Below, piece by piece: positions 1 to 59,606 of a DNA stretch of 59,606 nt; within the stretch, counting starts at the first letter, position 1, and each line of letters opens with the position of its first letter. Where the stretch lies: positions 1-59,606 of the forward strand of contig DAINAU010000002.1 in the NCBI GenBank assembly GCA_036733285.1, read 5' to 3'. The translations under genes were made by a program, and so were the position numbers. The notes beneath the pieces are model-generated. The model ran no database searches, was not told the origin of the DNA, and saw only the letters and a program-made list of their open reading frames with translations. The DNA is from a bacterium (lineage in GTDB: Bacteria; JAGOBX01).

Positions 1-120
1 CTTTTTTTCAATATGGTATCAGATTCGTTCCCCTGACTTCGGGTTGTCTGAATTTCTTGCAACTTCTTTTAAATGCGCAATAAAATTTCTTAATGGGTAA
101 TTTAACAATTTATTAGTTTC

Positions 121-165
121 TTATCAAAAATATTCTTGCTTTCTCATCAAGAATATTTTTGATAA
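121..165. repeat. Perfect 18-bp inverted repeat (TTATCAAAAATATTCTTG, 9-nt loop), REP-like or terminator-like hairpin
   Basis: Arm 121-138 is the exact reverse complement of arm 148-165. It lies in non-coding sequence upstream of mlaE. Confidence 0.9.
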
Positions 166-266
166 GCGGAAACTTTTCCGGTTTATGCAATGGAAGTAAA
201 GACGTCGAGACAAAAATAGTTTTACTGTAATTATGAATTTTGAATTAAAAATATCAAATAACCGCG

Positions 267-356
267 CATCCGTTAAATCAGTTTAATCTGTTTACATCTG
301 TGTTAAGATGTTTTTTAACGCTGATTGATTACAGATTTAACAGATTTACAGAGATT
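267..356. repeat. Imperfect inverted array of ~9-bp AATCTGT-like units
   Basis: aaatcagtt/taatctgtt/tacatctgtg (275-302) faces ctgatt, acagatt, acagatt, acagagatt (321-356). Confidence 0.6.
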
Positions 357-478
357 TTTTTGTTTTATATTATTTTTGTTGTTTATTGTTCAAGATTGGC
401 TTTTTCTATTTTCGTGAACTCGACCCTGAAATTTTTGGGTAAAAAAAACTTCTTGATTAATATTTTTTATATTTTAAA

Positions 479-1270
479 ATGGCTGACCGTATGAGTTCAC
501 GCGATAAAAAATCAGGCAAGAAAAAAATATACGGATTCGTTTACATTTTAGGCGATATAGTCATAATGTTTAAAGACATTGCTCGGGCGATGTATAATTT
601 TAAAAACAGAAGACCGCTGATAATAAATAATATTGTCCGAATGGGCGTTGAATCGACTCTCATAACGGTTGTAATGTCTTTTTTTATCGGATTGGTTCTG
701 GCTTTGCAGACCGGATATCAATTGAGCAAATTCAATCTTACGAATCTCCTCGGCGCCATAGTGGGATTATCTCTTTTAAAAGAACTTGCTCCGGTTCAAG
801 CTGCGGTTCTGATAGCGGGAAAAGTCGGTTCGTCTATAACCGCCGAATTAGCTTCAATGAAAGTCTCGGAAGAAATCGACGCTATCCACATTATGGGAAT
901 CGATGTAAATAATTATCTTATTATGCCGAGATTTATCGGATGCGCGCTTTCGACTCTGATTCTCGTAATATATACGGATTTTGTGGGTTTTCTCGGAGGG
1001 GCTTTTATTTCAAATGTGTATTATAATGTTTCTTTTGAAAATTTTTTGGAATCGTTTGTAAGTTTTGTTGAAAATATCGATATTATAACGAACCTGCTAA
1101 AAGCAATCGTGTTCGGCGTTCTAATCGCTTTAATAAGCTGTTATTTCGGAATTAAAACGACCGGCGGTTCCGAAGAAGTCGGGAAATCGACCACGACAAC
1201 GGTCGTGGTTTCATTTATGGTAATATTGATAGCCAATTTTTTTCTTACGCGGATAATGATGTATTTTTAA
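479..1270 (+). CDS. mlaE: MlaE family lipid asymmetry ABC transporter permease
   Basis: Multi-TM protein with MlaE signatures GLVLALQ, KELAPVQAAVLIAGKVGSSITAELASMKVSEEIDAIHIMGID, YLIMPR and TTGGSEEVGKSTT. The start may be the ATG at 491. Confidence 0.92.
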   Translation: MADRMSSRDKKSGKKKIYGFVYILGDIVIMFKDIARAMYNFKNRRPLIINNIVRMGVESTLITVVMSFFIGLVLALQTGYQLSKFNLTNLLGAIVGLSLLKELAPVQAAVLIAGKVGSSITAELASMKVSEEIDAIHIMGIDVNNYLIMPRFIGCALSTLILVIYTDFVGFLGGAFISNVYYNVSFENFLESFVSFVENIDIITNLLKAIVFGVLIALISCYFGIKTTGGSEEVGKSTTTTVVVSFMVILIANFFLTRIMMYF

Positions 1271-1274
1271 TTAT

Positions 1275-3236
1275 ATGTTTAAACTCGTTTCAGAATATAA
1301 ACCGGCAGGCGACCAGCCTAAAGCGATTGAAAAAATTTCTCAAAGTATTATTTCAGGAAATAAGGAGAATGTTCTGCTTGGAGTAACCGGAAGCGGGAAA
1401 ACATTCTCAATGGCGAATATAATAGCGAAAATAAATAAACCGACCATTGTAATATCGCATAATAAAACTCTTGCCGCTCAATTATACGACGAGTTCAAAC
1501 AATTTTTTCCGCATAACGCTGTGGAGTATTTTGTTTCTTTTTACGATTACTACCAACCCGAAGCCTATATTCCATCGACCGATACTTTTATTGAAAAGGA
1601 TTCTGATATAAACGAAGAAATCGACAGAATGCGGCTCGCCGCAACTTCCTCGTTGTTATCAAGAAAAGATACCATCATAATTGCGTCCGTTTCCTGCATA
1701 TACGGATTGGGTTCGCCGATTGATTATGAACATTATGTTTTGCATCTGAAAATAAACGAGGAAATCGATAGAAAAAAAATGCTTATCCGGTTAGTCAATA
1801 TGCAATATTCCAGAAATGATTTGTCTGCGGACAGAGGAACGTTCAGAGTTATCGGCGATACGATTGAAATATATCTTGCGTATGCGAAATCCTGCGTAAG
1901 AATTCATTTTTGGGGCGACACGATAGAAAAAATCGAAGCAGTAAATCCGGTTACTAAACAAGTCGAAAAAATTTTAGACGAAGAATTTATTTTTCCAGCA
2001 AAACATTTTATGACCACTCCGGAAAAACTTGAAATAGCCGTGGAAACAATAAGAGAAGAATTAAAAGAACGGCTCGATTATTTTTATAAACATAACCGAA
2101 TTCTTGAAGCTCAACGACTGCGGCAGAGAACCGAGTATGATTTGGAAATGCTTAAAGAAATGAATTACTGCAGCGGAATAGAAAACTATTCGAGACATCT
2201 TTCCGGCAGAGAGGCGGGTTCAACGCCTTACACTTTATTCGATTATTTTCCTAAGGATTTTTTAACTATAATAGACGAATCCCACGCGACAGTACCTCAA
2301 TTGAGAGGAATGTTTAACGGCGATTATTCCAGAAAAAAAACGCTTGTGGATTTTGGATTCAGACTTCCGTCCGCGCTTGACAACCGTCCTCTTAAATTTG
2401 ACGAGTTTGTCAAAAAAACAGATAACGTTTTATACGTATCAGCCACTCCTGCGGATTACGAACTTGAAAGGTCTCAGGTTATTGTTGAACAAATTATAAG
2501 ACCTACGGGACTTGTCGATCCTGAAATCATCATAAAACCGTCCAAATATCAGATTGACGATATTATTGAAGAAATCAATAATACGGTAAAAAACAACGAA
2601 CGGGTTTTAGTAACTACGCTGACTATAAAAATGTCCGAACAATTAACCGAATACCTAAAGAAATTAAATATTCGGGTTCAATATCTTCATTCGAAAATTG
2701 AAACGCTTGATAGAATAAAAATTCTTCATTCTTTGAGAAAAGGAGAGTTCGACGTTCTTGTCGGCATAAATCTGCTTAGAGAAGGGCTTGATTTGCCCGA
2801 GGTTTCGCTTGTGGCGATTCTTGACGCGGACAAGGAAGGTTTTTTAAGAAGCGAACGTTCTCTGATTCAGGTTGCCGGCAGGGCTTCGCGAAATATCAAT
2901 GGAAGAGTTATTATGTATGCGGATAAAATAACCAAATCCATTGAAAAAGCGGTTTCTGAAACAACCCGCCGCAGAAAAAAACAATTGGAGTATAATAAAA
3001 AAAATAATATAACCCCTGAAAGTATTAAACGTAATATATTTGCCGATTCAAAACTTCTGCAGCATGACGATAAAACCGGAATAAAAATAAAATATGCTGA
3101 AAAATTCAATTTGAAACCCGATTCTTCAAATGCCGAAATCATAACTGAACTTTATGAAGAAATGCTAAAAGCTTCGCAAAACCTTGATTTTGAATACGCT
3201 GCCGAGCTAAGAGATTTAATAAAGTCTTTGAAATAA
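1275..3236 (+). CDS. uvrB: Excinuclease ABC subunit B
   Basis: Walker A GVTGSGKT, HNKTLAAQLY, YDYYQPEAY beta-hairpin, DESH box, GINLLREGLDLPEV and a C-terminal UVR motif (LDFEYAAELRD). Confidence 0.99.
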   Translation: MFKLVSEYKPAGDQPKAIEKISQSIISGNKENVLLGVTGSGKTFSMANIIAKINKPTIVISHNKTLAAQLYDEFKQFFPHNAVEYFVSFYDYYQPEAYIPSTDTFIEKDSDINEEIDRMRLAATSSLLSRKDTIIIASVSCIYGLGSPIDYEHYVLHLKINEEIDRKKMLIRLVNMQYSRNDLSADRGTFRVIGDTIEIYLAYAKSCVRIHFWGDTIEKIEAVNPVTKQVEKILDEEFIFPAKHFMTTPEKLEIAVETIREELKERLDYFYKHNRILEAQRLRQRTEYDLEMLKEMNYCSGIENYSRHLSGREAGSTPYTLFDYFPKDFLTIIDESHATVPQLRGMFNGDYSRKKTLVDFGFRLPSALDNRPLKFDEFVKKTDNVLYVSATPADYELERSQVIVEQIIRPTGLVDPEIIIKPSKYQIDDIIEEINNTVKNNERVLVTTLTIKMSEQLTEYLKKLNIRVQYLHSKIETLDRIKILHSLRKGEFDVLVGINLLREGLDLPEVSLVAILDADKEGFLRSERSLIQVAGRASRNINGRVIMYADKITKSIEKAVSETTRRRKKQLEYNKKNNITPESIKRNIFADSKLLQHDDKTGIKIKYAEKFNLKPDSSNAEIITELYEEMLKASQNLDFEYAAELRDLIKSLK

Positions 3237-3376
3237 TCATTTAACTTTTTAAAAGTTGAATATTTAAAAATCGAGCTAAAACACTGAAACTTATACGGGT
3301 TTCAAAGCCCCTCTAAAAATATTCTTATTGTAAATGCAAGAAATTTATTTATAAGATAATGAAATCCGGCTCGGCT

Positions 3377-4198
3377 CTATATTATTCCGGCGGCGTTTTT
3401 TTCTATCCAGCATTCAGACCCGTTATCGAGTTTTATATTAAACCATTCTCCTTTTTCCTGAATCAATTTGAATTCGACGCCTTCGTTAAGCGGCTGATTA
3501 AAACTCGGTTCATAGCTTTCGGAATTTCCTTTTCTGCCTATAACCGTTTCCGCCGTGATAACTCCTCTAACATTATGTTTGTCCAAATAATACTGATACG
3601 CTATTGAGCCGAATACGCATAAACAAACTATGGCGGACGCGGTTTTAATCCAATTCAGAAAATGAAAACGCCGAAATATCCGGGCGGTAATCGCCGCAAA
3701 AAAAACCGATATTGCGATAAGAAAAACCGTTATGCGCAAATTCAAATCATATAAATAATGCCAGAAAAAAATAATTTCAAGAACTTTATTGATTTGAGGT
3801 TTAGCTATTGAATCGTCGAGATTTTTTATTGTGGCTGATATGTTTGATTTAAGGTTTTTGTCGTTGGGAATAAATCTTTCGGCTTTTCTATAATATAATA
3901 ACGCGGCGCCGTATTGTTTCATCATATAATAACAATTGCCAATATTAAAGATAACGTAACCGTTCGAGTTATTTTGCGCCGCGGAAATTTCAGAATACTT
4001 ATCTTTAGCGGATGAAAAAAACGCGTTGGCGGATTCTGAATTCTTAGTTTCAATTCCCTGTTTAAAAAATATCTCGGCTTCATCGCGCAATTTCAAAACC
4101 GCCTGATTATCTTTGTTTGAACACAACCCCGGCATATGCGTTAAAACTTCCAAACAGACGCATATAATAAAAATATAAAAAAATCTTTGTCTCGCCAT
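3377..4198 (-). CDS. batE: BatE-like TPR + SH3-type protein
   Basis: TPR (FNIGNCYYMMKQYGAALLYYRKAERFIPND), two TM segments, C-terminal SH3-like L.EG.EF....EKGEWFNIKL.NG..CWI, and last position in the Bat cluster. Confidence 0.8.
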   Translation of the reverse strand: MARQRFFYIFIICVCLEVLTHMPGLCSNKDNQAVLKLRDEAEIFFKQGIETKNSESANAFFSSAKDKYSEISAAQNNSNGYVIFNIGNCYYMMKQYGAALLYYRKAERFIPNDKNLKSNISATIKNLDDSIAKPQINKVLEIIFFWHYLYDLNLRITVFLIAISVFFAAITARIFRRFHFLNWIKTASAIVCLCVFGSIAYQYYLDKHNVRGVITAETVIGRKGNSESYEPSFNQPLNEGVEFKLIQEKGEWFNIKLDNGSECWIEKNAAGII

Positions 4199-4201
4199 AC
4201 T

Positions 4202-6079
4202 CTATTTTCCTTTTATATCAAAAGATATTTTTTTTAATTTTTCAAGTATTATTTTTTTTTCGCTTTCGGTTCTGCCTGCCGTTGAAAATCTCGCTTCGTC
4301 GCACTTTTCAAGAATATCAGCGCATAATTCGTAGACCTGACCGGTCAATTCGCCGGAATTTTTTAAAGTTACAATATCGTTTAAAGTGAATTCTCCTTTT
4401 GGCAAATTAAAGTTATCGCCGATATATTCCGCAGTTGTTTTTGCCGCAAGTTCATAAAAATCCTTGTTTTCGCCTGATTTCATCAATTTTTCAAGTTTTG
4501 ACAAATTGGACTTAAATCTTGAGTCGGCGAATTTTTTACGGGCGAATCCCGTATCGGTTTTAAGCTTATTCACATAAGACATTATGAAATAAATAATGAA
4601 ATAGCACGCGGCAGGTATCAACGCGAAAAACAAATTCATATAGCCCTTATTCTTCAATCCGTTATTCAATGCAAACCGGTCGTCCGAATAGTTTGCTGTT
4701 ATTCCCGACGACGATTCGATTAAATTATTCTTTTCTTTTTCATTATTAAACAAAGGCAAATTGAATCCTTGAGCAGGTTTTTGGTTTGTTACAAGATCTT
4801 TTCCGGTTACTTGAACCGTAGGCTTCACTGTAAGCGCGATAGGTTTGCTGAAAGATTTTTCATATTTTCCCGTATTGGGATTAAAATAAATTAATTCAAC
4901 GCTTGGAAATTCTTTTACTTTATCCGATTTCGGTCTTATGGTAACTGAAAATTCTTTTGACCCGTCTGTTTTAATTTCGCCTGAAGTCGCGTCTTTTCCG
5001 ATATCGAAATTTTCAGCTATTTCCTTATTAGACTCCATATCGGGAAATTCTACGGAATCCATTAAACCGGTTCCTTTTATGATGACAGTCAATATCATCG
5101 GATCGCCTACGTTTAATTTTTGAATATCGGTTTTTGTTGAAATATTGTATTTGCCTACGAGATTGTTCTGTTTTCCGAACTTGCCGAGAGCCGGCAAATT
5201 CGACGCGGTTAAATTTAACATATTTGACGTGGCGTATAATTCTTTTATTTCAGGAATCTCTCGCTGCCGGACATAACCGAAAAAATCTCTGTATTTTTCT
5301 ATCCGGCTTCCTGTAACTACTTTGGCTTTTATGTTTACAGGCGGAAAATTTATTATTCCGGGTTCTTTGGGATAGACAACGGCTCCGAAATTAATTACCG
5401 TATAATTTATATCGTTTTTTTTCTCGGTTGTTATCCAGCCGGAAAAATTCTGATTTCCATTAGCAGTTATATTCTGTTTTTTATCTTTATCCCGATTAGA
5501 CAATTCCCGCAAAATTATATTTTTATTCAATAATCCCGGAACCGATATGTTATATTCGCCGACATTCTTTGTAAGATACCATTTTACAATATATTCTACA
5601 GGCGAATTAATAAACGCCTTGTTGCTTTTGAAAGATTGTTCGACTGTCATTTCATCAGAAGTCGGCGGTTTGGAAACGGCGAGAGCAAGCTTGTTTGTCT
5701 GATACTGTTTCCCGCCGGCTTTTACGTTAAATGCCGGAATATCGTAATTCCCCGGTTTATGCGCAGAAACGGAATAAGAATACGTCGTAGTAGTCTTGGA
5801 AACCGTTTCCATTTTTCCGTTTATTATTGAAATGTTCTGCATCGAAGAATGAGACGGTCCGCCTGTAAAAATGATATTCAAACCGTCAACCTGCGGCGGA
5901 GCCGGTCTATCGTCAGTCGAAGCGTTAATCTCAAGCGTTATCCCCGCCTGATCGCCGATATACAACACATTTTTATTAATTGAAACTCTCGCCTGAATAT
6001 CAGCGGCGTTGATTCCGCCGGACGCGTTTAAAATCATTATAAAAAAAATAATAACGCATTTTTTTATTTTTATGCTCAT
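4202..6079 (-). CDS. batD: BatD family protein
   Basis: Signal peptide; BatD-like N-terminus (SSMQNISIING, YSYSVSAHKPGNYDIPAFNV); VGKYNIS..T....LNVGDP..LTV.I.GTG; YFNPNTGKYE; C-terminal TM; position in operon. Confidence 0.88.
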   Translation of the reverse strand: MSIKIKKCVIIFFIMILNASGGINAADIQARVSINKNVLYIGDQAGITLEINASTDDRPAPPQVDGLNIIFTGGPSHSSMQNISIINGKMETVSKTTTTYSYSVSAHKPGNYDIPAFNVKAGGKQYQTNKLALAVSKPPTSDEMTVEQSFKSNKAFINSPVEYIVKWYLTKNVGEYNISVPGLLNKNIILRELSNRDKDKKQNITANGNQNFSGWITTEKKNDINYTVINFGAVVYPKEPGIINFPPVNIKAKVVTGSRIEKYRDFFGYVRQREIPEIKELYATSNMLNLTASNLPALGKFGKQNNLVGKYNISTKTDIQKLNVGDPMILTVIIKGTGLMDSVEFPDMESNKEIAENFDIGKDATSGEIKTDGSKEFSVTIRPKSDKVKEFPSVELIYFNPNTGKYEKSFSKPIALTVKPTVQVTGKDLVTNQKPAQGFNLPLFNNEKEKNNLIESSSGITANYSDDRFALNNGLKNKGYMNLFFALIPAACYFIIYFIMSYVNKLKTDTGFARKKFADSRFKSNLSKLEKLMKSGENKDFYELAAKTTAEYIGDNFNLPKGEFTLNDIVTLKNSGELTGQVYELCADILEKCDEARFSTAGRTESEKKIILEKLKKISFDIKGK

Positions 6080-6086
6080 ATAATTT

Positions 6087-6181
6087 TTACCGCCATTCGT
6101 TGCCTTTTTGATTCTTCTTCCGCAAGATTATCTCTGATAGCCGAATCAATAATCTTACCACCATTCGTTGCCTCTGATTCT
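6087..6181. repeat. Imperfect direct repeat of the batC 3' end (6087-6113 vs 6155-6180)
   Basis: ttaccgccattcgttgcctttttgattc versus ttaccaccattcgttgcctctgattc, starting 68 bp apart. Confidence 0.75.
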
Positions 6182-6979
6182 TCCGGCTCCTTCAATAAAT
6201 TTATACTTTTTATCTTTTTTATCGTCTTGCTGTAATTTTTTCAATTCCGCCGCGGCTTGTTCAGGAGTCATTTTTTTATCTTTTCCAAATTTTTTTTGAG
6301 GTTGTCCCGCGCGGCTATTCTCCTGATTTTGTTTATTCTGTTGATTCTGTTTATTCTGGTCGTTCCCCTGCTGATTATTTTTATCTTTGTTCTTTTCCCC
6401 GTTTTTATTTTTTTGTTCCCGTTGGTCTTGTTGATTTTTATTCTGGTCTTGTTTCCCTTTATTTTTCTTTTCTTCTTCCTGTTGTTTTTTCAGTTTATCA
6501 AATAAATTTTTTAAAATTAATCTCGCTCTCTGAATATTGATTTTTGAATCGTTATGTTCCGGGTTTTTTTTTAATGCGTCCTGATAAAACGAAATAGCTT
6601 TTTTAAAATTTTCTATTGATTCGCGCAGGTCGGCGTCGATTAAATTTTCCGCTTTCTTAAAAAAACTGTTTGCCGTTCTGAAAAGCGATTCGATTTCAAA
6701 TTCATCTTCCGCGAGCACCGCGGATTTTTTGAAATATTCGATTGCTTTATCATAATCTTTTTTCAAATAATAAACCGAACCGAGATTAAAAAGAATTTCA
6801 GCTTTATTGGGAAGTTCAGAATCCGCTTTTTTAAATTTTTGTTCCGCGTCTTCAAATTTTTTATTTTTGAGCAAGTTATTGCCCTCGCTCACAAGACTGC
6901 GAGGATTAGCGTTTAAACCGGTTTCAAAAATAATCCCTATAAAAAAAACAAATATCAATATAAATATTTTATTTTTCAT
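6155..6979 (-). CDS. batC: BatC-like TPR protein with Q/N/K-rich tail
   Basis: Signal peptide, TPRs (EGNNLLKNKKFEDA; FNLGSVYYLKKDYDKAIEYF), low-complexity QNK tail, MTPEQA...L motif and terminal Trp residues. Confidence 0.82.
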   Translation of the reverse strand: MKNKIFILIFVFFIGIIFETGLNANPRSLVSEGNNLLKNKKFEDAEQKFKKADSELPNKAEILFNLGSVYYLKKDYDKAIEYFKKSAVLAEDEFEIESLFRTANSFFKKAENLIDADLRESIENFKKAISFYQDALKKNPEHNDSKINIQRARLILKNLFDKLKKQQEEEKKNKGKQDQNKNQQDQREQKNKNGEKNKDKNNQQGNDQNKQNQQNKQNQENSRAGQPQKKFGKDKKMTPEQAAAELKKLQQDDKKDKKYKFIEGAGRIRGNEWW

Positions 6980-7021
6980 AATACTTTCAATTATAAAATT
7001 TTTTTTATTGTTTTTTCAACA

Positions 7022-8023
7022 TCATTTTTTCGATTTAGTTTCGGAAATAAAAGTTTCTATCAACAGGAGCAGTATTGCAATAGCAAGCGGTATCTGATAA
7101 AAATCTTTCCATTTGAGCGTTTTAACCGACTTTAATTCTCGTTTTTCAGCCGAAGCTATTTTTTCAAGATAAATCTTCGATAAATCAAAATTCCCCGTTT
7201 TTACAGGCAAAAACGCTCCTTCGGGATGCGCCAGCGCAATTTCCTGAAGCAGAGCCGCGTTAAGTTTTGAACGATGCTGTTTTTCTTCGGCTTCGGGATT
7301 ATTCGCGGTAATCAAAGCGCCCATATCAGGGTCGCCCAGTCCAACCGTAAAAATCCTGATTCCGCCGTTTGTAGCCGCTCTTTCAGCGGCTTTAACAGGC
7401 CAGCTATTTTGATCCTCTCCGTCAGTAATCAATATTATATCCTTGAATTTTTTTTCTTTTTCATTAAACATTTCCTCTGCTTTTCTAATTGCATCGCCTA
7501 TGTTGGTTCCCGGATCGGGTATGTCTCCGGTTGAGATTGATTTTAAAATATTAATAAAAAAACTGTAATCATTGGTCAGCGGCGATTTTAACGACGAGCT
7601 TCCCGAAAAAATTATCAAGCCCACTCTGTCTCCCTGAAGTTTTAAAATAAGATCGGTTATGGCTATTTTTGCGCGTTCGAGTCTTGTAGGTTTCAAATCC
7701 GTCGCGTTCATGCTCTCGGAAACGTCGAGTAAAAAAACTATATCTCTGCCAACCTGTTTTATATTTTCTGAAACAGGATCTCCCTGCGGTCTCATTAAAG
7801 CGGCAATTATAAAAAAAAACGAAAGAATGACGAGAACCGCTTTTACGGCTTGTTTTTTTCTGCTTGAATCAACCGATATTTTTTTTAACGCTTCGGAAGT
7901 CGCGAATATTTTCAGCAATCTGTCTTTTTTCCTGAAATATAGAAAGTATAAAAAAATAATAACGGGAATAATCCATATAAAATATACGTAATAAATATTT
8001 TCAAACCTTTCGATGAATCCCAT
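7022..8023 (-). CDS. batB: BatB-like vWA domain protein
   Basis: N- and C-terminal TM segments; MIDAS LLDVSESM, RLERAK, GDRVGLIIF, GTNIGDAI, ITDGED. Confidence 0.88.
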   Translation of the reverse strand: MGFIERFENIYYVYFIWIIPVIIFLYFLYFRKKDRLLKIFATSEALKKISVDSSRKKQAVKAVLVILSFFFIIAALMRPQGDPVSENIKQVGRDIVFLLDVSESMNATDLKPTRLERAKIAITDLILKLQGDRVGLIIFSGSSSLKSPLTNDYSFFINILKSISTGDIPDPGTNIGDAIRKAEEMFNEKEKKFKDIILITDGEDQNSWPVKAAERAATNGGIRIFTVGLGDPDMGALITANNPEAEEKQHRSKLNAALLQEIALAHPEGAFLPVKTGNFDLSKIYLEKIASAEKRELKSVKTLKWKDFYQIPLAIAILLLLIETFISETKSKK

Positions 8024-8027
8024 AATT

Positions 8028-9176
8028 TTAAGGTATTCTCCTGAATATAGTAGTTGATAAAATTATTTCCAGCAGTAAAACCAATAATCCCGGCAATAAA
8101 AATTTTCTAAATAATTCGTTGTATTCAAGATAAGCGCTGTCTTCTATTTCGGTTTTTTCAAGCGAATCAATTTCTTTATAAATTTTCTGAAGAGATTCGC
8201 CATCTTCGGCAAGATAAAACTTGCCTCCGGTCATAGAAGAAATATTCTTCAACGTCGCGGCGTCCACCTCGTCGCCCTGCATTCCGACAAACATTCTTCC
8301 AAAAATGGGGTCGTCAATATACTGCCCTCCGCGTTTGCTTCCGATTCCAATCGTATAGACCTTAATTCCATTCGCCGCCGCAAGTTCTGAGCCAGCGGCC
8401 GGCTGAAGATTTCCGTATGTGTTCTGCCCGTCGGTTAAAAGTATTATAACCTTGCTTTTTATTTTATAATCGCTTGATTTATTGTTTTTATAATATTTAT
8501 CCGCTTCAATCATTTTCAACGCAGTATAATATAAAGCGTCGCCTATCGCGGTCATCTGGGATATTTGCGCGTATTGTCTGAATTGATTTAATTCTTCTTG
8601 AGACATCGAAGCGCCCATCGCATTGTAATATTTTTCGTAATCATACACTTCTATCGACTTAAGAAAATTATCAAAATTACTATGCTCCAGAGTTAATGGG
8701 CAGTTAAACTCGACAGCGCCGGAAAAAGAAGTTATACCTATCAAATCGTTCTGCCTGCGTTTTCCGGAAGCGAGCTTTCCCGAAACGAATTGAGCGAACA
8801 CTTCTTTTACCACGTCGAGACGAGTCATCTGTTTATTTTTAAAATTCATAAGCTGTTTCATAGAACCGGATTTGTCTATGACCATTTGAATAGCTATGCC
8901 TTTAGTTAAATGCGTTTTAACCGTGATTCCTTTTCTCGGTCTTGCCGCGGCGAAAATTAATAAAATAACGGCTATTATTCTCAGAACCGCGGGGATATGT
9001 CTTAATCTGTATCTCCAACCCTGTTTTATTTTTTTTAATTTCCTGACCGAAGAAAATTTTAACGAACCCTTTCGTTTTTTGGAAATCGAAAAAAATATAA
9101 TATACGGTATTATAACTATCAGCAGATAGAAAATCCAAGAGTCTTTGAATTCCGGAATAAAACCAAACAGATTCAT
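8028..9176 (-). CDS. batA: BatA-like vWA domain protein
   Basis: N-terminal TM segments with AAARPR; MIDAS VIDKSGSM; CPLT; TAIGDAL; SKVIILLTDGQN; KVYTIGIG; IYKEIDSLEKT; C-terminal TM. Confidence 0.9.
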   Translation of the reverse strand: MNLFGFIPEFKDSWIFYLLIVIIPYIIFFSISKKRKGSLKFSSVRKLKKIKQGWRYRLRHIPAVLRIIAVILLIFAAARPRKGITVKTHLTKGIAIQMVIDKSGSMKQLMNFKNKQMTRLDVVKEVFAQFVSGKLASGKRRQNDLIGITSFSGAVEFNCPLTLEHSNFDNFLKSIEVYDYEKYYNAMGASMSQEELNQFRQYAQISQMTAIGDALYYTALKMIEADKYYKNNKSSDYKIKSKVIILLTDGQNTYGNLQPAAGSELAAANGIKVYTIGIGSKRGGQYIDDPIFGRMFVGMQGDEVDAATLKNISSMTGGKFYLAEDGESLQKIYKEIDSLEKTEIEDSAYLEYNELFRKFLLPGLLVLLLEIILSTTIFRRIP

Positions 9177-9201
9177 ATTACTGCAATACCCCTGCTTCTC
9201 C

Positions 9202-10200
9202 CTAATTATTTTTTTCTTTAGTTTTTTCGATAAAATCTTTTACAAAATCAAAGGATTTCTGAATATCATTTTCACCGGGTTTATGCTTTGCAAATTTTAC
9301 CAGATCCGAATGTTCGAGAAAATCCTTTAATATTTTATTTTCTACATCATTGAAAACATTATTTTTTACCATATCGTTTAAAAATTCTTCCGTAGTCTGT
9401 TCGGGCGCTCTTAATCCGAACCTGTTTTCAAGATATTCGCGCAAAATCATAGACAATCTGAAATAGAATTCTTTTACAAGATTTTGTTCGATAAGTTTTT
9501 CTTCGATAAGTTTTTTTATCCTGCCGTATGCGATTTCGTGAGCGGAAAATTTTATAATTTTAATCTTATCTGCGCCTTTGCGTTTTCTATAATACCAAAT
9601 TCCAACTCCTGCCAAAATTAATGCCAGAGCCGCAATCGCAATATTCCTTATGATTCTTTTGTAATCGAGTTTTAATTCCACCGTATAAGTCGAATCTCTG
9701 AATTGAGGAATTTGACCGGCTGTGTCGACAAGCGAATTTACCGTTATTTCAAGCGATTTTGTTTCTATCGTATAGACGTTGGTATCCGAGTCCGAAGAAA
9801 ATTTTATCTCCATAGGAGCAATCGCGTATTTTCCGGATAAAAACGGATCAAGTATATATTTTTCGGAGATCACAACGGTTTGAGTGTCCGGATATGTTTT
9901 CGGCAAAGTAATCCTGTCGCGAACTATAAATCCGCCGAATAATTTTTCGTTATAATCGGGAAGCTGCGCCGTATATCCGTTTTCGCATTTGACTTTTATA
10001 TAAAAATCAAGGGAATCCGCCAATGTGATTTCGCTTCTGCTTGCTTCGACTGTAACCTCGACCGGACCCTTGTAATTTACGGCGGTTAAAACTTCTTCTC
10101 CTTCTTTTGTTTTGTTCGCCTTTTTTTTACCGGTTCCGCAAGAAATTATAAACGCAACCGCGAAGAATATTATAGTTGTAAAAAATATTTTTTTCAGCAT
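9202..10200 (-). CDS. Conserved Bat-cluster membrane protein (probable lipoprotein; Ig-like domain, TM helix, cytoplasmic helical domain)
   Basis: Lipobox-like IISC, one internal TM, and C-terminal FYFRLSMILREYLENRFG...EQTTEEF...DLVKFAKH, typical of the gene upstream of batA. Confidence 0.75.
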   Translation of the reverse strand: MLKKIFFTTIIFFAVAFIISCGTGKKKANKTKEGEEVLTAVNYKGPVEVTVEASRSEITLADSLDFYIKVKCENGYTAQLPDYNEKLFGGFIVRDRITLPKTYPDTQTVVISEKYILDPFLSGKYAIAPMEIKFSSDSDTNVYTIETKSLEITVNSLVDTAGQIPQFRDSTYTVELKLDYKRIIRNIAIAALALILAGVGIWYYRKRKGADKIKIIKFSAHEIAYGRIKKLIEEKLIEQNLVKEFYFRLSMILREYLENRFGLRAPEQTTEEFLNDMVKNNVFNDVENKILKDFLEHSDLVKFAKHKPGENDIQKSFDFVKDFIEKTKEKNN

Positions 10201-10237
10201 ACTTCCCGACTTCTTTTCAGTTTATTAAATAATTGTT

Positions 10238-11611
10238 TTACTTATAATTCGAATGAATTACGACCTTATACTTAGTTTTAAGTTTTTCAAAATATTCTGA
10301 AAACAATTCCCGCTCTTTATTCTGTCGTTTCTCGGTTTGAACCCTGTCTCTCGCTTCGTCGTATTTCGGCATACGTTCCGGTTCTTTTTCAATAATCTTA
10401 AACAAATAAAAAACGCCGTTTGCTTCGATAAAATTCGCGGGTTTTTCATTTGGTTTTTGGGAAAAAATCGAGTTCTGAATATTTATGTTCGAACCGATTC
10501 CCGGAATATCTTTGTTTTTTTCTATCCAGTAATCGAGTTTGCCGCCGTTTTTTGCCGAATCGTCGATTGAAAATTGTTTTGCGGTTTCGCTGAAATCGGC
10601 GCCTGATTTTATTTTTTTCAAAGCGTTTTCAACCGCTGATTTATCCGCGCATTTTATCATTAAAACTTTTACGCGTTCGTTCTGCTTAAAATCGTTTTTA
10701 TGCGCTTCAAAATAATCTTTATAATCCGCTTCGGATAATTTAATGCTGTTTTTTTCCTCTGAAACAACCTGTCTGCTTAAATAATTTTTTCTGAATTCTT
10801 CCAAAACTTTTTCAAAATCCGGCGAATTATTCAGTCCGCGTTCTATCGCTTCAAGATACAAGGTTTCATTTTGAACCCATTCGTTAAGAATCTGCGTTTT
10901 CTGCCGAGCGTCTATCCTCTGAAGATATTGTTCTTTTCTCTTTGACAATTCTTCCGGACTCAAGGTTTCGCCGGTATATTGCGACATTTGTTTTATCTGG
11001 ATTTCAATCATATTTTCAATTTTTTTATTTAACTCGTTTTTAGTTATTTTCATTGAGCCGATTTCCGCCAATACTTCAGAATTATCGTTTTCCGCTTCGG
11101 ATTTATTTAACGACGAACGCGCGGATAATTCCGCGGTTAATCCGGAAGCGTTTCCTGATTTTCTGAAACATTCGATAATATTTTTATTAATGTCGTTTTT
11201 AATTTCGCCGACCTCTTCCGTAGATTCTGAAAATATAAAATTTTTTATGGCGTTATCATAATCTCCGGTTTTCATCAGAAGATTTCCTATTCTAAAATAG
11301 ACGCGAGCTTTTTCGGTTTTATCCAAATGTTTATTGGCCGTCAGATAATTTTTCCAGATTTCAGCGGCAGTCTTATGAAGATTTCTGTTTTCAAATTTTA
11401 TTGCGGTATCCTTATCTGAAAAATTCGCGGTTTCGTCCAAATCCGAATTATTAAAATTTATCAACGCCGCAATCTGAATAATTATAATCGCGGTAAGCAA
11501 AATTAAAACTATAGCGTTAAAATTTAATAAAGGTTTTTTCGGTTTGTCTCCCGGCAATGAAAAATCGAGTTTGGAATCGCTAATCTTATCGCTTTTGTTT
11601 TCTTCAATCAT
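10238..11611 (-). CDS. Membrane-anchored TPR + parvulin (PpiC-type) peptidyl-prolyl isomerase
   Basis: N-terminal TM, TPR (ARVYFRIGNLLMKTGDYDNAIKNF), SurA/PrsA-like helical region, rotamase motif GADFSETAKQFSIDD.SAKNGGKL. Confidence 0.85.
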   Translation of the reverse strand: MIEENKSDKISDSKLDFSLPGDKPKKPLLNFNAIVLILLTAIIIIQIAALINFNNSDLDETANFSDKDTAIKFENRNLHKTAAEIWKNYLTANKHLDKTEKARVYFRIGNLLMKTGDYDNAIKNFIFSESTEEVGEIKNDINKNIIECFRKSGNASGLTAELSARSSLNKSEAENDNSEVLAEIGSMKITKNELNKKIENMIEIQIKQMSQYTGETLSPEELSKRKEQYLQRIDARQKTQILNEWVQNETLYLEAIERGLNNSPDFEKVLEEFRKNYLSRQVVSEEKNSIKLSEADYKDYFEAHKNDFKQNERVKVLMIKCADKSAVENALKKIKSGADFSETAKQFSIDDSAKNGGKLDYWIEKNKDIPGIGSNINIQNSIFSQKPNEKPANFIEANGVFYLFKIIEKEPERMPKYDEARDRVQTEKRQNKERELFSEYFEKLKTKYKVVIHSNYK

Positions 11612-12486
11612 AACCTTTTTCCTCTCGCCCTGAAAAAATTTAATAAACTATTTATATACGGTTTATCCGTTTGAATTTCCACCAAATCAATTTTTAGAGA
11701 TTTAAAAAGTTTCGATATTTTTTCGGTTTCGCCAGAGTTCATATCTTTGTAATTCTCTCTTAAACTTGAAAATCCCGAATCGATAAAAACAATTTCTCCG
11801 GTCTCCGCGTCTTCAAGCTGAATAAAACCGACGTCCGGAATTTCTATTTCTCGCGGATCCACGATTTTGATTGCGATTAAATCGTGTCTTTTATTCGTCA
11901 GCGCAAGCTCTTTTTCAAACAAATTTTCGCATAAAAAATCAGACACAAGAAACGCCACGGATTTTCTTTTTAAAATCATATTCAAATATTCGAGAGCGAT
12001 TTTTAAATTAGTCTCGTCGCGTTCGGGTTTATAAAACAACAATTCTCTAATTATGCGCAAAGCGTGGGTTTTACCTTTTTGCGGAGGAATAAACTTTTCT
12101 ATCCTGTCGCTGAAAAGTATTAGCCCTATCTTGTCTTTATTGTTAATCGCGGAAAACGCAAGAGCAGAACAAAGTTCCGCCGTTATCTCGCGTTTTAATT
12201 TATCTATCGAACCGAATTTTCCTGAAGAACTCACGTCCACCATCAGCATAACGGTCAATTCGCGCTCTTCAATATAATATTTTACAAACGGAAATCCGGT
12301 TCTCGCCGTAACGTTCCAGTCTATGGACCTGATTTCGTCGCCGACCTGATATTCGCGGACTCCTGAGAATTCTATTCCTCTGCCTTTGAATGCGGAATGA
12401 TATTCTCCGGCAAAAATATCGTTGACAAGACGGTTTGACTTAATCTGTATTTGTCTTACTTGTTTTAATATTTCTTTTGGTATCAC
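11608..12486 (-). CDS. DUF58 domain protein (MoxR partner)
   Basis: GEYHSAFKGRGIEFSGVREYQVGDEIRSIDWNVTAR, EERELTV, DVSSSG. I moved the start to GTG at 12486 because AAGGGGA SD-like sequence lies upstream. Confidence 0.93.
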   Translation of the reverse strand: MIPKEILKQVRQIQIKSNRLVNDIFAGEYHSAFKGRGIEFSGVREYQVGDEIRSIDWNVTARTGFPFVKYYIEERELTVMLMVDVSSSGKFGSIDKLKREITAELCSALAFSAINNKDKIGLILFSDRIEKFIPPQKGKTHALRIIRELLFYKPERDETNLKIALEYLNMILKRKSVAFLVSDFLCENLFEKELALTNKRHDLIAIKIVDPREIEIPDVGFIQLEDAETGEIVFIDSGFSSLRENYKDMNSGETEKISKLFKSLKIDLVEIQTDKPYINSLLNFFRARGKRL

Positions 12487-12542
12487 GGTTTCCCCTTGAT
12501 AATATATTGAACGTTTTACGATTTTCCGGCGCAAAGTCCGGA

Positions 12543-13442
12543 TTAAAACTTTCCGGAAATTGAAAATCCTCCAAACATCGAATCAGATATTTCGTTTCTG
12601 AAATATCTCGAGTCTTCGTCTTCGCAAAAATATTTTGAAGAAAACAGATAACCCGCGCATACGCCGTAATCTATGTTATTAATTTTTTTCGACAACTTCA
12701 ATCCCAAAGATTTTTTTTCAATAGAAAGCCATTCGTCTGTTTCGGTTCTGCCTGAAATAAAATATTCTTCGCCGGTCATTTTTACGAACGCGGAAACCGT
12801 CATATCTTCCTGAAGTTTATAATTCATAGAAAAACTCAAACCGTTCATTCCTTCGGCTCCCAAATTCGCAAACAGTTTATCGGAAATATTATATTGACAA
12901 AATAAAGGAAACATCAATAAAAATTTTTCTCCAATATACTGATACGCGATAACGGGAAAAATCCTGTATTTTCCTCTGGAAATATAGTTTATTCCGATTT
13001 TCCACGATTTTTTTTCATTTATGTTATAATCGTAAATAACGCCGGTATTCCATAATATTTCTCTGTTTGAATTGAATATTTTATCAGAAAGAGAACTTAT
13101 TCCGGTCGTAAATGTAAAGTCGCTTATATTCATATTCGCAGACGCGCCCGCCGAATTAAGCCGTTTTACCTGATAAACCCCCGGCAAATTCAATCTTTCG
13201 CCAAACCATTTTCCTGAAAACTCAACGCCTCCCGAAAAATTTGCCGACTTGAATTTACCCAATTCAAATCCGTTCGATAAAGAAAAATTTTTCTCTTTAT
13301 AATTATCGGCGGAAAAATATTCCGAATTCAAAACAAATCCCGCTTCCTGATTAAACGCGGAAAAAGAACGCGCATCGTAAGAAAGCGATAATAACAAAAA
13401 CAAAACGGCTGCTATTCCAACGGCGTTTTTCAAAATAATCAC
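12543..13442 (-). CDS. Putative outer-membrane beta-barrel protein
   Basis: Signal peptide, alternating beta-strand pattern and terminal ...FSISGKF. The true start may be TTG at 13433, after GAGGTG. Confidence 0.65.
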   Translation of the reverse strand: MIILKNAVGIAAVLFLLLSLSYDARSFSAFNQEAGFVLNSEYFSADNYKEKNFSLSNGFELGKFKSANFSGGVEFSGKWFGERLNLPGVYQVKRLNSAGASANMNISDFTFTTGISSLSDKIFNSNREILWNTGVIYDYNINEKKSWKIGINYISRGKYRIFPVIAYQYIGEKFLLMFPLFCQYNISDKLFANLGAEGMNGLSFSMNYKLQEDMTVSAFVKMTGEEYFISGRTETDEWLSIEKKSLGLKLSKKINNIDYGVCAGYLFSSKYFCEDEDSRYFRNEISDSMFGGFSISGKF

Positions 13443-13477
13443 CTCGTTAGATTCAACGGCATAATTTAATCTACATA

Positions 13478-13551
13478 TTATAATAAGCCGTCGCGTTTAA
13501 ATATAACGTCAATAAACAAATTTTTTTGTCATCTTTTCAAAGACGTTATAT
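13478..13551. repeat. Dispersed intergenic element, copy 1 (36-bp core plus ATATAACGTC...GACGTTATAT inverted repeat)
   Basis: 13478-13513 matches the reverse complement of 46012-46047 at 34/36 positions. 13501-13510 and 13542-13551 form a perfect 10-bp IR. Confidence 0.85.
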
Positions 13552-13560
13552 ATAGTAAAT

Positions 13561-13611
13561 TTTGTATTATCAAAAATATTTTTTTTCGCAAAATTTTTTT
13601 GATAATACAAA
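13561..13611. repeat. Long AT-rich hairpin (16-bp perfect outer arms) just downstream of moxR
   Basis: tttgtattatcaaaaa (13561-13576) pairs with tttttgataatacaaa (13596-13611). It shares the TTATCAAAAATATT core with the 121-165 hairpin. Confidence 0.85.
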
Positions 13612-13633
13612 TAGCTTTTTCGGCTTACCCGGC

Positions 13634-14620
13634 TTATGGAACTTTAATATTATCAAAAATTATTTTCAAAATATCTTCCGATGTTTTTTCTTCGGCTTCG
13701 GCTTCGTAAGACGGTATTACTCTATGTCTTAAAACGTCGTATCCGATTGATTTAATATCAAGCGGAGTAACATAACCGCGACCGTTAATAAACGCAAAAG
13801 CTTTTGCGGCAATCGTAAGATTTATGGTCGCCCGCGGCGAAGCTCCGTATTGAATAAGAGGTTTGATATCCTCTAATCCGTATTTTTCAGGTTCGCGCGT
13901 GGCAAAAATAATATCAAGAATATAGTCTTTTATCTTATCGTCGATATAAATTTCATTCACTAATTCCCTTACCCTCATAATATCTTTTGGAGAAATTATT
14001 TTTTTCAATTTTTTCGAGTATGAGGTTAACGCCATTCTGTCGAGTATCTGTTTTTCTTCTTCTTTTCCCGGATATACGACTTTTAGTTTGAACATAAATC
14101 TGTCGACTTGAGCTTCGGGCAGCGGATATGTTCCTTCCTGTTCAATAGGATTTTGAGTCGCAAGAACCAAAAACGGCTCTTCTATCTTAAATGTTTGAGC
14201 GCCTATGCTGACTTGTTTTTCCTGCATACATTCAAGCAAAGCCGACTGGACTTTCGCAGGCGCCCTGTTTATTTCGTCAGCAAGAATTATATTCGTGAAT
14301 ATAGGTCCTTTTTTAATTGTGAATTCGCCCGAACGCGGATTGAACACTTCCGTTCCTATCAAATCGGCAGGCAATAAATCAGGGGTGAACTGAATCCGCT
14401 TGAACCCCGCGTCAGTAACGTCCGCAAAACAACTGACGGTTAATGTTTTCGCAAGACCAGGCACTCCTTCAAGCAGAACATGACCGTTTGCAAGAAAACC
14501 TATAAACAATCGTTCAAGCATATATTTTTGACCGACTATCACTTTTCCTATTTCCTGAAAAATCTCCTGAACGAACTCGCTTTCCTTTTTTATCTTCTCG
14601 GATATTTCTTTGATTTCCAA
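13634..14620 (-). CDS. moxR: MoxR family AAA+ ATPase
   Basis: GHVLLEGVPGLAKT, RIQFTPDLLPADLIGT, LADEINRAPAKVQSALLE, ATQNPIEQEGTYPLPEAQVDRF, GASPRA. TTG start with GAGGTG SD. Confidence 0.97.
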   Translation of the reverse strand: MEIKEISEKIKKESEFVQEIFQEIGKVIVGQKYMLERLFIGFLANGHVLLEGVPGLAKTLTVSCFADVTDAGFKRIQFTPDLLPADLIGTEVFNPRSGEFTIKKGPIFTNIILADEINRAPAKVQSALLECMQEKQVSIGAQTFKIEEPFLVLATQNPIEQEGTYPLPEAQVDRFMFKLKVVYPGKEEEKQILDRMALTSYSKKLKKIISPKDIMRVRELVNEIYIDDKIKDYILDIIFATREPEKYGLEDIKPLIQYGASPRATINLTIAAKAFAFINGRGYVTPLDIKSIGYDVLRHRVIPSYEAEAEEKTSEDILKIIFDNIKVP

Positions 14621-14878
14621 TTTTTATCACCTCGTTTTGAACATTCAAACTTCTATAAACTATATTTTTTTTAAAAAAATGCAAACAATTAAAATCATAA
14701 GCAATTTATATTCTATTTTATATTATTATTTTTTAATTGTTTTTTTTTCAATTTGTTTTATTATTAATTGCTTTAATTTTATAATGTTTTTAAGGATATT
14801 AGATACGCCATTTTGACTTTTGTTCAAAATATTTTTTATCTAATATAATTTTTTGTCATAGTCGAGAGGAAAATTTAT

Positions 14879-15970
14879 ATGACCGGCAATCTTTTAGAAA
14901 AACAGACGGAACTCGATAGATTTCCGAAAAGCGGACATATCGCTTTTTTTTATAAAACGAATATTGATTATTCCGAATGGATGAATCTTTTTATATTGGA
15001 TTGTTTGTATAAAAATGAAAAAATCATTCTTATTACAGAGAGCCAAAAAATTTTAGAATATGACTCTCAAAACAAACAATTACTAAATGATAAATTAGTC
15101 TGCGGACATATCGTTGTTTTAAAACCCGATTCCTTTATTCAATATGGAAAATTAGATGCGGCAAATTTACGGAATAAATTACTCGAATACGAAACTGAAA
15201 CTTTAAATACAAATTATTCCGGTTTAAAAATAATCTACGATATTTCTTTGATTGTTTCCAATAATGATTTTAGCGTAGAATTTTTGAAATACAAGAATGA
15301 ATTCGGAAAAAATTTCAAAGATGATTTTACGTTGTTATTATGCTCATACGATTGTTCAAAATTGAATTTTGATATTTTTACCAAAATTTATTTTTCACAT
15401 AAATATTCTTTCATTAACGGTATTCTGTGCGAAAATTTTTTATTCATCAATCCGGAAGAAACGCTTAATGAAACCAGTCTCGATATTTTATATAAAAACA
15501 TTTGCGGTTATGAAGTATTGAAAAGAAAAACTTCAGCATACGATTCAGACGTAATAAAAAAAATCGAGGATAAATATCAGGAAAAAATGTTGTTGCAATT
15601 CAACAAAATTAAAAGCAGACATATAGATTCGGCTTTGAAAAACATCGAACTGACCGCGCTTCCTTTGCTGGAAAGACTTCTCGAAAATATGGAAAACAAC
15701 AATAATAAAAAAATTCTTGATATGATTATTAAAAATCTTACTAATATCAGCGACCCGTTCGGGGTTAAACTTGACAGATTGAAACCTTATTTAACCAATA
15801 CAGAAATTGAAATTTGCTGTATGATAAAACAAAAATTGCGTTCTAAAGATATAGGGAAATTATTGAAAATTTCTCATACTACTGTCGAGAGACATAGAAA
15901 CAACATAAGAAAAAAATTAAATCTTGATAAATCGGGGATTTCATTGATAAATTTTCTTAGCCGGAAATGA
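14879..15970 (+). CDS. MEDS-domain + LuxR-type HTH transcriptional regulator
   Basis: N-terminal MEDS-like pattern (GHIAFFY, YSGLKII, LLCSYD, SH..F.NG...EN.LFINPEE). C-terminal LTNTEIEICCMIKQKLRSKDIGKLLKISHTTVERHRNNIRKKL. Confidence 0.8.
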   Translation: MTGNLLEKQTELDRFPKSGHIAFFYKTNIDYSEWMNLFILDCLYKNEKIILITESQKILEYDSQNKQLLNDKLVCGHIVVLKPDSFIQYGKLDAANLRNKLLEYETETLNTNYSGLKIIYDISLIVSNNDFSVEFLKYKNEFGKNFKDDFTLLLCSYDCSKLNFDIFTKIYFSHKYSFINGILCENFLFINPEETLNETSLDILYKNICGYEVLKRKTSAYDSDVIKKIEDKYQEKMLLQFNKIKSRHIDSALKNIELTALPLLERLLENMENNNNKKILDMIIKNLTNISDPFGVKLDRLKPYLTNTEIEICCMIKQKLRSKDIGKLLKISHTTVERHRNNIRKKLNLDKSGISLINFLSRK

Positions 15971-15971
15971 A

Positions 15972-16694
15972 ATGAAAATATCGAATCTTATTTTTTTAGC
16001 GGTTTTAACGGCGTTTCTTTTTTTCACCTCGTTTTTAAAACCCAATTTATACGCGGATTCTTTCAATCAGTCGCTATGGAAAAAATATCTTGATTTCATT
16101 TCAGTTTCGCCGGAAAATATCGAATACGAAGAATGGTTGCATAATAACGCTTCAATCTCTGAAATTCCAAACGGATTGAATCTTAATTCCGATAAAAAAA
16201 AATTTTCGATTTTAGAAACACCTGAACATACCGGAGTCGCAGCCGATTCAAAAACCGATTCTTTCTCAAAATCTTTTCCTGCCTCCGATTTCGTTTCTAA
16301 AAGCGATACAGTATTATTAAACGCCGATTTCGTTTCTAAAAGCGATACAGTATTATTAAACGCCGATTTCGCTTCAGATTTTGATACCGCATCATTAAAC
16401 GCCGATTTCGCTTCAGATTTTGATACCGCATCATTAAACGCCGATTTCGCTTCAGATTTTGATACCGCATCATTAAACGCAGATTTCGTTTCAGATTTAA
16501 ATTTTAATCTTAATGCCGAAGAATCCGCGAATAATCAAACTCCAAAACTTCAAAATCTAAACGAAGGCAACGCGTATCCCACGAAAAAAGCAATACTGAA
16601 TAAAATTGACGAACACGATAATTTTATCAGAAAAAAAAAAGCGAAATACATAAGGATTCCAGCCGCTTTACTCTGCATTATTTCATTGCTTTGA
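15972..16694 (+). CDS. Hypothetical exported protein with 13-aa tandem repeats
   Basis: Signal-peptide-like N-terminus, acidic repeats DFVSKSDTVLLNA x2 and DFASDFDTASLNA x3, and a basic then hydrophobic C-terminus. Confidence 0.6.
   Translation: MKISNLIFLAVLTAFLFFTSFLKPNLYADSFNQSLWKKYLDFISVSPENIEYEEWLHNNASISEIPNGLNLNSDKKKFSILETPEHTGVAADSKTDSFSKSFPASDFVSKSDTVLLNADFVSKSDTVLLNADFASDFDTASLNADFASDFDTASLNADFASDFDTASLNADFVSDLNFNLNAEESANNQTPKLQNLNEGNAYPTKKAILNKIDEHDNFIRKKKAKYIRIPAALLCIISLL
16285..16498 (+). repeat. In-frame 39-bp tandem repeat, about 5.5 copies in two variants
   Basis: Units start at 16285, 16324 (type A), 16363, 16402, 16441 (type B), with a partial unit at 16480. Confidence 0.95.
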
Positions 16695-16704
16695 CTTTAC
16701 ATAA

Positions 16705-18336
16705 ATGAAAAAAATTTTACCGGTTTGCCTTTTATTCTTTGCAGTTTTAGTTTCATATTATTCGCTTGCTCTTAACAACTCTCCCGGTTTATACGGAGAC
16801 GACGCTGGTTATGTTATATGGGCTAAATCGATGCTGAACGGAGGCGGGCTTGATTATACTAACGAACCCGAACCTCGAAAAAGCGGCTTTGTGTTATACG
16901 TTCTGCCGGCTCTTATTGCTCCTTTAGTTTATTTAACAAAAAAAATCGCAGTTTATAAGATTGTTCCTCTAATATTTTCAGTCTTTGCAATATTTCTATT
17001 TTTAATGTATCTGAAATCCAAATTTGTATCGTATAAATTAATTACGGTTTCGCTATTGCTTTTAATTTTTAACCCTTTGTTTTTTGAATATTCGCATCAG
17101 ATTATGGCTGAAAATATTTTTATTTTTTTAAGTTTGGCAACGGTAATTCTGGCTGAACGATATGAAAAATCCTTAAAAATATTCGATTTCAATTTCATTT
17201 TTCTAATCATACTTTCTGTTTTATCATACTTCACAAGAGCCGCGGGAATTACTCTTATCGCTTCAGTTATCGTATATTTTTTTATAAAATCACCCAAAAA
17301 AACAGCGGCAATTTTATGCGCGTATTTAATTTTTTTCGGGATTTTCGGATTAGTCCGGAATTACGGAAAACCCGTTGAAAAAGAAAAATATTCAAGCATC
17401 ATTTTAATGAAAAGTCAATATGAACCCGAAGCCGGAATAAGAAATATTGCCGACGTTTTTAAAGACGCCTCAAGAAAATCTTTGGTTTATACTATGCGGC
17501 TGCTTCCTGATATGTTTATTTATCCATTTTTTAAAAACGTCAAGCCTTCGATTCGTTCTTTAAATTTTATATTGCAGGCTGCGAGCGGATTGTTCATATT
17601 CATATTGATATGCGCAGGATTATTTTTCAGATTGGCATCTTATCAAAAATATTCTTGTTTTTTCTTCAAAAATATTGTTGGTAAGATTTCTAACTTTTCC
17701 GATTTATCAGGCTTAATATTCAATTTTAAAAAAAATAAAACTTTTTTTAAAAACATGGAATTTCCTGCCGTTTATATAATTTTAACCGTTTTAATGCTTT
17801 TAATCTGGCAGATTTACAGTTCAAGATATTTATTGCCTCTGCTTCCTTTCATAATTTACTATTTCGTCAGCGGCGCAATAAAAATTTTAAATCGCAAAAC
17901 ATTCATTTTATGTATAATCCTTCTTCTCGCCTTTAACATTATCGGTCAATTTAAAATTATATATCTTGAAAGAACCGGTTATCTTCCGGACGAATGGAAA
18001 TTTTATTATTCTACAATGGACTATATAGATTTTAACTCTCAAAAACAGATAAATGTTATATGCCGCAAACCTTTGTCATATCACATCGTGTCTGATTATA
18101 AACTTAAAACTATCGGCTATCCCTTAAGTTCAAATCCCGAAGAAATCCATAATTTCGTAGCAACAAACAAAATTAATTATATCATCCGCGATAATTTCGC
18201 CATCAGCGGAGTAAATACCGCTTCAAAATATCTCGATCCTTATTTGAATAAATATTTAAACGAACTCGAATTAATATATGTTTCAAGCGACGGTATAACA
18301 AAATTATATAAAGTTTTGACCCAAAAACTTCGTTAG
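16705..18336 (+). CDS. GT-C fold membrane glycosyltransferase (ArnT/PMT/GT39-like)
   Basis: Acidic first loop GDDAGYVIWAKSM, about 11 TM segments, SHQIMAENIF, RYLLPLLPF, C-terminal soluble domain. Confidence 0.8.
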   Translation: MKKILPVCLLFFAVLVSYYSLALNNSPGLYGDDAGYVIWAKSMLNGGGLDYTNEPEPRKSGFVLYVLPALIAPLVYLTKKIAVYKIVPLIFSVFAIFLFLMYLKSKFVSYKLITVSLLLLIFNPLFFEYSHQIMAENIFIFLSLATVILAERYEKSLKIFDFNFIFLIILSVLSYFTRAAGITLIASVIVYFFIKSPKKTAAILCAYLIFFGIFGLVRNYGKPVEKEKYSSIILMKSQYEPEAGIRNIADVFKDASRKSLVYTMRLLPDMFIYPFFKNVKPSIRSLNFILQAASGLFIFILICAGLFFRLASYQKYSCFFFKNIVGKISNFSDLSGLIFNFKKNKTFFKNMEFPAVYIILTVLMLLIWQIYSSRYLLPLLPFIIYYFVSGAIKILNRKTFILCIILLLAFNIIGQFKIIYLERTGYLPDEWKFYYSTMDYIDFNSQKQINVICRKPLSYHIVSDYKLKTIGYPLSSNPEEIHNFVATNKINYIIRDNFAISGVNTASKYLDPYLNKYLNELELIYVSSDGITKLYKVLTQKLR

Positions 18337-18343
18337 ATCATTT

Positions 18344-18388
18344 AAAAATTGTCCAAATGCGGTAAAACGCTTGATAGCGACAATTTTT
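18344..18388. repeat. Intergenic hairpin (AAAAATTGTC/GACAATTTTT) enclosing the 19-bp motif AAATGCGGTAAAACGCTTG
   Basis: 10-bp IR at 18344-18353 and 18379-18388. The internal 18355-18373 is identical to the reverse complement of 30760-30778. Confidence 0.8.
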
Positions 18389-18509
18389 CAATTGTAAAAA
18401 AATCTATTCAATTATTGGGTTAAACAAAAAATAGTATTATTATCAATTGATAATTTATAAAAATTATATATTATTGGTGTTGCAAAATTTTTTAAAAGCT
18501 GGAGTAACT

Positions 18510-20084
18510 ATGCCGTATAAAAATTTTTCAGCGATAAAAATAAAAATGTTCTTGAAAACAGCGATTTCTATTTTATTAATTTTAATTTTCAATAATGAAA
18601 TCTGCGCCGAAGAATTTTCAAAAACAAATCAGGATTCGGATTTTATTAAATCGTATTCGCTTCAAGAATGTATTGATATAGCGTTAAAAAATAATTTCAA
18701 TTCCGCCGCGTCAAAACAGGAAATTGAAATCGCCGAATTCCAATATAAACAAGCTTTGTCGGCATATTGGCCCCAATTATTATTTAATTCGAGTTTCAGC
18801 AGATTATCAGACGACCCGAATTTTATTTTTCCGCCTCAACCTATGAATCTCGGCGGTCAATCGGTTATTTTTGCCCAATCAATAGCCAATTCACAATTAG
18901 CCAAGCAGGGAATAACTCCGACGACTGTCGGACAAGCGGCGTTCAATACGGCTCTTGACCAAACTACTCAACAGGTTTTACAGGGATTAGTATCCACGCC
19001 GATGCCTGAATGGGACGTTAAAATTATGGATAGAAATACTATAACCAATTCCATAAACCTAACATTTCCGGTTTATACCGGAGGAAAAATTAATTCCGTC
19101 GTAGAACAAGCCGCCGCAGGAATCGAAGTTGCAAAACAAAATTCAAAAAAAACCGATTTGCAGGTAATCTACGACGTTAAAAAATATTATTCCGCCTGCG
19201 TTCTTTCCGACAAATTGAAAAACATCGGAGAAACCGCGCTTGCGAGGTTGGAAGCGACGCTTGAACTTACCGAACACCTATATAAAAACGGTTCCGGAAA
19301 AGTAAAAAAAACAGATTACCTCCGCAATAAAATGATTGTTGACGGAATAAGAGCCGGAGTGGCTTTATTAAAAGGAAATTCAGAGCTCGCGTATGCCGCG
19401 TTAATCAACGCGCTTGGAATTAATCAAAATATTAAAATTGAAATCTCTGATAAAGAACTTAAATTTAATCCGTATAACATTTCATTGGAACAATTGCTAA
19501 GCAATTCTTATAAATTTAATCCGGACTGGGCTATGCTGAAATCGGGATTAAAAGCGGCCGAATCTAAAATCAAAGAAACTCAAAGCGAAAATTATCCTAA
19601 AATAGGAATCTTCGGTTCATTGAATTGCATTAACAATTCATATCAATCAGGGATAATGTCTGATGAGAATAAAAAAAACTGGAGCGCCGGCATAGGAGTT
19701 GAATTCAAACTTTTCGACGGATATTTGACTAAAAATAAAATCCGCGAAACAAAAGCCGCTTTAAAAAAACTTGAAACTCAGCAAATAATTCTTGAACGCG
19801 GAATAGCGTTAATGGTAAAACATTTATTTATTTTAATACAGTCGTTTCAGGAACAGGAAAAATTTTTGAATCTGGCTTTGCAATCTTCAATAGAAAATTG
19901 CGAGTTGAATACAAGGGCGTATCAGGAAGAATTAGTTGAAACCAAAGACGTAATCGAAGCCCAGCTTATTGAATCGTATATGCAAGCTCAATATCAAAAA
20001 ATTCTTTACGACACTATTGAATCTCAAGCAAAACTCGATTTTATTATAGGAACCGAGATTAATAAATTGTTTTCAAATTTTTAA
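18510..20084 (+). CDS. TolC family outer-membrane channel
   Basis: YSLQECIDIALKNN, ALSAYWPQL, PVYTGGK, YPKIG, KLFDG, LVETKDVIEAQ repeats of the OEP fold. I placed the start at ATG 18510 after GGAG (ORF track extends to 18447). Confidence 0.9.
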   Translation: MPYKNFSAIKIKMFLKTAISILLILIFNNEICAEEFSKTNQDSDFIKSYSLQECIDIALKNNFNSAASKQEIEIAEFQYKQALSAYWPQLLFNSSFSRLSDDPNFIFPPQPMNLGGQSVIFAQSIANSQLAKQGITPTTVGQAAFNTALDQTTQQVLQGLVSTPMPEWDVKIMDRNTITNSINLTFPVYTGGKINSVVEQAAAGIEVAKQNSKKTDLQVIYDVKKYYSACVLSDKLKNIGETALARLEATLELTEHLYKNGSGKVKKTDYLRNKMIVDGIRAGVALLKGNSELAYAALINALGINQNIKIEISDKELKFNPYNISLEQLLSNSYKFNPDWAMLKSGLKAAESKIKETQSENYPKIGIFGSLNCINNSYQSGIMSDENKKNWSAGIGVEFKLFDGYLTKNKIRETKAALKKLETQQIILERGIALMVKHLFILIQSFQEQEKFLNLALQSSIENCELNTRAYQEELVETKDVIEAQLIESYMQAQYQKILYDTIESQAKLDFIIGTEINKLFSNF

Positions 20085-20092
20085 AAATTTTT

Positions 20093-21019
20093 ATGAAAAA
20101 ATTTTCGACTATTGTTTTGTCCATCATTTTTTTTCAAATATCGTTTGCGTCAAAATCAGATAAAATATCAGCCGCAGATATATTAATAAACCGCAGGCAA
20201 AGCGAATTCAGGGTGGCTCAAAGCGGAAAATCTCTCGACAACATTAATTCAAGCGACGCTAAAGCCGCTCTTGAAATCTGGTTTAATCAATTTTTTAAAG
20301 AAAATAATTACGACGTTAAAATAAATGTCGCTTTGTATAACAATATTGATTTGATTATTAATGATTTGAATGAAAATAAAATTGATTATTTAACTTTAAA
20401 CTCTATTGAATACTGCCGGATAAAAGAAAAAGTTCCTATCGAAGGACTTATGGCGGGTTATCAAAACCGGAAAATTACAAAAGACCTTGTTTTAGTAACA
20501 AGACGCGGCGACATAAAAACTTTAAAAGATTTACAAAACAAAAAAATAATTGTGGATATAAGCAATTTTGGCGATTTGCCAATAATGTGGCTTGATACGA
20601 TGCTTTTAAAAGCGAATATGCCGGCTCATATGTTTTTTTTTAAATCAGTAAAAAAGGTTTATAAATCTTCTCAAGCGGTTATGCCGGTATATTTCAATCA
20701 GGATTTTGACGCTTGTCTGCTTAATGAAAACGCTTATAATATTTTAACCGAACTAAATCCTAATATTTCAGAAAAACTTCGTATTATTGAAAGATCTCCT
20801 TCATTTTTAGGGAGAATATTCTGCGCTTCAAAAAACACCGACCAAGAAATGAAAAAAAAACTTATCGGGATGATTAATGATATGAACAATAATGTGAAAA
20901 GCAAACAGGGACTTGCTCTTTTCAAAGTGGATAAACTGGTTTTGTTTGATTCTAAAGATATGGCAACCGTCGAGAATTTAATTAAAGAATACGACGAATT
21001 ATTAAATAAAAAAAAATAA
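20093..21019 (+). CDS. PhnD/SsuA-like periplasmic substrate-binding protein
   Basis: Signal peptide; DAKAALEIW; IKTLKDLQNKKI; SQAVMPVYFNQ.DAC; ILTELNP; paralogous to the next gene. Confidence 0.8.
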   Translation: MKKFSTIVLSIIFFQISFASKSDKISAADILINRRQSEFRVAQSGKSLDNINSSDAKAALEIWFNQFFKENNYDVKINVALYNNIDLIINDLNENKIDYLTLNSIEYCRIKEKVPIEGLMAGYQNRKITKDLVLVTRRGDIKTLKDLQNKKIIVDISNFGDLPIMWLDTMLLKANMPAHMFFFKSVKKVYKSSQAVMPVYFNQDFDACLLNENAYNILTELNPNISEKLRIIERSPSFLGRIFCASKNTDQEMKKKLIGMINDMNNNVKSKQGLALFKVDKLVLFDSKDMATVENLIKEYDELLNKKK

Positions 21020-21070
21020 GCGATTGGTTTAATATTTTTACAAGGTTTGATTGATTTGTAGAGAATTATC

Positions 21071-22006
21071 ATGATTAATTTTAAAAATTTTTGTCGATTA
21101 ATTATTTTATTATATATTTACGCTCTTAATTTACAAATATGTTTTTCGGACTCTTTATCCGCCGACTCTCAAAAAATATTTAAGTTTGGACTGATGAAAA
21201 ATACGTTTCCTGAAGCCAATCCTAAAGACGCCCAAGCGGCATTTGAAATATGGGTTAAAAATTATCTGAAAGAAACTCAAAATAAAATCAGAGTAAAGAT
21301 TGTATCGACTGTTTTTGAAGATATCGATTCTTTGACAGCCGCATTAGAAAAAAAAGAGATTGAATTTATAAACATTAATACAATGGATTATTTCAGAATA
21401 AAAGAAAAAATGTCAATAAGCCCTATTTTAGTTACGGCAAAACAACACTCGCCGACCGAGAAATTATTATTGTTATGCTCGAAAGACAATAATATTAAAA
21501 ATGTAACTGATTTAGTAAATAAAAAGATTATCGCGCAAAAAGGAAAGTGGGACGCAATACCCGCTATATGGCTTGAAACTTTGTTGATAAAAGAGACTAA
21601 TTCTTCGTATGATATGAATTTAATAAAACTGGATAAAGCGTCTCAATGCGTTTATAACCTGTATTTTAAACAGGCGGACGCGTGCATAGTATCCGCTAAC
21701 GCTTACAGTTTAATAAACGAATTGAATCCTAAAATATGTTTAAACGTTAAAGTCTTGGCGGAATCTCCGGATTATCTGCCGTTTATATTTTGTCATACGG
21801 ATTTTGCCGATAAAAACATTATTAAATTAATAAAATCTACCGCTTTTAATTTTGAAAACAGCTCTTATGGAAAACAAATATTGACTTTATTTCAATCGCA
21901 AAAAAATTTACCAGTAAAGGATATATATTTAAAAGAAATAAAAATTCTTTACGATACATATCAACGTTTTTTATCTGAAAATAAAATTAAAAAAATTATT
22001 AATTGA
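21071..22006 (+). CDS. PhnD/SsuA-like periplasmic substrate-binding protein (paralog)
   Basis: DAQAAFEIW; IKNVTDLVNKKI; SQCVYNLYFKQADAC; LINELNP; YGKQILTLF. Confidence 0.8.
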   Translation: MINFKNFCRLIILLYIYALNLQICFSDSLSADSQKIFKFGLMKNTFPEANPKDAQAAFEIWVKNYLKETQNKIRVKIVSTVFEDIDSLTAALEKKEIEFININTMDYFRIKEKMSISPILVTAKQHSPTEKLLLLCSKDNNIKNVTDLVNKKIIAQKGKWDAIPAIWLETLLIKETNSSYDMNLIKLDKASQCVYNLYFKQADACIVSANAYSLINELNPKICLNVKVLAESPDYLPFIFCHTDFADKNIIKLIKSTAFNFENSSYGKQILTLFQSQKNLPVKDIYLKEIKILYDTYQRFLSENKIKKIIN

Positions 22007-22013
22007 AAATAAA

Positions 22014-24011
22014 ATGAATATCATAGGTTTTTTAAAAAAATTCAAACCGGAACATTTGAAAAATAAAAGAAAAAGCATTTTATTCAAAACTTTGATTCTA
22101 CTCTGGAGCGTCATTATTTTCACGATTTTAATTTTCACTTTGGCATTAATACCGTATCAAAAAAACATTCTAACGGGAATGCTTGAATCGGAAGCTAAAA
22201 CAATAGCGTCGTCAATCAGTCAGATAACGGCTACGGCTTTAATATCGGAAGATTTCAGTTTTGTCGTTGATCATTGTATGGGAGTGGTGAATGAGCGTCC
22301 GTCGATTATTTATGTTGTAATTACGCGCAAAGACGGTTTTTCTTTAATCCACAATAAGAAGAATTGGACAGATAAGACTTTAAACGGATTTTGGGTTTCA
22401 GACGAATTAAAAAAAGGAAGAATTATTTACTCGGATATAGCGGGAAAAGAAGTGTTTCATTATACCGCTTCGTTCAAATATTCGGGAATTGACTGGGGCT
22501 GGATACATATAGGTTTATCGCTAAAAAAATTCAACGCAGATTTCAACGCCATACACATTCGTTTGCTGCTTATATCCTTTTTCTGTATTTTTTGCGGTTT
22601 AATCATTTCTTACATTTTTTCAAAAAAAATCAGCGCTCCCATTTTTAAATTGCTTGATATAACTAGAAAAGTAACAGGCGGCGATTTATCCGTTAAAACT
22701 GTAATCCGGACCGGAGATGAAATAGAAACATTATTCGAATCATTTAATACTATGACTGAAACGATAAAAAATTCTCAAGAAAAAATTATTATTGTAAATA
22801 AATACTTATTCAATATCCTGAAATGTATGAACGATACATTATTTGTTATGACCGCCGGCGGCATTATCAAAACAGTTAATTCCGCATTGACGAATCTTTT
22901 GGGATACGAAGAAAATGAGTTGGCGGGCCAATCGGTTATACATATTATCGAACCGGAATTATTCTCAAAAATACTTGATTTCGGCAATTACAATATAAAG
23001 GGATATATGTCGAATATCGAAATCAAATATATTTCCAAAAATAAAAAAGAAATCCCCGTTCTTTTTTCCGCGGCGCTTATGCGCGATGAAAACAACAATA
23101 TTCAGGGAGTTGTTTGCGCCGCGGTTAATATATCTCAAACAAAAAAAATGATGGAAGAATTAAAAAATAAATCCGAACAGATTGAAGAATCCGCTAAAAA
23201 AGTCGCCGAAGCTTATAATCTCCTTCAGGAAACTCAGGAACAATTAATTCAATCCGAAAAAATGGCGGCAATAGGAACTTTGGCCGCGGGTATAGGTCAC
23301 GAAATCAACAATCCTATGGCGTTTATTAAATGGAACATTAATTCTCTAAAAAAATTCCAGAACAAACTCGCGGTTTTTTTTTATGAAACCGAAACAAATA
23401 ATAATGCCAATATTGTTTCTTTTGCGGAATTCATAAAAAAAACTAATTTCAAAAAAATAATTAAAGATATGGAAGTTGTTTTAAATGAAACCTCGGAAGG
23501 TATTGAAAGAGTAATATACATTTCGCAAAACCTTAAAATGCTTACGCATCCCGGCTCTGATACTTTTGAAAAATGCGACATAAATTCTATTATAAGAAAA
23601 GTATTCAATTTTCTTATCAGAGAATACAAATATAAAATACGGTTTGAGCTTGATCTTGGAGAAATCCGTAAAATCAACGGAAATTCTCAGCAATTAATGC
23701 AGGTTTTTATGAACCTGCTTATAAACGCGGCGGATTCTATTATCAATGAAAACGGTCAAATAATTATCAAAACGTATTGTGAAAAAGATAATTTATTTAT
23801 AATCGTTTCGGACAACGGCCGCGGTATTCCGGATGAAATCAAACATAAAGTTTTCGATCCTTTTTTCACGACTAAAGAAACTGGCAAAGGAACCGGACTC
23901 GGATTAAATATTGTCTATAAAATAATAAAAAAACATAAAGGGAATATTTCTTTTGACAGCGTTCTGAACGGAGGAAGCACTTTTATAATCGAACTGCCGG
24001 TATCGGAATAA
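22014..24011 (+). CDS. Sensor histidine kinase (periplasmic sensor-HAMP-PAS-HisKA-HATPase)
   Basis: Two TM segments; HAMP ([14 protein letters not shown]); PAS; H-box [10 protein letters not shown]; N-box [10 protein letters not shown]; SDNGRGIP; FDPFFTTK; GKGTGLGL. Confidence 0.96.
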
Positions 24012-24071
24012 ACTATAAAAAAATGAAATTATTATTGCATAGTGAAATTTCGATTTAAAATTGTAAAGATA

Positions 24072-25373
24072 CTATTTCTCATATTCAATAATTCCGGCGG
24101 AAAGTTTTGAAGCAAGTTTTACAATAGCGTTATATTCCATTTCCTTTTCGGAAGGATACTGAGGTTTTGTAGAACCGGTTAAATCTTTATATTTATAAAC
24201 AGCCCGTTTATCGCCTGAAAATTCAGCCCAGCTTTTTTCAAAAATATCTTCTGCCGTGAACGTTCCGCTATGTTTAATTTGACCGGAATTAATATCCGTG
24301 ATTTTATACGTTCCGGTTGCCATAGTTTTAGCAAAAACGGTATAAACGGTCGTTCGCGCTCTGACTTTATCATAAACATTTTCCTTCTTCTTCTTGCCGG
24401 ATTCGGTAACATATTCTTTTTGACCGGCAACCACTTCTTTGCTTTCATCAATTGTTTTTTTTGAAACGGCTGGCGGAGTGTGAATTATTTGAATTAAAGT
24501 TCCTGTTATCAATTCCTGCGCTCCAAGCAATTCGCCTGCAACAGTTTTGCTTTTATCCGAAATAATTCCCGACAAAGCAAGTTGTTGTTCTTTAAGTATA
24601 ACCGTCAAATCGTCTCTCATTATAATTTCATTGAATTCCATTATTGCTTTGTTGTTAAAAATATCCTTATAAACCAAATCCGTCAGCAACGCGGCATTCG
24701 AAGAATTAGCGATATTAAAGGTTTTATCTTCAAATCTCATTATCGCAATTCTTTTCAGCGCGGTTTTTTTGGAGAGATTGTATTTTTCTTCCGCGTCCTT
24801 ATATCCCGGTATTATATTCAACGCCTCTAAAAATTCTTTTGCCGCGGCTTTTTGAATGTCGCTTTTTTTGTCTTGAAACAGATTGTTTCCAAGAGAATAA
24901 TGATATTCCGCGGCATCTAATTTTGCCGCTGAAAGCAAATTTAAAACCTCGTATTTACGAATCGAAACGTATTGTTTGGTTTTATCATTATAAATTTTCG
25001 GGAGATTATCAACCGTATCGTTTAATTCCTGAATAGCTTCATATTTTTCCAGTATATTATCATATCTGTCTTTTGAATTGGTATTTTTAAAACGCTCGAT
25101 CTCCGATTTGTATTGATTAACGGCATTATCGTAAGATTCAAAAAGAATTATTTGCGCTTTTTCGTATTCCGGTTTTTCTTTTATTGACTCCGCGGCTTTT
25201 TTAAAAGATTCTCCATACTGTTTTTTTTTAGACAAATTTTCAGCTTGCGAACACAAAGACCCATAATTTGTGAACGTCGAACAATTTGACAAATAAATGG
25301 AAATCACAACAAAAAAAAATAATAACCCGGTTTTCTTCAAAAAAATATTATTCGCGAACAGTTTCATAAACAT
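24072..25373 (-). CDS. Lipoprotein with TPR-like and CsgG/TolB-N-like domain
   Basis: Lipobox LSNC, helical repeats, RIAIMRFEDKT, IMRDDL..ILKEQQLALSGII...GELLGAQELITG. Confidence 0.72.
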   Translation of the reverse strand: MFMKLFANNIFLKKTGLLFFFVVISIYLSNCSTFTNYGSLCSQAENLSKKKQYGESFKKAAESIKEKPEYEKAQIILFESYDNAVNQYKSEIERFKNTNSKDRYDNILEKYEAIQELNDTVDNLPKIYNDKTKQYVSIRKYEVLNLLSAAKLDAAEYHYSLGNNLFQDKKSDIQKAAAKEFLEALNIIPGYKDAEEKYNLSKKTALKRIAIMRFEDKTFNIANSSNAALLTDLVYKDIFNNKAIMEFNEIIMRDDLTVILKEQQLALSGIISDKSKTVAGELLGAQELITGTLIQIIHTPPAVSKKTIDESKEVVAGQKEYVTESGKKKKENVYDKVRARTTVYTVFAKTMATGTYKITDINSGQIKHSGTFTAEDIFEKSWAEFSGDKRAVYKYKDLTGSTKPQYPSEKEMEYNAIVKLASKLSAGIIEYEK

Positions 25374-26364
25374 ATCTCTCTATATTTGGCAGTATTGCAT
25401 CCGCGGCGTTCTCCGCCGCTTTTTCCACCGCCTTAATTTTAGAATCTTTTATATCTATTCCGGCTCCTTTGCAAGACGCGCTAAACGACGCTACCGCTTT
25501 TTTATCTGATTCCGAACGAGCCGAAAGTCTTACGTTTGCTTCGGAAATTTCAAAAACATTATACGGTTCTTTTCCTATATGTTCGACTTCAACTTTTAAA
25601 ACGATTCTTATAAAATCAAACTTTTTTTTAGAAAAGGTATTACCGGTTCCGGTTTCAACGCCGTTAAAACCGGCGTCTATAATTTTACGTTCAAATTTTA
25701 AACCAAAAAGTTTATTGAATTCAGCGTCATTCTCAAATTCAAGAATTATTTTTTGATCTTTTTTTCGTTTTAAAAACAATTCTTGAAGTTTTAATTTTTC
25801 TCCCAATTGCTTTAACTCTTCCTTTTTTTTTCTCGCGATTTCGTCAAATTCGGTTTCTGGAACAGACGCATAAACGTATGCTTTATAAAAAACAAAATTA
25901 TTGCCGGATTCGGTTCTGCCGTATTTTTCAATAAACCATTTTTCGGCTTTCATTCTCGAAACAAAAGCGTCAACTTCAAATTTTTCATTTTGTTTCGACA
26001 TTACTGCGGCGTCTTTAATATCGGATGTTTTTCCGTAATAAGCCGAATATTTTTCGAACAATTCTTTTACTTCGACTCCGCAATAAGAAGCGAATTTAAC
26101 CAAACTATTTTTTAAAGCTGAATCTCTCGCGTCTTTCTCAGTCGAACAATTATCAGAAACGCCGGTAAAATAAAGCGTTCCTTCGGTTTTATTTATTTCT
26201 TCAACAATCCATTCCGGTTTTTCTTTAGGCGTAGATTCAATCAAGTATTCGGAGTAATTTTTTCCGTCCTCGATTTTTTCATAAAAAGCGGTTTTCTTTG
26301 CCGATCCGCATCCGCTTGTCGCGATTATCAAAATTGAAATATAAATACAATATAACTTTTTCAT
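25348..26364 (-). CDS. LPP20-like lipoprotein
   Basis: Lipobox TSGC; KPEWI; YFTGVS; ARDSALKNS; YKAYVYASVP. Confidence 0.65.
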   Translation of the reverse strand: MKKLYCIYISILIIATSGCGSAKKTAFYEKIEDGKNYSEYLIESTPKEKPEWIVEEINKTEGTLYFTGVSDNCSTEKDARDSALKNSLVKFASYCGVEVKELFEKYSAYYGKTSDIKDAAVMSKQNEKFEVDAFVSRMKAEKWFIEKYGRTESGNNFVFYKAYVYASVPETEFDEIARKKKEELKQLGEKLKLQELFLKRKKDQKIILEFENDAEFNKLFGLKFERKIIDAGFNGVETGTGNTFSKKKFDFIRIVLKVEVEHIGKEPYNVFEISEANVRLSARSESDKKAVASFSASCKGAGIDIKDSKIKAVEKAAENAADAILPNIERYVYETVRE

Positions 26365-26370
26365 TTGAAT

Positions 26371-27354
26371 TTATGAATTTGAAAAATGCCGTCTTGCATA
26401 ATCAGAGTTAAAAAACATTTTAACCGGAACCTTTTTTTTATCGGAGATTTCCGAAGGAAATATAAAATCTATCTTTATTTTTGCTCCTACCGGAATGACA
26501 ATTTTATTTTTTCTATGTCCGAAATAAGGCAAATCAACGACCGGAAAATCATATTTTTCCAATATTTCAAGAATCGAACGCTTAATTGAAATCGAACCTT
26601 TGTTTTTTTCCGACGAAACGCATTTATTAAAATCTATAAAAAGACATTTTGTGTTTTCAAACGCGCCGCCGTTTTTTAAATGAGTAATCAGTCTATCGAT
26701 TCTGTAAGGTTCTTCTTTTATATCTTCAATAAACATTACGTTGCTTTTCTCAATCTGCCGAAAATATTTCGTTCCGAGCATTCCTGATAATATCGAAAGA
26801 CAACCCGCTATGGATATTTCGGCTTTTACAGATTTTAACCCGCTTGTTGGAGTCTTAATTATTTCGCAATTAAACTCATAGTTTAAATTTGTTTTTTTTA
26901 AAATTTTCTCAAATAATTTTATCTGCCTGTTATATGTTTTTTCATAAAAATCCGGAACCAGCAAAAAACCGTAATAATTGATTTTTCCAGTTTCAGAATT
27001 ATCGGCTATTATGAGCGAAGTCAAATCGCTATAACCCATAATCGGACTGCGGGAAATTTTCTTAAAATCTATTTTATCTATTAATCTTGCAGAACCGTAT
27101 CCGCCTTTGACTCCAAGCATTATATCCGGATTCTGTTTTTCAATATAAACAAAATCGGCTATTTTTTCTTTGTCGGTTCCGGCAAACAAACCGTGTTTTT
27201 TTAAAAGGTTGGGCGGCGTAATAAATTCAATATTTTCAATAGAAGAACTTAAACGGGAAATTGCTTTGGCAATCTTTGCTTTTTCAACAAAATCCGCCGG
27301 AGAAAACAATCCGATTTTTTTTTTTATGACCTTTATGTTTTTATTTTGTTTCAT
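26371..27354 (-). CDS. ldcA: LD-carboxypeptidase (peptidase S66)
   Basis: KGGYGS, GYSD (nucleophile Ser), FIEDIKEEPYRIDRL, FGH: the Ser-Glu-His triad motifs are present. Confidence 0.9.
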   Translation of the reverse strand: MKQNKNIKVIKKKIGLFSPADFVEKAKIAKAISRLSSSIENIEFITPPNLLKKHGLFAGTDKEKIADFVYIEKQNPDIMLGVKGGYGSARLIDKIDFKKISRSPIMGYSDLTSLIIADNSETGKINYYGFLLVPDFYEKTYNRQIKLFEKILKKTNLNYEFNCEIIKTPTSGLKSVKAEISIAGCLSILSGMLGTKYFRQIEKSNVMFIEDIKEEPYRIDRLITHLKNGGAFENTKCLFIDFNKCVSSEKNKGSISIKRSILEILEKYDFPVVDLPYFGHRKNKIVIPVGAKIKIDFIFPSEISDKKKVPVKMFFNSDYARRHFSNS

Positions 27355-27368
27355 CTGTCAAATGTAAT

Positions 27369-28439
27369 CTATTTGCGTTCGACTCGCAAATCTATTGTGA
27401 CAACCGCGTTATCATATCCCGGCGCCCATCTCCAGTTTGAAGACACATGCTGTTTGGCAAGATTATTCAATTTAAGAAATTCCGAAGCTTTAATTACATA
27501 TATTTCCTTAATAAATCCGTTAGCGTCAATTTTTCCCTGCAATCTTATGAAATGATATTCTCCTTTATTTAACAGATGACGCGCGTCAAGATCGGGTTTT
27601 GAGATTATACCGGGAATCTTATTGCTCGTTTCATTTGTTCCCTGTTCGCCGAAAGGGTTATATTCGTTGAAAAAATCGCCTTTATTATCGCTTGAATTCG
27701 AGCCGGGTTTTATTTGCGGTTTGCTTACGACATTTTTATAATAAGAAGCGCTATCCTTTTTATTTGAATTTTCGTCCGAACCATAATCCGTCGAATTGTT
27801 ATTTTCATCTGAAGTTCCGGCTGCATCTTCCGTATTTATGCCGGGACGGTTAGAATGCTTTAAAGGTTCCGACTTGGCTTTATATCTAAAATCGGTTTTT
27901 ACCGACTCTGAAATTTTTATTTCGCGCGACTCGTCAAAAATATTCACTTGATATTTTTCGGTTCGATTTGAAACTTCAGCGTTGACTTTTCGAGCGGAAG
28001 CGCGGAGTTTAGCCATAAGTTTTTCAAATTCCAAAGATTTTGCGGCATTCTCTTCAAGCGGCTCGGTTTGTTTAGACATTCTACTTTTTTTTTCGACAAC
28101 CGGATTTGTTTTTTGACTGCCGGAAGAATTATCTTCTTTATTTTCAAAATCAATCTCTTTTACCGAATCAATATTTTTCGCCGACTGGATTTCTTTTGCG
28201 GATTGTTCAGTTTTAACTTGGTTTTCAACGTTCTTATCGACAAAATCTTTTTCGCCTTTTTTTAAAATGTCAAGATTATTGATGTTTTTAATGACTACTC
28301 TTATATTTTGAGATAAATCTGCCGGTTTCTGCAAACCGAACTTTGACATAATAATTAATACCAAAAATTGTAGAATAAGACCAGAAAAAAAAGATATTTG
28401 AACTCTTTTTTTATCGTCTAAGATTATATTTTTCTTCAT
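27369..28439 (-). CDS. TonB-like energy transducer (N-terminal anchor, long polar linker, TonB C-terminal-like domain)
   Basis: Single N-terminal TM, K/S/E/N-rich linker, C-terminal IRLQGKIDANGFIKEIYVIKAS...LNNLA...WRWAP. Confidence 0.6.
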   Translation of the reverse strand: MKKNIILDDKKRVQISFFSGLILQFLVLIIMSKFGLQKPADLSQNIRVVIKNINNLDILKKGEKDFVDKNVENQVKTEQSAKEIQSAKNIDSVKEIDFENKEDNSSGSQKTNPVVEKKSRMSKQTEPLEENAAKSLEFEKLMAKLRASARKVNAEVSNRTEKYQVNIFDESREIKISESVKTDFRYKAKSEPLKHSNRPGINTEDAAGTSDENNNSTDYGSDENSNKKDSASYYKNVVSKPQIKPGSNSSDNKGDFFNEYNPFGEQGTNETSNKIPGIISKPDLDARHLLNKGEYHFIRLQGKIDANGFIKEIYVIKASEFLKLNNLAKQHVSSNWRWAPGYDNAVVTIDLRVERK

Positions 28440-28577
28440 ATTATCTTTAATTATATAAAATTTTTATTTTTTTTCAAGATTTTTCTAAAGTTTTTTTCAA
28501 TTCTGCCGATATATATATCAAGTTAGATAAATTTTATATATTGTTTTAATAATTTTTTAATAATATTTGGAGATAAA

Positions 28578-28829
28578 ATGTTGAATCTCATATCAAAAAA
28601 TTCAATGAAAAATATCGCGGATGAACAGGAAAAACTTACTTCAGATTTAATCAACAGATACGAATATGCCATTAGAGAAAAAGATTCAGTGATAAAAGAA
28701 CAAAAAGAAATTATTGGAAAACAAAAAGATTATATCTATAAATTGTTAAACGAAATTGAAGAAGAAAGCCGTTCTCCTTTTTTTAATTTGAAACTCGGTT
28801 TCGCAAAATTATTCAGTTTTATACTTTAA
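28578..28829 (+). CDS. Small coiled-coil hypothetical protein
   Basis: 83-aa ORF with GGAG SD and heptad-like K/E-rich segment. Confidence 0.6.
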   Translation: MLNLISKNSMKNIADEQEKLTSDLINRYEYAIREKDSVIKEQKEIIGKQKDYIYKLLNEIEEESRSPFFNLKLGFAKLFSFIL

Positions 28830-28833
28830 TTTT

Positions 28834-29610
28834 ATGAACGGAACCGCGGTAAAATTTCGGATAAAAGTATTTTCCTTTTTATTTTTGTTTTCCATTTTAA
28901 TATCCTCGTCTTATCCGCGGCAGATTTACGGTTTTGACAGAATATCTTTATCAGGATATTTCGCGAACAATTCAGAATATGATAAATTCATAAAAGAATT
29001 CGGGTCTGCAATTTCATTTTATCAAAATCTTCCGGCTGAATCTCTCGGACTATTCGGATGGGATATAAGCGTTAACCTTAAAACTGCTAATATAAAAGAA
29101 AACAAATCAATCTGGAAAAACGCTACCGGCGACGGCTCTAAAAAAACTTCCGGTTTTTTATATTATCCTCAATTGATAATAACAAAAGGAATACCCTGCA
29201 ACATAGATTTGTCAGCGTCATACTCGCCAATTTCAGGAGCCGGAATTTCATTGATTTCGGGAGCCGTCAAATGGGAATTTATCGAGGGAAACACTTTAAT
29301 TCCCGCCTTTTCAATAAGAGGCGCGTATTCTAAACTGATAAAAAAAACAAATTTCAGTATGGACGACATAAATATTTCCTTATCCGTCAGCAAAGGAATA
29401 ACTATCCTTACCCCGTATGCGTTTACAGGTTTTAACCGCTCAAAAATATCAAGCGTCAGCGTTATCGGCGCATCGTTAAAAGATAAAAGCGAAAACTCTT
29501 TTTTTTATGGCGCCGGAGTAAAATGTTCCGCCGGAGTTATAAATTTTAACGGTTCGGCTGTTTTCTCCGATATTCCGGTTTATTCATTGTCCGCAAGTTT
29601 TGGTTTTTAA
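28834..29610 (+). CDS. Putative outer-membrane beta-barrel protein
   Basis: Signal peptide; PAESLGLFGWDIS; KGIP.NID; PAFSIRGAYS; SKGITILTPY; terminal SASFGF. Confidence 0.7.
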   Translation: MNGTAVKFRIKVFSFLFLFSILISSSYPRQIYGFDRISLSGYFANNSEYDKFIKEFGSAISFYQNLPAESLGLFGWDISVNLKTANIKENKSIWKNATGDGSKKTSGFLYYPQLIITKGIPCNIDLSASYSPISGAGISLISGAVKWEFIEGNTLIPAFSIRGAYSKLIKKTNFSMDDINISLSVSKGITILTPYAFTGFNRSKISSVSVIGASLKDKSENSFFYGAGVKCSAGVINFNGSAVFSDIPVYSLSASFGF

Positions 29611-29703
29611 CAAAAATACTTTTCCGCTCAAATTATATTAACGCCAAACTGCTCAAAAAAATTTCATTTCTAATTTTTTTAGCCGATGATATTTTAGTTT
29701 TTT

Positions 29704-30720
29704 TTACCTATTTTTAAGTTTTACGCATTTGCATATAACGGCGTTGGGCGAGCAAATGCCGTTTTTAAAATTATCGATATTGGACAAGGTAGTTTCCGCG
29801 ATATTCTCTAAAGCGTTTTTAGTAAAAAACGCCTGATGACCCGTGATGATAACATTAGGAAAAGTCAGCAGTCTTGCAAAAACGTCGTCCTGAATCATCG
29901 CGTTTGACAAATCTTCAAAAAACAAATCCGCTTCTTCTTCGTATACGTCCAATCCAAGATGTCCGATTTTTCCGGATTTCAAAGCGTGTATGACTGCTTG
30001 AGTATCTATCAATCCGCCTCTGCTGGTATTTATAATCATTACGCCGGTTCTCATTTTTTTTAACGAATCCGAATTAATGATGTGATATGTTTCCGGAGTA
30101 AGCGGGCAATGCAGAGATATAATATCTGAACGTTCAAACAAAGATTCCAACGAAACGTATTCAACTCCTATTTTTTGGCAATGTTCGTTCTTATACGAAT
30201 CAAACGCAATAAGTTTGCAGCCGAACCCGTTTAAAATATTCGCTGTTATGGCTCCGATTTTTCCTGTTCCTATTATCCCTGCCGTCAAATTATTTAAATC
30301 AAATCCAAGCAAGCCTTCAAGCGCAAAATTGCCTTCTCTGACTCGAGTGAAAGCTCTGTGAATTTTTCGGTTCAAAGCAAGTATAAGCCCTACCGTATGT
30401 TCAGCCACGGCATACGGGGAATAAGCCGGAACTCTTACTATTGACAATCCGAATTTATCGGCGGTTTCAACGTCAACGTTATTATATCCGGCGCACCGCA
30501 TTGCTATCAATTTAACTCCGTATTCGGCGAGTTTACTTATTACTTTGCTATCAAGTTTGTCGTTCACAAAAACGCATACGCAATCGAATCCTTTCGCAAG
30601 CGAAACCGTTTCAAACGCAAGTCTCGGCTCGTAAAAAAATAATTGATGCGAATGTCGCTTATTAGCTTTTTCCAAAAATAATTTATCGTAATTTTTTGAA
30701 CTAAAAACCGCAATTTTCAT
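29704..30720 (-). CDS. ldhA: D-lactate dehydrogenase (D-2-hydroxyacid dehydrogenase)
   Basis: [59 protein letters not shown]. Confidence 0.95.
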
Positions 30721-30759
30721 TTTCCAAACAACTCCTTTTTAATATTATTTTGTCAAAAG

Positions 30760-30778
30760 CAAGCGTTTTACCGCATTT
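30760..30778 (-). promoter_or_regulatory. 19-bp motif upstream of ldhA, identical to the one upstream of the tolC operon
   Basis: caagcgttttaccgcattt is the reverse complement of 18355-18373. The function is inferred, not shown. Confidence 0.4.
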
Positions 30779-30789
30779 AAACATTTTCC

Positions 30790-31992
30790 TTAGCGCATTA
30801 TTTCCCGCTTTTTAGATTTAAAAGCAAGTCCTAAAAAATAAGAAAAATATACGGACGAAGACAATATTACTCCGTCCAATCCGTAAAAATTATTAATTAA
30901 AAAAAATATTAATATGAATTTCAAATAAGTTTTGCAGTTTAATTCGAAAAAAATTATTTTCACAGTCAAGTATATGCAGACAAACAAAATCGCAAATCCT
31001 ATTATTCCGGATTCCGCAAGCGTTTGAAGATAATAATTATGAGCGTAAATAACATCGTTCGCATAATCCGGTTTATATTTGAAATAATAATTCTTGAATT
31101 GTCCGGGACCGACGCCGGTTAAAACATTCTCGTTTTTCCATATTTTTAGAGCCGCCTCGAAATTTCCAAAATAATATTTTATAGACTTATTGTAAATGTT
31201 ATTCATCCCGCGATAACTCATTATTATGATAAAACAAATAGCCAGAAAAAATATAGTTCCCAAAAAAATCCGCTTATTATTTTTTTTAATTAAAAATATC
31301 AAAGCCAAAGCTGACAAACAGGATAAAGCCGCCGATAAAGTTTTTGAATAAAACGCGCATGCGCCGGAAACGGCAATTAGAGCGGCAATAAAAATTTTTT
31401 CAAAAATATTAGAATTTTGTTTATACGATTCGATAAGCGCCGCCGCGGTTATTATCGAATAAGACGCGAATATGTTAGGTAAAACGAAAACCGAATAAAT
31501 TCTTCCATCAGCTATGCGTCCTAACGCTTCCGGCGGAAGGGAGGTTCCATATAATTCTAAAATATAATCGAATCCTATAAACTTTTGGTATAACCCGCGC
31601 ATAAATATATATGCCGCTAATGCGGTTAAAACGTATTTTTCGTATTTTAAATCCGAAAGATAAATCTGCAAAAAAAATAAAAAGCATATCAGCATTTTAT
31701 ACAGCTCAAATATCGACGCGCTTGCCGAGACTATTCCGGCGGATTTGGTAATCGCGTTGAAATAATTATATATAATAAATCCAAATGAAACCGCAGAAAA
31801 CAATTTTATTTGCGGAGAAAGGTTTGATCTTTTGTATTTCAAATAATTATAAATCAGAATAAAACAGACTATCAATAATTGGATAATCGCTATAACGGGC
31901 AGTAAATCGAAATTTTCGGAATTTTGAAAATCAACGAAAAGAAAAAAAATTAAAATAATATTAGATAAAATATTAACGATGCGGCTGAACAT
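30790..31992 (-). CDS. O-antigen ligase-like (Wzy_C) membrane protein
   Basis: Multi-TM; RIYSVFVLPNIFA; GVGPGQF; AHNYYLQTLAESGIIG. Confidence 0.85.
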   Translation of the reverse strand: MFSRIVNILSNIILIFFLFVDFQNSENFDLLPVIAIIQLLIVCFILIYNYLKYKRSNLSPQIKLFSAVSFGFIIYNYFNAITKSAGIVSASASIFELYKMLICFLFFLQIYLSDLKYEKYVLTALAAYIFMRGLYQKFIGFDYILELYGTSLPPEALGRIADGRIYSVFVLPNIFASYSIITAAALIESYKQNSNIFEKIFIAALIAVSGACAFYSKTLSAALSCLSALALIFLIKKNNKRIFLGTIFFLAICFIIIMSYRGMNNIYNKSIKYYFGNFEAALKIWKNENVLTGVGPGQFKNYYFKYKPDYANDVIYAHNYYLQTLAESGIIGFAILFVCIYLTVKIIFFELNCKTYLKFILIFFLINNFYGLDGVILSSSVYFSYFLGLAFKSKKREIMR

Positions 31993-32003
31993 CTGTTGTC
32001 AAA

Positions 32004-32486
32004 TTATAATAAAAACCTTGGTTTTAATTCAGCAAGTTCTTCCTGCGGAGTCTTTCCGATTATAACCGAATTATTCTGAAGCGGTATGGAATTTTTATCG
32101 GGATTTTTTATTTTAACGGTTTTTTTTAAAATTCCGGTATCCGCAGAATCGCTTTTTTTATAATCAATCGTTATATCGGCGTCTTCGTAGACAATCGACC
32201 CCTTTTTAATTTTAACGGTAGTTTTAACCTTATCTTTTATAAAATCGAACGATTCCACATATCCGCTCGTTTCGGAATCTATAATCACAGGCGATTGTTC
32301 TTCCAAACCTGCGGCATTGTCGAAAATTATATGCAAGGTATAATAATTCATTAAACCGTCTGATTGTTTGGCCGGTTCGATTTTATTATCCGCATCGTTG
32401 TTTTTTTTTGAACATCCCACAAAAAAACAAATTATTGCAATAACTATGAAAATGATTTTAAAATTTTTTTTTTGTTTTTTGCGCAT
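32004..32486 (-). CDS. MlaD/MCE-domain protein with a lipobox-like signal
   Basis: FVGC lipobox; YTLHIIFDNAAGLEEQSPVII...GYVE...VKTTVKI...DA.ITI resembles the MCE domain. Confidence 0.65.
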   Translation of the reverse strand: MRKKQKKNFKIIFIVIAIICFFVGCSKKNNDADNKIEPAKQSDGLMNYYTLHIIFDNAAGLEEQSPVIIDSETSGYVESFDFIKDKVKTTVKIKKGSIVYEDADITIDYKKSDSADTGILKKTVKIKNPDKNSIPLQNNSVIIGKTPQEELAELKPRFLL

Positions 32487-33099
32487 ATTTTTGAGTTTCT
32501 AAAGTTCCGGCGATAACAACAAAAAACGACGTCAAAGATAAAAACATAATATCTTTTCCCTGAATATTGGCGTCTCCGCCAACCACTCCGTTAGCGGTTT
32601 CGAGAACCAGCAAACCCGGAATTCTTTGACCGCCAATTAAAAAAAGAACAATTCCCGCCATACCGATTATTATGAGAAAAGTTCCTTTAATCAGAGAATG
32701 TTTGTCATTCTGCCGAGAAATTAAAAATATTACCGGTTGGAGTATTAAAACAAATACAAACGCGTTCACAAAAAATTCTATTCCGGATTTGTTTCCGCTA
32801 AAATCCAGCATTCCGGATAATAAATATATCATTAAAATTACCGAAGTAAGAATCGAATAGAAGATTGAAAAAGACGGCAGAAACATTGTTTTAAAAAATT
32901 GAGAGATGTCTTCCCAAAGAATAAACGCTGCCGACAGGCCGGTAAACGATAATGCAATCTGAATAAAAAGCAGATTATATGAAATAGAATTCTCCATATT
33001 TTCAGGGTCGCCCGGCGAAACTAAAGCGATATACATTATCAAACAGAATATCCATAAAACCGCGTTAAGTATAAAAATGTTTTTAATTTTGTTTTCCAT
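32458..33099 (-). CDS. Hypothetical polytopic membrane protein
   Basis: About six hydrophobic segments; co-oriented with and tightly packed against its neighbours. Confidence 0.7.
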   Translation of the reverse strand: MENKIKNIFILNAVLWIFCLIMYIALVSPGDPENMENSISYNLLFIQIALSFTGLSAAFILWEDISQFFKTMFLPSFSIFYSILTSVILMIYLLSGMLDFSGNKSGIEFFVNAFVFVLILQPVIFLISRQNDKHSLIKGTFLIIIGMAGIVLFLIGGQRIPGLLVLETANGVVGGDANIQGKDIMFLSLTSFFVVIAGTLETQKYAQKTKKKF

Positions 33100-33102
33100 A
33101 AT

Positions 33103-33867
33103 TTATTTGGATTCTCCTTCAAATATTTTAGAAATTTTTATATAATTATTATTAACATTAATTTTAAAATCAAATTCAAAATTCTCAATAAATTTTTTTA
33201 TATTGTTTCTAACCGCTTCTTCTTCAGATTCAATAATTAACGACAGCGTATTATCGGTAATAAAATAACTGATAGTTACAAAACTATCGTTTTCGACGTC
33301 GTCTTCTACCGGATGTATGGATAACAATAACGTGTTGATATTATTTATTATTTTATACTTTTCATTGGAATTTATTTTTATTTTATTTATCAATTCGATG
33401 ATTAACTTCGAAGTTTCCTTCAAACATTCGTTATTATTGGCGGTTTTAAAAGTATAAAAGTTTTCATAATGCTCAATCATTTCTATGCCGCGCCTATTTT
33501 TATCATATAACAATCCGTTTACTACCCTGTTAAGTTTTGCTATCTGAAACGGTTTTGTAAGATAATGAACGGCTCCGGCGTCAAATCCTAAAATTTTATC
33601 GTCGATATCTCTTTTTTCGCTCAAAATAATCAACGGAACGTTTCCGTCGAATTTCTCCCGCAATTTTTTACTGAACTCGTAACCGTCCATCACAGGCATT
33701 TTTATATCTGTGATTATCAAATCCGGAAGTCCTGATGTTTCAATTAATTCAAGCGCAGCCCGCCCGTTGTCCGCATCCAGCGTTTCAATATTAAAAGATT
33801 CAAAATGTCGTTTTATAATCTGTTTAATATCATTATCGTCTTCTACAATCAATATTCTTTTTTTCAT
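33103..33867 (-). CDS. Response regulator: receiver domain plus divergent anti-sigma/HATPase-like C-terminal domain
   Basis: ILIVEDD, PDLIITDIKMPVMDG, YLTKPF. The C-terminal region has RsbW-like spacing but no N or G boxes. Start taken at ATG 33867. Confidence 0.85.
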   Translation of the reverse strand: MKKRILIVEDDNDIKQIIKRHFESFNIETLDADNGRAALELIETSGLPDLIITDIKMPVMDGYEFSKKLREKFDGNVPLIILSEKRDIDDKILGFDAGAVHYLTKPFQIAKLNRVVNGLLYDKNRRGIEMIEHYENFYTFKTANNNECLKETSKLIIELINKIKINSNEKYKIINNINTLLLSIHPVEDDVENDSFVTISYFITDNTLSLIIESEEEAVRNNIKKFIENFEFDFKINVNNNYIKISKIFEGESK

Positions 33868-33876
33868 AATCAAATT

Positions 33877-34875
33877 TCATTTTTGAAAATTTTGTTTATT
33901 CGAAAAATAATTTAATCCGCATTGCTGAGACATTACTTTTGAAAACGGTTTAACCGATTCGGTCAGCCAGACGTTTCCGCCTATAACCGAACCTTTGCCG
34001 ATAACCGTATCGCCTCCGAGAATCGTCGCTCCCGCGTAAATCACGCTTTCGTCTTCTATTGTCGGATGCCTTTTTTTCTTAAGGTCAACGTTTTTTCCAT
34101 TTTTGGATTTCGGAACGCTCAAAGCTCCAAGCGTTACGCCCTGATATATTTTCACGTCGTTTCCGATAACCGTCGTTTCGCCGATTACTACTCCGGTTCC
34201 GTGGTCTATAAAAAATCTTTTTCCAATTCTCGCTCCCGGATGTATGTCTATTCCTGTTATTGAATGAGCGTATTCGGTCATAATTCTCGGTATCAAAGGT
34301 ATTTGCATTTCATATAAAGAATGAGCTATTCTATAAATGAACACCGCTTTAAATCCGGGATAGCTGAATACTATTTCATCAACGCTTTTCGCGGCGGGAT
34401 CTCCGTCAAAAGCCGCATTTATGTCTTCGTTTAGCGTTTTCCTTATTTCGGGAAGTCTCTCAAGCGTTTTGCCGGCGAGAATTATTCCCTGATTATAACA
34501 ATCAACGCACATCCTATAATGATCGGAAGCGCATTTATGCCTGAAACTTTTCGATACTTGTTCGGACAATTTATCGAATAGTTTAAAAATATTCGAACCG
34601 ATATTATATTCCAGCGAAGATTCGGTTATATCCTGATCGCCAAAATATCCGGGAAAAAGTATATATTCCAGTTCCTCGATTATTTCAATAATCGAATTTT
34701 TTGAGGGAATTTTTTCGCTGCCCGTTTTTTTTATGGTTTCATCTTTTTTATATTCTTCGGCAAGTTTTTTCGCTATGCCGGCAATATTTTTTTTTATTTC
34801 AACGGCTACCGCCGGTTTTATTCCGTCAATCTTGCAAATTTTTTTTTGTAATCGTTTAGTCTTTTGATTCGTCAT
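33877..34875 (-). CDS. cysE: Serine O-acetyltransferase
   Basis: GDPAAKSVDEIVFSYPG, GIDIHPGARIG, FFIDHGTGVVIGET, QGVTLGA, KRHPTIED. Confidence 0.96.
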   Translation of the reverse strand: MTNQKTKRLQKKICKIDGIKPAVAVEIKKNIAGIAKKLAEEYKKDETIKKTGSEKIPSKNSIIEIIEELEYILFPGYFGDQDITESSLEYNIGSNIFKLFDKLSEQVSKSFRHKCASDHYRMCVDCYNQGIILAGKTLERLPEIRKTLNEDINAAFDGDPAAKSVDEIVFSYPGFKAVFIYRIAHSLYEMQIPLIPRIMTEYAHSITGIDIHPGARIGKRFFIDHGTGVVIGETTVIGNDVKIYQGVTLGALSVPKSKNGKNVDLKKKRHPTIEDESVIYAGATILGGDTVIGKGSVIGGNVWLTESVKPFSKVMSQQCGLNYFSNKQNFQK

Positions 34876-34882
34876 AATTATA

Positions 34883-35431
34883 TTATAAACCTAAAAAATC
34901 TTTAAACTTCGACATTATTCCTTTTTCTTTCTCGCGTTTCAGCATATTATCAACTTTAACGCTTTTGCCTTTTGCGGCGGTGATTTCTCCGCGTTTGTAT
35001 GCGTTCAATAATTTGCTCCATATTTTATTTTTTTTTGAAAGCGAATCGCCTTTTTCCATATACTTGTATAATTTATCAAGAACATATTTCTGGTTTATTC
35101 CATCGAATTTATTGCCTTGAACGCCGGTTATAGTTTCAGCGACCTTTTTATCCTTGCCAAGAACCGCATTAATCAAAACAATCGCGCAAAGCATATCGTC
35201 TCTAACGCTTTTTTCAGAAACGCTCACTTTTTGAAATCCTCTCTGCAATTCGACGGCTATCTTATCCAGTAATGGAAGAGAGTTTCCCGCCATATCAGGA
35301 TTTTTCGGCAAGGTGTTTAAAACTAAACTCTCGAACTTAGAAAGATTAATTTTTTTAAATTGACCGGTCGAAATTATTTCTTCAATCTGTTGAAGTTCCC
35401 AACTCGCCATTTTTTTATTTTCTTTTTTCAT
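34883..35431 (-). CDS. Hypothetical helical, lysine-rich protein
   Basis: Open frame between co-oriented genes. ATG 35431 is preceded by AGGT (ORF track extends to 35479). Confidence 0.7.
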   Translation of the reverse strand: MKKENKKMASWELQQIEEIISTGQFKKINLSKFESLVLNTLPKNPDMAGNSLPLLDKIAVELQRGFQKVSVSEKSVRDDMLCAIVLINAVLGKDKKVAETITGVQGNKFDGINQKYVLDKLYKYMEKGDSLSKKNKIWSKLLNAYKRGEITAAKGKSVKVDNMLKREKEKGIMSKFKDFLGL

Positions 35432-35510
35432 TTTACCTATATAACTCCGGTATCTCGTAATAATTATTCCTAAAAACAAACATCTGGAATAAATTAATCA
35501 AAAAGCCTGA

Positions 35511-35939
35511 TCACCAAAATTTTTTATATTGTTCTTTATCGAAATATACTTTTCCATCTCTATATTTGGACGAATATATTTGAACGCATCCCCAACTCAA
35601 ACAATATTCGGGATTCCAGAACGGATTTTTTGTGGTGCCGTAATATATATGGCAATTTGATTTTTTGCAGACCATTTGAACGTAACACGGCCAAAAAACT
35701 CCAACAATATTTTGCGTCATATTTTTTTTGTTTTTTGACGAGCGAACTCCCATTGTAAGATTCTTATATTTCTGGAGTTTGAGATTTTTTTCCGTAATAA
35801 TTTTATATACGGATGATTTTGAAATCTTCCATTTTTCAGCCAAACCCTTTACTCCGTGTTTATCCAGAAGAACCTGCAAATCATTTTTTTTCATATTCCT
35901 CAGTTCTTCGAGTTTTGACTTGTTTTTTGTTCGGGGCAA
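35511..35939 (-). CDS. Small basic protein: HTH-like N-terminus plus five-cysteine C-terminal domain
   Basis: Strong SD GGAGGTG before the TTG start; GVKGLAEKWKISKSSVYKII HTH-like segment; C85, C91, C96, H97, C113, C118. Confidence 0.75.
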   Translation of the reverse strand: MPRTKNKSKLEELRNMKKNDLQVLLDKHGVKGLAEKWKISKSSVYKIITEKNLKLQKYKNLTMGVRSSKNKKNMTQNIVGVFWPCYVQMVCKKSNCHIYYGTTKNPFWNPEYCLSWGCVQIYSSKYRDGKVYFDKEQYKKFW

Positions 35940-36014
35940 TTCTGCACCTCCAATTTTTTTTTATCTCGCCATTCCCTTTTGCCATAAAAGCAAAAATTTA
36001 TTTGATAAGATACT

Positions 36015-36126
36015 AACGGCAACGCGCCGTTTTAATTCTTTTCTAGCCATTCCCTGGAAACGGCGAACGCGCCGTTTTAATTCTTTTTTCGCTATTCTCT
36101 GAAACGGCGAACGCGCCGTTTTAATT
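36015..36126. repeat. Three tandem GC-rich stem-loops at 44-bp period (AAACGGCG-AACG-CGCCGTTT)
   Basis: AACGGC begins at 36015, 36059 and 36103, and each hairpin is followed by TTAATT. The linkers resemble each other. Confidence 0.92.
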
Positions 36127-36134
36127 TTTTTCCA

Positions 36135-37295
36135 TTAATCTTTAAACGGAGACATAGCTCTTAACTTTTCAATTATTTCCGGCATTATTTTTACAACTTC
36201 ATCGACTTCTTCTTCCGTGTTGTATCTTGATAAGCTGAATCTTATGGAACCGTGAGCGTATTCGTATGGAACTGACATAGCCATAAGAACATGAGACGGT
36301 TCTAAAGAACCCGTTGCGCAGGCGGAACCGGTAGAAGCGCAAATCTTCTTTTCATTCATATATAACAAAACCGCCTCGCCTTCCACATTTTTAAAACTTA
36401 TGTTCAAAGTATTAGGCAGCCGGTTATCAATATCTCCATTAATTTTCACTAATCTAATATTATTTTTCAAAGCTGTTTCAAGTTTATCTCGCAATCTTTT
36501 AACTTCGCTGTTTTCATATTCAATATGTTTTTTCGCAAGTTCGGCGGCTTTCCCCAAACCTATAATAGAAGCCGCGTTTTCTGTTCCGGCTCTTAATCCG
36601 TTTTCCTGATGTCCGCCGATTAAAAAAGGTTTAAAAGGCGTATTTTTTTTTAAATACAAAACTCCGATTCCTTTTGGAGAATGGAGTTTATGTCCGGAAA
36701 TTGAAAGCATATCAATATGACTTTTTTTTAAATCAATATTGATTTTTCCGGCTGCCTGAACCGCGTCTGTATGAAATAAAACTCCTTTTGATTTAACGAT
36801 TTCAGAAATTTTTTCGATTGGAAATACGGTTCCGGTTTCATTATTCGCCCACATAACGCTCGCTATGGCGGTTTCATCGGTAAGGGATTTCTCAAGTTCT
36901 TTTAAATCAATTCGACCGAGCGAATCCACGTCCAAAAAAGTTATTCTATAACCGGTTCCGGATAAGTATTTGCAATAATTCAAAACCGCCGGATGTTCGA
37001 CTTTAGTGGTCACGATATGTTTTTTTTCCGGAAAAGACAATATCGCCGAATTTATCGCGGTATTATCGGATTCCGAGCCGCAACTTGTAACAATTATTTC
37101 TTCTATCGAATCGGCTCCTAACAAAAACGCTATTTTCTCTTTAGCGACGGCTATTTTTTTAGCTACGCCTCCGCCAAAAGAATGAGCGCTTGAAGGATTT
37201 CCGTAATACTCCGAGAAATACGGGAGCATTTCCTGAAGGACTTCGGGCGATGTTTTTGTTGTGGCATTATTATCAAAATATATTTCTTTCGACAA
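36135..37295 (-). CDS. nifS: Cysteine desulfurase NifS/IscS
   Basis: YFDNNATT, YGNPSSAH, HTDAVQ, SGHKLH (PLP Lys), STGSACATGS (catalytic Cys). Confidence 0.97.
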   Translation of the reverse strand: MSKEIYFDNNATTKTSPEVLQEMLPYFSEYYGNPSSAHSFGGGVAKKIAVAKEKIAFLLGADSIEEIIVTSCGSESDNTAINSAILSFPEKKHIVTTKVEHPAVLNYCKYLSGTGYRITFLDVDSLGRIDLKELEKSLTDETAIASVMWANNETGTVFPIEKISEIVKSKGVLFHTDAVQAAGKINIDLKKSHIDMLSISGHKLHSPKGIGVLYLKKNTPFKPFLIGGHQENGLRAGTENAASIIGLGKAAELAKKHIEYENSEVKRLRDKLETALKNNIRLVKINGDIDNRLPNTLNISFKNVEGEAVLLYMNEKKICASTGSACATGSLEPSHVLMAMSVPYEYAHGSIRFSLSRYNTEEEVDEVVKIMPEIIEKLRAMSPFKD

Positions 37296-37296
37296 T

Positions 37297-38115
37297 CTAT
37301 CTTACCTCTTTAACCTGAATATTCTTATCAATCCGGGATTTAAGCGTTTCTTCTACAAATGATTTTATCGTCATCGTTGCCATTGGACAGCCAGAACAGG
37401 AACCTTTCAGTTTAACTGAAACCACATTGTCGGCAAAATCTACCAATTCAATATCGCCGCCGTCGTTTTGCAATCCCGGTCTTATTTCATCGTTTATCAC
37501 GCTTTTAACTTTTTCTATTTTTTCTAAATTTGTCATTTTTCTTTCTCCTTGAGTTTTATAAATTTTATTTATTATCTCTAAAATGTCGGGTTTGCATTTT
37601 CCGCAGGCGCCTCCGGCTTTTGTGTGATTAATAACATCTTCGACAGTTTTTAAATTATGGTCTTTTATCGCTTTTTCAATTTTAAAATTCGATACTTTAA
37701 AACAATGACATATTATTATTTCGCCGGGCTGCAGATTTTCTCCCAAATCCTCTTTATAATAAACCTTTAGCGCTTTTTCCACAGCTTCCTGCGCCATAAC
37801 CGAACAATGTATCTTCGCCGGCGGCAGTCCGCCCAGCATATTCACAACGTCCTGATTGGTGATTTTTTTTACTTCTTCCAGCTTTTTACCTTTAATTAAA
37901 TCGGTTAAAACCGACGACGAAGCAATTGCGCTGCCGCAACCAAACGTTTGAAACTTAACGTCGATTATTTTTTCATCCTCTATCTTTAAATACAATTTCA
38001 AAGCGTCTCCGCAAGCCGCGCTTCCGACTTCCACCACCACGTTGGCGTCGTCAAGTTTGCCCGCGTTATGAGGATTCAAAAAATGCTCCTTTACTTTATC
38101 AGAATATTCCCACAT
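37297..38115 (-). CDS. nifU: Three-domain Fe-S scaffold NifU
   Basis: IscU domain (HFLNPHN, ACGD, FGCGSAIAS, KIHCSVMA), BFD-like CHC...GGACGKC, and Nfu domain CSGCPMA. Confidence 0.96.
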   Translation of the reverse strand: MWEYSDKVKEHFLNPHNAGKLDDANVVVEVGSAACGDALKLYLKIEDEKIIDVKFQTFGCGSAIASSSVLTDLIKGKKLEEVKKITNQDVVNMLGGLPPAKIHCSVMAQEAVEKALKVYYKEDLGENLQPGEIIICHCFKVSNFKIEKAIKDHNLKTVEDVINHTKAGGACGKCKPDILEIINKIYKTQGERKMTNLEKIEKVKSVINDEIRPGLQNDGGDIELVDFADNVVSVKLKGSCSGCPMATMTIKSFVEETLKSRIDKNIQVKEVR

Positions 38116-38132
38116 CTATAACTCCCCGCTAT

Positions 38133-38164
38133 AAACACTTGTTTTTAAAAACACTTGTTTTTAA
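38133..38164. promoter_or_regulatory. Tandem palindromic operator-like sites between the nifU promoter and RBS
   Basis: AAACACTTGTTTTTAA x2 (38133-38148, 38149-38164). 38145-38164 is TTAAAAACA-CT-TGTTTTTAA (perfect 9+2+9 dyad) and 38133-38144 is a 5+2+5 dyad. Confidence 0.65.
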
Positions 38165-38180
38165 CAAAATTCAAATATAT

Positions 38181-38209
38181 ATTATAGCTTTAAAATTCTC
38201 AATTGTCAA
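38181..38209 (-). promoter_or_regulatory. Consensus sigma70 promoter for nifU-nifS
   Basis: Minus strand: TTGACA (38209-38204), exactly 17 bp, TATAAT (38186-38181), about 65 bp upstream of the nifU ATG. Confidence 0.85.
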
Positions 38210-38405
38210 GAAATATCATTAAAAAATAAAAAAAAAAGTTGTTATAATTTATTTGTTAATATATAATTTTATAAATTTTTTTAAAATATTTTTCTTCTAT
38301 TCTATTTTTATAACTATTTTTTTAAAATTCTTATTAAAAAATGAACGAAGATTTTTATTTTAAAATCATATCTTTTTTATTTTTTTTTGTTTAAAATTGA
38401 ATATA

Positions 38406-41400
38406 ATGATTGAATATAAAAATCGCGTTTATTTTTTTGTATTGTTGTTTTTTTTAATCGAGTGGATTAATCCTTATAATTTCTACGCCGAACCCGCCGA
38501 CAAACAAAAAGAAGAAATTTACAATCTCGCTTCTCAAATCATTGGAATTATCGATAATAAAATTTCCGCAGTCTCAGAATCGGATAAAAAAAAACTGGCT
38601 GAATTATTAATCGAGCAATCGGAATATTTTCTTTTAAAAATGCAAACTACTGAAAACACCGATTCTGATTTGGCTTTGAAAGATAAAGAATCTTATATAA
38701 ATTTATTAAAAAAAACCGAACAAATCTACAATTTCATTGATTACCAGCCCGGAATATTTTTATGTAAAAGCAGATTATTGAAATTTGAAATATCAGGAAT
38801 TGAACCGTTATCCGATTATGAATCCTCGAAAAAAAATCTTATCGGCAAAATATCGTCTTATTTAAAAGAATTGCCCGCCGAAGAATCGGCGCAATTTAAA
38901 AGTTCCTCAAATCAAAATCTGGAAATTAAACCCCTTCCATCCGGTTCGGAATCCGTTGCGGAAAGCGTTTCCGCAAAATCCGTTGCGGAAAGCGTTTCCG
39001 CAAAATCCGTTGCGGAAAGCGTTTCCGCAAAATCCGTTGCGGCACCTGTAAAAAATGTTAATGATAAATCAATTTTTTCCCAACAAACCGGAATAAATAC
39101 TGATACGCCGCAATCTCAAAGTTCCGGACAATCTCCGGAAACCGGCATTATCTCCAATGTCAGTTCTACTCAAAATGAAACTCATCCGGTTATACCGGTA
39201 AATTCCGTTTCGGGTTCTGCCGAAAATTCAAACGATTTTGATTCTTCAGCCGCAGCCGATTCGCTCCCCAAAAAAATAATCTTATCCGATACTTATCAAA
39301 TACAAGAAATTAAGGAAATCCTCGAACCGTCGGTTTCATCAAGTCTTCAGCCTTTTTTTCATCAACCGGCATTATTGGAACCAAAACTTTCATATTCAAA
39401 CGATATGAAAATATCGCCGGTTCTCCGTCATATTCTTTTCACCGAAAAATTAGAAAAAGAATTTGAAGAAATAAGAAGTCAACGTTTATTAGACCTTACG
39501 GATTTAAAATACGGAAATACAAAATTATCAATCAGCGGACAAAAAACGATTAATTTTTCTTATTCAAACAGAAAATACTCTAAGAATACGGATTCTACCG
39601 AAAATTCATCTGATTTTAAAATCGACCAGACGCTTGAAGTAAAAGTTCGCGGTAAAGTCGGCGACAACGTGGAAGTCAATATTGATTATGACGATCAGCG
39701 TTCTTCATCGAACAGACAGCAATTAAGCATCGATTACAAAAGCGACGAACATATTTTAAATAAACGGACAAACAGTAATATTTTTTCCGGATACGCCGCG
39801 TTCGGGGATATAGTTTTATCGTTGCCGAGCACGGAATTCGTTTCATACCGCAGAAGTTTATTTGGAATTAACGGCGGAATAAAAATCAGAAATCTTAATT
39901 ATTCCATACTTAAAGCGGACCAGATAACGCTTGACATTATCGCTTCACGCACAAAAGGCGAACCCGGTCACAAAGAATTTACCGGAAATAACAGTTCGCA
40001 GATTATCAATACGGTATTTGACGTTAATTACGTAAAAAACAAATATTTTAAAGTTCATACCGGCGTTGGACTCGATACCGATATCGACGTAACGTCTTTG
40101 TCGGTATATATAGACGATAAAAATCCCACTAATGACCAATCGAATATAGATACTTTCGCTATTGAAGTGAATCCAAACGATCATACAAAATACAATATTT
40201 CAATGAACGGAGATACTTACAGAATCTATTCGTTCACTCAGCTTACAGCCGTAAAGGATTACACTTACGACAAAACAAAAGGAATTCTCACATTAAATTC
40301 TTATATAACCGACAATTACGCAATCGCCGTAACTTACACTACATATAAAGGATATGCCACGCCCCATAAAAAACTTATAAAAAAGGATAAAGATTCTCAA
40401 AATTCGGATACTTATTCAATTTATAACATTAAAAACAGATACAGTTTCGGAGTAAGCAACATCAATAAAAACGACCCTGATTTCATTTTTAAAATCCAGG
40501 ATAAAAACAATAATTATATGTCCGATTATTACGCCAATGCGGCTGATTCAAGTTCGGCGATTTCTTTCTTGAAAATTTTCGGACTCGATAAAACAGGTCC
40601 TGGTCCGGATGGTTTATACGGAACATCCGACGACAGACCGGACGGAAAAATAGACGATGATTTTATTGATTACGAAGACGGCTGGGTTGAATTCCCCGAT
40701 CCGCAACCTTTTAACGGCTCAGGCTCGGCTCAATACGGTTTATCAAATCCTTTAATTTACACGGACGATAATCCTACGAGCAGATTTAGATTTTATCTTG
40801 AATTAAAAGCTCAAAGTCAGCAGTTTTTTCTTAACGCTTTTGACCTCGTTAGAAACAGCGAGATAGTGAAAGTCGACGGAAGAACTCTTACGAGAAACGT
40901 TGATTACTATATTGATTATGAAAGCGGTTTATTGATTTTTCTTGACCCGTCCTTATTAACAAAAAACAGCAAGGTTGTAGTCGATTACGAAAGAGTTCCG
41001 TTTGGATCGTCGGCAAATAAAACGCTGGTCGGAACAAGATTTGAAGCCATTGTGAACCCGAATTTTAAAGCCGGAACAACAATGATTTTTAACACCAACG
41101 ATAAATCTTCTGAAATTCCGACAATTGACGCCGCGCCCCAGAGCACATCGGTAAAAGATTTTGATATGGAAATGCGCCCTGCAAACTTATTCGTCAATAT
41201 ATTAAATAAATTTTTAAAAAACGATATTAAAGAGCCGCCGTCGTCATGGTTTGACATTAAACTTATTACAGAAGTCGCAAGAAGCGAATTCGACCCCAAT
41301 ATTTTCGGCAAGGCTATGATAGACGATATGGAATCTTCCAAAGACGCCATTGATATCAATATGAATTATAAATCATGGATGCTTACCCATTTAACGGAAT

Positions 41401-44400
41401 CCCAACCCGGCTGGAAAAATCTGCCGGTTTCAAAAAAAGGGTGGGTGACTTTTGACGAGACCTCGCTTGACAACAATATCGGACATAAAGCGGTTCTGGA
41501 AGACAATGAAGACAATCAAAAATCTATGATTATTTCATATGATTTAACCAACGATTCCGCCGGAGTTTTAAATTATGACACATGGTTTGCAATTAGAACG
41601 CTCGTATCAAAAGACGGCGTAGACATATCAAAGAAAAAATATCTTGAATTCTGGATTCAAGGAGCCGACAGTTTTAATATAAGTCTTGATTTAGGAAGAA
41701 TTAATGAAGACGCCGACGGCGACGGAGTGTTGGACCAGGAAGACGGTTTATATGTTAACGGAATCCCGACTGAAAAAAATTCATTGAACGGAGTTTTAAA
41801 CAAATCTCCCAACGAAGACGTGGGTTTATCATACGAATGCGGCGGCAAAATTAAAAATACCGGCAAAGGCAACGGAAGATTGGATTCGGAAGATATGAAC
41901 GGAGACGGCGAACTTGATCAGATAGAATCTTTTTACAGAATAACCGATATTGACACGTTTCAAGGCGAAGGAAAAATAATAAACGGAATCCCTTACAAAT
42001 TTTATAGAATAACTCTTGGAGATTTATATCAAAACTCTATGAATTCGCCTAATAATAAAAGCATTAAACACATCAGATTTATTTTCACAAGAAAAGACGG
42101 GGCAACCGCAGCTCCTGCCGGCAATATTTATATGGACTATCTTTCCATAGTCGGAAGTTTATGGCTCGACGGAGATACGGATAATTTTAAAGCCGGAAGC
42201 AAAAACAATATCGACGACAACGATTACGCTTCTTTCAACGAAGAAATGTCTTTAAGAAAAGTCGAAGACGAAGACGAAGGAGCCGTAAAAGAAAGCGCGT
42301 TATTCTTGAAATACGATAAAATCGGTTATTACGATTACAGTTCGCCTTCATACAAATATTACGCGGAACGAGATTTCGGAAGATCTATAAGCGTGGCAAA
42401 ATATGAAAAATTGATTTTTTACGTCCGCAGTTCGGAAAATAACGGAGAAACAGCGTTTATCAGACTTGGAGACCAAAACAATTATTACGAATATAAATTT
42501 AAAATTCCCGAAGTATCTTCAGACATAACAAAATGGGAGAAAATTGAAATTCCATTAATGGCGTTCAGAACTATTGTCAATTCCATTAACGACAGCTCTG
42601 TGAATCCTCCTTATATTATTGATTCCGGCCCTTACCGGGTTTGCGCTCAAACCTCGCTTGTTTCATTATATAACATCAGAACAATAAAATTCGGAGTTAT
42701 AGGCGACACGAATTTATCCACAGGAAATTTGTTTATTAATACGCTCTATGTGGAAGGAGCGATTAAAGAAACGGGAATTGCCAGAAAAACTCAGTGGCAA
42801 ACCAAATTTTACAAGGACATTTTTATTTTCAACGCAAGGGAAGATTACAGAGAAAACACTTTCCGCAGCGTCGATGAGATTTCTTCTTCCGTATCGCAAT
42901 CATTCGTTCCGGAAAAAAGCTCGAAAAAAAGTTACGACGGCAGCGTGGCAATCGGCAGACTGCTTCCTTCAAAATGGGGAATAACTCTGCCGGTAAGCGG
43001 AACTTATACAAAAAGCGACGTTGTGGTTGAACCGGACGTAGTTCAGGACGTCGAGCGGAGTAAGATAGGGACTACCGGATCTAAAACGCAAACGTTTTCA
43101 ACGTCTTTTTCAAAAGACAAATTTCCGTTGCTGAAACTTGATTATGAAAATTCGGAAACAGATAAAGATTTAACCGAATCAAAATACAAATTTCTATCGA
43201 AAAAATTAAATTCTTCGGCAAGTTATTCAATTAATTTCAACAAACATATTTTCGGAGAATTGGCTTTAATAAAAAAAATACCACTGCTTAATAAAATCCC
43301 TTCCGGAAAAGAATTACGCGTCGATATGAACTACCAGTATAATTACACTATCGACGATAAAGATTATATTCTCGGAACCGAAGCTTCCGCATACGACAAA
43401 TATGTTACGCATTACAAGAAAATGGGAATAACTTCCAAACCGGCAAACTGGATTAGACTTCAGCCGAATATTTCGATAACCGACAAATATCATACCACTA
43501 TGCAGGTAGACGGACTTGAAAACAATATAGTTCAAACCTCCATAAACATAGATATAATCAAAGTATTGGGAATAAAACCGGTATTCGATTTCAGCCGCAG
43601 CAAAGATTCAAGATACGATATTTCAAGACCTGATTCCGACCCGATTGAAAATCTCGATTACGGCGCCGGAGTAAAACTCGATATATATCCGGTTGACTGG
43701 TGGAAACGCCTGAAATTTTTAGACGGCAGGTTTAATCTCAGCGGAAAATATGTGGAAACCTTAAACGCAAATCAAGCCGTTAAAGATAAAAATTCAGATA
43801 TAAACGCTTCATTATCATTGGACGTAAATATCAGACCCAACGAATTATGGAAAAGACTTAAATTCCTGACCGTTCATTATTCATACGGCAATAACGTATC
43901 CGCGACATATTCAAAATTGGGAACCGATAAGGATTTCAATTCGATTTATACGGATTATTTTTCAAAATACATCTGGCCCTGGTTAAGCAAGGATAGAATA
44001 CCTATAAACGAGGGCGACACTTCAATAATAGATAAACGTAGCGCGGCGAACAATTCTCAATCGCACACCATAAACGGACAATTTAATTTCTGGGATCCTT
44101 TAAGCTTGAGATATGCTTATTCCACAAAAAATTCTATTACGCAAAGTCAGTCTTCGGAGAGTTTTAGCAAATCGTTAAGCGCTCAGATAAATTCGCGGCT
44201 TGATTTGATTAAAAGCCTTAAACTTATGAAAAAAACAAAAAAATCAAGTTTAAACATCGATTATAAATATTCAAAAGACGATTCCGGCGATTACAAAATG
44301 AATTTAACCGAATCGCTTAATCACGACAGAAACATAGGTCTTGAAATATTATGGACTGATAAATTCAACACTGTTTTCAATATGGGACTTCCGTTCAGCA

Positions 44401-44786
44401 AAAAAAATTCAGTTTCCGAAAGCGGACTTACGATTGAAAAAACGAATTCCTACACTCCTAAGATCACGTGGAATTATTATACCGCGTCGCCTTTCAAATT
44501 GTTAAAACCATTCACAAATAAAAAATGGATTTTCGACAATAAACTAAATCTTAACGGAACAATCAATTATAATCTGCAAAAAACCTCGATTCAACGAACC
44601 GACAATACCAATTATAATTCTGCGAATCTTGTCGAATTCGGTTTTACCGTAGGCGCTCAATACGATATGAGCGATTTTTTCAGAATGAGCGCGGATTTGC
44701 GTTTGAACAAGCATCAAAATAAAATTACCGAAGGCGACGATTACATAGAATACGGCATTAACACTAAAATTATTATTATTTTCTGA
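38406..44786 (+). CDS. sprA: SprA/Sov-like very large outer-membrane protein (T9SS translocon homolog)
   Basis: Signal peptide; SprA-like motifs IDQTLEVKVRGKVGDNVEVNIDYDDQ, SEIVKVDGRTLTRNVDYYIDYESG, KTLVGTRFE, EVARSEFDPN..G.AMIDDME, DLGRINED.DGDG.LD.ED, LDSEDMNGDG; beta-strand-rich C-terminal ~600 aa ending in Phe. The ORF track starts at TTG 38397. Confidence 0.8.
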   Translation: MIEYKNRVYFFVLLFFLIEWINPYNFYAEPADKQKEEIYNLASQIIGIIDNKISAVSESDKKKLAELLIEQSEYFLLKMQTTENTDSDLALKDKESYINLLKKTEQIYNFIDYQPGIFLCKSRLLKFEISGIEPLSDYESSKKNLIGKISSYLKELPAEESAQFKSSSNQNLEIKPLPSGSESVAESVSAKSVAESVSAKSVAESVSAKSVAAPVKNVNDKSIFSQQTGINTDTPQSQSSGQSPETGIISNVSSTQNETHPVIPVNSVSGSAENSNDFDSSAAADSLPKKIILSDTYQIQEIKEILEPSVSSSLQPFFHQPALLEPKLSYSNDMKISPVLRHILFTEKLEKEFEEIRSQRLLDLTDLKYGNTKLSISGQKTINFSYSNRKYSKNTDSTENSSDFKIDQTLEVKVRGKVGDNVEVNIDYDDQRSSSNRQQLSIDYKSDEHILNKRTNSNIFSGYAAFGDIVLSLPSTEFVSYRRSLFGINGGIKIRNLNYSILKADQITLDIIASRTKGEPGHKEFTGNNSSQIINTVFDVNYVKNKYFKVHTGVGLDTDIDVTSLSVYIDDKNPTNDQSNIDTFAIEVNPNDHTKYNISMNGDTYRIYSFTQLTAVKDYTYDKTKGILTLNSYITDNYAIAVTYTTYKGYATPHKKLIKKDKDSQNSDTYSIYNIKNRYSFGVSNINKNDPDFIFKIQDKNNNYMSDYYANAADSSSAISFLKIFGLDKTGPGPDGLYGTSDDRPDGKIDDDFIDYEDGWVEFPDPQPFNGSGSAQYGLSNPLIYTDDNPTSRFRFYLELKAQSQQFFLNAFDLVRNSEIVKVDGRTLTRNVDYYIDYESGLLIFLDPSLLTKNSKVVVDYERVPFGSSANKTLVGTRFEAIVNPNFKAGTTMIFNTNDKSSEIPTIDAAPQSTSVKDFDMEMRPANLFVNILNKFLKNDIKEPPSSWFDIKLITEVARSEFDPNIFGKAMIDDMESSKDAIDINMNYKSWMLTHLTESQPGWKNLPVSKKGWVTFDETSLDNNIGHKAVLEDNEDNQKSMIISYDLTNDSAGVLNYDTWFAIRTLVSKDGVDISKKKYLEFWIQGADSFNISLDLGRINEDADGDGVLDQEDGLYVNGIPTEKNSLNGVLNKSPNEDVGLSYECGGKIKNTGKGNGRLDSEDMNGDGELDQIESFYRITDIDTFQGEGKIINGIPYKFYRITLGDLYQNSMNSPNNKSIKHIRFIFTRKDGATAAPAGNIYMDYLSIVGSLWLDGDTDNFKAGSKNNIDDNDYASFNEEMSLRKVEDEDEGAVKESALFLKYDKIGYYDYSSPSYKYYAERDFGRSISVAKYEKLIFYVRSSENNGETAFIRLGDQNNYYEYKFKIPEVSSDITKWEKIEIPLMAFRTIVNSINDSSVNPPYIIDSGPYRVCAQTSLVSLYNIRTIKFGVIGDTNLSTGNLFINTLYVEGAIKETGIARKTQWQTKFYKDIFIFNAREDYRENTFRSVDEISSSVSQSFVPEKSSKKSYDGSVAIGRLLPSKWGITLPVSGTYTKSDVVVEPDVVQDVERSKIGTTGSKTQTFSTSFSKDKFPLLKLDYENSETDKDLTESKYKFLSKKLNSSASYSINFNKHIFGELALIKKIPLLNKIPSGKELRVDMNYQYNYTIDDKDYILGTEASAYDKYVTHYKKMGITSKPANWIRLQPNISITDKYHTTMQVDGLENNIVQTSINIDIIKVLGIKPVFDFSRSKDSRYDISRPDSDPIENLDYGAGVKLDIYPVDWWKRLKFLDGRFNLSGKYVETLNANQAVKDKNSDINASLSLDVNIRPNELWKRLKFLTVHYSYGNNVSATYSKLGTDKDFNSIYTDYFSKYIWPWLSKDRIPINEGDTSIIDKRSAANNSQSHTINGQFNFWDPLSLRYAYSTKNSITQSQSSESFSKSLSAQINSRLDLIKSLKLMKKTKKSSLNIDYKYSKDDSGDYKMNLTESLNHDRNIGLEILWTDKFNTVFNMGLPFSKKNSVSESGLTIEKTNSYTPKITWNYYTASPFKLLKPFTNKKWIFDNKLNLNGTINYNLQKTSIQRTDNTNYNSANLVEFGFTVGAQYDMSDFFRMSADLRLNKHQNKITEGDDYIEYGINTKIIIIF
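38950..39042 (+). repeat. In-frame 27-bp tandem repeat (SVAESVSAK x3 plus partial), each unit a perfect hairpin
   Basis: aatccgttgcggaaagcgtttccgcaa at 38950, 38977 and 39004, each containing TTGCGGAAA-GCG-TTTCCGCAA. Confidence 0.95.
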
Positions 44787-44792
44787 TATGGC

Positions 44793-45128
44793 ATGAAAAA
44801 AAAAAGCGTCATTATTATCGCTTCTATATTGTTATTAACGGTTCTTCATTTCATAATTTTAAGCGACAGCGGGCTTGTGCAAAGATACCGCCTCAATAAA
44901 GAAAAAGATAAACTTCAAAATGAAATTGACAATCTTAATATTGAAATTTCAGATTTGAAAACCGATATCATCAATCTTAAATCAAACGATTTTTACGTTG
45001 AAAAATGCGCAAGAGACAATTATAAACTTCTTAAACCCGGAGAAATTATTATTAAAATCGAAGACGGTTCAATGAAAAATAAACGTTCGAATTTAGGCGA
45101 TTCCATTACGGCGTTAAATTCAAAATGA
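44793..45128 (+). CDS. ftsB: Septum formation initiator (FtsB/DivIC)
   Basis: N-terminal TM, SDSGL, coiled coil, YVEKCARDNYKLLKPGEIII. Confidence 0.85.
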   Translation: MKKKSVIIIASILLLTVLHFIILSDSGLVQRYRLNKEKDKLQNEIDNLNIEISDLKTDIINLKSNDFYVEKCARDNYKLLKPGEIIIKIEDGSMKNKRSNLGDSITALNSK

Positions 45129-45850
45129 AAAAAATCCCCGATATTTTAAGAACTATTTTTTTTTACGCTGGAATATTTATTATAACAGTCGCCGTTTGTA
45201 TCGGAATTGTTTTAGCCGCTTTATTAAAAAAAGAAAAGACCGCCCGTATTTTTTTTAAAAAATGGGGAAAATATATTGTTAAATTAACGGGTTCAACCGT
45301 AAGTCTCGAAGGTCTGGAAAATCTCGATTTTTCTTCAAATTATCTTTTTTGCCCGAACCATTCAAGCGCGTTCGATATTTATGCGCTGTCCGGTTATCTG
45401 CCTTTTGATTTCGCGTGGATATCTAAAGAAACATATTTTAAAATACCGCTTTTAGCCGAAGCTATGAGAAATATAAATTGCATAGAAATGAACCGGACTA
45501 ATCCGAAAAAAGCGTTCGCTTCACTGAAAAAAGCCGCCGATATTATACGGGATAAAAAATTATCTATCGCTATTTTTCCGGAAGGCACGCGTTCTCCCGA
45601 CGGCAAACTGCAGGATTTTAAACGCGGCAGTTTGTATCTCGCGGTCGAAACCGGCTTAAAAATAATTCCGGTTACCATAATAGGAGCTTTTGATATCCTG
45701 CCGAAAAAACGCCTGATTATTTCCAGACAAAACGTAAAAATAATTTTTTCCAAACCTTTGAATCCGCCGGACAAAAATAAAGAAACTCAAAGAAAAACAA
45801 TAGATGAAATAAAAAACATAATCAAAAACAATCTGGAAAATTCAAAATAA
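45125..45850 (+). CDS. plsC: 1-acyl-sn-glycerol-3-phosphate acyltransferase
   Basis: NHSSAFD (HX4D), SKETYFKIP, FPEGTRS, IIPVTIIG. Confidence 0.93.
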   Translation: MKKIPDILRTIFFYAGIFIITVAVCIGIVLAALLKKEKTARIFFKKWGKYIVKLTGSTVSLEGLENLDFSSNYLFCPNHSSAFDIYALSGYLPFDFAWISKETYFKIPLLAEAMRNINCIEMNRTNPKKAFASLKKAADIIRDKKLSIAIFPEGTRSPDGKLQDFKRGSLYLAVETGLKIIPVTIIGAFDILPKKRLIISRQNVKIIFSKPLNPPDKNKETQRKTIDEIKNIIKNNLENSK

Positions 45851-45997
45851 AAGTTACAATTCAAATCTATTCATAAAAATTAGTCGAGTAGAGCGAGATA
45901 GGTTTTAAATTGATAATGTATTAAATGTAAAGTGAAGTAGCGATTTCAATTGGAATTGTTTAACCTTTTCTAAAACATATATACGCTCTTGTATATT

Positions 45998-46047
45998 ATA
46001 TAAAGTCATTCATTGACGTTATATTTAAATGCAACGGCTTATTATAA
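45998..46047. repeat. Dispersed intergenic element, copy 2
   Basis: 46012-46047 is the reverse complement of 13478-13513 with 2 mismatches. atataaagtc (45998-46007) and gacgttatat (46015-46024) form an IR with one mismatch. Confidence 0.85.
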
Positions 46048-46052
46048 AATAA

Positions 46053-47339
46053 TCAATTCATCAAATCATAACCGAGTCTGCAGAAATGGAGGTTTAATTT
46101 GTTTTGCGCAACGGTTATATTTTCTATTTCATATTCTTTCAGAAATCGTTTTTCATCGTTGAATAACGAAATTTTGAAATTATAAACTCCGGGTTTAAGT
46201 TTAAGAAAAAATACGTTGAGTCTGCCTGGGAGCGTGTTCCAAAATCTCGGATCCATCGAGTCTTTTCCTCTTATCAGCCAGCCTATGGGTTTTGCGTCTC
46301 TTGTGGTTTTTCTTCTTATCTCGTCTTTTATTTCGTCTTTAAACAGATTATATGCGGTTTTTGTTATTATATCTTTAATTTTTTGTTCGGGAATATTTGT
46401 GTTAAATGATTTTACAGCGATATTATCGAGGTTTAAAAAAGCGTTTATTCCTGATTTGCTTCTCGGTTCCGGAACCGGAATATACGAAGGAGAAACTTCT
46501 TTAAACAAAATATTTAAAATCTGCTCGTTATCTTCCGAATCGACAGCTTTACTGATTTTATATTGAGTTTTCAATTTATTATATATTTCGAGAGAATACT
46601 GAGAATAATTAATGTCGTTTACGGATTTTGGCAAATCCGCAAATATTATAACCGGTTCAAAAAAATTATAATCCTGAAAAAAATAATAGTCCGAATATTT
46701 TGATAAAACGCTATTGATATTTTTAGCGCTTTCTTCCTCGTATCCGAGACTTTTTAATGTTGAAGCGAGAATATCGTATGCCGGCAAAAACGTGTCGTCA
46801 ATCGAAATGATTTTGCGCATTGAAACCATACCGGTATTATAATCTCTTAAATTTTTTATGGAAATACAGCCAAGCAATAATTCCGAAAATACTGATTGCG
46901 GCTCGTTAATCAGGGATTTTCTCAATTCAATAAGGCATTTTTCCGTATCGTTTAAATAATAAAAACAGACAGCTTTAAAAAAATGCAGATACGCAAGGTC
47001 GAGTTCTTTTAGCTGATAAGGAAGCCGGTCGGAAGCTATTACTGAACTTACTATAAAATTTTTTTCGAAATTTAATTCTTCAGCTTCGGTCAGAATGCGC
47101 AAAGTTTCAGAATAGTTTTTTTCCCAAAACCTCGACGCCGCAAGGTTTAATAAATATAAAGTTTTATTAATTGAAAATTTTGCCGATGCGCCGTCGGAAT
47201 ATTCTTTTGCCGCTTCGGAAAATTTGTTCGAATAAAATAAATTATCGCCTTTTCTTGCAGACTGCATTCCGGCGCAGGAACATAACACTGCGGCAAACGA
47301 AGCAATTACAAAACCGCGGACAATTCTATTTATTACCAT
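46053..47339 (-). CDS. TPR lipoprotein (COG3014-like)
   Basis: Lipobox LCSC after ATG 47339; TPR-like LYLLNLAASRF..KNYSE; D.RFWNTLPGRL near the C-terminus; adjacent to an LpoB-like gene. Confidence 0.72.
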   Translation of the reverse strand: MVINRIVRGFVIASFAAVLCSCAGMQSARKGDNLFYSNKFSEAAKEYSDGASAKFSINKTLYLLNLAASRFWEKNYSETLRILTEAEELNFEKNFIVSSVIASDRLPYQLKELDLAYLHFFKAVCFYYLNDTEKCLIELRKSLINEPQSVFSELLLGCISIKNLRDYNTGMVSMRKIISIDDTFLPAYDILASTLKSLGYEEESAKNINSVLSKYSDYYFFQDYNFFEPVIIFADLPKSVNDINYSQYSLEIYNKLKTQYKISKAVDSEDNEQILNILFKEVSPSYIPVPEPRSKSGINAFLNLDNIAVKSFNTNIPEQKIKDIITKTAYNLFKDEIKDEIRRKTTRDAKPIGWLIRGKDSMDPRFWNTLPGRLNVFFLKLKPGVYNFKISLFNDEKRFLKEYEIENITVAQNKLNLHFCRLGYDLMN

Positions 47340-47914
47340 CTGCTTTTTACTTGCGTTTTTTTGAATTCTGCCTGACCCGACCATAATTCAACGCCAGTAG
47401 TAGTATTGGTTATAGTAATTGATAATCTGAAATATGTCTCCTGTTTTTTCGTGATGGGATTCCAGCCGTCTGACCGCGTTTTATCTATCGAATCAATTCT
47501 TCCATACATCAAATAATCGGCTCCCCAGAATTTGTTTCGCTGTTGAATGTGTTCCGCGGTTCTGTCTATTAAATTTTGTTCTTCTTCAATAACGCTCATT
47601 CGGTCGCGTTCCACAAATACGGCTCCGGATTTTGTTTTTATGGCTTCCTTGATTTTTTCGGAAATTATTTTTGTGTTGAAATGTTCTGACGTCATATTGT
47701 CAATGGAACGTAAGGCGACCGTTTTGCCTTTTATTTCAACGAAATCTTTTGAAATATCGCCTGCGATTTTTGAAGCCATCGTTTCAATATCAACGTTGGT
47801 AACTCCGGTATCCGCGTTAATATCGCTGTCGACGTCGACTCTTTTTGAAGCGCATCCAAACGCTAAAACCAAACAAAAAAATACGGCAAACGAAATTCTA
47901 ATAATTTTAAACAT
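47333..47914 (-). CDS. LpoB-like / CsgG-HfaB-fold lipoprotein
   Basis: Lipobox AFGC; DIETMASKI; IDNMTSEHFNT; FVERDRM; GADYLMYGRI; TGVELWS. Confidence 0.75.
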   Translation of the reverse strand: MFKIIRISFAVFFCLVLAFGCASKRVDVDSDINADTGVTNVDIETMASKIAGDISKDFVEIKGKTVALRSIDNMTSEHFNTKIISEKIKEAIKTKSGAVFVERDRMSVIEEEQNLIDRTAEHIQQRNKFWGADYLMYGRIDSIDKTRSDGWNPITKKQETYFRLSITITNTTTGVELWSGQAEFKKTQVKSRW

Positions 47915-47933
47915 AACCGGAATTCCCCCTTTT

Positions 47934-50798
47934 CTATTTTTTTTTATAAGAATTCAAATTGTTTTCAAATATTATGATTTTATTGTCAAAACACAATAAT
48001 AAATCAATATCTCCGTCGCTGTTATAATCGCAGAAATACGACTGATATGCGATAGAATCATTTTGTCTGGCTATATCGGTTTCCATGTTTTCAGAAATAA
48101 AATCCAAATCTTTGTTCTTGAAAATATAATTTTTTTTATTTTTGCAACTGATAAACAAATCGGAATTTCCGTCCCCGTCGTAATCGCCCGAACATACGGA
48201 AGCCGCTTCTGACAAAAGGTCGACCTGCGATTTTGATTCTCTCAAAGCGAGATCTTTTCCCATATTCCAAAACAGCAAATTATTATATAGCCCGCCGTTT
48301 ATCGGAATATTTGAAAAAGTTAAAAAAAGGTCGGTTTTGCCGTCGTTGTTTAAATCGGCAAATTCTGCGCAGGAAATTTTTATATCCGCGTTTTCAATAA
48401 GAATTTTCCTGTCAAAGGATTTTCCGTTTTTGTTTTCGAGCAAAAGAAGATTATTGTTCATAGCAAAATTTGTTTTGCACAAAATATCCGAGTATCCGTC
48501 CTTATTAAAATCCGCGGCTTTTATAAAATCAAACGAATCCGTCATTGATATGCCCAGCTCTGCGTTTGCGTTGGCAAATGTATAATCTTTGATATTTTCA
48601 AAAAGAAAAATCCTGCCGGTCTTCTGAAGAATAAGCAAATCGGGATATCCGTCGGCATTTATTTCCAATATCTGCAAATCTTTTATATCGGAATTGGCGG
48701 AAATTTTAAACTTATTTTCTATCGCTTCAAATTTTCCGTAACTCAATCCTCTGAAAGCTTTCAAAAATCCGTTTTGAAGAATAAGCAAATCATTTTTTCC
48801 GTCATTTTCCAAATCGCAAACAAAAGGTTTGATAAAATTTTCAGTGTCGTCAAGCGTAATCCCCGTATTTACCGGCTCAAATTTTGATTTGCCGTTGTTA
48901 TAAAAAATAATGATATTGAAATCCCGGACGACAATTATATCGGAAAGCCCGTTTCCGTCGACGTCTTCAAAAATCGAAAACGGAATCAGATTATCCGCTA
49001 TCGAAATCAAATTTTCAGAAAAAATTTTCCCCTTAAATTTCGGCGTAACGCTTGTAAATATTTCAGGACTTAAATTTGGAACTTCATCTCCGCATTTTAT
49101 TCCAAGTTTATATTCGTAATCGTTCATAACTCCGGATATGGTAAAAATTCCTATTCCGGGAGCGAGTTTGAATTCCTTTAACGCTTTGTTATCCTTATCG
49201 TAAAGAGTTAACAACTGAAATTCAATATCTCCGTTCAATTCCGGCGAAACCGTCCAAGACGCGGTTATTCGGTTATTTATTCCGGACGCCGTTAAATTTG
49301 AAACTGGAGCCGGAGCGTCAACGTCTGCCGGAATCGCAAATCCTATTTCGAACTCGGAACTTTCATTTAACGATTCGTCGTATGCGGATAAAGCGATTTT
49401 ATATTTTATGCCGTTAGTTACATTTTCAATAAGATAAGAGCTGAAATTTTTTGGAAGATGAACATTTTTTAAAAATTCGTTCTTGTCGTTATACAAGTAT
49501 AAAATATATCCCTTTAAATCATAATCGTTTTGTTTTTTTGAAAGTCTTATTTTAATAGAATTATTTAAAGAATCTACAATCATTTTCGGCGGCTTTGCCG
49601 GAGGGATATCGTCTATGGCAAGCGCTTCGATTTCTTTCCCCTGCGTTTCAGGTCTAAGCGGTTCCTGCAAAGTAACTCTAAAAAGATATTTGTTTCCGTT
49701 AGTAAGATTTTCAACGATGTGGCTCTGCATCTGCGGACCGGCTATTCCAATATATTCCCAAGCTCCGGTTCTTGCATTGTTCTGATAAATCAATTGTCTT
49801 TCGATTTTTCTGTTAATAGACAAATCCCAGTATAATCGTATTCTTTTATCAAAAGGTTCAAACCGTAAATTAACTATTTCTGCCGGTTTTCTTATGTCCA
49901 GCTCAGGTATTTCTGAAAAAGCCTCGTATAAATAATTAGCGCAATATTCAAGCGTTCGCGCAACCTGTTTTACATAATCGGTATTCCAGTCGGTATATGA
50001 AACGTCAAGTCCGGACAGCGAATCGACATTTTTAGATACGACTGCATTTCTATTCAAACCGTCGGACATAGGCAAAAGATTATACATCGTAATCGCGTTC
50101 ATTCTTTTATACGGCTCGGGATTATACATATCCAAAACCGTAAATTTAATGAGATTTACAACGGCTTCTTCAATATTGAATTTATTCTTATATCCGTCAA
50201 ATTTTATCTGCGAATCAAGTTTATATAAATTTTCCGAAGCCGCAAATTTATCAATCTCGGCGAAGTATTCTTTTATAACCTCGTTTTTAGCCGAACCAAA
50301 AGCGGAATTTTTTCCCATACTGTAGGGCCACAACGCCAAACTGCAATAATATTTGGTCATCGTTCCGAGAAAAAAAGCGCCGGCTTCGGCGTTTCCGTTT
50401 TTTATCGAAGACGCGGCTTTATTCATTTCCGATTCTATTATCTGCATAAACCGCCGCATAGAGGCATTATCTTTCAATAATGAAACGTTGTTTTCGTCCG
50501 GCAACGGGATATTGTAATAAAAATTCGAGAGCTGCCTGTAATAATAATCCATATCTATTTGTTTGGTTATGGCGTCAAGCTCAAAGTTTTCTCCGGAAGC
50601 CGCAAGCGCTCCGAATTCAAAATACTTCTTGTATTTTGAAATCCATTCGAATTTCTTTTTTGTATTCTCGTCAAATGAAACAGACTTGTTGAAACTGTAA
50701 TAATATAAATTTAAATTTTTATCGATTATTTGCAAGTCATATCCGTAAGAATACGAAACCGAAAAAATTATCAGGGAGGCAATTAATATTTTTTTCAT
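47934..50798 (-). CDS. Secreted modular protein: degenerate Zn-phospholipase C/P1-like domain, about three Fn3 domains, FG-GAP/VCBS repeats
   Basis: Signal peptide; AFFLG.M.KY...L...Y.MG helix; Fn3 motifs (LTNGNKYLFRV, VTNGIKYKIALSAYDESLNES); D-x-D/N-x-D-G-x-x-D repeats. Confidence 0.75.
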   Translation of the reverse strand: MKKILIASLIIFSVSYSYGYDLQIIDKNLNLYYYSFNKSVSFDENTKKKFEWISKYKKYFEFGALAASGENFELDAITKQIDMDYYYRQLSNFYYNIPLPDENNVSLLKDNASMRRFMQIIESEMNKAASSIKNGNAEAGAFFLGTMTKYYCSLALWPYSMGKNSAFGSAKNEVIKEYFAEIDKFAASENLYKLDSQIKFDGYKNKFNIEEAVVNLIKFTVLDMYNPEPYKRMNAITMYNLLPMSDGLNRNAVVSKNVDSLSGLDVSYTDWNTDYVKQVARTLEYCANYLYEAFSEIPELDIRKPAEIVNLRFEPFDKRIRLYWDLSINRKIERQLIYQNNARTGAWEYIGIAGPQMQSHIVENLTNGNKYLFRVTLQEPLRPETQGKEIEALAIDDIPPAKPPKMIVDSLNNSIKIRLSKKQNDYDLKGYILYLYNDKNEFLKNVHLPKNFSSYLIENVTNGIKYKIALSAYDESLNESSEFEIGFAIPADVDAPAPVSNLTASGINNRITASWTVSPELNGDIEFQLLTLYDKDNKALKEFKLAPGIGIFTISGVMNDYEYKLGIKCGDEVPNLSPEIFTSVTPKFKGKIFSENLISIADNLIPFSIFEDVDGNGLSDIIVVRDFNIIIFYNNGKSKFEPVNTGITLDDTENFIKPFVCDLENDGKNDLLILQNGFLKAFRGLSYGKFEAIENKFKISANSDIKDLQILEINADGYPDLLILQKTGRIFLFENIKDYTFANANAELGISMTDSFDFIKAADFNKDGYSDILCKTNFAMNNNLLLLENKNGKSFDRKILIENADIKISCAEFADLNNDGKTDLFLTFSNIPINGGLYNNLLFWNMGKDLALRESKSQVDLLSEAASVCSGDYDGDGNSDLFISCKNKKNYIFKNKDLDFISENMETDIARQNDSIAYQSYFCDYNSDGDIDLLLCFDNKIIIFENNLNSYKKK

Positions 50799-50895
50799 AA
50801 AAAAAATCCCGATTATATATAAAATTCAGATTATATATAATATTATAATCAAATTTTTAATAGTCAATATTTTTTATAAAATCTTTAAACTTTTT

Positions 50896-53166
50896 TTACC
50901 GAGAAGAATAGGATTGAGCTTCAAGATATTTCTTAAAATAATCCGGACGTATGGAATTTGTCATTCTGAAGTAATACTCCGCTTTGTAATTTTCGTTTAG
51001 TTTATAATACAATAATGCAATCTGCCCGTAATAATACGGATTGTATTTATCGAGTTCAGAAGCCATTAAATAAAAATCTATGGATTTCATATAATTGTTT
51101 GTAAGATAAAATAAATTCGCAATATTATTAATGTATGTTAGATTTTTTTTGTTTTTTTCGTATAAAAACATATAGTAATTCAGAGCTTGAAAATAATTTT
51201 TTTCTTTAATAGAAATGTCGGCGATTTTTTTTATTTCAAAATCCGGCTTATCGTCCGCGACGGCGGAAGAATTTAAAAAGACGTTTGCGAATTCATAATA
51301 TTCGTTATTGAATTCAAAAATTAAATCCTCGGCAAAAGGAATATCGGGATTATACGGTTGATTCAGATTCAGAGGCGGATATTTTTCCCATATATCATTA
51401 ATATCGAATATGCGGTAATCCGAGGTTTGAATATTTTCCAAACCGGTTTTCCATGCGGCGATAAAACTTTTATCTAACGCGGAAACTTCTATAGGCGCGT
51501 AAAATTCGCCGTTTAAGTTGATCAGCATATTCTTAAGATATTCAAATTCGTTTATATTTTCTATTCCGGAATTGAAAGCTATAAAAATATGTTTTGGTTG
51601 AATAATTAATTTTACGTCGATTCCGGCGTTTAAAAATAACGAAGCGAACAAAACGGAAAAATCATCGCAATCGCCGCGTTTAAGTTCGAGCGTTTCCGCG
51701 GGATATTGAATAAAATCGAGCAGTTTTTGTTCGTCGTTATATCCGTGAAACGGATATAAAACGTCTTTTTCATATTTTAATCCGGTAAGTTTTAAAGCGT
51801 TAAACAAGACCGCGGCTTTGTTAATATTCGCGGGAAGCGGAAGTTTGAAACTCTTATTTTTAATAAGTTCCGTTAGTTTTGAATTGAATTTTTCGACAGG
51901 CGAAGATTTCGGAGAAATAAAAACTCCTATCTTTTCCGGCTCGTTCCATAAAAATGAATTTTTGTTAAATATGACGATAGGAATTTTTTCATAATCGACG
52001 TATTCCCTGTTGTTGATTCTATAATAAAATTTCACGGTAAATTGTTTTGAAACAAAATCGCGGATATTAAAAATATTATCGTTGAAATTTATTGGAACGC
52101 ATATTTTTCTTTCCTCGCCGGCTTTAAAAAGAAACGCGTTTTTTTTCGAAGAAACTGCGAATTCGTTGTCTGAAATATCAATATCAATTGAGATTGATTT
52201 ATCCGCCGTATTGACAATACGAAAAACCGTAAAAGGATTGGAACTGCTCGAATAAATGTTTTTTAAACTCGGAAAAAAAACGATTGGTTCCGAAGAATCA
52301 ATTAATTTGACGAAATTTTTAAAACCGAATTTATAACCGAGCGCGAACTTGTAAGAATTTCCGAGTTCCGAATTCAAATCGTTCGAGTAATCAATAAAAA
52401 AATCTTTCGCCAAAAATCTTAATCCGAAAGAATATCTTGCCGAATCGTTTGGAGAAAATTGCTTTTTTAAACCGCCGAACAAATGCAGAATATTCGGAAA
52501 CGCTCTGAATTCTCCGCCGAAATAAAATATTTTTCTGTCGTCGTAATCGGTTCCGAATAGAAATTTTCCGATATTATAGGATAATCCCAATCTTATATAA
52601 TTATCGTCAAAATCGGATTTTACTCCGTCGGAATATTTTATTTTCGGATTGTTAATATTTGCGAACATTACGCCGGCGCGGAAATTACTTTTTGAATAAA
52701 GCAGACCCGCGTCGTAAGAATTGGCGGTTCCGTCATTTTTTACAATCGACAGATAATCCGCGTCTGTATTGTAATTTTTATAAGTAAAGCCAAGACTTAT
52801 GTCTTTGAAAATTTTTCCCGCGAAATTAAATAAAAAATTATTTTGAGCGAACGACAGTTCGCCGTCGTCAAAATTTGCGCCGGCATATCCGGCAATCAAA
52901 CCGAAATTTCTGAACAAGGGAAGCGAATATAAAAGTTGATTATGCTTGACGTCAAGTTTGTAAATATCCGTTGAAAACATATAAATCTCGTGATTATTCA
53001 AAAAAGCCGCGCCCGCAGGGTTATAAAAAACGGATGACGCGTCGTCCGCTATGCCGGTAAATGCCGATATTGAACCGGCTCTCGTCGTATTGATAATCTG
53101 ATAGGCGTCTGCGTTTGACGCGGCGAAAATCGCGAATATAATAAAAAATATTAAATATTTTTTCAT
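50896..53166 (-). CDS. PorV/PorQ (FadL-like) beta-barrel fused to Ig-like, transglutaminase-like and TPR domains
   Basis: AFTGIADDASSVFYNPAG at the N-terminus; barrel end LGNSYKFALGYKF; QYPAETLELKRGDCDDFSVLFASL...KHIF...PIEVS; C-terminal TPRs. Confidence 0.78.
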   Translation of the reverse strand: MKKYLIFFIIFAIFAASNADAYQIINTTRAGSISAFTGIADDASSVFYNPAGAAFLNNHEIYMFSTDIYKLDVKHNQLLYSLPLFRNFGLIAGYAGANFDDGELSFAQNNFLFNFAGKIFKDISLGFTYKNYNTDADYLSIVKNDGTANSYDAGLLYSKSNFRAGVMFANINNPKIKYSDGVKSDFDDNYIRLGLSYNIGKFLFGTDYDDRKIFYFGGEFRAFPNILHLFGGLKKQFSPNDSARYSFGLRFLAKDFFIDYSNDLNSELGNSYKFALGYKFGFKNFVKLIDSSEPIVFFPSLKNIYSSSSNPFTVFRIVNTADKSISIDIDISDNEFAVSSKKNAFLFKAGEERKICVPINFNDNIFNIRDFVSKQFTVKFYYRINNREYVDYEKIPIVIFNKNSFLWNEPEKIGVFISPKSSPVEKFNSKLTELIKNKSFKLPLPANINKAAVLFNALKLTGLKYEKDVLYPFHGYNDEQKLLDFIQYPAETLELKRGDCDDFSVLFASLFLNAGIDVKLIIQPKHIFIAFNSGIENINEFEYLKNMLINLNGEFYAPIEVSALDKSFIAAWKTGLENIQTSDYRIFDINDIWEKYPPLNLNQPYNPDIPFAEDLIFEFNNEYYEFANVFLNSSAVADDKPDFEIKKIADISIKEKNYFQALNYYMFLYEKNKKNLTYINNIANLFYLTNNYMKSIDFYLMASELDKYNPYYYGQIALLYYKLNENYKAEYYFRMTNSIRPDYFKKYLEAQSYSSR

Positions 53167-53183
53167 ATTTTTTTTCCTATTAA

Positions 53184-55763
53184 TTATTTAACATAAATCG
53201 TTTTTTTTAAAACTCCCGAGTTATCTTTGCAGAATAGCGCGTATAATCCGGCAGGAACTTTTTTCCCGTTTTTGTTTTTTCCGTTCCATTTGTTTGTTCT
53301 GTCGCTGAACATCAATTTTCCGTTTAAATCAAATACGCTTATTTCAGCGGAACCGTTAATATTTAAAACCGATATTTCGTCGCCGTCAAATTCAATAACG
53401 CGTTTATTTAAAGAAAGAGACGATGTGATTACCTCCAATGAAACAGGGGGATTCATTGCAGCGGCATATATTCCGGATCTATTAAACGAAGAGGTTATTG
53501 TATTGTTTATCGAATCGTAATATCCCCCCAAATTCAACCACGCAGAATCGCGTCCGTTGTTAAATAAAATGCTGAAATCGCCGGAAACCCCAGAGGACGA
53601 TTTTAAAGCTTTTTTAATAGCCGGAGCAAATACTGATTCTGAAACTTTAACCGTAATCATAAATTTTTTTGCAATAAGGCTGTCGTCAAATTCTATTTTA
53701 TATTTGTCTGAAACAAATATAAGTCCGGGTCCGTTGAAAGAAGCTATCGTTTTATAAACAACGATATCCAGCGGAATATCCGCCGCTTTCAAAGGAAAAT
53801 CCAGTTTTAAATTGCCATTATCCGAAGTAAAAACGGAATATTTGTTTGAAGAAATTTTCATTGTGTCGTTTTTGAATGAAAACGATACCGAGTCCGTTGA
53901 AAAATAAACCGAATCAGTTTCAAATACCGATAATTCGGCAGTATAAGTATCGTCCGGAAAATTCAGCGAATTGAAAGAATAAATTATTCCCGAATCGACC
54001 GGTTGAAAAATATCGGTATCTAAAACAGTATTCCCTGAAAGCGTAAAAATTTTAAAATTATAATAATAAAAATTTGAATCCGATGCCGAGCCGGTAAAAT
54101 TAATTACGCCGCCGCCGTAATTAATATTTTTATCCAGAATAGCGCAGGGCATTTTATTGTCGATAATAATTTTACGATATGCCGGAGTCATTGATTTTTT
54201 GTCTCGAAAAGACTGCTCAACCTGAAAAATATATTCGCCGTCTAAAAGCCCGCCGAATGTTTTTTCAAAAACATAGTCCGGTTCCGAATAACCGGAACCG
54301 TTGATTCTGTAAGAACTTTTAGGCGCTATAATATTTTCCATTTGAATCCATTTGAAAGTAACCGACGTGTCGTGAATAAGATTGTTTCGAGGCTCGTAAA
54401 TCAAAGGCGTGGAAAAATCGGCGTTATTTCCCGTATTATTGAGCGTGAACATAAATTTTGAATTGCAAACCGAATTGTAATCCGCCGGAGAATCCAGGGT
54501 TATGGCAGTGATAATTTTTTCTTCGGTAGCCGCGATAATGTCCATTTTTCCGTCGTTATCAAAATCATTTATAACAGGCGTGGATTCGATTATTTTTTTT
54601 TGAGGCGTATAATAATGATATTTTACTTTATTCATACCATAATTATAAACTTGAATCTCTCCGTTATATGTGGCGATTATTATTTCCATTTCGGTATCGC
54701 CGTCGATATTAGCTATTACAGGGCAGGAAACTCCCGCCGAATCAGAATTCGGGAATCCTGAAAAAAGCTGGGCGGAGTTATCTAAAAAGAGAAACTGTCC
54801 GGGATTTTGGATTTTATTGTAATTGGTCAGTATAAAAAAAATCATATCGCTTGCGCCGTCTCCGTTAAAATCATATATAGCCGGATGACATCTCATCAGC
54901 GCGTTGAAATAATAAGGATAATTCTGAAGATACGCTATTTTTCCGTTTGAGTCGATATTAAAAACATACGCGTTATAATCCCATGCGGTTATTATGAATT
55001 CCTGAATTCCGTCGTTGTCGATATCCGCCGCCGCCGGAGGAGCGTCAATTCTTGCGTTGATTTTACTTGAAAGAATTCTCTCTCCATTATGTTTGAATAT
55101 CGAAAAAACTCCGCCGTTGGCGCAAACCGTGATTTCAAAAAATCCGTCGTTGTCGTAGTCGGTTATAAGCGTTGTTGTTCTGGAGCCCAAATCAAAATTG
55201 TATTGACTGTTTTCGGTATTAGGAACGATTCTTTGAGGCCAGCCGGACAATGATTTGCCCGTGCCGTCAATTACGTAAAGATAACCGTCTAATCCGGCGA
55301 CTATAATATCCGGCGTTCCGTTTCTATCAATGTCGGCAATCGAGGGCGCGCCTCTGATTTCCTGCGTTGTTGCGAATGGAAATCCTTTTGCCAAGGAACC
55401 GTCGAATTTAATAACGTTTAAAAGAGAGTTTTTAGAACCGATTATTATTTCGGCTTTACCGTCGTTATCTATATCCGCTATTGCAGGCGAAGACCATATC
55501 GCGTCGCCTGCAAATACTGGAAAACCCGGTTTTGACGTTCCGTCGCTTTGAACCGCGTAAATATAACCGCTTTTATCGCCTGCAATATATTCTTTTATTC
55601 CGTCCGCGTCTATATCCGCTACGGCTCCGTTTCCATAAAAATCTCCGAATGACGTATATGGAAATCCGTCTAATACGCGGAAACTTGCGGTTTCGCAGTA
55701 TCCCTGACAAATCCCGCATACGACAATAAAAATAATCGAAGCCGCAATAATTGTTCTATTCAT
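53184..55763 (-). CDS. FG-GAP repeat protein with Ig-like domains and a FlgD-Ig/T9SS-like C-terminal domain
   Basis: Signal peptide; repeated SSPAIADIDNDG; C-terminus ISVFDLNGK...WNGKNKNGKKVPAGLY...KKTIYVK. Confidence 0.82.
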   Translation of the reverse strand: MNRTIIAASIIFIVVCGICQGYCETASFRVLDGFPYTSFGDFYGNGAVADIDADGIKEYIAGDKSGYIYAVQSDGTSKPGFPVFAGDAIWSSPAIADIDNDGKAEIIIGSKNSLLNVIKFDGSLAKGFPFATTQEIRGAPSIADIDRNGTPDIIVAGLDGYLYVIDGTGKSLSGWPQRIVPNTENSQYNFDLGSRTTTLITDYDNDGFFEITVCANGGVFSIFKHNGERILSSKINARIDAPPAAADIDNDGIQEFIITAWDYNAYVFNIDSNGKIAYLQNYPYYFNALMRCHPAIYDFNGDGASDMIFFILTNYNKIQNPGQFLFLDNSAQLFSGFPNSDSAGVSCPVIANIDGDTEMEIIIATYNGEIQVYNYGMNKVKYHYYTPQKKIIESTPVINDFDNDGKMDIIAATEEKIITAITLDSPADYNSVCNSKFMFTLNNTGNNADFSTPLIYEPRNNLIHDTSVTFKWIQMENIIAPKSSYRINGSGYSEPDYVFEKTFGGLLDGEYIFQVEQSFRDKKSMTPAYRKIIIDNKMPCAILDKNINYGGGVINFTGSASDSNFYYYNFKIFTLSGNTVLDTDIFQPVDSGIIYSFNSLNFPDDTYTAELSVFETDSVYFSTDSVSFSFKNDTMKISSNKYSVFTSDNGNLKLDFPLKAADIPLDIVVYKTIASFNGPGLIFVSDKYKIEFDDSLIAKKFMITVKVSESVFAPAIKKALKSSSGVSGDFSILFNNGRDSAWLNLGGYYDSINNTITSSFNRSGIYAAAMNPPVSLEVITSSLSLNKRVIEFDGDEISVLNINGSAEISVFDLNGKLMFSDRTNKWNGKNKNGKKVPAGLYALFCKDNSGVLKKTIYVK

Positions 55764-58360
55764 TTTATATAAACAGCCTTTTTAATTTTTTTAGAACCGG
55801 TTTCAAATAAAATAATATATAATCCGGATTTATACTTTGCTCCGGAAAAATATACGGGGAAACTATGATTCCCCGAAGGAAAATTCCCGTCGTAAATTTT
55901 ATCTATTAAAATTCCGTTTAAATCATAAATTTTTATGTTTAATTTTTCCTGTCTTTCAAAATAAAAATTTATAGAGGCGTTTTGATTTTGCGTAATAATT
56001 CTCGGGGTAACGGAGATATTTAATTTTTCAGTATCTATCGGCGCAAAATATTCGTAACTGTCCGAACTGGCCGCGGCAAAATAGCGGCCGCTGTTTCTGA
56101 AAATAAAATTAATATAACCGTCGAATATTGAACCTCCGATTTTCGTTATATCCGCGCCTGTAGAATCAGAAGAATAATAAACTGATATCGGTCTGTTTTC
56201 AAACGATATGCCCCGTTCCTGTTTTGGTTTTGAAAATCGCGACGAATTTAATTCGGTCGGCGATAGTTTTATTGCGCAGTTTAACGGCTGTTTTAAACTA
56301 ATGTTTTCGCCGCCGATAAAATAGACCGGACTGAATAAAGAAAGATTATCGTATGCCGATAACTGAGCGCAGTATATTTCAAAATTCTGGTTGTATTCGA
56401 CGCTGTTTTGAGGAACGGATATTTCTACCGCTGAACTGTCAAAACAAATTTTGCCGTTATACTCTGGAGTTAATAGGATTTCAGATTTTGAGTTTATTAC
56501 GGTTATTTCAGATTCGGAAAAATTATTTGACAACAGTTCATACGCGCAAATTTTTAAATTTATAGTTCCGCCGGAATATTCGGAAAAATCGAATTGAAAT
56601 TGAATGGTTTCCGGAGTATTGTGAGATTCATAAATTTTTTTATAACCGGTAGTATCGGTTTTGATAAAACATAAAATCGTGTCAATATTATTTTCTTTAA
56701 TGTTAAATTTGATATTCCACAATCCCGAAACAGTCTGATTGTTTTGAGGCGAGATAAAACTAATTTCAGGAGGCGCATTATCAATTTTAAAAACGAATTT
56801 AAGATTTTCCGCAGTCGTTCTGTTTCGTTCGTTTTTTGCTTTTAATAGAAAAACGTAATCTGAATCCGTAAGATTGTTAAAAGTAATTTGAGAGTCTTTT
56901 GAAAAATCCGAAAACGGATTTCCGTTGAGAGAATATGAATAATAATAAGTATCGAAAAAATGGGGATTTTTCCATTTGACAGTATAATTATTTCCTCGCG
57001 TAATGAATGCCGAATCATTGCAAATAACCGGTTGCGTTATAAAAAAATTTGTGTTAGTGTTGCGGATATCTCCAAGCGGATAAACCGAATATGCAGTCGA
57101 AGAGTTTGTAGGTATAATATGAATCTGGTTTTCATCGTTATATACGATATCTGCTTTTCGGTTTCCGTCGACGTCCGCTATAACAGAAGCCATCACGTCT
57201 TTGCCTTCTAAAGAAATTTCCGCTAACTTTTTCATAAAACTGTCCGCTTCATTTTCATAACCTATGATATTCAGATAGTTTTTAAATCCGGGGTAAACCA
57301 AATCAAGAAGCCCGTTGTTGTCATAATCGATATACGAAGCGGAATAATAATTCATTCTGTCAGTTATTTTACGGTCTATAAATCTCGGATACGAATCGAC
57401 GAATTCGATAGCGTTGAAAGTGTCGTTGGCGATTGTTTGAAACGTAACCGCGGCAAATAAATCATAAGGTTTGATATTTGAACCTGTTTTTAAATGAGAC
57501 GTTAATGCGAATTCAAAATTGTCGGAATATTTTATTGAAGCGCCGCCGATTAGATTGTCGGTATAAGGCGGCTGATTGGAATAATAATCAAATAGTCTTG
57601 AATCCCTTTTATTGGAATAGGTATATATATAAAAACATTTTCCATAAGAGTAAATAATTTCAGGATAAGTATCCCCGTCAAAAGAGTCTGTAACAAAAAA
57701 AGTGTTGTAATCGCTTTTGAACGACATAGAAGTCAGTTCGCCGAAAGCTCCGTTGTTTTTTAAATTGACGTATTTAACGCGCCTATCCTGACAGCATACT
57801 ATCAAATCGTTATATCCGTCTTTGTTATTATCGAAAAGAATCGGAGGTTTTTCAATTTCGGAAATTAAATCTACAGGATAATATGAATTAAGAATTCCTT
57901 TTCCGTTGAAATTGTATAATCTGGTATTTCCGATTAATATTTCAAGCTCGTTGTCCTTGTTGAAATCCGCAATTACCGGATTTAAATATTTGGGAGAATA
58001 ATTCGCGACGTAAATATTTTCAAACCCTGGTTTTAAATTTCCTGCGGATAAATCAAACGCCTGTAAAAATCCCGAAGCGGTCCAGCAAACTATATCAAGT
58101 ATTCCGTCGTAGTCTATGTCCGCTATCGCCGGCAGCGAATTTACCGTTCCGTTAGTATATATTTTTTTTATGAGATTAAGATTTTCGTCATATATAACAA
58201 GGGAATCATCCGAACAAGCGGCGATTATCTCGGATTTGTCGTCGTTATTTATGTCAAAACAGATTGCGGTATTTGTGTATTCCGCGTTTAAACGAAAACA
58301 AAATACGGACAGAGCCAAAAAGATTAGTAAAAAACATTTAAAAAGTCGATATATAAACAT
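55760..58360 (-). CDS. FG-GAP repeat protein with a T9SS type A-like C-terminal domain
   Basis: Signal peptide; LPAIADIDYDG repeats; C-terminus P...QNASINF...IKIYDLNG..I..I..G....G.H......KSGLYII......KKAVYIK. Its stop overlaps the next gene's ATG. Confidence 0.82.
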   Translation of the reverse strand: MFIYRLFKCFLLIFLALSVFCFRLNAEYTNTAICFDINNDDKSEIIAACSDDSLVIYDENLNLIKKIYTNGTVNSLPAIADIDYDGILDIVCWTASGFLQAFDLSAGNLKPGFENIYVANYSPKYLNPVIADFNKDNELEILIGNTRLYNFNGKGILNSYYPVDLISEIEKPPILFDNNKDGYNDLIVCCQDRRVKYVNLKNNGAFGELTSMSFKSDYNTFFVTDSFDGDTYPEIIYSYGKCFYIYTYSNKRDSRLFDYYSNQPPYTDNLIGGASIKYSDNFEFALTSHLKTGSNIKPYDLFAAVTFQTIANDTFNAIEFVDSYPRFIDRKITDRMNYYSASYIDYDNNGLLDLVYPGFKNYLNIIGYENEADSFMKKLAEISLEGKDVMASVIADVDGNRKADIVYNDENQIHIIPTNSSTAYSVYPLGDIRNTNTNFFITQPVICNDSAFITRGNNYTVKWKNPHFFDTYYYSYSLNGNPFSDFSKDSQITFNNLTDSDYVFLLKAKNERNRTTAENLKFVFKIDNAPPEISFISPQNNQTVSGLWNIKFNIKENNIDTILCFIKTDTTGYKKIYESHNTPETIQFQFDFSEYSGGTINLKICAYELLSNNFSESEITVINSKSEILLTPEYNGKICFDSSAVEISVPQNSVEYNQNFEIYCAQLSAYDNLSLFSPVYFIGGENISLKQPLNCAIKLSPTELNSSRFSKPKQERGISFENRPISVYYSSDSTGADITKIGGSIFDGYINFIFRNSGRYFAAASSDSYEYFAPIDTEKLNISVTPRIITQNQNASINFYFERQEKLNIKIYDLNGILIDKIYDGNFPSGNHSFPVYFSGAKYKSGLYIILFETGSKKIKKAVYIK

Positions 58361-58372
58361 TTAAACCCGAAA

Positions 58373-59020
58373 TTATTTTGAAATTAAAATTGGAAATCCT
58401 CTTGAATCCCAGAGCTTGACATATCCGGTTTTTCTGTTTTTCAAAAAGGTTTCTTCGCTTTGCGGCATACCGTTTTCATAATATTTTATTCGTTTGCCGT
58501 TCAGTAATCCATTGTCGTAATTTGCCTCGCAGCTTACCGTATTATTTGGAAAACGGTATACGCATTTTCCGTGAAGATTTCCGTCGAGATAATTTTCTTC
58601 GAGTTTTATGTTTCCATTATCATACCATTCGGTTCGTTTGCCGTGAAAGTCGCCGCGTTTGTAATTTTCTTCAAGCGTTTTCTCGCCGTCAAAATTCCAT
58701 TTGACGAATTTTCTGATTTTGTTCTCGTTTTGAAATATGTTTACAGATATGATTTTATTGTTTAAAAATTCAAATTCGTATAATTTTACATCTCTCGTTT
58801 TTTTTTCCGTGTATCCCTCTATTAGTCTGTGAAAAGGATTCTCTAAAACAGAGATGATTTCTTTATCGGCAACGGGTCTGTTTATAAAATAATAAACCGG
58901 TTCCGAAATAATTTTTTTTTCAGAACCTGTTTGAGCTTGGACGCTGATTATTCCGGAATAATTGAATCCGATAAAAAATATTGTAAGAACCGCGGTTACT
59001 AATTTTATTTTTGAAATCAT
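58373..59020 (-). CDS. Exported MORN-variant repeat protein
   Basis: Signal or anchor; repeats such as HGKRTEWYDNGNIKLEENYLDGNLHGK and NGKRIKYYENG. Confidence 0.85.
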   Translation of the reverse strand: MISKIKLVTAVLTIFFIGFNYSGIISVQAQTGSEKKIISEPVYYFINRPVADKEIISVLENPFHRLIEGYTEKKTRDVKLYEFEFLNNKIISVNIFQNENKIRKFVKWNFDGEKTLEENYKRGDFHGKRTEWYDNGNIKLEENYLDGNLHGKCVYRFPNNTVSCEANYDNGLLNGKRIKYYENGMPQSEETFLKNRKTGYVKLWDSRGFPILISK

Positions 59021-59033
59021 ATCATACTAAAAA

Positions 59034-59549
59034 CTAATATTTAATCAAAGATTTCACATTGTATTTTTGCAATTTATCAAGTCCTTTTAAAAATGAAAGT
59101 TCTATAAGAAAACGAAGTCCTATTACATTTCCGCCAAGCGTCTCCACAAGTTTCACAAGCGCTTCGGCTGTTCCGCCAGTAGCTAACACGTCGTCAAGTA
59201 TTAAAATATTTTCGCCGGGTTTTATGGCGTCTGTATGTATTTCAAAACTGTCAGTTCCGTATTCGAGATTAAAACTTTGAGAAATAGTTTTATAAGGAAG
59301 TTTTCTCGGTTTGCGGGCAGGTATAAAACCGGCTTTTAATTTATACGCCACCGGCGCCGCTATTATGAAACCCCGGGCTTCGGCTCCAAGAACTTTATCT
59401 ATTTTCAAATCTTTAACGCTTTCAATAAACATCTTAATCATTTTATTAAAATATTTTCCGTCTCCAAGCAAAGGAGTAATATCTTTGAAAATAATTCCCT
59501 GTTTTGGAAAATTTTCAACGTCTCTGATTATATCTTTTAAATCTTTCAT
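59034..59549 (-). CDS. apt: Adenine phosphoribosyltransferase
   Basis: FPKQGIIFKDITPLL, EARGFI, RKPRKLP, LEYGTD, ILDDVLATGGT. Confidence 0.98.
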   Translation of the reverse strand: MKDLKDIIRDVENFPKQGIIFKDITPLLGDGKYFNKMIKMFIESVKDLKIDKVLGAEARGFIIAAPVAYKLKAGFIPARKPRKLPYKTISQSFNLEYGTDSFEIHTDAIKPGENILILDDVLATGGTAEALVKLVETLGGNVIGLRFLIELSFLKGLDKLQKYNVKSLIKY

Positions 59550-59606
59550 TATTTTTCTCCTATGATAAATATCAATATTTTTTATAAATAATCTACTCTT
59601 CGTATT

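Follow-up and report, generated by a model that had tools for sequence, protein, structure and literature searches.

The question raised by this locus is what a small, basic, cysteine-rich protein does between nifS and cysE in an uncultured bacterium, and whether it takes part in the control of iron-sulfur (Fe-S) cluster assembly. The regulators dedicated to Fe-S biogenesis that have been described so far are either members of the Rrf2 family (IscR, RisR, RirA) or SufR, and little has been established about how most anaerobes control NIF-type or minimal systems (PMC8593673, PMC9973013). The stretch of DNA analyzed here, which we call the window, is 59,606 nt long, and its initial annotation proposed that the protein, referred to below as ORF142, is a candidate new Fe-S-sensing regulator that may replace IscR. 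We tentatively favor the broader reading, which we rate as close to a toss-up but just short of it, that ORF142 is a transcription factor whose activity depends on a metal or on thiols and which acts in Fe-S and cysteine homeostasis. It is plausible that ORF142 has a regulatory connection with Fe-S assembly, and judging from the sequence, binding of an Fe-S cluster would be no better supported than binding of Zn.

The ORF142 gene and its neighborhood

ORF142 lies on the minus strand at 35511–35939 (142 codons plus stop) and begins with a TTG codon, 7 nt downstream of the Shine-Dalgarno sequence GGAGG (35947–35951, minus strand). With a pI of 9.8, its product agrees with the initial description of a basic protein of 142 residues behind a strong Shine-Dalgarno sequence. 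Eleven related loci, L001 to L011, were recovered from metagenome-assembled genomes (MAGs) and metagenomes (anaerobic-digester-type JGI samples, Rifle-type groundwater, an NCBI MAG and ENA assemblies), L011 being the same strain as the window, and among them are eight distinct ORF142 proteins that are 70–99% identical to that of the window. The start codon varies among these orthologs (TTG, ATG or GTG), while the start itself is fixed at MPRTKNKS and a GGAG-type Shine-Dalgarno sequence occupies the equivalent position. Synonymous variation immediately after the start (Pro2 as CCC or CCG; Arg3 as CGA, CGC, AGA or CGG) backs this start position. The dN/dS of the minus-strand frame, together with the conserved start, ruled out both the possibility that ORF142 is not a gene and the possibility that the plus-strand ORFs at 35728–36102 and 35813–36016 are the true genes. 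ORF142 is thus a real gene under very strong purifying selection.

The neighboring genes are all encoded on the minus strand, in the order nifU-nifS-ORF142-ORF182-cysE-response regulator, so that ORF142 is, as had been annotated, the first gene after nifU-nifS and stands two genes before cysE. The nifU gene (37297–38115) encodes a three-domain scaffold with the Pfam domains NifU_N, Fer2_BFD and NifU (TIGR02000, 311.5 bits, above cutoff), and nifS (36135–37295) encodes a cysteine desulfurase (TIGR03402, 599.7 bits, above cutoff). Directly 3' of ORF142 is ORF182 (34883–35431), a fast-evolving orphan gene that is adjacent to ORF142 in all loci and has an equally restricted distribution; its listed frame of 198 residues (34883–35479) uses an upstream TTG start, and its orthologs have 182–183 residues. 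The cysE gene (33877–34875) encodes a serine O-acetyltransferase of the CysE/EpsC type with an N-terminal extension, which scored 155.4 bits against NF041874 (cutoff 150) and 166 bits against the cysE model TIGR01172, below the cutoff of 210. The response regulator (33103–33873) consists of a receiver domain (PF00072, 92 bits) and a C-terminal half without assignment.

The order nifS-ORF142-ORF182-cysE-response regulator was kept in every recovered locus long enough to show these genes, and nifU was present wherever the contig reached that far (L001, L004, L006, L009, L011). In the neighborhood comparison that had been suggested as a check, linkage to nifS and cysE was retained in each locus that reached both. 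Because the genes from nifU through the response regulator are co-directional and tightly packed, with a single perfect promoter before nifU, they likely form an operon; the gap between ORF142 and ORF182 is 6–12 nt in most lineages. That genes share an operon in a single narrow clade is a weak indication that they also share a function.

The window was also said to lack an Rrf2 gene, and we came to the same result. A phmmer search with the --max option, using IscR and CymR sequences as queries, detected no Rrf2 protein in the 59.6 kb, and a Pfam scan of ten further, mostly smaller ORFs of the window revealed no regulator of the Rrf2 kind.

The spacer between nifS and ORF142 differs greatly among lineages: it is 27–28 nt long in five loci, is extended to 104 nt in L009 and L010, and reaches 195 nt in L011 and in the window. 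In the window it contains 2.7 copies of a 44-nt tandem repeat (36015–36131, minus strand), each of which carries the GC-rich hairpin AAACGGCG-CGTT-CGCCGTTT. The fold z-score of the spacer was only -1.7, and Rfam searches of the nifU leader and this spacer found no riboswitch or other known RNA at gathering thresholds.

Within this operon, ORF142 stands out by its slow evolution. Between the window and L001, amino acid identity was 72% for NifU, 70% for NifS, about 64–68% for CysE, 46% for ORF182 and 43% for the response regulator, compared to 88% for ORF142; between the window and L006, it was 70% for NifS and 92% for ORF142. ORF142 is therefore 88–92% identical between genomes whose NifS proteins are at about 70% and whose synonymous sites are saturated. 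Values of pS for the ORF142 pairs were 0.70–0.89, reflecting the same saturation as in the other operon genes compared, and dN was 0.05–0.085 for ORF142 versus 0.24–0.25 for nifS, a value three to five times lower. Since synonymous sites are saturated, neither recent horizontal transfer nor constraint at the DNA level can account for the high identity of ORF142, and both were ruled out. Database relatives of UvrB are 73–85% identical to the window's UvrB within the clade and about 60–66% identical beyond it; in this comparison, which was not matched genome by genome, the 70–92% identity of ORF142 appears comparable to that of a highly conserved housekeeping protein. It is unusual for an orphan gene to evolve three to five times more slowly than NifS, and this marks a function that is lineage-specific but evidently important.

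Two conserved modules in an orphan protein

Conservation along ORF142 is concentrated in two modules. The N-terminal module, residues 1–56 (35772–35939, minus strand), comprises an invariant basic arm (MPRTKNKS) and a three-helix, helix-turn-helix (HTH)-like domain, and 75% of its alignment columns are invariant. It is followed by a variable, Lys-rich linker of residues 57–79 (35703–35771, minus strand; 17% of columns invariant), a Cys5His core of residues 80–118 (35586–35702, minus strand; 69% invariant), which we presume to be a metal-binding module, and an aromatic and basic C-terminal tail of residues 119–142 (35514–35585, minus strand; 38% invariant). The alignment given to AlphaFold2 comprised only 6 sequences, and the mean pLDDT of the full-length model was 58. 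AlphaFold2 predicted helices at residues 4–15, 18–36 and 41–50 (pLDDT about 78–82), after which neither a wing nor a dimerization helix was seen in this model, and then a disordered linker, with pLDDT below 50 for residues 57–77.

The initial annotation placed an HTH-like segment in the N-terminal part of the protein, and an HTH there is likely, on the evidence of a series of sub-threshold matches. Pfam HTH_7 matched ORF142 of the window, in the HTH segment of residues 27–52, with 16.2 bits (E=0.012), below its gathering threshold of 23.8 bits, and the same sub-threshold match recurred in six of six family members, with a best E value of 0.0028. Residues 22–60 also gave sub-threshold matches to the HTH families Mga, Mor, YlxM and SpoIIID, and weak matches to the DNA-invertase and late-activator families of PHROGs; no HTH model in Pfam or NCBIfam reached its curated cutoff. 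In the PDB profile search, the DNA-binding domain of gamma-delta resolvase was found at E=0.39, with nothing below that value, and the best resolvase alignment paired ORF142 DKHGVKGLAEKWKISKSSVYKIITEKN with a 27-residue stretch of 1res. Foldseek against the PDB returned only low-probability HTH matches, such as Rex, lambda cII and the RpiR N-domain, all at E>2. Because matches came from multiple independent HTH families and the basic N-terminus is invariant, the N-terminal domain is best read as a likely arm plus HTH of the resolvase/Hin type.

The spacing given in the initial annotation, C85-x5-C91-x4-C96-H97...C113-x4-C118, was reproduced to the residue in the translation, and the core follows the motif WPC-x5-C-x4-CH IYYGTTKNP[FY]WNPEYC-x4-C. 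Five Cys occur within 34 residues, compared to a background of 0.94% Cys in the long ORFs of the window, and the last 65 residues contain these 5 Cys together with 4 Trp and 8 Tyr; the C-terminal domain is very rich in aromatic and basic residues. Loss of the cysteines among homologs had been named as grounds for abandoning the sensor idea; instead, all five and His97 were invariant in the eight distinct orthologs, down to 70% identity. The entire block around them is invariant, so that they are not selectively more conserved than their neighbors. The sole indel of the family shortens C91-x4-C96 to C-x3-C in L002/P0004.

The AlphaFold2 model of the C-terminal domain is beta-rich at pLDDT 50–60, and modeling the domain alone (mean 59.6) gave the same secondary structure. 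In this low-confidence model, the C91-C96 loop falls at a beta-hairpin turn and the C113-C118 pair at a short helix, and the tail forms short strands and a terminal helix, also with low confidence. The domain had no match in Pfam even at E≤10, and at this pLDDT of 50–60 Foldseek found no fold match in the PDB, with nothing at E<2. An alignment to the C-type-lectin-like protein NKG2D in the PDB profile search (E=0.5) was judged to be due to chance.

Because its N-terminus is highly charged and, by eye, contains no hydrophobic, signal-like segment, ORF142 is probably cytoplasmic. In a probably cytoplasmic protein, six invariant Cys and His residues would most likely serve in metal coordination. 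Their spacing may be read either as two C-x4-C knuckles or as a C-x5-C-x4-C-H set reminiscent of IscR, and it appears compatible with Zn or an Fe-S cluster, Zn being at least as plausible.

ORF142 had been presented as new, and homology searches confirmed that it lies outside known families. Pfam, NCBIfam and PHROGs gave nothing but the weak HTH matches, and the PDB profile search likewise assigned it to no known family. A word-indexed search of 5.8e9 proteins recovered five ORF142 clusters, all at ≥70% identity. The family HMM, searched against 1.84e9 representatives at E≤1e-3, found only ORF142's own cluster; for a query of 142 residues we estimate that this threshold corresponds to about 45 bits, at which a relative with nothing but the 40-residue core in common might escape detection. 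In a GTDB-based collection, ORF142 occurred in one species-level genome, a MAG. We therefore regard it, from these searches, as a genuine new, lineage-restricted orphan family, confined to a few uncultured genomes of one lineage. Neither IMG/VR nor the phage and plasmid collections contained a relative, and a phage or mobile-element origin was rejected on these grounds and on the fixed location beside nifS in all loci.

The nifU promoter and the possible roles of ORF142

Upstream of nifU is a perfect sigma-70-type promoter, TTGACA-17-TATAAT (38181–38209, minus strand), the sole 12/12 match in the region. Just downstream of its -10 box, the 5' leader of nifU contains a perfect 16-bp tandem duplication (38133–38164, minus strand), in which the unit AAACAAGTGTTT is present twice and each unit holds the AT-rich 7-2-7 palindrome AAAAACA-AG-TGTTTTT. 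The initial annotation proposed these palindromes as the operator of ORF142. The palindromes exist as described, but their role as operator does not follow from the comparison among lineages. We aligned the regions upstream of nifU from the window, L011, L009 and L001, and searched them for shared inverted repeats (half-sites of 5–7 nt, spacers of 0–12 nt) and shared k-mers. The duplication was present in L011, the same strain as the window, and absent from the nifU promoters of L009 (ORF142 93% identical) and L001 (88%), whose leaders are entirely different. The sole element that these searches found in common to the three promoter types was the -35 box TTCTTGAC, conserved in both L001 and L009. 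Since the HTH core of ORF142 (residues 23–55) differs by at most one residue between the window and L001 or L009, its cognate operator would be expected to be conserved as well. The absence of the element from these two lineages, despite a nearly unchanged HTH core, leaves the assignment of 38133–38164 as the ORF142 operator unsupported, and the absence of a conserved operator in three divergent nifU promoters is a point against the reading of ORF142 as a regulator. The conservation of ORF142 above that of NifS and NifU is another such point, in that it would be unusual for a dedicated regulator of a single operon.

Under our tentatively preferred reading, that of a metal- or thiol-dependent transcription factor, the mechanism would be as follows. 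ORF142 would be the first member of a family of small DNA-binding proteins that is restricted to this lineage and located in the cytoplasm, and its gene would be transcribed together with nifU-nifS from the consensus promoter at 38181–38209. Residues 1–56 would form a basic arm and a three-helix HTH of the resolvase/Hin/SpoIIID kind, and the flexible Lys-rich linker would join this HTH to a beta-rich module of roughly 60 residues, in which the five invariant Cys and one His would most likely coordinate a metal center, which may be structural Zn or an Fe-S cluster. Folding or dimerization of the module, and hence DNA binding, could depend on whether this center is occupied or on its redox state. 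We infer the function of ORF142 from gene context only, in a family confined to a few uncultured genomes; its DNA and metal binding, the identity of the metal, its regulatory targets and any feedback on nifUS are inferred as well.

A more specific version of the model in the initial annotation, that a holo-form of ORF142 carrying an Fe-S cluster built by NifS and NifU represses nifUS-cysE through the operator at 38133–38164 and so replaces IscR, we consider unlikely as a whole. The idea of an IscR replacement rests on gene context and on a loose resemblance in Cys spacing: ORF142 is located inside the nifUS operon throughout the clade, its C85-x5-C91-x4-C96-H97 is loosely like the ligands of IscR (PMC8593673) and is about as far removed from an N-terminal HTH, the window has no Rrf2 gene, and the repeats follow closely on the -10 box, at a place in the leader suited to the action of a repressor. 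However, these repeats are strain-specific and neither L009 nor L001 has them, despite an HTH core that is nearly the same, ORF142 has no similarity to Rrf2 or SufR, and the absence of Rrf2 applies to 59.6 kb of the genome only. Moreover, the Cys spacing fits two Zn knuckles, C-x4-C...C-x4-C, equally well, and one ortholog has C-x3-C in the first of them. In the main rival of our preferred reading, ORF142 would be an HTH protein of the Zn-ribbon type with a general role, for example as a global regulator or a nucleoid-associated or RNA-polymerase-associated protein, and its position in the operon would be incidental, a historical accident of this lineage. The Cys5His set would then be a structural Zn site for dimerization or nucleic-acid contact and not a sensor. 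We regard this as doubtful, if somewhat less so than the Fe-S repressor. It would account for a conservation that exceeds that of NifS, NifU and CysE and lies, within the clade, in the UvrB range of 73–85%, a pattern typically seen in proteins that have many partners or targets, and it is consistent with the placement of the C-x4-C pairs at a beta-hairpin turn and a short helix in the low-confidence AlphaFold2 model, the tolerance of the first C-x4-C loop for a one-residue deletion, an aromatic and basic C-terminal domain suited to nucleic-acid binding, and an operon promoter lacking a conserved operator. Against this reading, the linkage to nifS and cysE was never broken in the recovered loci despite heavily remodeled intergenic DNA, and ORF142 matched no known Zn ribbon in fold or sequence.

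A minor rival, which we consider very improbable, is that ORF142 does not regulate but assists Fe-S assembly, docking on NifS or NifU as a small cluster carrier, electron donor or persulfide acceptor, with its N-terminal helical bundle serving protein contacts rather than DNA binding. The gene follows nifS directly, at 27–28 nt in most lineages, giving a probable translational proximity, its product has a Cys-rich module, and ISC operons elsewhere carry fdx, iscX and iscA (PMC8593673). The consistent HTH-type matches from several independent families and the strongly basic arm and linker (pI 9.8) speak against such an accessory, as does the fact that ORF142 is more conserved than its supposed partners and has no similarity to ferredoxins, A-type carriers, Nfu or IscX. 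It is also conceivable, though distinctly unlikely and a shade more so than the Fe-S repressor itself, that ORF142 replaces IscR as the first member of a third class of Fe-S-sensing transcription factors, after Rrf2 and SufR, with a structure not seen before. Such a class would combine a resolvase-like HTH with a novel Cys5His cluster fold matured by NifS and NifU in an uncultured diderm lineage. If this were true, a conservation above that of NifS would fit a global rather than an operon-specific regulator. ORF142 is small and should be easily expressed, offering a cheap and direct test for a new sensor fold.

Comparison with known systems

The arrangement proposed for ORF142 shares features with several known systems. 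As in gamma-delta resolvase and Hin (HTH_7), and in the small HTH proteins SpoIIID, YlxM and Mor, a basic arm would be followed by three predicted helices, but ORF142 has no recombinase catalytic domain, and it carries its HTH at the N-terminus, joined to a Cys-rich module. Its two Cys pairs, C91-x4-C96 and C113-x4-C118, the first at a beta-hairpin turn in the low-confidence model, are reminiscent of zinc ribbons and knuckles; these pairs are C-x4-C instead of the usual C-x2-C, however, and are accompanied by the additional invariant residues C85 and H97. PDB profile, Foldseek and Pfam searches gave no sequence or fold match to a Zn-ribbon family.

The likeness to IscR, RisR and CymR is one of size and layout, with about 140–160 residues, an N-terminal HTH, which in ORF142 is a probable one, a Cys3-His-like motif near residues 85–105, and a gene in an operon with a cysteine desulfurase and a scaffold. 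RisR is itself a divergent member of Rrf2 (PMC9973013), and the cluster ligands of IscR are C92-x5-C98-x5-C104-x2-H107 (PMC8593673). ORF142 differs in its Cys spacing (C-x5-C-x4-CH) and in two further cysteines, C113 and C118. It has no sequence similarity to Rrf2: PF02082 was absent from its Pfam matches at E≤1, and phmmer --max with the sequences of E. coli IscR and B. subtilis CymR found nothing in the ORF142 frame at E≤10. Whereas Rrf2 proteins have a winged helix and a dimerization helix, ORF142 is predicted, with low to moderate confidence, to have a bundle of three helices and then a disordered linker. Its gene is third in the operon and not first, and its cluster binding is putative.

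SufR would be similar in architecture, combining an HTH with C-terminal Cys ligands, and is dedicated to an Fe-S assembly operon. It is larger than ORF142, belongs to another HTH class and has its Cys residues in a different pattern. The operon to which ORF142 is linked is of the NIF and not the SUF type, and no homology to SufR was detected in the profile search of 1.84e9 representatives, Pfam or NCBIfam. SufR, a [4Fe-4S] protein that represses suf operons in cyanobacteria and actinobacteria, represents a solution outside Rrf2 (PMC8593673). By its sequence ORF142 falls outside both Rrf2 and SufR, and it would work like IscR or SufR if the model proposed here holds.

ORF182 and its neighborhood

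ORF182 (34883–35431, listed as a 198-aa ORF reaching 35479) is a second clade-restricted orphan besides ORF142, the gene encoding the HTH and five-cysteine protein, and no family was found for it in Pfam, NCBIfam or PHROG. It always directly follows ORF142, with a gap of 6–12 nt in most lineages, and has evolved rapidly, with identities of 46–59% compared to 70–92% for ORF142. ORF182 may be a functional partner of ORF142. Both genes are intact in L009, a related locus from a MAG (GCA_964644095.1, CAZXXU010000111.1, 1952–5659), while nifS and cysE are each represented there by two ORFs; these splits look like frameshift errors of assembly rather than pseudogenes.

Strain-specific repeats in the nif region

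The sequence at 38133–38164 in the nifU 5' leader, described in the initial annotation as two palindromes and proposed as the operator for ORF142, consists of a 16-bp unit perfectly duplicated in tandem (2.0 copies), and is specific to the strain of the window. The spacer between nifS and ORF142 contains a 44-nt tandem repeat in 2.7 copies (36015–36131), each copy with a GC-rich hairpin, AAACGGCG-CGTT-CGCCGTTT, that scores better as an intrinsic terminator on the plus strand, which carries no gene there. Among the loci compared, these repeats are limited to the strain represented by the window and L011; the spacer is 27–28 nt long in five other loci, and in L009 and L010 it holds an unrelated 104-nt insert. 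The exact 20-mer had no further copy elsewhere in the window.

Other large ORFs of the window

A perfect tandem repeat (27 nt, 3.4 copies, 38950–39042) lies inside a giant ORF of 2129 aa (38397–44786), encoding SAKSVAESV repeats near the N-terminus of the protein. Four consecutive large minus-strand ORFs of 954, 756, 859 and 866 aa (47934–58360) had no NCBIfam match at E<=1e-10; this unannotated block occurs in a diderm-type genome that also has MlaE, LpoB-like and DUF6588 genes.

The cysE-like gene and its downstream context

Three nucleotides downstream of the cysE-like gene (33877–34875), and in the same orientation, is a response regulator (33103–33873) that has a receiver domain; in its C-terminal half, roughly 130 aa long, no output domain was recognizable. 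Among the downstream genes are some for membrane proteins and a 400-aa ORF (30790–31992), of which the L006/L007 counterpart has a Wzy_C (O-antigen-ligase-like) domain. The cysE-like product itself is extended at its N-terminus by about 130 aa. In NCBIfam it scored above the cutoff of NF041874, the EpsC-type serine O-acetyltransferase, and below that of TIGR01172, the canonical CysE. Given this EpsC-type match, the extension and the downstream context, the tie to cysteine synthesis is less certain than the gene name implies.

Follow-up and report, generated by a model that had tools for sequence, protein, structure and literature searches.

A SprA-like giant barrel, a PorV-like barrel and FG-GAP proteins with type-9-like C-terminal domains encoded in a bacterial contig

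Genes of the window

The window, which is the whole 59.6-kb stretch of bacterial DNA analysed here, carries on its plus strand an open reading frame for a putative giant outer-membrane barrel of the SprA/Sov family (38406..44786), which encodes 2126 aa from the ATG at 38406 and opens further upstream at a TTG (38397; 2129 aa). The protein starts with a signal-like hydrophobic stretch and a lineage-specific low-complexity extension of ~370 aa, within which lies a 27-nt tandem repeat (38950..39042, plus strand; 3.4 copies, SVAESVSAK units). The copy number of the repeat varies across public assemblies, giving proteins of 2108 or 2126 aa. The region homologous to SprA begins at about residue 367, and the C-terminus of the protein is ...IIIIF.

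Against the NCBIfam model of SprA (TIGR04189), this open reading frame has an E-value of 8.3e-48 and 162.6 bits, which is under the cutoff of 200, and it has no Pfam match, PF14349 giving none at E <= 0.01. In a search of the PDB, the family profile (A1) matched SprA of Flavobacterium johnsoniae (6h3i_A) at E 7e-51 over SprA residues 162-1601, and hhalign of the SprA-like family with PF14349-bearing SprAs gave a probability of 100% (E 2.4e-104, 1094 columns). We modelled the last 1200 residues (930-2129) with AF2 at moderate confidence (pLDDT 62.8, pTM 0.43). The top four Foldseek matches of this partial model are all SprA chains (8gl8_A, 8gl6_A, 6h3i_A and 6h3j_A; E 2.7e-33 to 2.2e-26, TMq 0.47-0.49), followed by MtrB as the first non-SprA match (E 9e-6), and LptD is weakly similar (E ~5e-4). 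Judged by these comparisons, the protein is genuinely homologous to SprA/Sov, though distantly so, and the model of 1200 residues suggests that it has the SprA-type giant beta-barrel fold. Immediately downstream and in the same direction are a DivIC/FtsB-like gene (44793-45128) and, after it, a PlsC-like acyltransferase gene (45125-45850). These two genes probably share a transcript with the SprA-like gene and are not secretion components.

The other genes of interest lie on the minus strand, in a run that starts with a gene for a 215-aa exported MORN-repeat protein (58373..59020). It holds a 756-aa open reading frame (50896..53166) with PorV-family profile homology. Residues 1 to ~292 (52291..53166) correspond to a predicted PorV/PorQ-family barrel domain, which starts with a signal peptide, contains the motif GIADDASSVFYNPAGAAFL and has ...YKFALGYKFGF as the end of the barrel. 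The C-terminal extension (50896..52290) consists of a beta-sandwich (residues ~310-400), a transglutaminase-like core (~465-600) with the motif RGDCDD...KHIF...PIEVS, and TPR repeats (~640-750). This tail should lie in the periplasm if the number of barrel strands is even, as in PorV. When the open reading frame was searched directly, there was no match to NF033709 at E <= 0.1 and none to PF19572, and the Pfam matches were weak ones to TraF_2, Toluene_X and UPF0164 only. An HMM built from eight neighbouring-locus proteins, which unlike the window protein all pass NF033709, matched it at E 2.1e-19 as the sole six-frame match in the window, and a joint profile that includes the window barrel (A2) matched the whole barrel of F. 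johnsoniae PorV (6h3i_F) at E 1.2e-29. The AF2 model of the barrel, made with a 7-sequence alignment, reached a pLDDT of ~25, and the fold search gave TPR and sandwich matches only. On the strength of the family profiles, we regard the barrel as homologous to PorV.

Two FG-GAP proteins are encoded in the same run, an 866-aa protein (55760..58360, minus strand) and an 859-aa beta-propeller protein (53184..55763, minus strand). Both have FG-GAP repeats, an N-terminal signal-like sequence predicting export and a C-terminal domain (CTD), and they are distant paralogues with 26% identity. The CTD of the former covers residues ~790-866 (nt 55763-55993) and ends in ...SGLYIILFETGSKKIKKAVYIK, and that of the latter residues ~780-859 (nt 53187-53426), ending in ...WNGKNKNGKKVPAGLYALFCKDNSGVLKKTIYVK. 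Both match Por_Secre_tail/TIGR04183 at the extreme C-terminus with E ~1e-3. The TIGR04183 scores are 19.0 and 19.1 bits (cutoff 23), and those for PF18962 are 21.6 and 17.4 (cutoff 27; 25.1 for the isolated 95-aa tail), all of them sub-threshold. CHU_C is also among the sub-threshold C-terminal matches. In our alignment (A3), the G-[LIV]-Y and K-x-x-x-[IV]-[KR]-end motifs are seen in both CTDs, and the W-x-G-K-N motif is missing from the 866-aa protein. A profile of the CTDs has FlgD as its best match in the PDB, and further matches the PorU CTD (1.1e-5), the translocon-bound substrates 8glk_D and 8glj_D, PorZ and the RgpB CTD. Among 17 aligned CTDs, FlgD_ig was matched by 16 and Por_Secre_tail by 14. 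The C-terminal beta-sandwich-type domain thus matches both the FlgD Ig-like domain (PF13860) and the T9SS type-A CTD (PF18962/TIGR04183), the window copies falling below the gathering scores of both PF13860 and PF18962. By these resemblances, we regard the two domains as real homologues of the type-A CTD.

Further along the minus strand are a third exported FG-GAP protein of 954 aa, with fn3 and without a CTD (47934..50798), a 193-aa periplasmic lipoprotein with an LpoB/CsgG/FlgO-like domain match (47333..47914), and, as the last gene of the unit, a 443-aa protein (46053..47384) with weak TPR-like matches, which is probably a lipoprotein judging from its ...AAVLCSCAG sequence. In the Elusimicrobiota loci L029, L040 and L038, PorV-family barrels carry this LpoB/CsgG/FlgO-like domain as a C-terminal fusion.

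Pfam and NCBIfam together took in essentially every open reading frame of at least 100 aa in the window. Models of GldK/L/M/N, PorU, PorZ and PorE matched no open reading frame of the 59.6 kb, and neither SprE/T-type genes nor PorG were found there. We would like to point out two observations that speak against a type-9-like export route: the SprA-like, PorV-like and CTD proteins are all under the curated family cutoffs, and both FlgD-Ig-like C-terminal domains and PorV/PorQ-family barrels occur more widely than proven type 9 secretion systems (T9SS).

The initial annotation had named a 2.1-kaa SprA-like barrel, a PorV/PorQ-family barrel and two exported FG-GAP proteins with T9SS/FlgD-Ig-like C-terminal domains, with no recognisable GldK/L/M/N, PorE or PorU gene in the window. 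Our analysis bears this out: for the first, TIGR04189, the PDB profile search, hhalign and Foldseek agree, SprA chains coming out on top within the 1200 residues modelled; the second is recovered through family profiles; and the C-terminal domains are recovered at sub-threshold scores. Its description of a module clustered in 20 kb was right in that all parts are at their coordinates, and overstated in that the SprA-like gene and the PorV-like and cargo genes belong to two convergent transcription units, with the unrelated DivIC and acyltransferase genes between them.

Relatives and their gene neighbourhoods

The nearest relative of the SprA-like protein (L003, 64-78% identity) comes from a metagenome-assembled genome (MAG) labelled Candidatus Dependentiae, and a 90%-identical fragment carries the label 'bacterium' only. 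The nearest PorV-like relative (P0213) is likewise from a MAG labelled Candidatus Dependentiae, and shares a 90% cluster with P0047, which is 67% identical to the window protein across its first 187 aa. The SprA-like family is present in 263 species genomes, overwhelmingly of Elusimicrobiota, among which the gene is near-universal in those sampled. In a profile search of genome contigs, Elusimicrobiota account for 60 of the 80 best genome matches, and the wider clade comprises Elusimicrobiota, Firestonebacteria and Sumerlaeota. All taxon labels are those given by submitters. A non-Bacteroidota host, as the initial annotation had proposed, thus receives indirect support from the relatives of both genes, which suggest that the source is a rare, uncultured bacterium with its closest relatives outside Bacteroidota.

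Full-length similarity to the window protein is best in the uncharacterised Elusimicrobiota-type SprA-like family (L004-L082; 24-30% identity over 1100-1750 aa), some members of which are named SprA by NCBIfam (L038, 210 bits; L025, 226 bits). The family shares with the window protein a C-terminal ...F beta-signal and the presence of PorV/PorQ-family and CTD genes nearby. Together with L003, the window protein forms a distant branch with 27% identity to the rest of the family and a unique N-terminal extension.

In the 0.93 Mb of DNA flanking 80 related SprA-like genes, we found 21 PorV-family genes (17 of the 80 loci) and 19 genes for CTD proteins (18 of the 80) within 8 kb of the SprA-like gene, at distances of 1.8-7.8 kb, and this clustering looks non-random. 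The order at L003 is CTD protein, PorV/PorQ (127 bits, cutoff 90), one gene, SprA-like. A recurrent order in Elusimicrobiota is PorV-like, M6 protease with CTD, PorV-like, lptG, lptF, SprA-like, and in 52 of the 80 loci a divergent lptG/lptF pair adjoins the SprA-like gene and comF comes after it. The M6 proteases encoded beside SprA-like and PorV-like genes share the G-L-Y and terminal K-x-x-x-[IV]-K motifs of the CTDs. The window and L003 lack the lptG-lptF/comF synteny, the cargo candidates of the window are FG-GAP propellers in place of the M6-type proteases, and, leaving aside the SprA-like, PorV-like and CTD families, the window shows no gene-for-gene synteny with the Elusimicrobiota loci.

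The architecture of the PorV-like protein recurs end to end in a family of barrel-transglutaminase-TPR proteins (UCD17147.1, Zixibacteria; UCE17624.1, Gemmatimonadota; MBP7652895.1, 'TraF' of a Dependentiae MAG), which align to query residues 5-748 in single alignments, with 253 cluster representatives at E <= 1e-30. None is characterised, and they are named variously as PorV/PorQ, the name NCBI gives to full-length relatives, as TPR protein, or, probably wrongly, as conjugal transfer protein TraF. Since Zixibacteria and Gemmatimonadota are FCB phyla, this architecture alone does not mark a lineage as non-FCB.

A type-9-like export route and its alternatives

The minimal or ancestral system with a different energiser that the initial annotation had suggested is a conjecture: GldK/L/M/N and PorU are absent from the 59.6 kb of the window, and canonical sprA is not normally adjacent to gldKLMN. 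The T9SS of Bacteroidota, exemplified by SprA/Sov and PorV of F. johnsoniae (PDB: 6H3I, 8GL6, 8GL8; PMC10994853), has homologues of both barrels in the window, and the candidate cargo likewise bears a C-terminal Ig-like tag (G-x-Y ... K-x-x-x-[IV]-[KR]) on predicted Sec-exported proteins. The differences are also considerable. Bacteroidota SprA has 2.3-2.5 kaa, whereas the SprA-like family has a shorter core of 1.65-1.9 kaa, and the window protein reaches 2.1 kaa only because of its 370-aa N-terminal extension. Its C-terminal third is alignable to SprA only structurally, and it lacks PF14349 and a TIGR04189 score above cutoff. The PorV-like barrel, unlike PorV, has the beta-sandwich/transglutaminase-like/TPR tail, and the host lineage label is not Bacteroidota. 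Compared with a complete T9SS (TXSScan-type: GldK, GldL, GldM, GldN, SprA, SprE, SprT, PorV and others), the contig shows the SprA-like and PorV-like genes only; the motor, ring, sortase and SprE/SprT-type genes, PorU/Z, PorE and PorG are all missing from it, which is a point against a working system.

We argue that the genes of the window probably encode the outer-membrane half of a type-9-like route for protein export. Its form would be divergent, as is typical for Elusimicrobiota and allied uncultured lineages, and unlike that of Bacteroidota. The two FG-GAP propeller proteins would be exported by Sec, as their N-termini suggest, and the C-terminal Ig-like domain could serve as the sorting tag with which they cross the outer membrane via the SprA-family barrel. 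The PorV-family barrel, whose gene shares a transcription unit with the cargo genes, may then take over or anchor the cargo, and, more speculatively, the tail of the barrel and the LpoB-like and TPR-like lipoproteins might connect it with peptidoglycan or with partners in the periplasm. The SprA-like gene and the convergent cargo and PorV-like genes are separate units and do not make up one operon, and the power for release would come from outside the window. As no PorU was seen in the window, PorU-type sortase cleavage and LPS attachment cannot be assumed for this cargo.

The window could instead be a sequence-divergent but standard member of an ordinary complete T9SS, with GldK/L/M/N (PorK/L/M/N), PorU/Z, SprE and SprT on other contigs. 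We consider this unlikely, although only 59.6 kb of the genome was seen, sprA and porV of Bacteroidota are likewise unlinked to gldKLMN, Zixibacteria and Gemmatimonadota MAGs share the PorV-like architecture, there are intermediate SprA forms that carry PF14349 (P0004, P0006, P0007) and the taxon labels come from submitters. The nearest relatives of two independent genes are Dependentiae-labelled, the wider SprA-like clade consists of Elusimicrobiota, Firestonebacteria and Sumerlaeota, the flanks of the 80 SprA-like genes (0.93 Mb) hold no recurrent motor-like neighbour, and published surveys report T9SS genes to be absent outside FCB (PMC11285876).

It is rather improbable that the C-terminal domains are plain FlgD-Ig-like structural domains without a role in sorting, on proteins that are periplasmic or leave otherwise. 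The unreached TIGR04183 and PF18962 cutoffs, FlgD rather than T9SS cargo as top PDB match, and the absence of the W-x-G-K-N motif from the 866-aa protein would fit such domains; their position at the exact C-terminus, the motifs shared with M6 protease CTDs, the transcription unit shared with the PorV-family barrel and the matches to PorU, PorZ, RgpB and translocon-bound CTDs would not. Most doubtful is a housekeeping role of the SprA-like barrel in envelope biogenesis, e.g. LPS or lipid export, to which the PorV-like and CTD genes would be incidental neighbours. The frequent lptG/lptF and comF neighbours, the DivIC and PlsC-like genes that follow in the window, the near-universal presence in sampled Elusimicrobiota and the weak LptD similarity point that way. 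Against it, SprA is a stronger match than any other barrel by orders of magnitude, and PorV-family and CTD genes are enriched beside the SprA-like gene. A link to LPS is compatible with a T9SS-like function too, since LPS is what type-A cargo is attached to in Porphyromonas (PMC8545088).

That a T9SS-like outer-membrane module exists outside Bacteroidota is supported by the Dependentiae labels of the nearest relatives and by the wider Elusimicrobiota family, whose SprA-like genes are often near genes for PorV-family and CTD-tagged M6 protease proteins. NCBI automatic annotation already names some relatives SprA or PorV/PorQ, and we found no papers describing SprA- or PorV-like proteins outside the FCB group. 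Our observations hint that the outer-membrane half of type 9 secretion may be more widespread than published.

The large barrel and its relatives

The 2126-aa protein encoded on the plus strand from an ATG at 38406 to 44786, in an ORF that is open from a TTG at 38397, is a distant homologue of SprA. No Pfam family matches it, and its match to the NCBIfam model TIGR04189 (Sov/SprA), in four stretches with an E-value of 8.3e-48, scores 162.6 bits and stays below the cutoff of 200. A profile of the protein and its four nearest relatives, in turn, matches F. johnsoniae SprA (6h3i_A) at E 7e-51, spanning SprA residues 162-1401 and 1474-1601. Profile-profile comparison with PF14349-bearing SprA proteins gave a probability of 100% and an E-value of 2.4e-104 over 1094 columns, starting from residue 367 of the window protein. 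Residues 1 to ~370 form a low-complexity, lineage-specific extension with a perfect 27-nt tandem repeat (38950-39042, 3.4 copies) that encodes SVAESVSAK units. Public copies of the same contig are two repeat units apart (2108 versus 2126 aa), and the repeat is either strain-variable or assembly-variable.

Sequence comparison left the C-terminal third unaligned, so we modelled residues 930-2129 from an alignment of 29 sequences (pLDDT 62.8, pTM 0.43); the last 250 residues have pLDDT >80 and strands of 15-25 residues. In a Foldseek search of the PDB with this 1200-residue model, four SprA chains came on top (E 2.7e-33 to 2.2e-26, probability 1.0, TMq 0.47-0.49), and the next folds were MtrB at 9e-6 and LptD at about 5e-4. 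The proposal in the initial annotation that the large protein is a SprA-type barrel is borne out by this ranking.

Scanning one genome for each GTDB species gave 263 relatives of the protein. The best 80 of these 263 share only 24-30% identity with the window protein; 60 of them are labelled Elusimicrobia or Elusimicrobiota, and the remaining labels read Firestonebacteria (2), Sumerlaeota, Caldiserica, 'Clostridia' (6) and unclassified 'bacterium' (9). The sole close relative is encoded at locus L003, in a Candidatus Dependentiae-labelled MAG; identity is 64% for its best segment and reaches 78% across 487 aa. The nearest relatives of both the SprA-like and the PorV-like protein come from Dependentiae-labelled MAGs, which lends indirect support to the earlier suggestion of a non-Bacteroidota host. 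Protein clusters around the window proteins are named 'bacterium' and 'Candidatus Dependentiae bacterium' only. The lineage is rare, as a scan of JGI metagenomes returned only one, distant, relative. In the window itself, the G+C content is 34%, searches for rRNA, tRNA and Rfam families found no RNA genes, and no ribosomal proteins are encoded.

The family is partly known already, in that automatic annotation tags relatives as SprA and PorV/PorQ. Some members, such as those at L038 (210 bits) and L025 (226 bits), pass TIGR04189, so the NCBI pipeline already calls part of the family SprA; others score 121-182 bits and fall below the cutoff. The window protein is deposited as 'hypothetical', and a 90%-identical fragment as 'hypothetical protein [bacterium]'. 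Reviews describe T9SS genes as confined to Bacteroidota, or at most to the FCB group, and absent from other phyla (PMC11285876, PMC11205867), and the literature that could be searched does not describe T9SS components from Elusimicrobiota or Dependentiae.

The PorV-family barrel and the putative tagged cargo

The 756-aa protein (50896-53166, minus strand) opens with what its sequence identifies as a PorV-family barrel. Its direct family matches are weak (TraF_2, FadL, UPF0164), and neither NF033709 nor PF19572 matches it. The related loci contain a cluster of neighbouring proteins, each of which scores above the NF033709 'PorV/PorQ family' cutoff (115-203 bits; cutoff 90), and an HMM of this cluster finds the 756-aa protein at E 2.1e-19, its sole match in the six-frame translation of the window. 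The alignment starts with the signal peptide and a DDASS-x-FYNPAG motif and reaches as far as a last strand, ...YKFGF, near residue 292, and a joint profile that includes the 756-aa protein matches F. johnsoniae PorV (6h3i_F) at E 1.2e-29. In the AF2 model the barrel part has a pLDDT of ~25.

The barrel is followed by a beta-sandwich, a transglutaminase-like core and TPR repeats (50896-52290, minus strand). The core motif QYPAETLELKRGDCDD...KHIF...PIEVS is common to the 756-aa protein and its PF01841-bearing relatives, and the Cys-His-acid triad (GDCDD / KHIF / PIEVS) is apparently intact. It is tempting to speculate that this domain could act as a PorU-like sortase; we keep the idea as speculation because a domain fused C-terminally to a barrel with an even number of strands is expected in the periplasm and because the Pfam match, at 22.3 against a gathering score of 23, lies just under the threshold. 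Could the tail serve CTD processing, or peptidoglycan tethering? The architecture is common rather than unique, since an exhaustive search with the PorV-like protein gave 2428 relatives, of which 253 cluster representatives have E <= 1e-30, many aligned end to end. Relatives of the same architecture are named 'PorV/PorQ family protein' (Zixibacteria and Gemmatimonadota MAGs) or 'TPR protein' (Spirochaetota- and Gemmatimonadota-labelled MAGs), and the nearest named one is a 'conjugal transfer protein TraF' of a Candidatus Dependentiae-labelled MAG, a label that is probably wrong. Given the 2428 relatives, the few matches from word-indexed searches (10 for the SprA-like and 7 for the PorV-like protein) reflect a limit of sensitivity and not rarity.

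Upstream of the PorV-like gene lie the genes for two proteins of 859 aa (53184-55763, minus strand) and 866 aa (55760-58360, minus strand), both with signal-like N-termini and FG-GAP repeats. At their extreme C-termini, Por_Secre_tail, CHU_C and TIGR04183 match below threshold, and the 95-aa tail from the 859-aa protein, taken alone, scores 25.1 bits against a Pfam threshold of 27. An HMM from the C-terminal domains (CTDs) encoded beside SprA-like genes elsewhere matches the 859-aa and 866-aa proteins at the C-terminus only (E 2.7e-5 and 2.1e-3). In the CTD alignment, both proteins share an I-x-[IV]-[YF]-x-L-x-G strand, G-[LIV]-Y and a terminal K-x-x-x-[IV]-[KR], and W-[DN]-G-K-N is found, of the two, in the 859-aa protein only. 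The CTD profile matches FlgD (1e-6), the PorU CTD (1.1e-5), PorZ and RgpB, as well as substrates trapped in the SprA translocon (8glk_D, 8glj_D). The 954-aa FG-GAP/fn3 protein (47934-50798, minus strand) has no such tail.

Gene order in the window and in related loci

The SprA-like and PorV-like/cargo genes belong to two gene runs that converge. In the plus-strand run, the SprA-like gene is followed by a DivIC/FtsB-like gene and then by one for a PlsC-like acyltransferase. The minus-strand run begins, in transcription order, with a MORN-repeat protein (58373-59020), continues through the 866-aa, 859-aa, 756-aa and 954-aa proteins, and ends with an LpoB-like lipoprotein (47333-47914) and a 443-aa probable lipoprotein (46053-47384). 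In tblastn searches of all 45 window ORFs against 81 loci, no neighbours other than the SprA-like and PorV-like genes were conserved, so the 20-kb stretch is not a conserved operon and its description as one module was overstated.

We clustered the ORFs in 0.93 Mb of flanks at 80 loci, those of the best 80 of 263 SprA-like relatives. PorV-family genes (21 in 17 of the 80 loci) and CTD proteins (19 in 18 loci) lie within 1.8-7.8 kb of the SprA-like gene, and we infer that chance would produce such density only with at least 50 PorV-like genes per genome. The three families are genomically linked in many independent genomes of non-FCB-labelled lineages. A recurrent order is PorV-like, M6 metalloprotease with CTD, PorV-like, lptG, lptF, SprA-like; at L003 it is CTD protein, PorV/PorQ, cNMP-binding protein, SprA-like. 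Some PorV-like barrels of the related loci have C-terminal LpoB/CsgG-like or TPR tails, echoing the separate LpoB-like gene and the TPR tail of the PorV-like protein in the window. In Elusimicrobiota, PorV-family barrels can carry a fused LpoB/CsgG/FlgO-like periplasmic domain (L029:5561-7003, L040:5605-7017, L038:1934-3427). In the window such domains are encoded by separate lipoprotein genes: one (47333-47914) belongs to the cargo unit, and another, 22 kb upstream (24072-25373), encodes a 433-aa lipoprotein whose C-terminal domain is of this kind.

A divergent lptG/lptF pair lies directly upstream of the SprA-like gene in 52 of the 80 loci (e.g. L038:3500-10800, L081:7600-16800), and a comF-like phosphoribosyltransferase gene directly downstream in 38. 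This synteny raised the idea that the large barrel is an LptD analogue, which we rejected as the primary reading, the similarity to SprA being ~30 orders of magnitude stronger. In Elusimicrobiota-type genomes, a T9SS-type pore is in this way genomically linked with the LPS export permease (lptF/lptG). Six 'Clostridia bacterium' MAGs (L005, L036, L056, L069, L076, L080) have the Elusimicrobiota-type lptFG - SprA-like arrangement; as these are outer-membrane genes, the 'Clostridia' labels are probably wrong.

The rest of the window encodes MlaE, UvrB, PPIase, TolC-like, MlaD-like, LD-carboxypeptidase, O-antigen ligase-like, TonB_C-like and CysE-like proteins, sensor kinases and response regulators. 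A Bat-type (Bacteroides aerotolerance-like) operon (3377-14620, minus strand) holds a MoxR-type ATPase, BatA-like and BatB-like VWA proteins, a BatC-like TPR protein, two large unknowns, an embedded SurA/PpiC-like PPIase and a 299-aa ORF that has no family match and is DUF58-like by position alone. Divergent from the SprA-like gene are genes for a NifS-like cysteine desulfurase and a three-domain NifU (NifU_N, BFD-like 2Fe-2S and NifU C-terminal domain; 36135-38115, minus strand), and a perfect match to a TTGACA-17-TATAAT promoter lies on the same strand at 38209-38181. Besides an N-terminal membrane anchor, a 356-aa protein (27369-28439, minus strand) has a long linker of low complexity and matches TonB_C weakly. 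No ExbB/ExbD adjoins it; beside it lies a small DUF6588-like outer-membrane barrel-like protein ending in ...SASFGF (28834-29610, plus strand). A 240-aa exported protein (15972-16694, plus strand) has tandem 'SDFDTASLNADFA' repeats, a C-terminal hydrophobic anchor and no family match.

A putative export route

The profile and HMM matches confirm the SprA-like, PorV-like and CTD-cargo genes proposed in the initial annotation, and the term 'T9SS-like' holds in that the components of the T9SS outer-membrane translocon, namely pore, PorV-type barrel and tagged cargo, are present in the window as homologues. By analogy with the mechanism shown for F. johnsoniae (PMC10994853), the CTD-tagged surface proteins would most likely be exported via the SprA-like barrel and then handed to the PorV-like barrel. 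The FG-GAP propeller cargo is likely to be adhesins.

The motor GldLM of Bacteroidota drives a track made of GldKN, and outer-membrane partners are attached to this track by disulfide bonds (PMC12635249). These 60 kb show nothing of the kind: Pfam and NCBIfam together cover essentially every ORF of at least 100 aa, and models for GldK/L/M/N, PorU, PorZ, PorE, PorP and SprE/T match none. Around the 80 SprA-like genes, the recurrent neighbours are LptF/G, ComF, MetK, AhcY, GAPDH, PGK, transketolase and similar, with no recurrent ExbB/MotA/GldL-like cluster. It is conceivable, though we regard it as rather unlikely, that SprA, PorV and CTD make up an old, self-standing outer-membrane export module, conserved in Elusimicrobiota, Firestonebacteria, Sumerlaeota and the Dependentiae-labelled lineage, which works without GldLM/GldKN, is energised otherwise or not at all and is coupled to LPS export (lptF/lptG), and that the Bacteroidota T9SS is a later elaboration that added the motor.

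If the motor genes lie elsewhere in the genome, the finding would be a more modest, phylogenetic extension of a known system, and still a reminder that curated cutoffs miss divergent members, such as the 'hypothetical' SprA-like protein and the 'TraF' relative of the PorV-like protein. Should hundreds of Elusimicrobiota-type genomes, together with this rarer lineage, have a SprA homologue beside PorV-family and CTD genes but no GldLM/GldKN, three questions would become testable: how the translocon releases its cargo, what purpose the motor serves, and how the T9SS originated. The C-terminal tag would also allow the surface proteome to be predicted for poorly known, uncultured phyla.

Follow-up and report, generated by a model that had tools for sequence, protein, structure and literature searches.

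In type IX secretion (T9SS), the barrel protein PorV shuttles cargo and holds PorU, and the barrel PorQ holds PorZ. To our knowledge, PorV, PorQ, and PorP/SprF have been described only as barrels without further domains. LapG is a periplasmic transglutaminase-like protease that releases the adhesin LapA. Cases in which one barrel serves as the cognate anchor of one surface protein include PorU on PorV, PorZ on PorQ, and SprB/PG1035 on SprF/PorP (PMC9143113, PMC10202324). In PorE-PorP-PG1035 and in SprF-SprB, a 14-stranded FadL-family barrel is encoded beside its own cargo and anchors that cargo at the surface (PMC9143113). Finally, the pairing of FecR with CHASE2 has already been described, for example in the Burkholderia "BiofilmReg" operon (PMC5192318). 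Here, we compare these systems with a gene that joins a PorV-type barrel to a predicted periplasmic enzyme arm.

Results

The window, by which we mean the whole 59,606-nucleotide stretch of bacterial DNA that was analyzed, contains a single ORF at positions 50896 to 53166 of the minus strand, which begins with ATG and encodes 756 amino acids according to the ORF listing of the window. An earlier note, made from the letters alone, had proposed that this one ORF joins a PorV/PorQ-family barrel to an Ig-like spacer, a transglutaminase-like core, and TPRs, and the ORF, the Pfam matches, an AlphaFold model, and its fold match bear that composition out. The parts, all on the minus strand, are as follows. 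The protein begins with a signal peptide (residues 1 to 21, MKKYLIFFIIFAIFAASNADA, with YQ next; positions 53104 to 53166), read from the sequence and from low pLDDT over residues 1 to 22, and cleavage probably occurs after residue 21. An N-terminal plug (residues ~22 to 58) and a 14-stranded PorV-type β-barrel (residues 59 to 280, ending in GYKFGF) occupy positions 52312 to 53103. An Ig-like spacer (residues ~286 to 402; positions 51961 to 52311), delimited by model secondary structure and family conservation, forms a seven-strand β-sandwich in the AlphaFold model and is followed by a transglutaminase/papain-like enzyme domain (residues ~403 to 610; positions 51337 to 51960), assigned by matches to Transglut_core and DUF553 and by conservation of its triad. 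A linker helix (residues 611 to 640) and a C-terminal TPR array (residues ~641 to 756) together take up positions 50899 to 51336. Residues ~641 to 755 consist of tandem 34-residue helix-turn-helix repeats that match consensus TPR proteins in the PDB (E 7.5e-17), appear as paired helices in the model, and have designed TPRs as their fold matches. A frameshift or assembly artifact was considered as the source of the fusion and rejected, as an identical protein was found on 8 independent contigs and hundreds of clusters share the architecture.

The family to which the fusion belongs is large and undescribed. A word-indexed homology search gave a single relative, and its full-length-alignment version was swamped by unrelated TPR proteins; it was an exhaustive search of representatives, together with a genome scan, that revealed the family. 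The exhaustive search returned 2428 clusters at an E value of ≤1e-3 and 253 at ≤1e-30, many of them full length, and the genome scan placed the fusion at no fewer than 532 genomic loci. The phyla concerned include Latescibacterota, Zixibacteria, Gemmatimonadota, Eisenbacteria, Marinimicrobia, and KSB1, among others. Members are labeled in GenBank only as "PorV/PorQ family" or "TPR" protein, and a literature search found no description of the fusion architecture or of its gene cluster.

The barrel is of the PorV type and belongs to a large uncharacterized subfamily of PorV/PorQ, in keeping with the family that the earlier note had claimed for it. With an alignment of 41 sequences, the AlphaFold model reached a pLDDT of 88.5, and a single-sequence prediction reached only 32. 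In the model, a helical plug at residues 23 to 58 precedes the 14 barrel strands, and the homolog alignment shows that D42 and an N49-P50-A-G motif in the plug are invariant across the family. The best PDB fold match of the model was PorV (6h3i_F; E 8.6e-9, target TM 0.63, rmsd 3.8 Å). At the level of sequence, a barrel profile that included the window protein found F. johnsoniae PorV (6h3i_F) as its sole significant PDB match (E 1.5e-17), and the window barrel alone found no match in a PDB sequence search. The isolated barrel matched Pfam TraF_2 at 27.8 bits (cutoff, 25), with Toluene_X and UPF0164 below threshold, and a fold search against viral structures gave generic barrels and TPRs only. 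The window protein itself had no match at E ≤ 0.01 to the NCBIfam model PorV_fam (NF033709; cutoff, 90 bits), but 39 of the 41 full-length homologs matched that model, and three of four full-length members scanned individually exceeded its cutoff (P0005, 101.8; P0007, 92.4; P0012, 96.2).

Membership in the PorV/PorQ family does not make the fusion a PorV or a PorQ. Relatives scored ~30 to 40 bits against the models for PorV proper (NF033710; cutoff, 250) and PorQ proper (NF033711; cutoff, 220), and being so far below equivalog level, they form a distinct subfamily rather than a general shuttle. Nor do they belong to PorP/SprF, as the PorP_SprF model (PF11751) matched just 1 of 41 relatives. 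Strands 3 to 5 of the modeled window barrel are unusually long (13 to 17 residues) and in this recall the hairpin that PorV inserts into SprA. The barrel has short extracellular loops and lacks the ~85-residue insert of PorV (PorV residues 240 to 323).

The barrel might instead be a FadL/TodX-like channel for hydrophobic molecules that carries a periplasmic enzyme and has nothing to do with type IX secretion. FadL and TodX were indeed the next-best fold matches, the weak Toluene_X and UPF0164 matches point the same way, and barrels of the PorV/PorQ family are present in spirochetes that lack a T9SS (bioRxiv 10.1101/2025.01.03.631275). The model, however, fits PorV far better than it fits FadL (TM ~0.5, rmsd ~8 Å), PorV alone was significant at the profile level where a FadL homolog reached an E value of 0.64, and the barrel gene has the strong adjacency to CTD genes described below. 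We regard a channel of this kind as extremely improbable.

How the enzyme domain might act is suggested by its motifs. The three motifs quoted in the earlier note are all present on reading the sequence: GDCDDF at residues 498 to 503, KHIF at 525 to 528, and PIEVS at 558 to 562. They supply a predicted triad of Cys500 (codon at positions 51667 to 51669, within GDCDD), His526 (51589 to 51591), and Glu560 (51487 to 51489), all on the minus strand. Among 150 cluster representatives, each of the three positions is conserved in 147, the acidic site being Glu in 144 and Asp in 3. In the model, Cys500 opens the helix of residues 500 to 513, His526 starts the strand of residues 526 to 532, and Glu560 lies just past the strand of residues 554 to 559; the prediction thus places the Cys at a helix N terminus and the His and the acid on neighboring strands, as in the transglutaminase-like superfamily. 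Pfam scores hover about threshold. Transglut_core (PF01841; cutoff, 23) gave 24.2 bits with the isolated domain and 22.3 with the whole protein, DUF553 (PF04473; cutoff, 20.5) gave 21.1 with the isolated domain, and one relative (P0002) scored 23.2 and 24.2 with the two models, respectively. A match of the Transglut_core/DUF553 type at E ≤ 1e-3 was found in 8 of 41 relatives. A profile of the Ig-plus-enzyme region found nothing significant among PDB sequences, and its nearest hit was a transglutaminase-like chain at an E value of 1, aligned on the Cys motif. Judging from the conservation of the triad and its placement in the model, the domain is a putative active cysteine protease or transamidase.

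The side of the membrane on which the enzyme works follows from the strand count. With 14 strands, like PorV and FadL, the modeled barrel should carry its C-terminal Ig-enzyme-TPR arm on the periplasmic side. The earlier note had itself cautioned that an even-stranded barrel would make the enzyme periplasmic, and the 14-strand model backs that caution. The module is also an independent unit. Ig-enzyme-TPR proteins with Sec signal peptides occur in Betaproteobacteria, Gammaproteobacteria, Elusimicrobia, Rokubacteria, and Leptospira, where the module, free of a PorV-type barrel, is fused to NHL, PQQ, or Reg_prop propellers or to a small OmpA-like barrel and has no CTD proteins nearby. Moreover, the Ig-plus-enzyme region of the fusion's relatives aligns weakly with positions ~11 to 334 of NF058533, a 1903-position model named "anti-phage protein ProA," which suggests that the module is shared with ProA. 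The relatives nevertheless score 33 to 54 bits against a cutoff of 1500 and lack the remainder of ProA, and a literature search found nothing on "anti-phage protein ProA" (NF058533).

Topology and independence both bear on the central proposal of the earlier note, in which the fusion shuttles cargo and also cleaves off or transfers its CTD, an unrelated Cys-His fold taking the place of PorU. The idea was tempting, and one chain, encoded beside CTD genes, does pair a conserved Cys-His enzyme with a PorV-type barrel. PorU acts at the cell surface (PMC10202324), and a replacement enzyme would have to reach the surface too, for example, by an inverse-autotransporter-like topology. The plugged 14-stranded barrel, however, is predicted to leave both termini in the periplasm and no free lumen for a passenger, and an enzyme that is periplasmic by this topology is an unlikely surface sortase. 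Moreover, the enzyme module is widespread without CTD proteins or a PorV barrel, no PorU model matched the fusion protein in Pfam and NCBIfam scans, and attachment-complex genes are generally present in T9SS-bearing FCB phyla (PMC11285876). We conclude that substitution for PorU, whether in CTD removal or in attachment, is now highly unlikely.

The fusion gene lies directly downstream of two probable cargo genes on the same strand. The nearer (positions 53184 to 55763, minus strand) encodes 859 amino acids with an FG-GAP propeller and a T9SS type A-like CTD in the last ~75 residues (~53187 to 53411), and the farther (positions 55760 to 58360, minus strand) encodes 866 amino acids with FG-GAP and a type A-like CTD (~55763 to 55987). 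A gap of 17 nucleotides separates the fusion gene from the 859-amino-acid gene, which in turn overlaps the 866-amino-acid gene by 4 nucleotides. The two CTDs scored below the curated cutoffs, at 21.6 and 17.4 with Por_Secre_tail (cutoff, 27) and at 19.0 and 19.1 with TIGR04183 (cutoff, 23). On matches of that strength, both neighbors are FG-GAP proteins with type A-like CTDs, in agreement with the earlier observation of two CTD-bearing genes upstream.

Association of the barrel with CTD-bearing cargo is not special to the window. Of 52 barrel-type loci from many phyla, 41 encode a CTD-bearing protein no more than two genes upstream in the same orientation, versus none of the 15 at which the enzyme module occurs without a PorV barrel. 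The conserved cluster pairs the fusion gene with genes for FG-GAP propeller proteins, of which one or more have a T9SS CTD. Several of the 11 barrel-type loci that lack an upstream CTD gene are on short or rearranged contigs. Sampled neighbors were confirmed to contain FG-GAP, Big_5, and Por_Secre_tail/FlgD_ig domains, and the nearest homologs of the fusion (65% and 41% identity) retain the same upstream CTD gene.

The same distribution bears on a simpler role, in which the barrel is mainly a membrane anchor for a periplasmic processing enzyme that cleaves, matures, or releases the neighboring FG-GAP proteins. Such an enzyme might remove a propeptide or perform quality control before or during export, or it might release cargo in a regulated way, in the manner of LapG and LapA. 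In favor of this role are the predicted periplasmic location of the arm, the strict conservation of the triad, and the constant partnership with propellers, whether by fusion or by operon. Moreover, spirochete-type homologs hang the module from an unrelated small outer membrane barrel, which suggests that anchoring alone can suffice. Anchoring alone leaves unexplained, however, why a PorV-type barrel is present exactly where the partner has a T9SS CTD. LapG offers a likeness in outline, in that a predicted periplasmic enzyme is linked, in the fusion's relatives, to an inner membrane sensor and a surface protein. The fusion enzyme differs in that it matched no LapG-type model in Pfam scans and no solved structure by sequence, in that it sits on an outer membrane barrel, and in that the sensors partnering its relatives are CHASE2 proteins rather than LapD. 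A role confined to processing is, in our view, unlikely.

Downstream of the fusion, three genes continue on the minus strand. The first (positions 47934 to 50798) encodes a 954-amino-acid protein with FG-GAP and fn3 domains, a signal peptide, and no CTD, and it matches ~510-amino-acid FG-GAP proteins, also without a CTD, whose genes adjoin the fusion gene in other phyla. An LpoB-like lipoprotein (47333 to 47914) and a 443-amino-acid protein with a lipoprotein-like N terminus (46053 to 47384) come next and, by their spacing, may close the operon (46053 to 47914).

The LpoB-like gene invites the thought that the arm acts on peptidoglycan or some other envelope polymer, by binding, trimming, or cross-linking it, and so staples the barrel and its cargo to the wall. 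Many peptidoglycan amidases have papain-like folds, and the operon in the window does continue with this lipoprotein. PorE-PorP-PG1035 moreover provides a precedent for a wall-anchored cognate barrel (PMC9143113). Pfam scans, however, detected no OmpA_C, LysM, or SPOR peptidoglycan-binding domain, the LpoB-like neighbor is not conserved at other loci, and the conserved partners are propellers, the FecR-like protein, and CHASE2 sensors. A wall enzyme thus seems quite unlikely.

The window also encodes, outside the operon, a 2129-amino-acid SprA/Sov-like candidate for the T9SS translocon (positions 38397 to 44786, plus strand), which matched TIGR04189 with an E value of 8.3e-48 and 162.6 bits, below the cutoff of 200. 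No SprA-like gene was found near the fusion in 80 related loci, and its nearness in the window is therefore probably a coincidence. An NCBIfam scan of ten unannotated window proteins found no further T9SS parts.

Many relatives of the fusion have a second set of neighbors. A CHASE2 protein is encoded one to six genes away at 28 of 53 barrel-type loci and at 5 of 19 non-barrel loci, and a small protein with a VAGVRG motif ("VAGVRGAEAED") lies beside the gene in ~24 loci. The order in relatives is the fusion gene, then the small FecR-like VAGVRG-motif protein, and then the CHASE2 sensor. Neither a CHASE2 gene nor a VAGVRG protein was found in the window, and any signaling role here would thus work differently or in trans.

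Discussion

The fusion resembles PorV and PorQ in having a homologous plugged 14-stranded barrel, in having relatives within the NCBIfam PorV/PorQ family, and in being encoded beside type A-like CTD proteins, with an SprA-like gene in the same window. It is nonetheless not an orthologue of either: its barrel is shorter, without the long insert of PorV, a C-terminal Ig-enzyme-TPR arm of ~470 residues is absent from both PorV and PorQ, and the fusion seems to be tied to a single gene cluster instead of acting as a general shuttle. With PorP/SprF and PorE, the fusion shares a barrel beside its own cargo and the joining of a periplasmic TPR part (PMC9143113). The PorP/SprF barrels, however, serve type B CTDs, and the CTDs next to the fusion are type A-like. 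PorE, moreover, is a lipoprotein in its own right that combines a propeller with an OmpA-like peptidoglycan-binding domain and has no enzyme (PMC9143113), whereas the periplasmic arm of the fusion is covalently part of the barrel chain and carries a predicted Cys-His-Glu active site.

How the parts might work together is best explained, we think, if the fusion is a cognate anchor for the neighboring FG-GAP cargo that bears a periplasmic protease or scaffold arm and is not a replacement for PorU, a reading to which we give about even credence. The barrel would pair with the neighboring CTD-bearing FG-GAP proteins as their cognate partner. Those proteins would be exported via SprA and then held at the surface by binding of the CTD to the barrel. 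The Ig-enzyme-TPR arm would lie in the periplasm, where it may work as an active cysteine protease or transamidase and also serve as a platform on which periplasmic partners dock. For the window, the likely partner of the arm is the CTD-less FG-GAP/fn3 protein; in many relatives, the FecR-like "VAGVRGAEAED" protein and the CHASE2 sensor, with its cyclase or CHAT output, may take that part. The fusion would then unite PorP and PorE in a single chain, together with an enzyme, and would connect a propeller on the surface to proteolysis or signaling in the periplasm. Counting against this reading are the short loops of the barrel and its missing PorV insert, the sub-cutoff CTD scores in the window, the lack of a PorV_fam match for the window protein itself, the absence of CHASE2 and VAGVRG genes from the window, and the 11 barrel-type loci with no upstream CTD gene.

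A further and more tentative proposal, which we consider somewhat unlikely, is that the family is the outer membrane hub of an undescribed trans-envelope device widespread in FCB-related phyla, in which a PorV-type barrel holds its own T9SS-exported FG-GAP propeller on the cell surface and the arm switches CHASE2 by way of the VAGVRGAEAED protein. By processing or binding that protein, the arm would switch a CHASE2 sensor with cyclase or CHAT output, such that surface events might be relayed to cyclic-nucleotide or protease signaling. Alternatively, the flow may run in reverse, with signaling determining when the surface propeller is let go, much as with LapG. Lacking the CHASE2 branch, the window would have a reduced version of the device. 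Relatives of the fusion share an FecR-like VAGVRG protein and a CHASE2 sensor with the FecR-CHASE2 operons described before (PMC5192318), but those operons lack a PorV-type barrel, propeller cargo, and a transglutaminase-like enzyme, and the window has neither of the two shared genes.

A conserved periplasmic enzyme arm throughout one subfamily would mean that barrels binding T9SS cargo can be coupled directly to chemistry in the periplasm. This subfamily spans many poorly studied phyla, and its genes form a conserved cluster with those of secreted propellers and, often, of CHASE2 sensors. If the cognate-anchor reading is true, the fusion would be a concrete candidate for the holding of type A-like cargo by a dedicated barrel outside Bacteroidota, and it would also give a handle on CHASE2 sensors. 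Ultimately, the annotations "PorV/PorQ family protein" and "TPR protein" would be hiding a conserved domain that is predicted to be catalytic.

RESULTS

The fusion gene is a single open reading frame of 756 amino acids at positions 50896 to 53166 on the minus strand of the window. The earlier note had described a barrel, an Ig-like spacer, a transglutaminase-like core, and tetratricopeptide repeats (TPRs) joined in one chain, and each part was confirmed, as were the quoted motifs (GDCDDF, residues 498 to 503; KHIF, 525 to 528; PIEVS, 558 to 562). The protein begins with a typical Sec signal peptide (MKKYLIFFIIFAIFAASNADA, then YQ) and ends in a clear TPR array. In Pfam, the whole protein gave only weak matches (TraF_2, Transglut_core, DUF553, Toluene_X, and UPF0164), the isolated barrel region passed the TraF_2 cutoff (27.8 versus 25), and the isolated enzyme region exceeded those of Transglut_core (24.2 versus 23) and DUF553 (21.1 versus 20.5).

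Structure prediction from the single sequence reached a pLDDT of 32, and prediction from a 41-sequence alignment of full-length homologues gave a confident model (pLDDT 88.5). In the model, a short helical plug (residues 23 to 58) carrying an invariant D42 and an N49-P50-A-G motif is followed by a barrel of 14 beta-strands (59 to 280) and a seven-strand sandwich (~286 to 402). Next comes an alpha/beta domain in which helix 500 to 513 begins with C500, strand 526 to 532 begins with H526, and E560 follows strand 554 to 559, and a long helix then leads into paired TPR helices that continue to the C terminus. The top PDB fold match was PorV of the SprA-PorV complex (6h3i_F; E 8.6e-9, target-normalised TM 0.63, rmsd 3.8 Å), and PorV with a bound RemA CTD (8gl6_F) was also matched. 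A FadL-like channel is extremely improbable, and the fit of the model to FadL/TodX was poorer (TM ~0.5, rmsd ~8 Å). Moreover, when a barrel sequence profile that included the window protein was compared with the PDB, PorV was the only significant match (E 1.5e-17), and the alignment covered the barrel except for the PorV insert at residues 240 to 323. Matches to the NCBIfam PorV/PorQ family were obtained for 39 of the 41 full-length members. Of the four scanned individually, three exceeded the family cutoff, and none came close to the PorV or PorQ equivalog cutoffs. We regard the PorV-type identity of the barrel and the family membership of the fusion protein as nearly certain. The chain of an outer membrane barrel enters on the periplasmic side. 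With 14 strands, the chain should therefore leave the barrel on the side of entry, and the strand count points to a periplasmic enzyme arm.

Word-indexed homology searching detected a single relative (41% identity), and exhaustive searching brought in 2428 clusters at E <= 1e-3 and 253 at E <= 1e-30, with numerous members of 750 to 900 amino acids that aligned over their full length. When one genome per species was scanned, at least 532 fusion-family loci emerged; the nearest, in a MAG from a sludge digester, is 65% identical. The full-length form was seen in Latescibacterota, Zixibacteria, Gemmatimonadota, Eisenbacteria, KSB1, Marinimicrobia, Krumholzibacteriia, and Cytophagia, and in some spirochaete-labelled MAGs. 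The full-length gene is also found on contigs binned as "Aenigmatarchaeota archaeon" (L026, QMZU01000172.1) and "Saccharimonadales" (L027, DATKKS010000245.1), labels that most likely reflect binning contamination because neither group has an outer membrane. Members are already in databases under generic names only, GenBank calling them "PorV/PorQ family protein" or "tetratricopeptide repeat protein." Among 150 representatives with pairwise identity never above 50%, Cys500, His526, and Glu/Asp560 were each kept in 147, which argues for a functional active site in the predicted enzyme domain.

Directly upstream of the fusion gene, as the earlier note had it, lie two CTD-bearing genes, which encode FG-GAP propeller proteins of 859 (53184 to 55763) and 866 (55760 to 58360) amino acids. 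The nearer is separated from the fusion gene by 17 nt, and the last ~75 residues of both proteins match the T9SS type A sorting domain below threshold. We surveyed 80 related loci by calling and clustering open reading frames, with a CTD profile made from the window's C termini. A same-strand CTD protein lay within two genes upstream in 41 of 52 loci with the barrel and in none of 15 without it, and was the immediate neighbour in 29 of the 52; sampled upstream proteins combined FG-GAP with Big_5 and ended in Por_Secre_tail/FlgD_ig. The architecture does not belong mainly to genomes without SprA or CTD proteins, and for the barrel form the opposite holds. T9SS itself occurs in several FCB phyla outside Bacteroidota (PMC11285876).

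Many related loci also carry an FG-GAP gene of ~510 amino acids without a CTD, the closest window match being an FG-GAP/fn3 protein of 954 amino acids, also without a CTD (47934 to 50798). The 97-nt gap before it (50799 to 50895) is AT-rich and contains a TTGACT ... TATAAT-like pair, so it may hold an internal promoter. In place of the VAGVRG and CHASE2 genes of relatives, neither of which is in the window, the operon appears to continue, immediately past the FG-GAP/fn3 gene and in its orientation, with a 193-amino-acid LpoB-like lipoprotein and a 443-amino-acid protein (together at 46053 to 47914, minus strand), a pair not conserved beside the fusion family elsewhere. These two genes overlap by 52 nt, and the 443-amino-acid protein has a lipoprotein-like N terminus and no family match. 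Just upstream of the FG-GAP genes, a 215-amino-acid repeat protein (58373 to 59020, minus strand) clusters with Marinimicrobia genes two positions from the fusion gene (L040, L042, L050, L052, and L068); it may be a loosely conserved neighbour or a chance likeness among repeat proteins. A SprA/Sov-like open reading frame of 2129 amino acids (38397 to 44786, plus strand; TIGR04189 E 8.3e-48, 162.6 bits, short of the cutoff of 200) has a Ser/Ala-rich short tandem repeat, SAKSVAESV, at residues ~175 to 205. Its proximity is probably coincidental, as the 80 related loci contain no SprA-like gene close to the family. The Bat/MoxR-type operon at 3377 to 14620 (minus strand; BatD, TPR, two VWA/BatA-like proteins, PpiC-type rotamase, DUF58, and MoxR AAA ATPase) is ordinary chromosomal context.

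The Ig-enzyme-TPR module also occurs without the PorV barrel (L071, L080, L076, L075, and L065). In Curvibacter, Acidiferrobacterales, Elusimicrobia, and Rokubacteria, it ends proteins of 1100 to 1700 amino acids that have a Sec signal peptide and beta-propellers of the NHL, PQQ, or Reg_prop type, with or without fn3; in Spirochaetota, a small OmpA-like barrel precedes it. Because the module is fused to propellers in lineages without the PorV barrel, the constant partnership is between propeller and enzyme arm, and the PorV-type barrel is present precisely when the propeller is a protein of its own that bears a CTD. A BamD/YfiO-like TPR lipoprotein often follows the module that lacks the PorV barrel, and CHASE2 sensors sometimes adjoin this module. 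The Ig-plus-enzyme region of four members (P0007, P0012, P0022, and P0046) aligns weakly (33 to 54 bits) with the first ~330 positions of NCBIfam NF058533, "anti-phage protein ProA," and thus the module may serve in a defence protein too; we found no literature on a protein of that name.

In about 24 related loci, a conserved neighbour is a secreted protein of 150 to 180 amino acids with an invariant T[TA]VAGVRGAEAEDE motif. The almost invariant motif precedes a TPR-like hairpin, the protein has no Pfam match, and its gene is flanked by the fusion gene on one side and a CHASE2 sensor on the other (e.g., L019:6007-6519, L029:10597-11115, and L035:10767-11216). FecR-like proteins of L015, L028, and L033 also carry the VAGVRG motif. 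The small protein could serve the enzyme arm as a substrate or ligand. In 28 of 53 barrel-type and 5 of 19 non-barrel loci, a CHASE2 sensor with cyclase or CHAT output was near the gene, and pairing of a FecR-like protein with CHASE2 has been described (PMC5192318).

DISCUSSION

The PorV-family barrel, the conserved Cys-His-Glu domain with TPRs, and the conserved adjacency to CTD-bearing FG-GAP proteins are established, and the most likely mechanism is inferred. CTD-bearing FG-GAP cargoes would be exported via SprA and then held by their cognate PorV-type barrel, and that the barrel is such an anchor is somewhat probable. Precedents for holders are PorV-PorU, PorQ-PorZ, and SprF/PorP with SprB/PG1035 (PMC9143113, PMC10202324). 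The enzyme arm would act in the periplasm as a protease or transamidase, and its TPRs would dock periplasmic partners: the propeller without a CTD in the window, and the VAGVRG protein and CHASE2 sensor in relatives. We give even chances to the composite as a whole, in which a cognate cargo-holding barrel carries a periplasmic protease/transamidase and TPR docking arm. By analogy, its design may be likened to PorP and PorE in one chain and, in outline, to LapG/LapD/LapA, in which a periplasmic transglutaminase-like protease, governed by an inner membrane receptor, acts on a surface protein. An outer membrane-tethered enzyme that processes cargo inside the periplasm is unlikely, and a wall tether or cell wall enzyme is slightly more so.

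The most striking-looking claim about the fusion, that it combines PorV-like shuttling with PorU-like CTD removal or transfer, does not hold up. That mechanism is very unlikely because the arm is predicted to lie on the wrong side of the membrane, the enzyme module is widespread without CTD proteins, and nothing in the fusion protein resembles PorU. The fusion is best described as a PorV/PorQ-family barrel with a fused enzyme/TPR arm that is predicted to be periplasmic. We found no description in the literature of a PorV-type barrel with such an arm or of the surrounding gene cluster. This conserved and widely distributed family offers a testable connection between the anchoring of type IX cargo and signalling in the periplasm.
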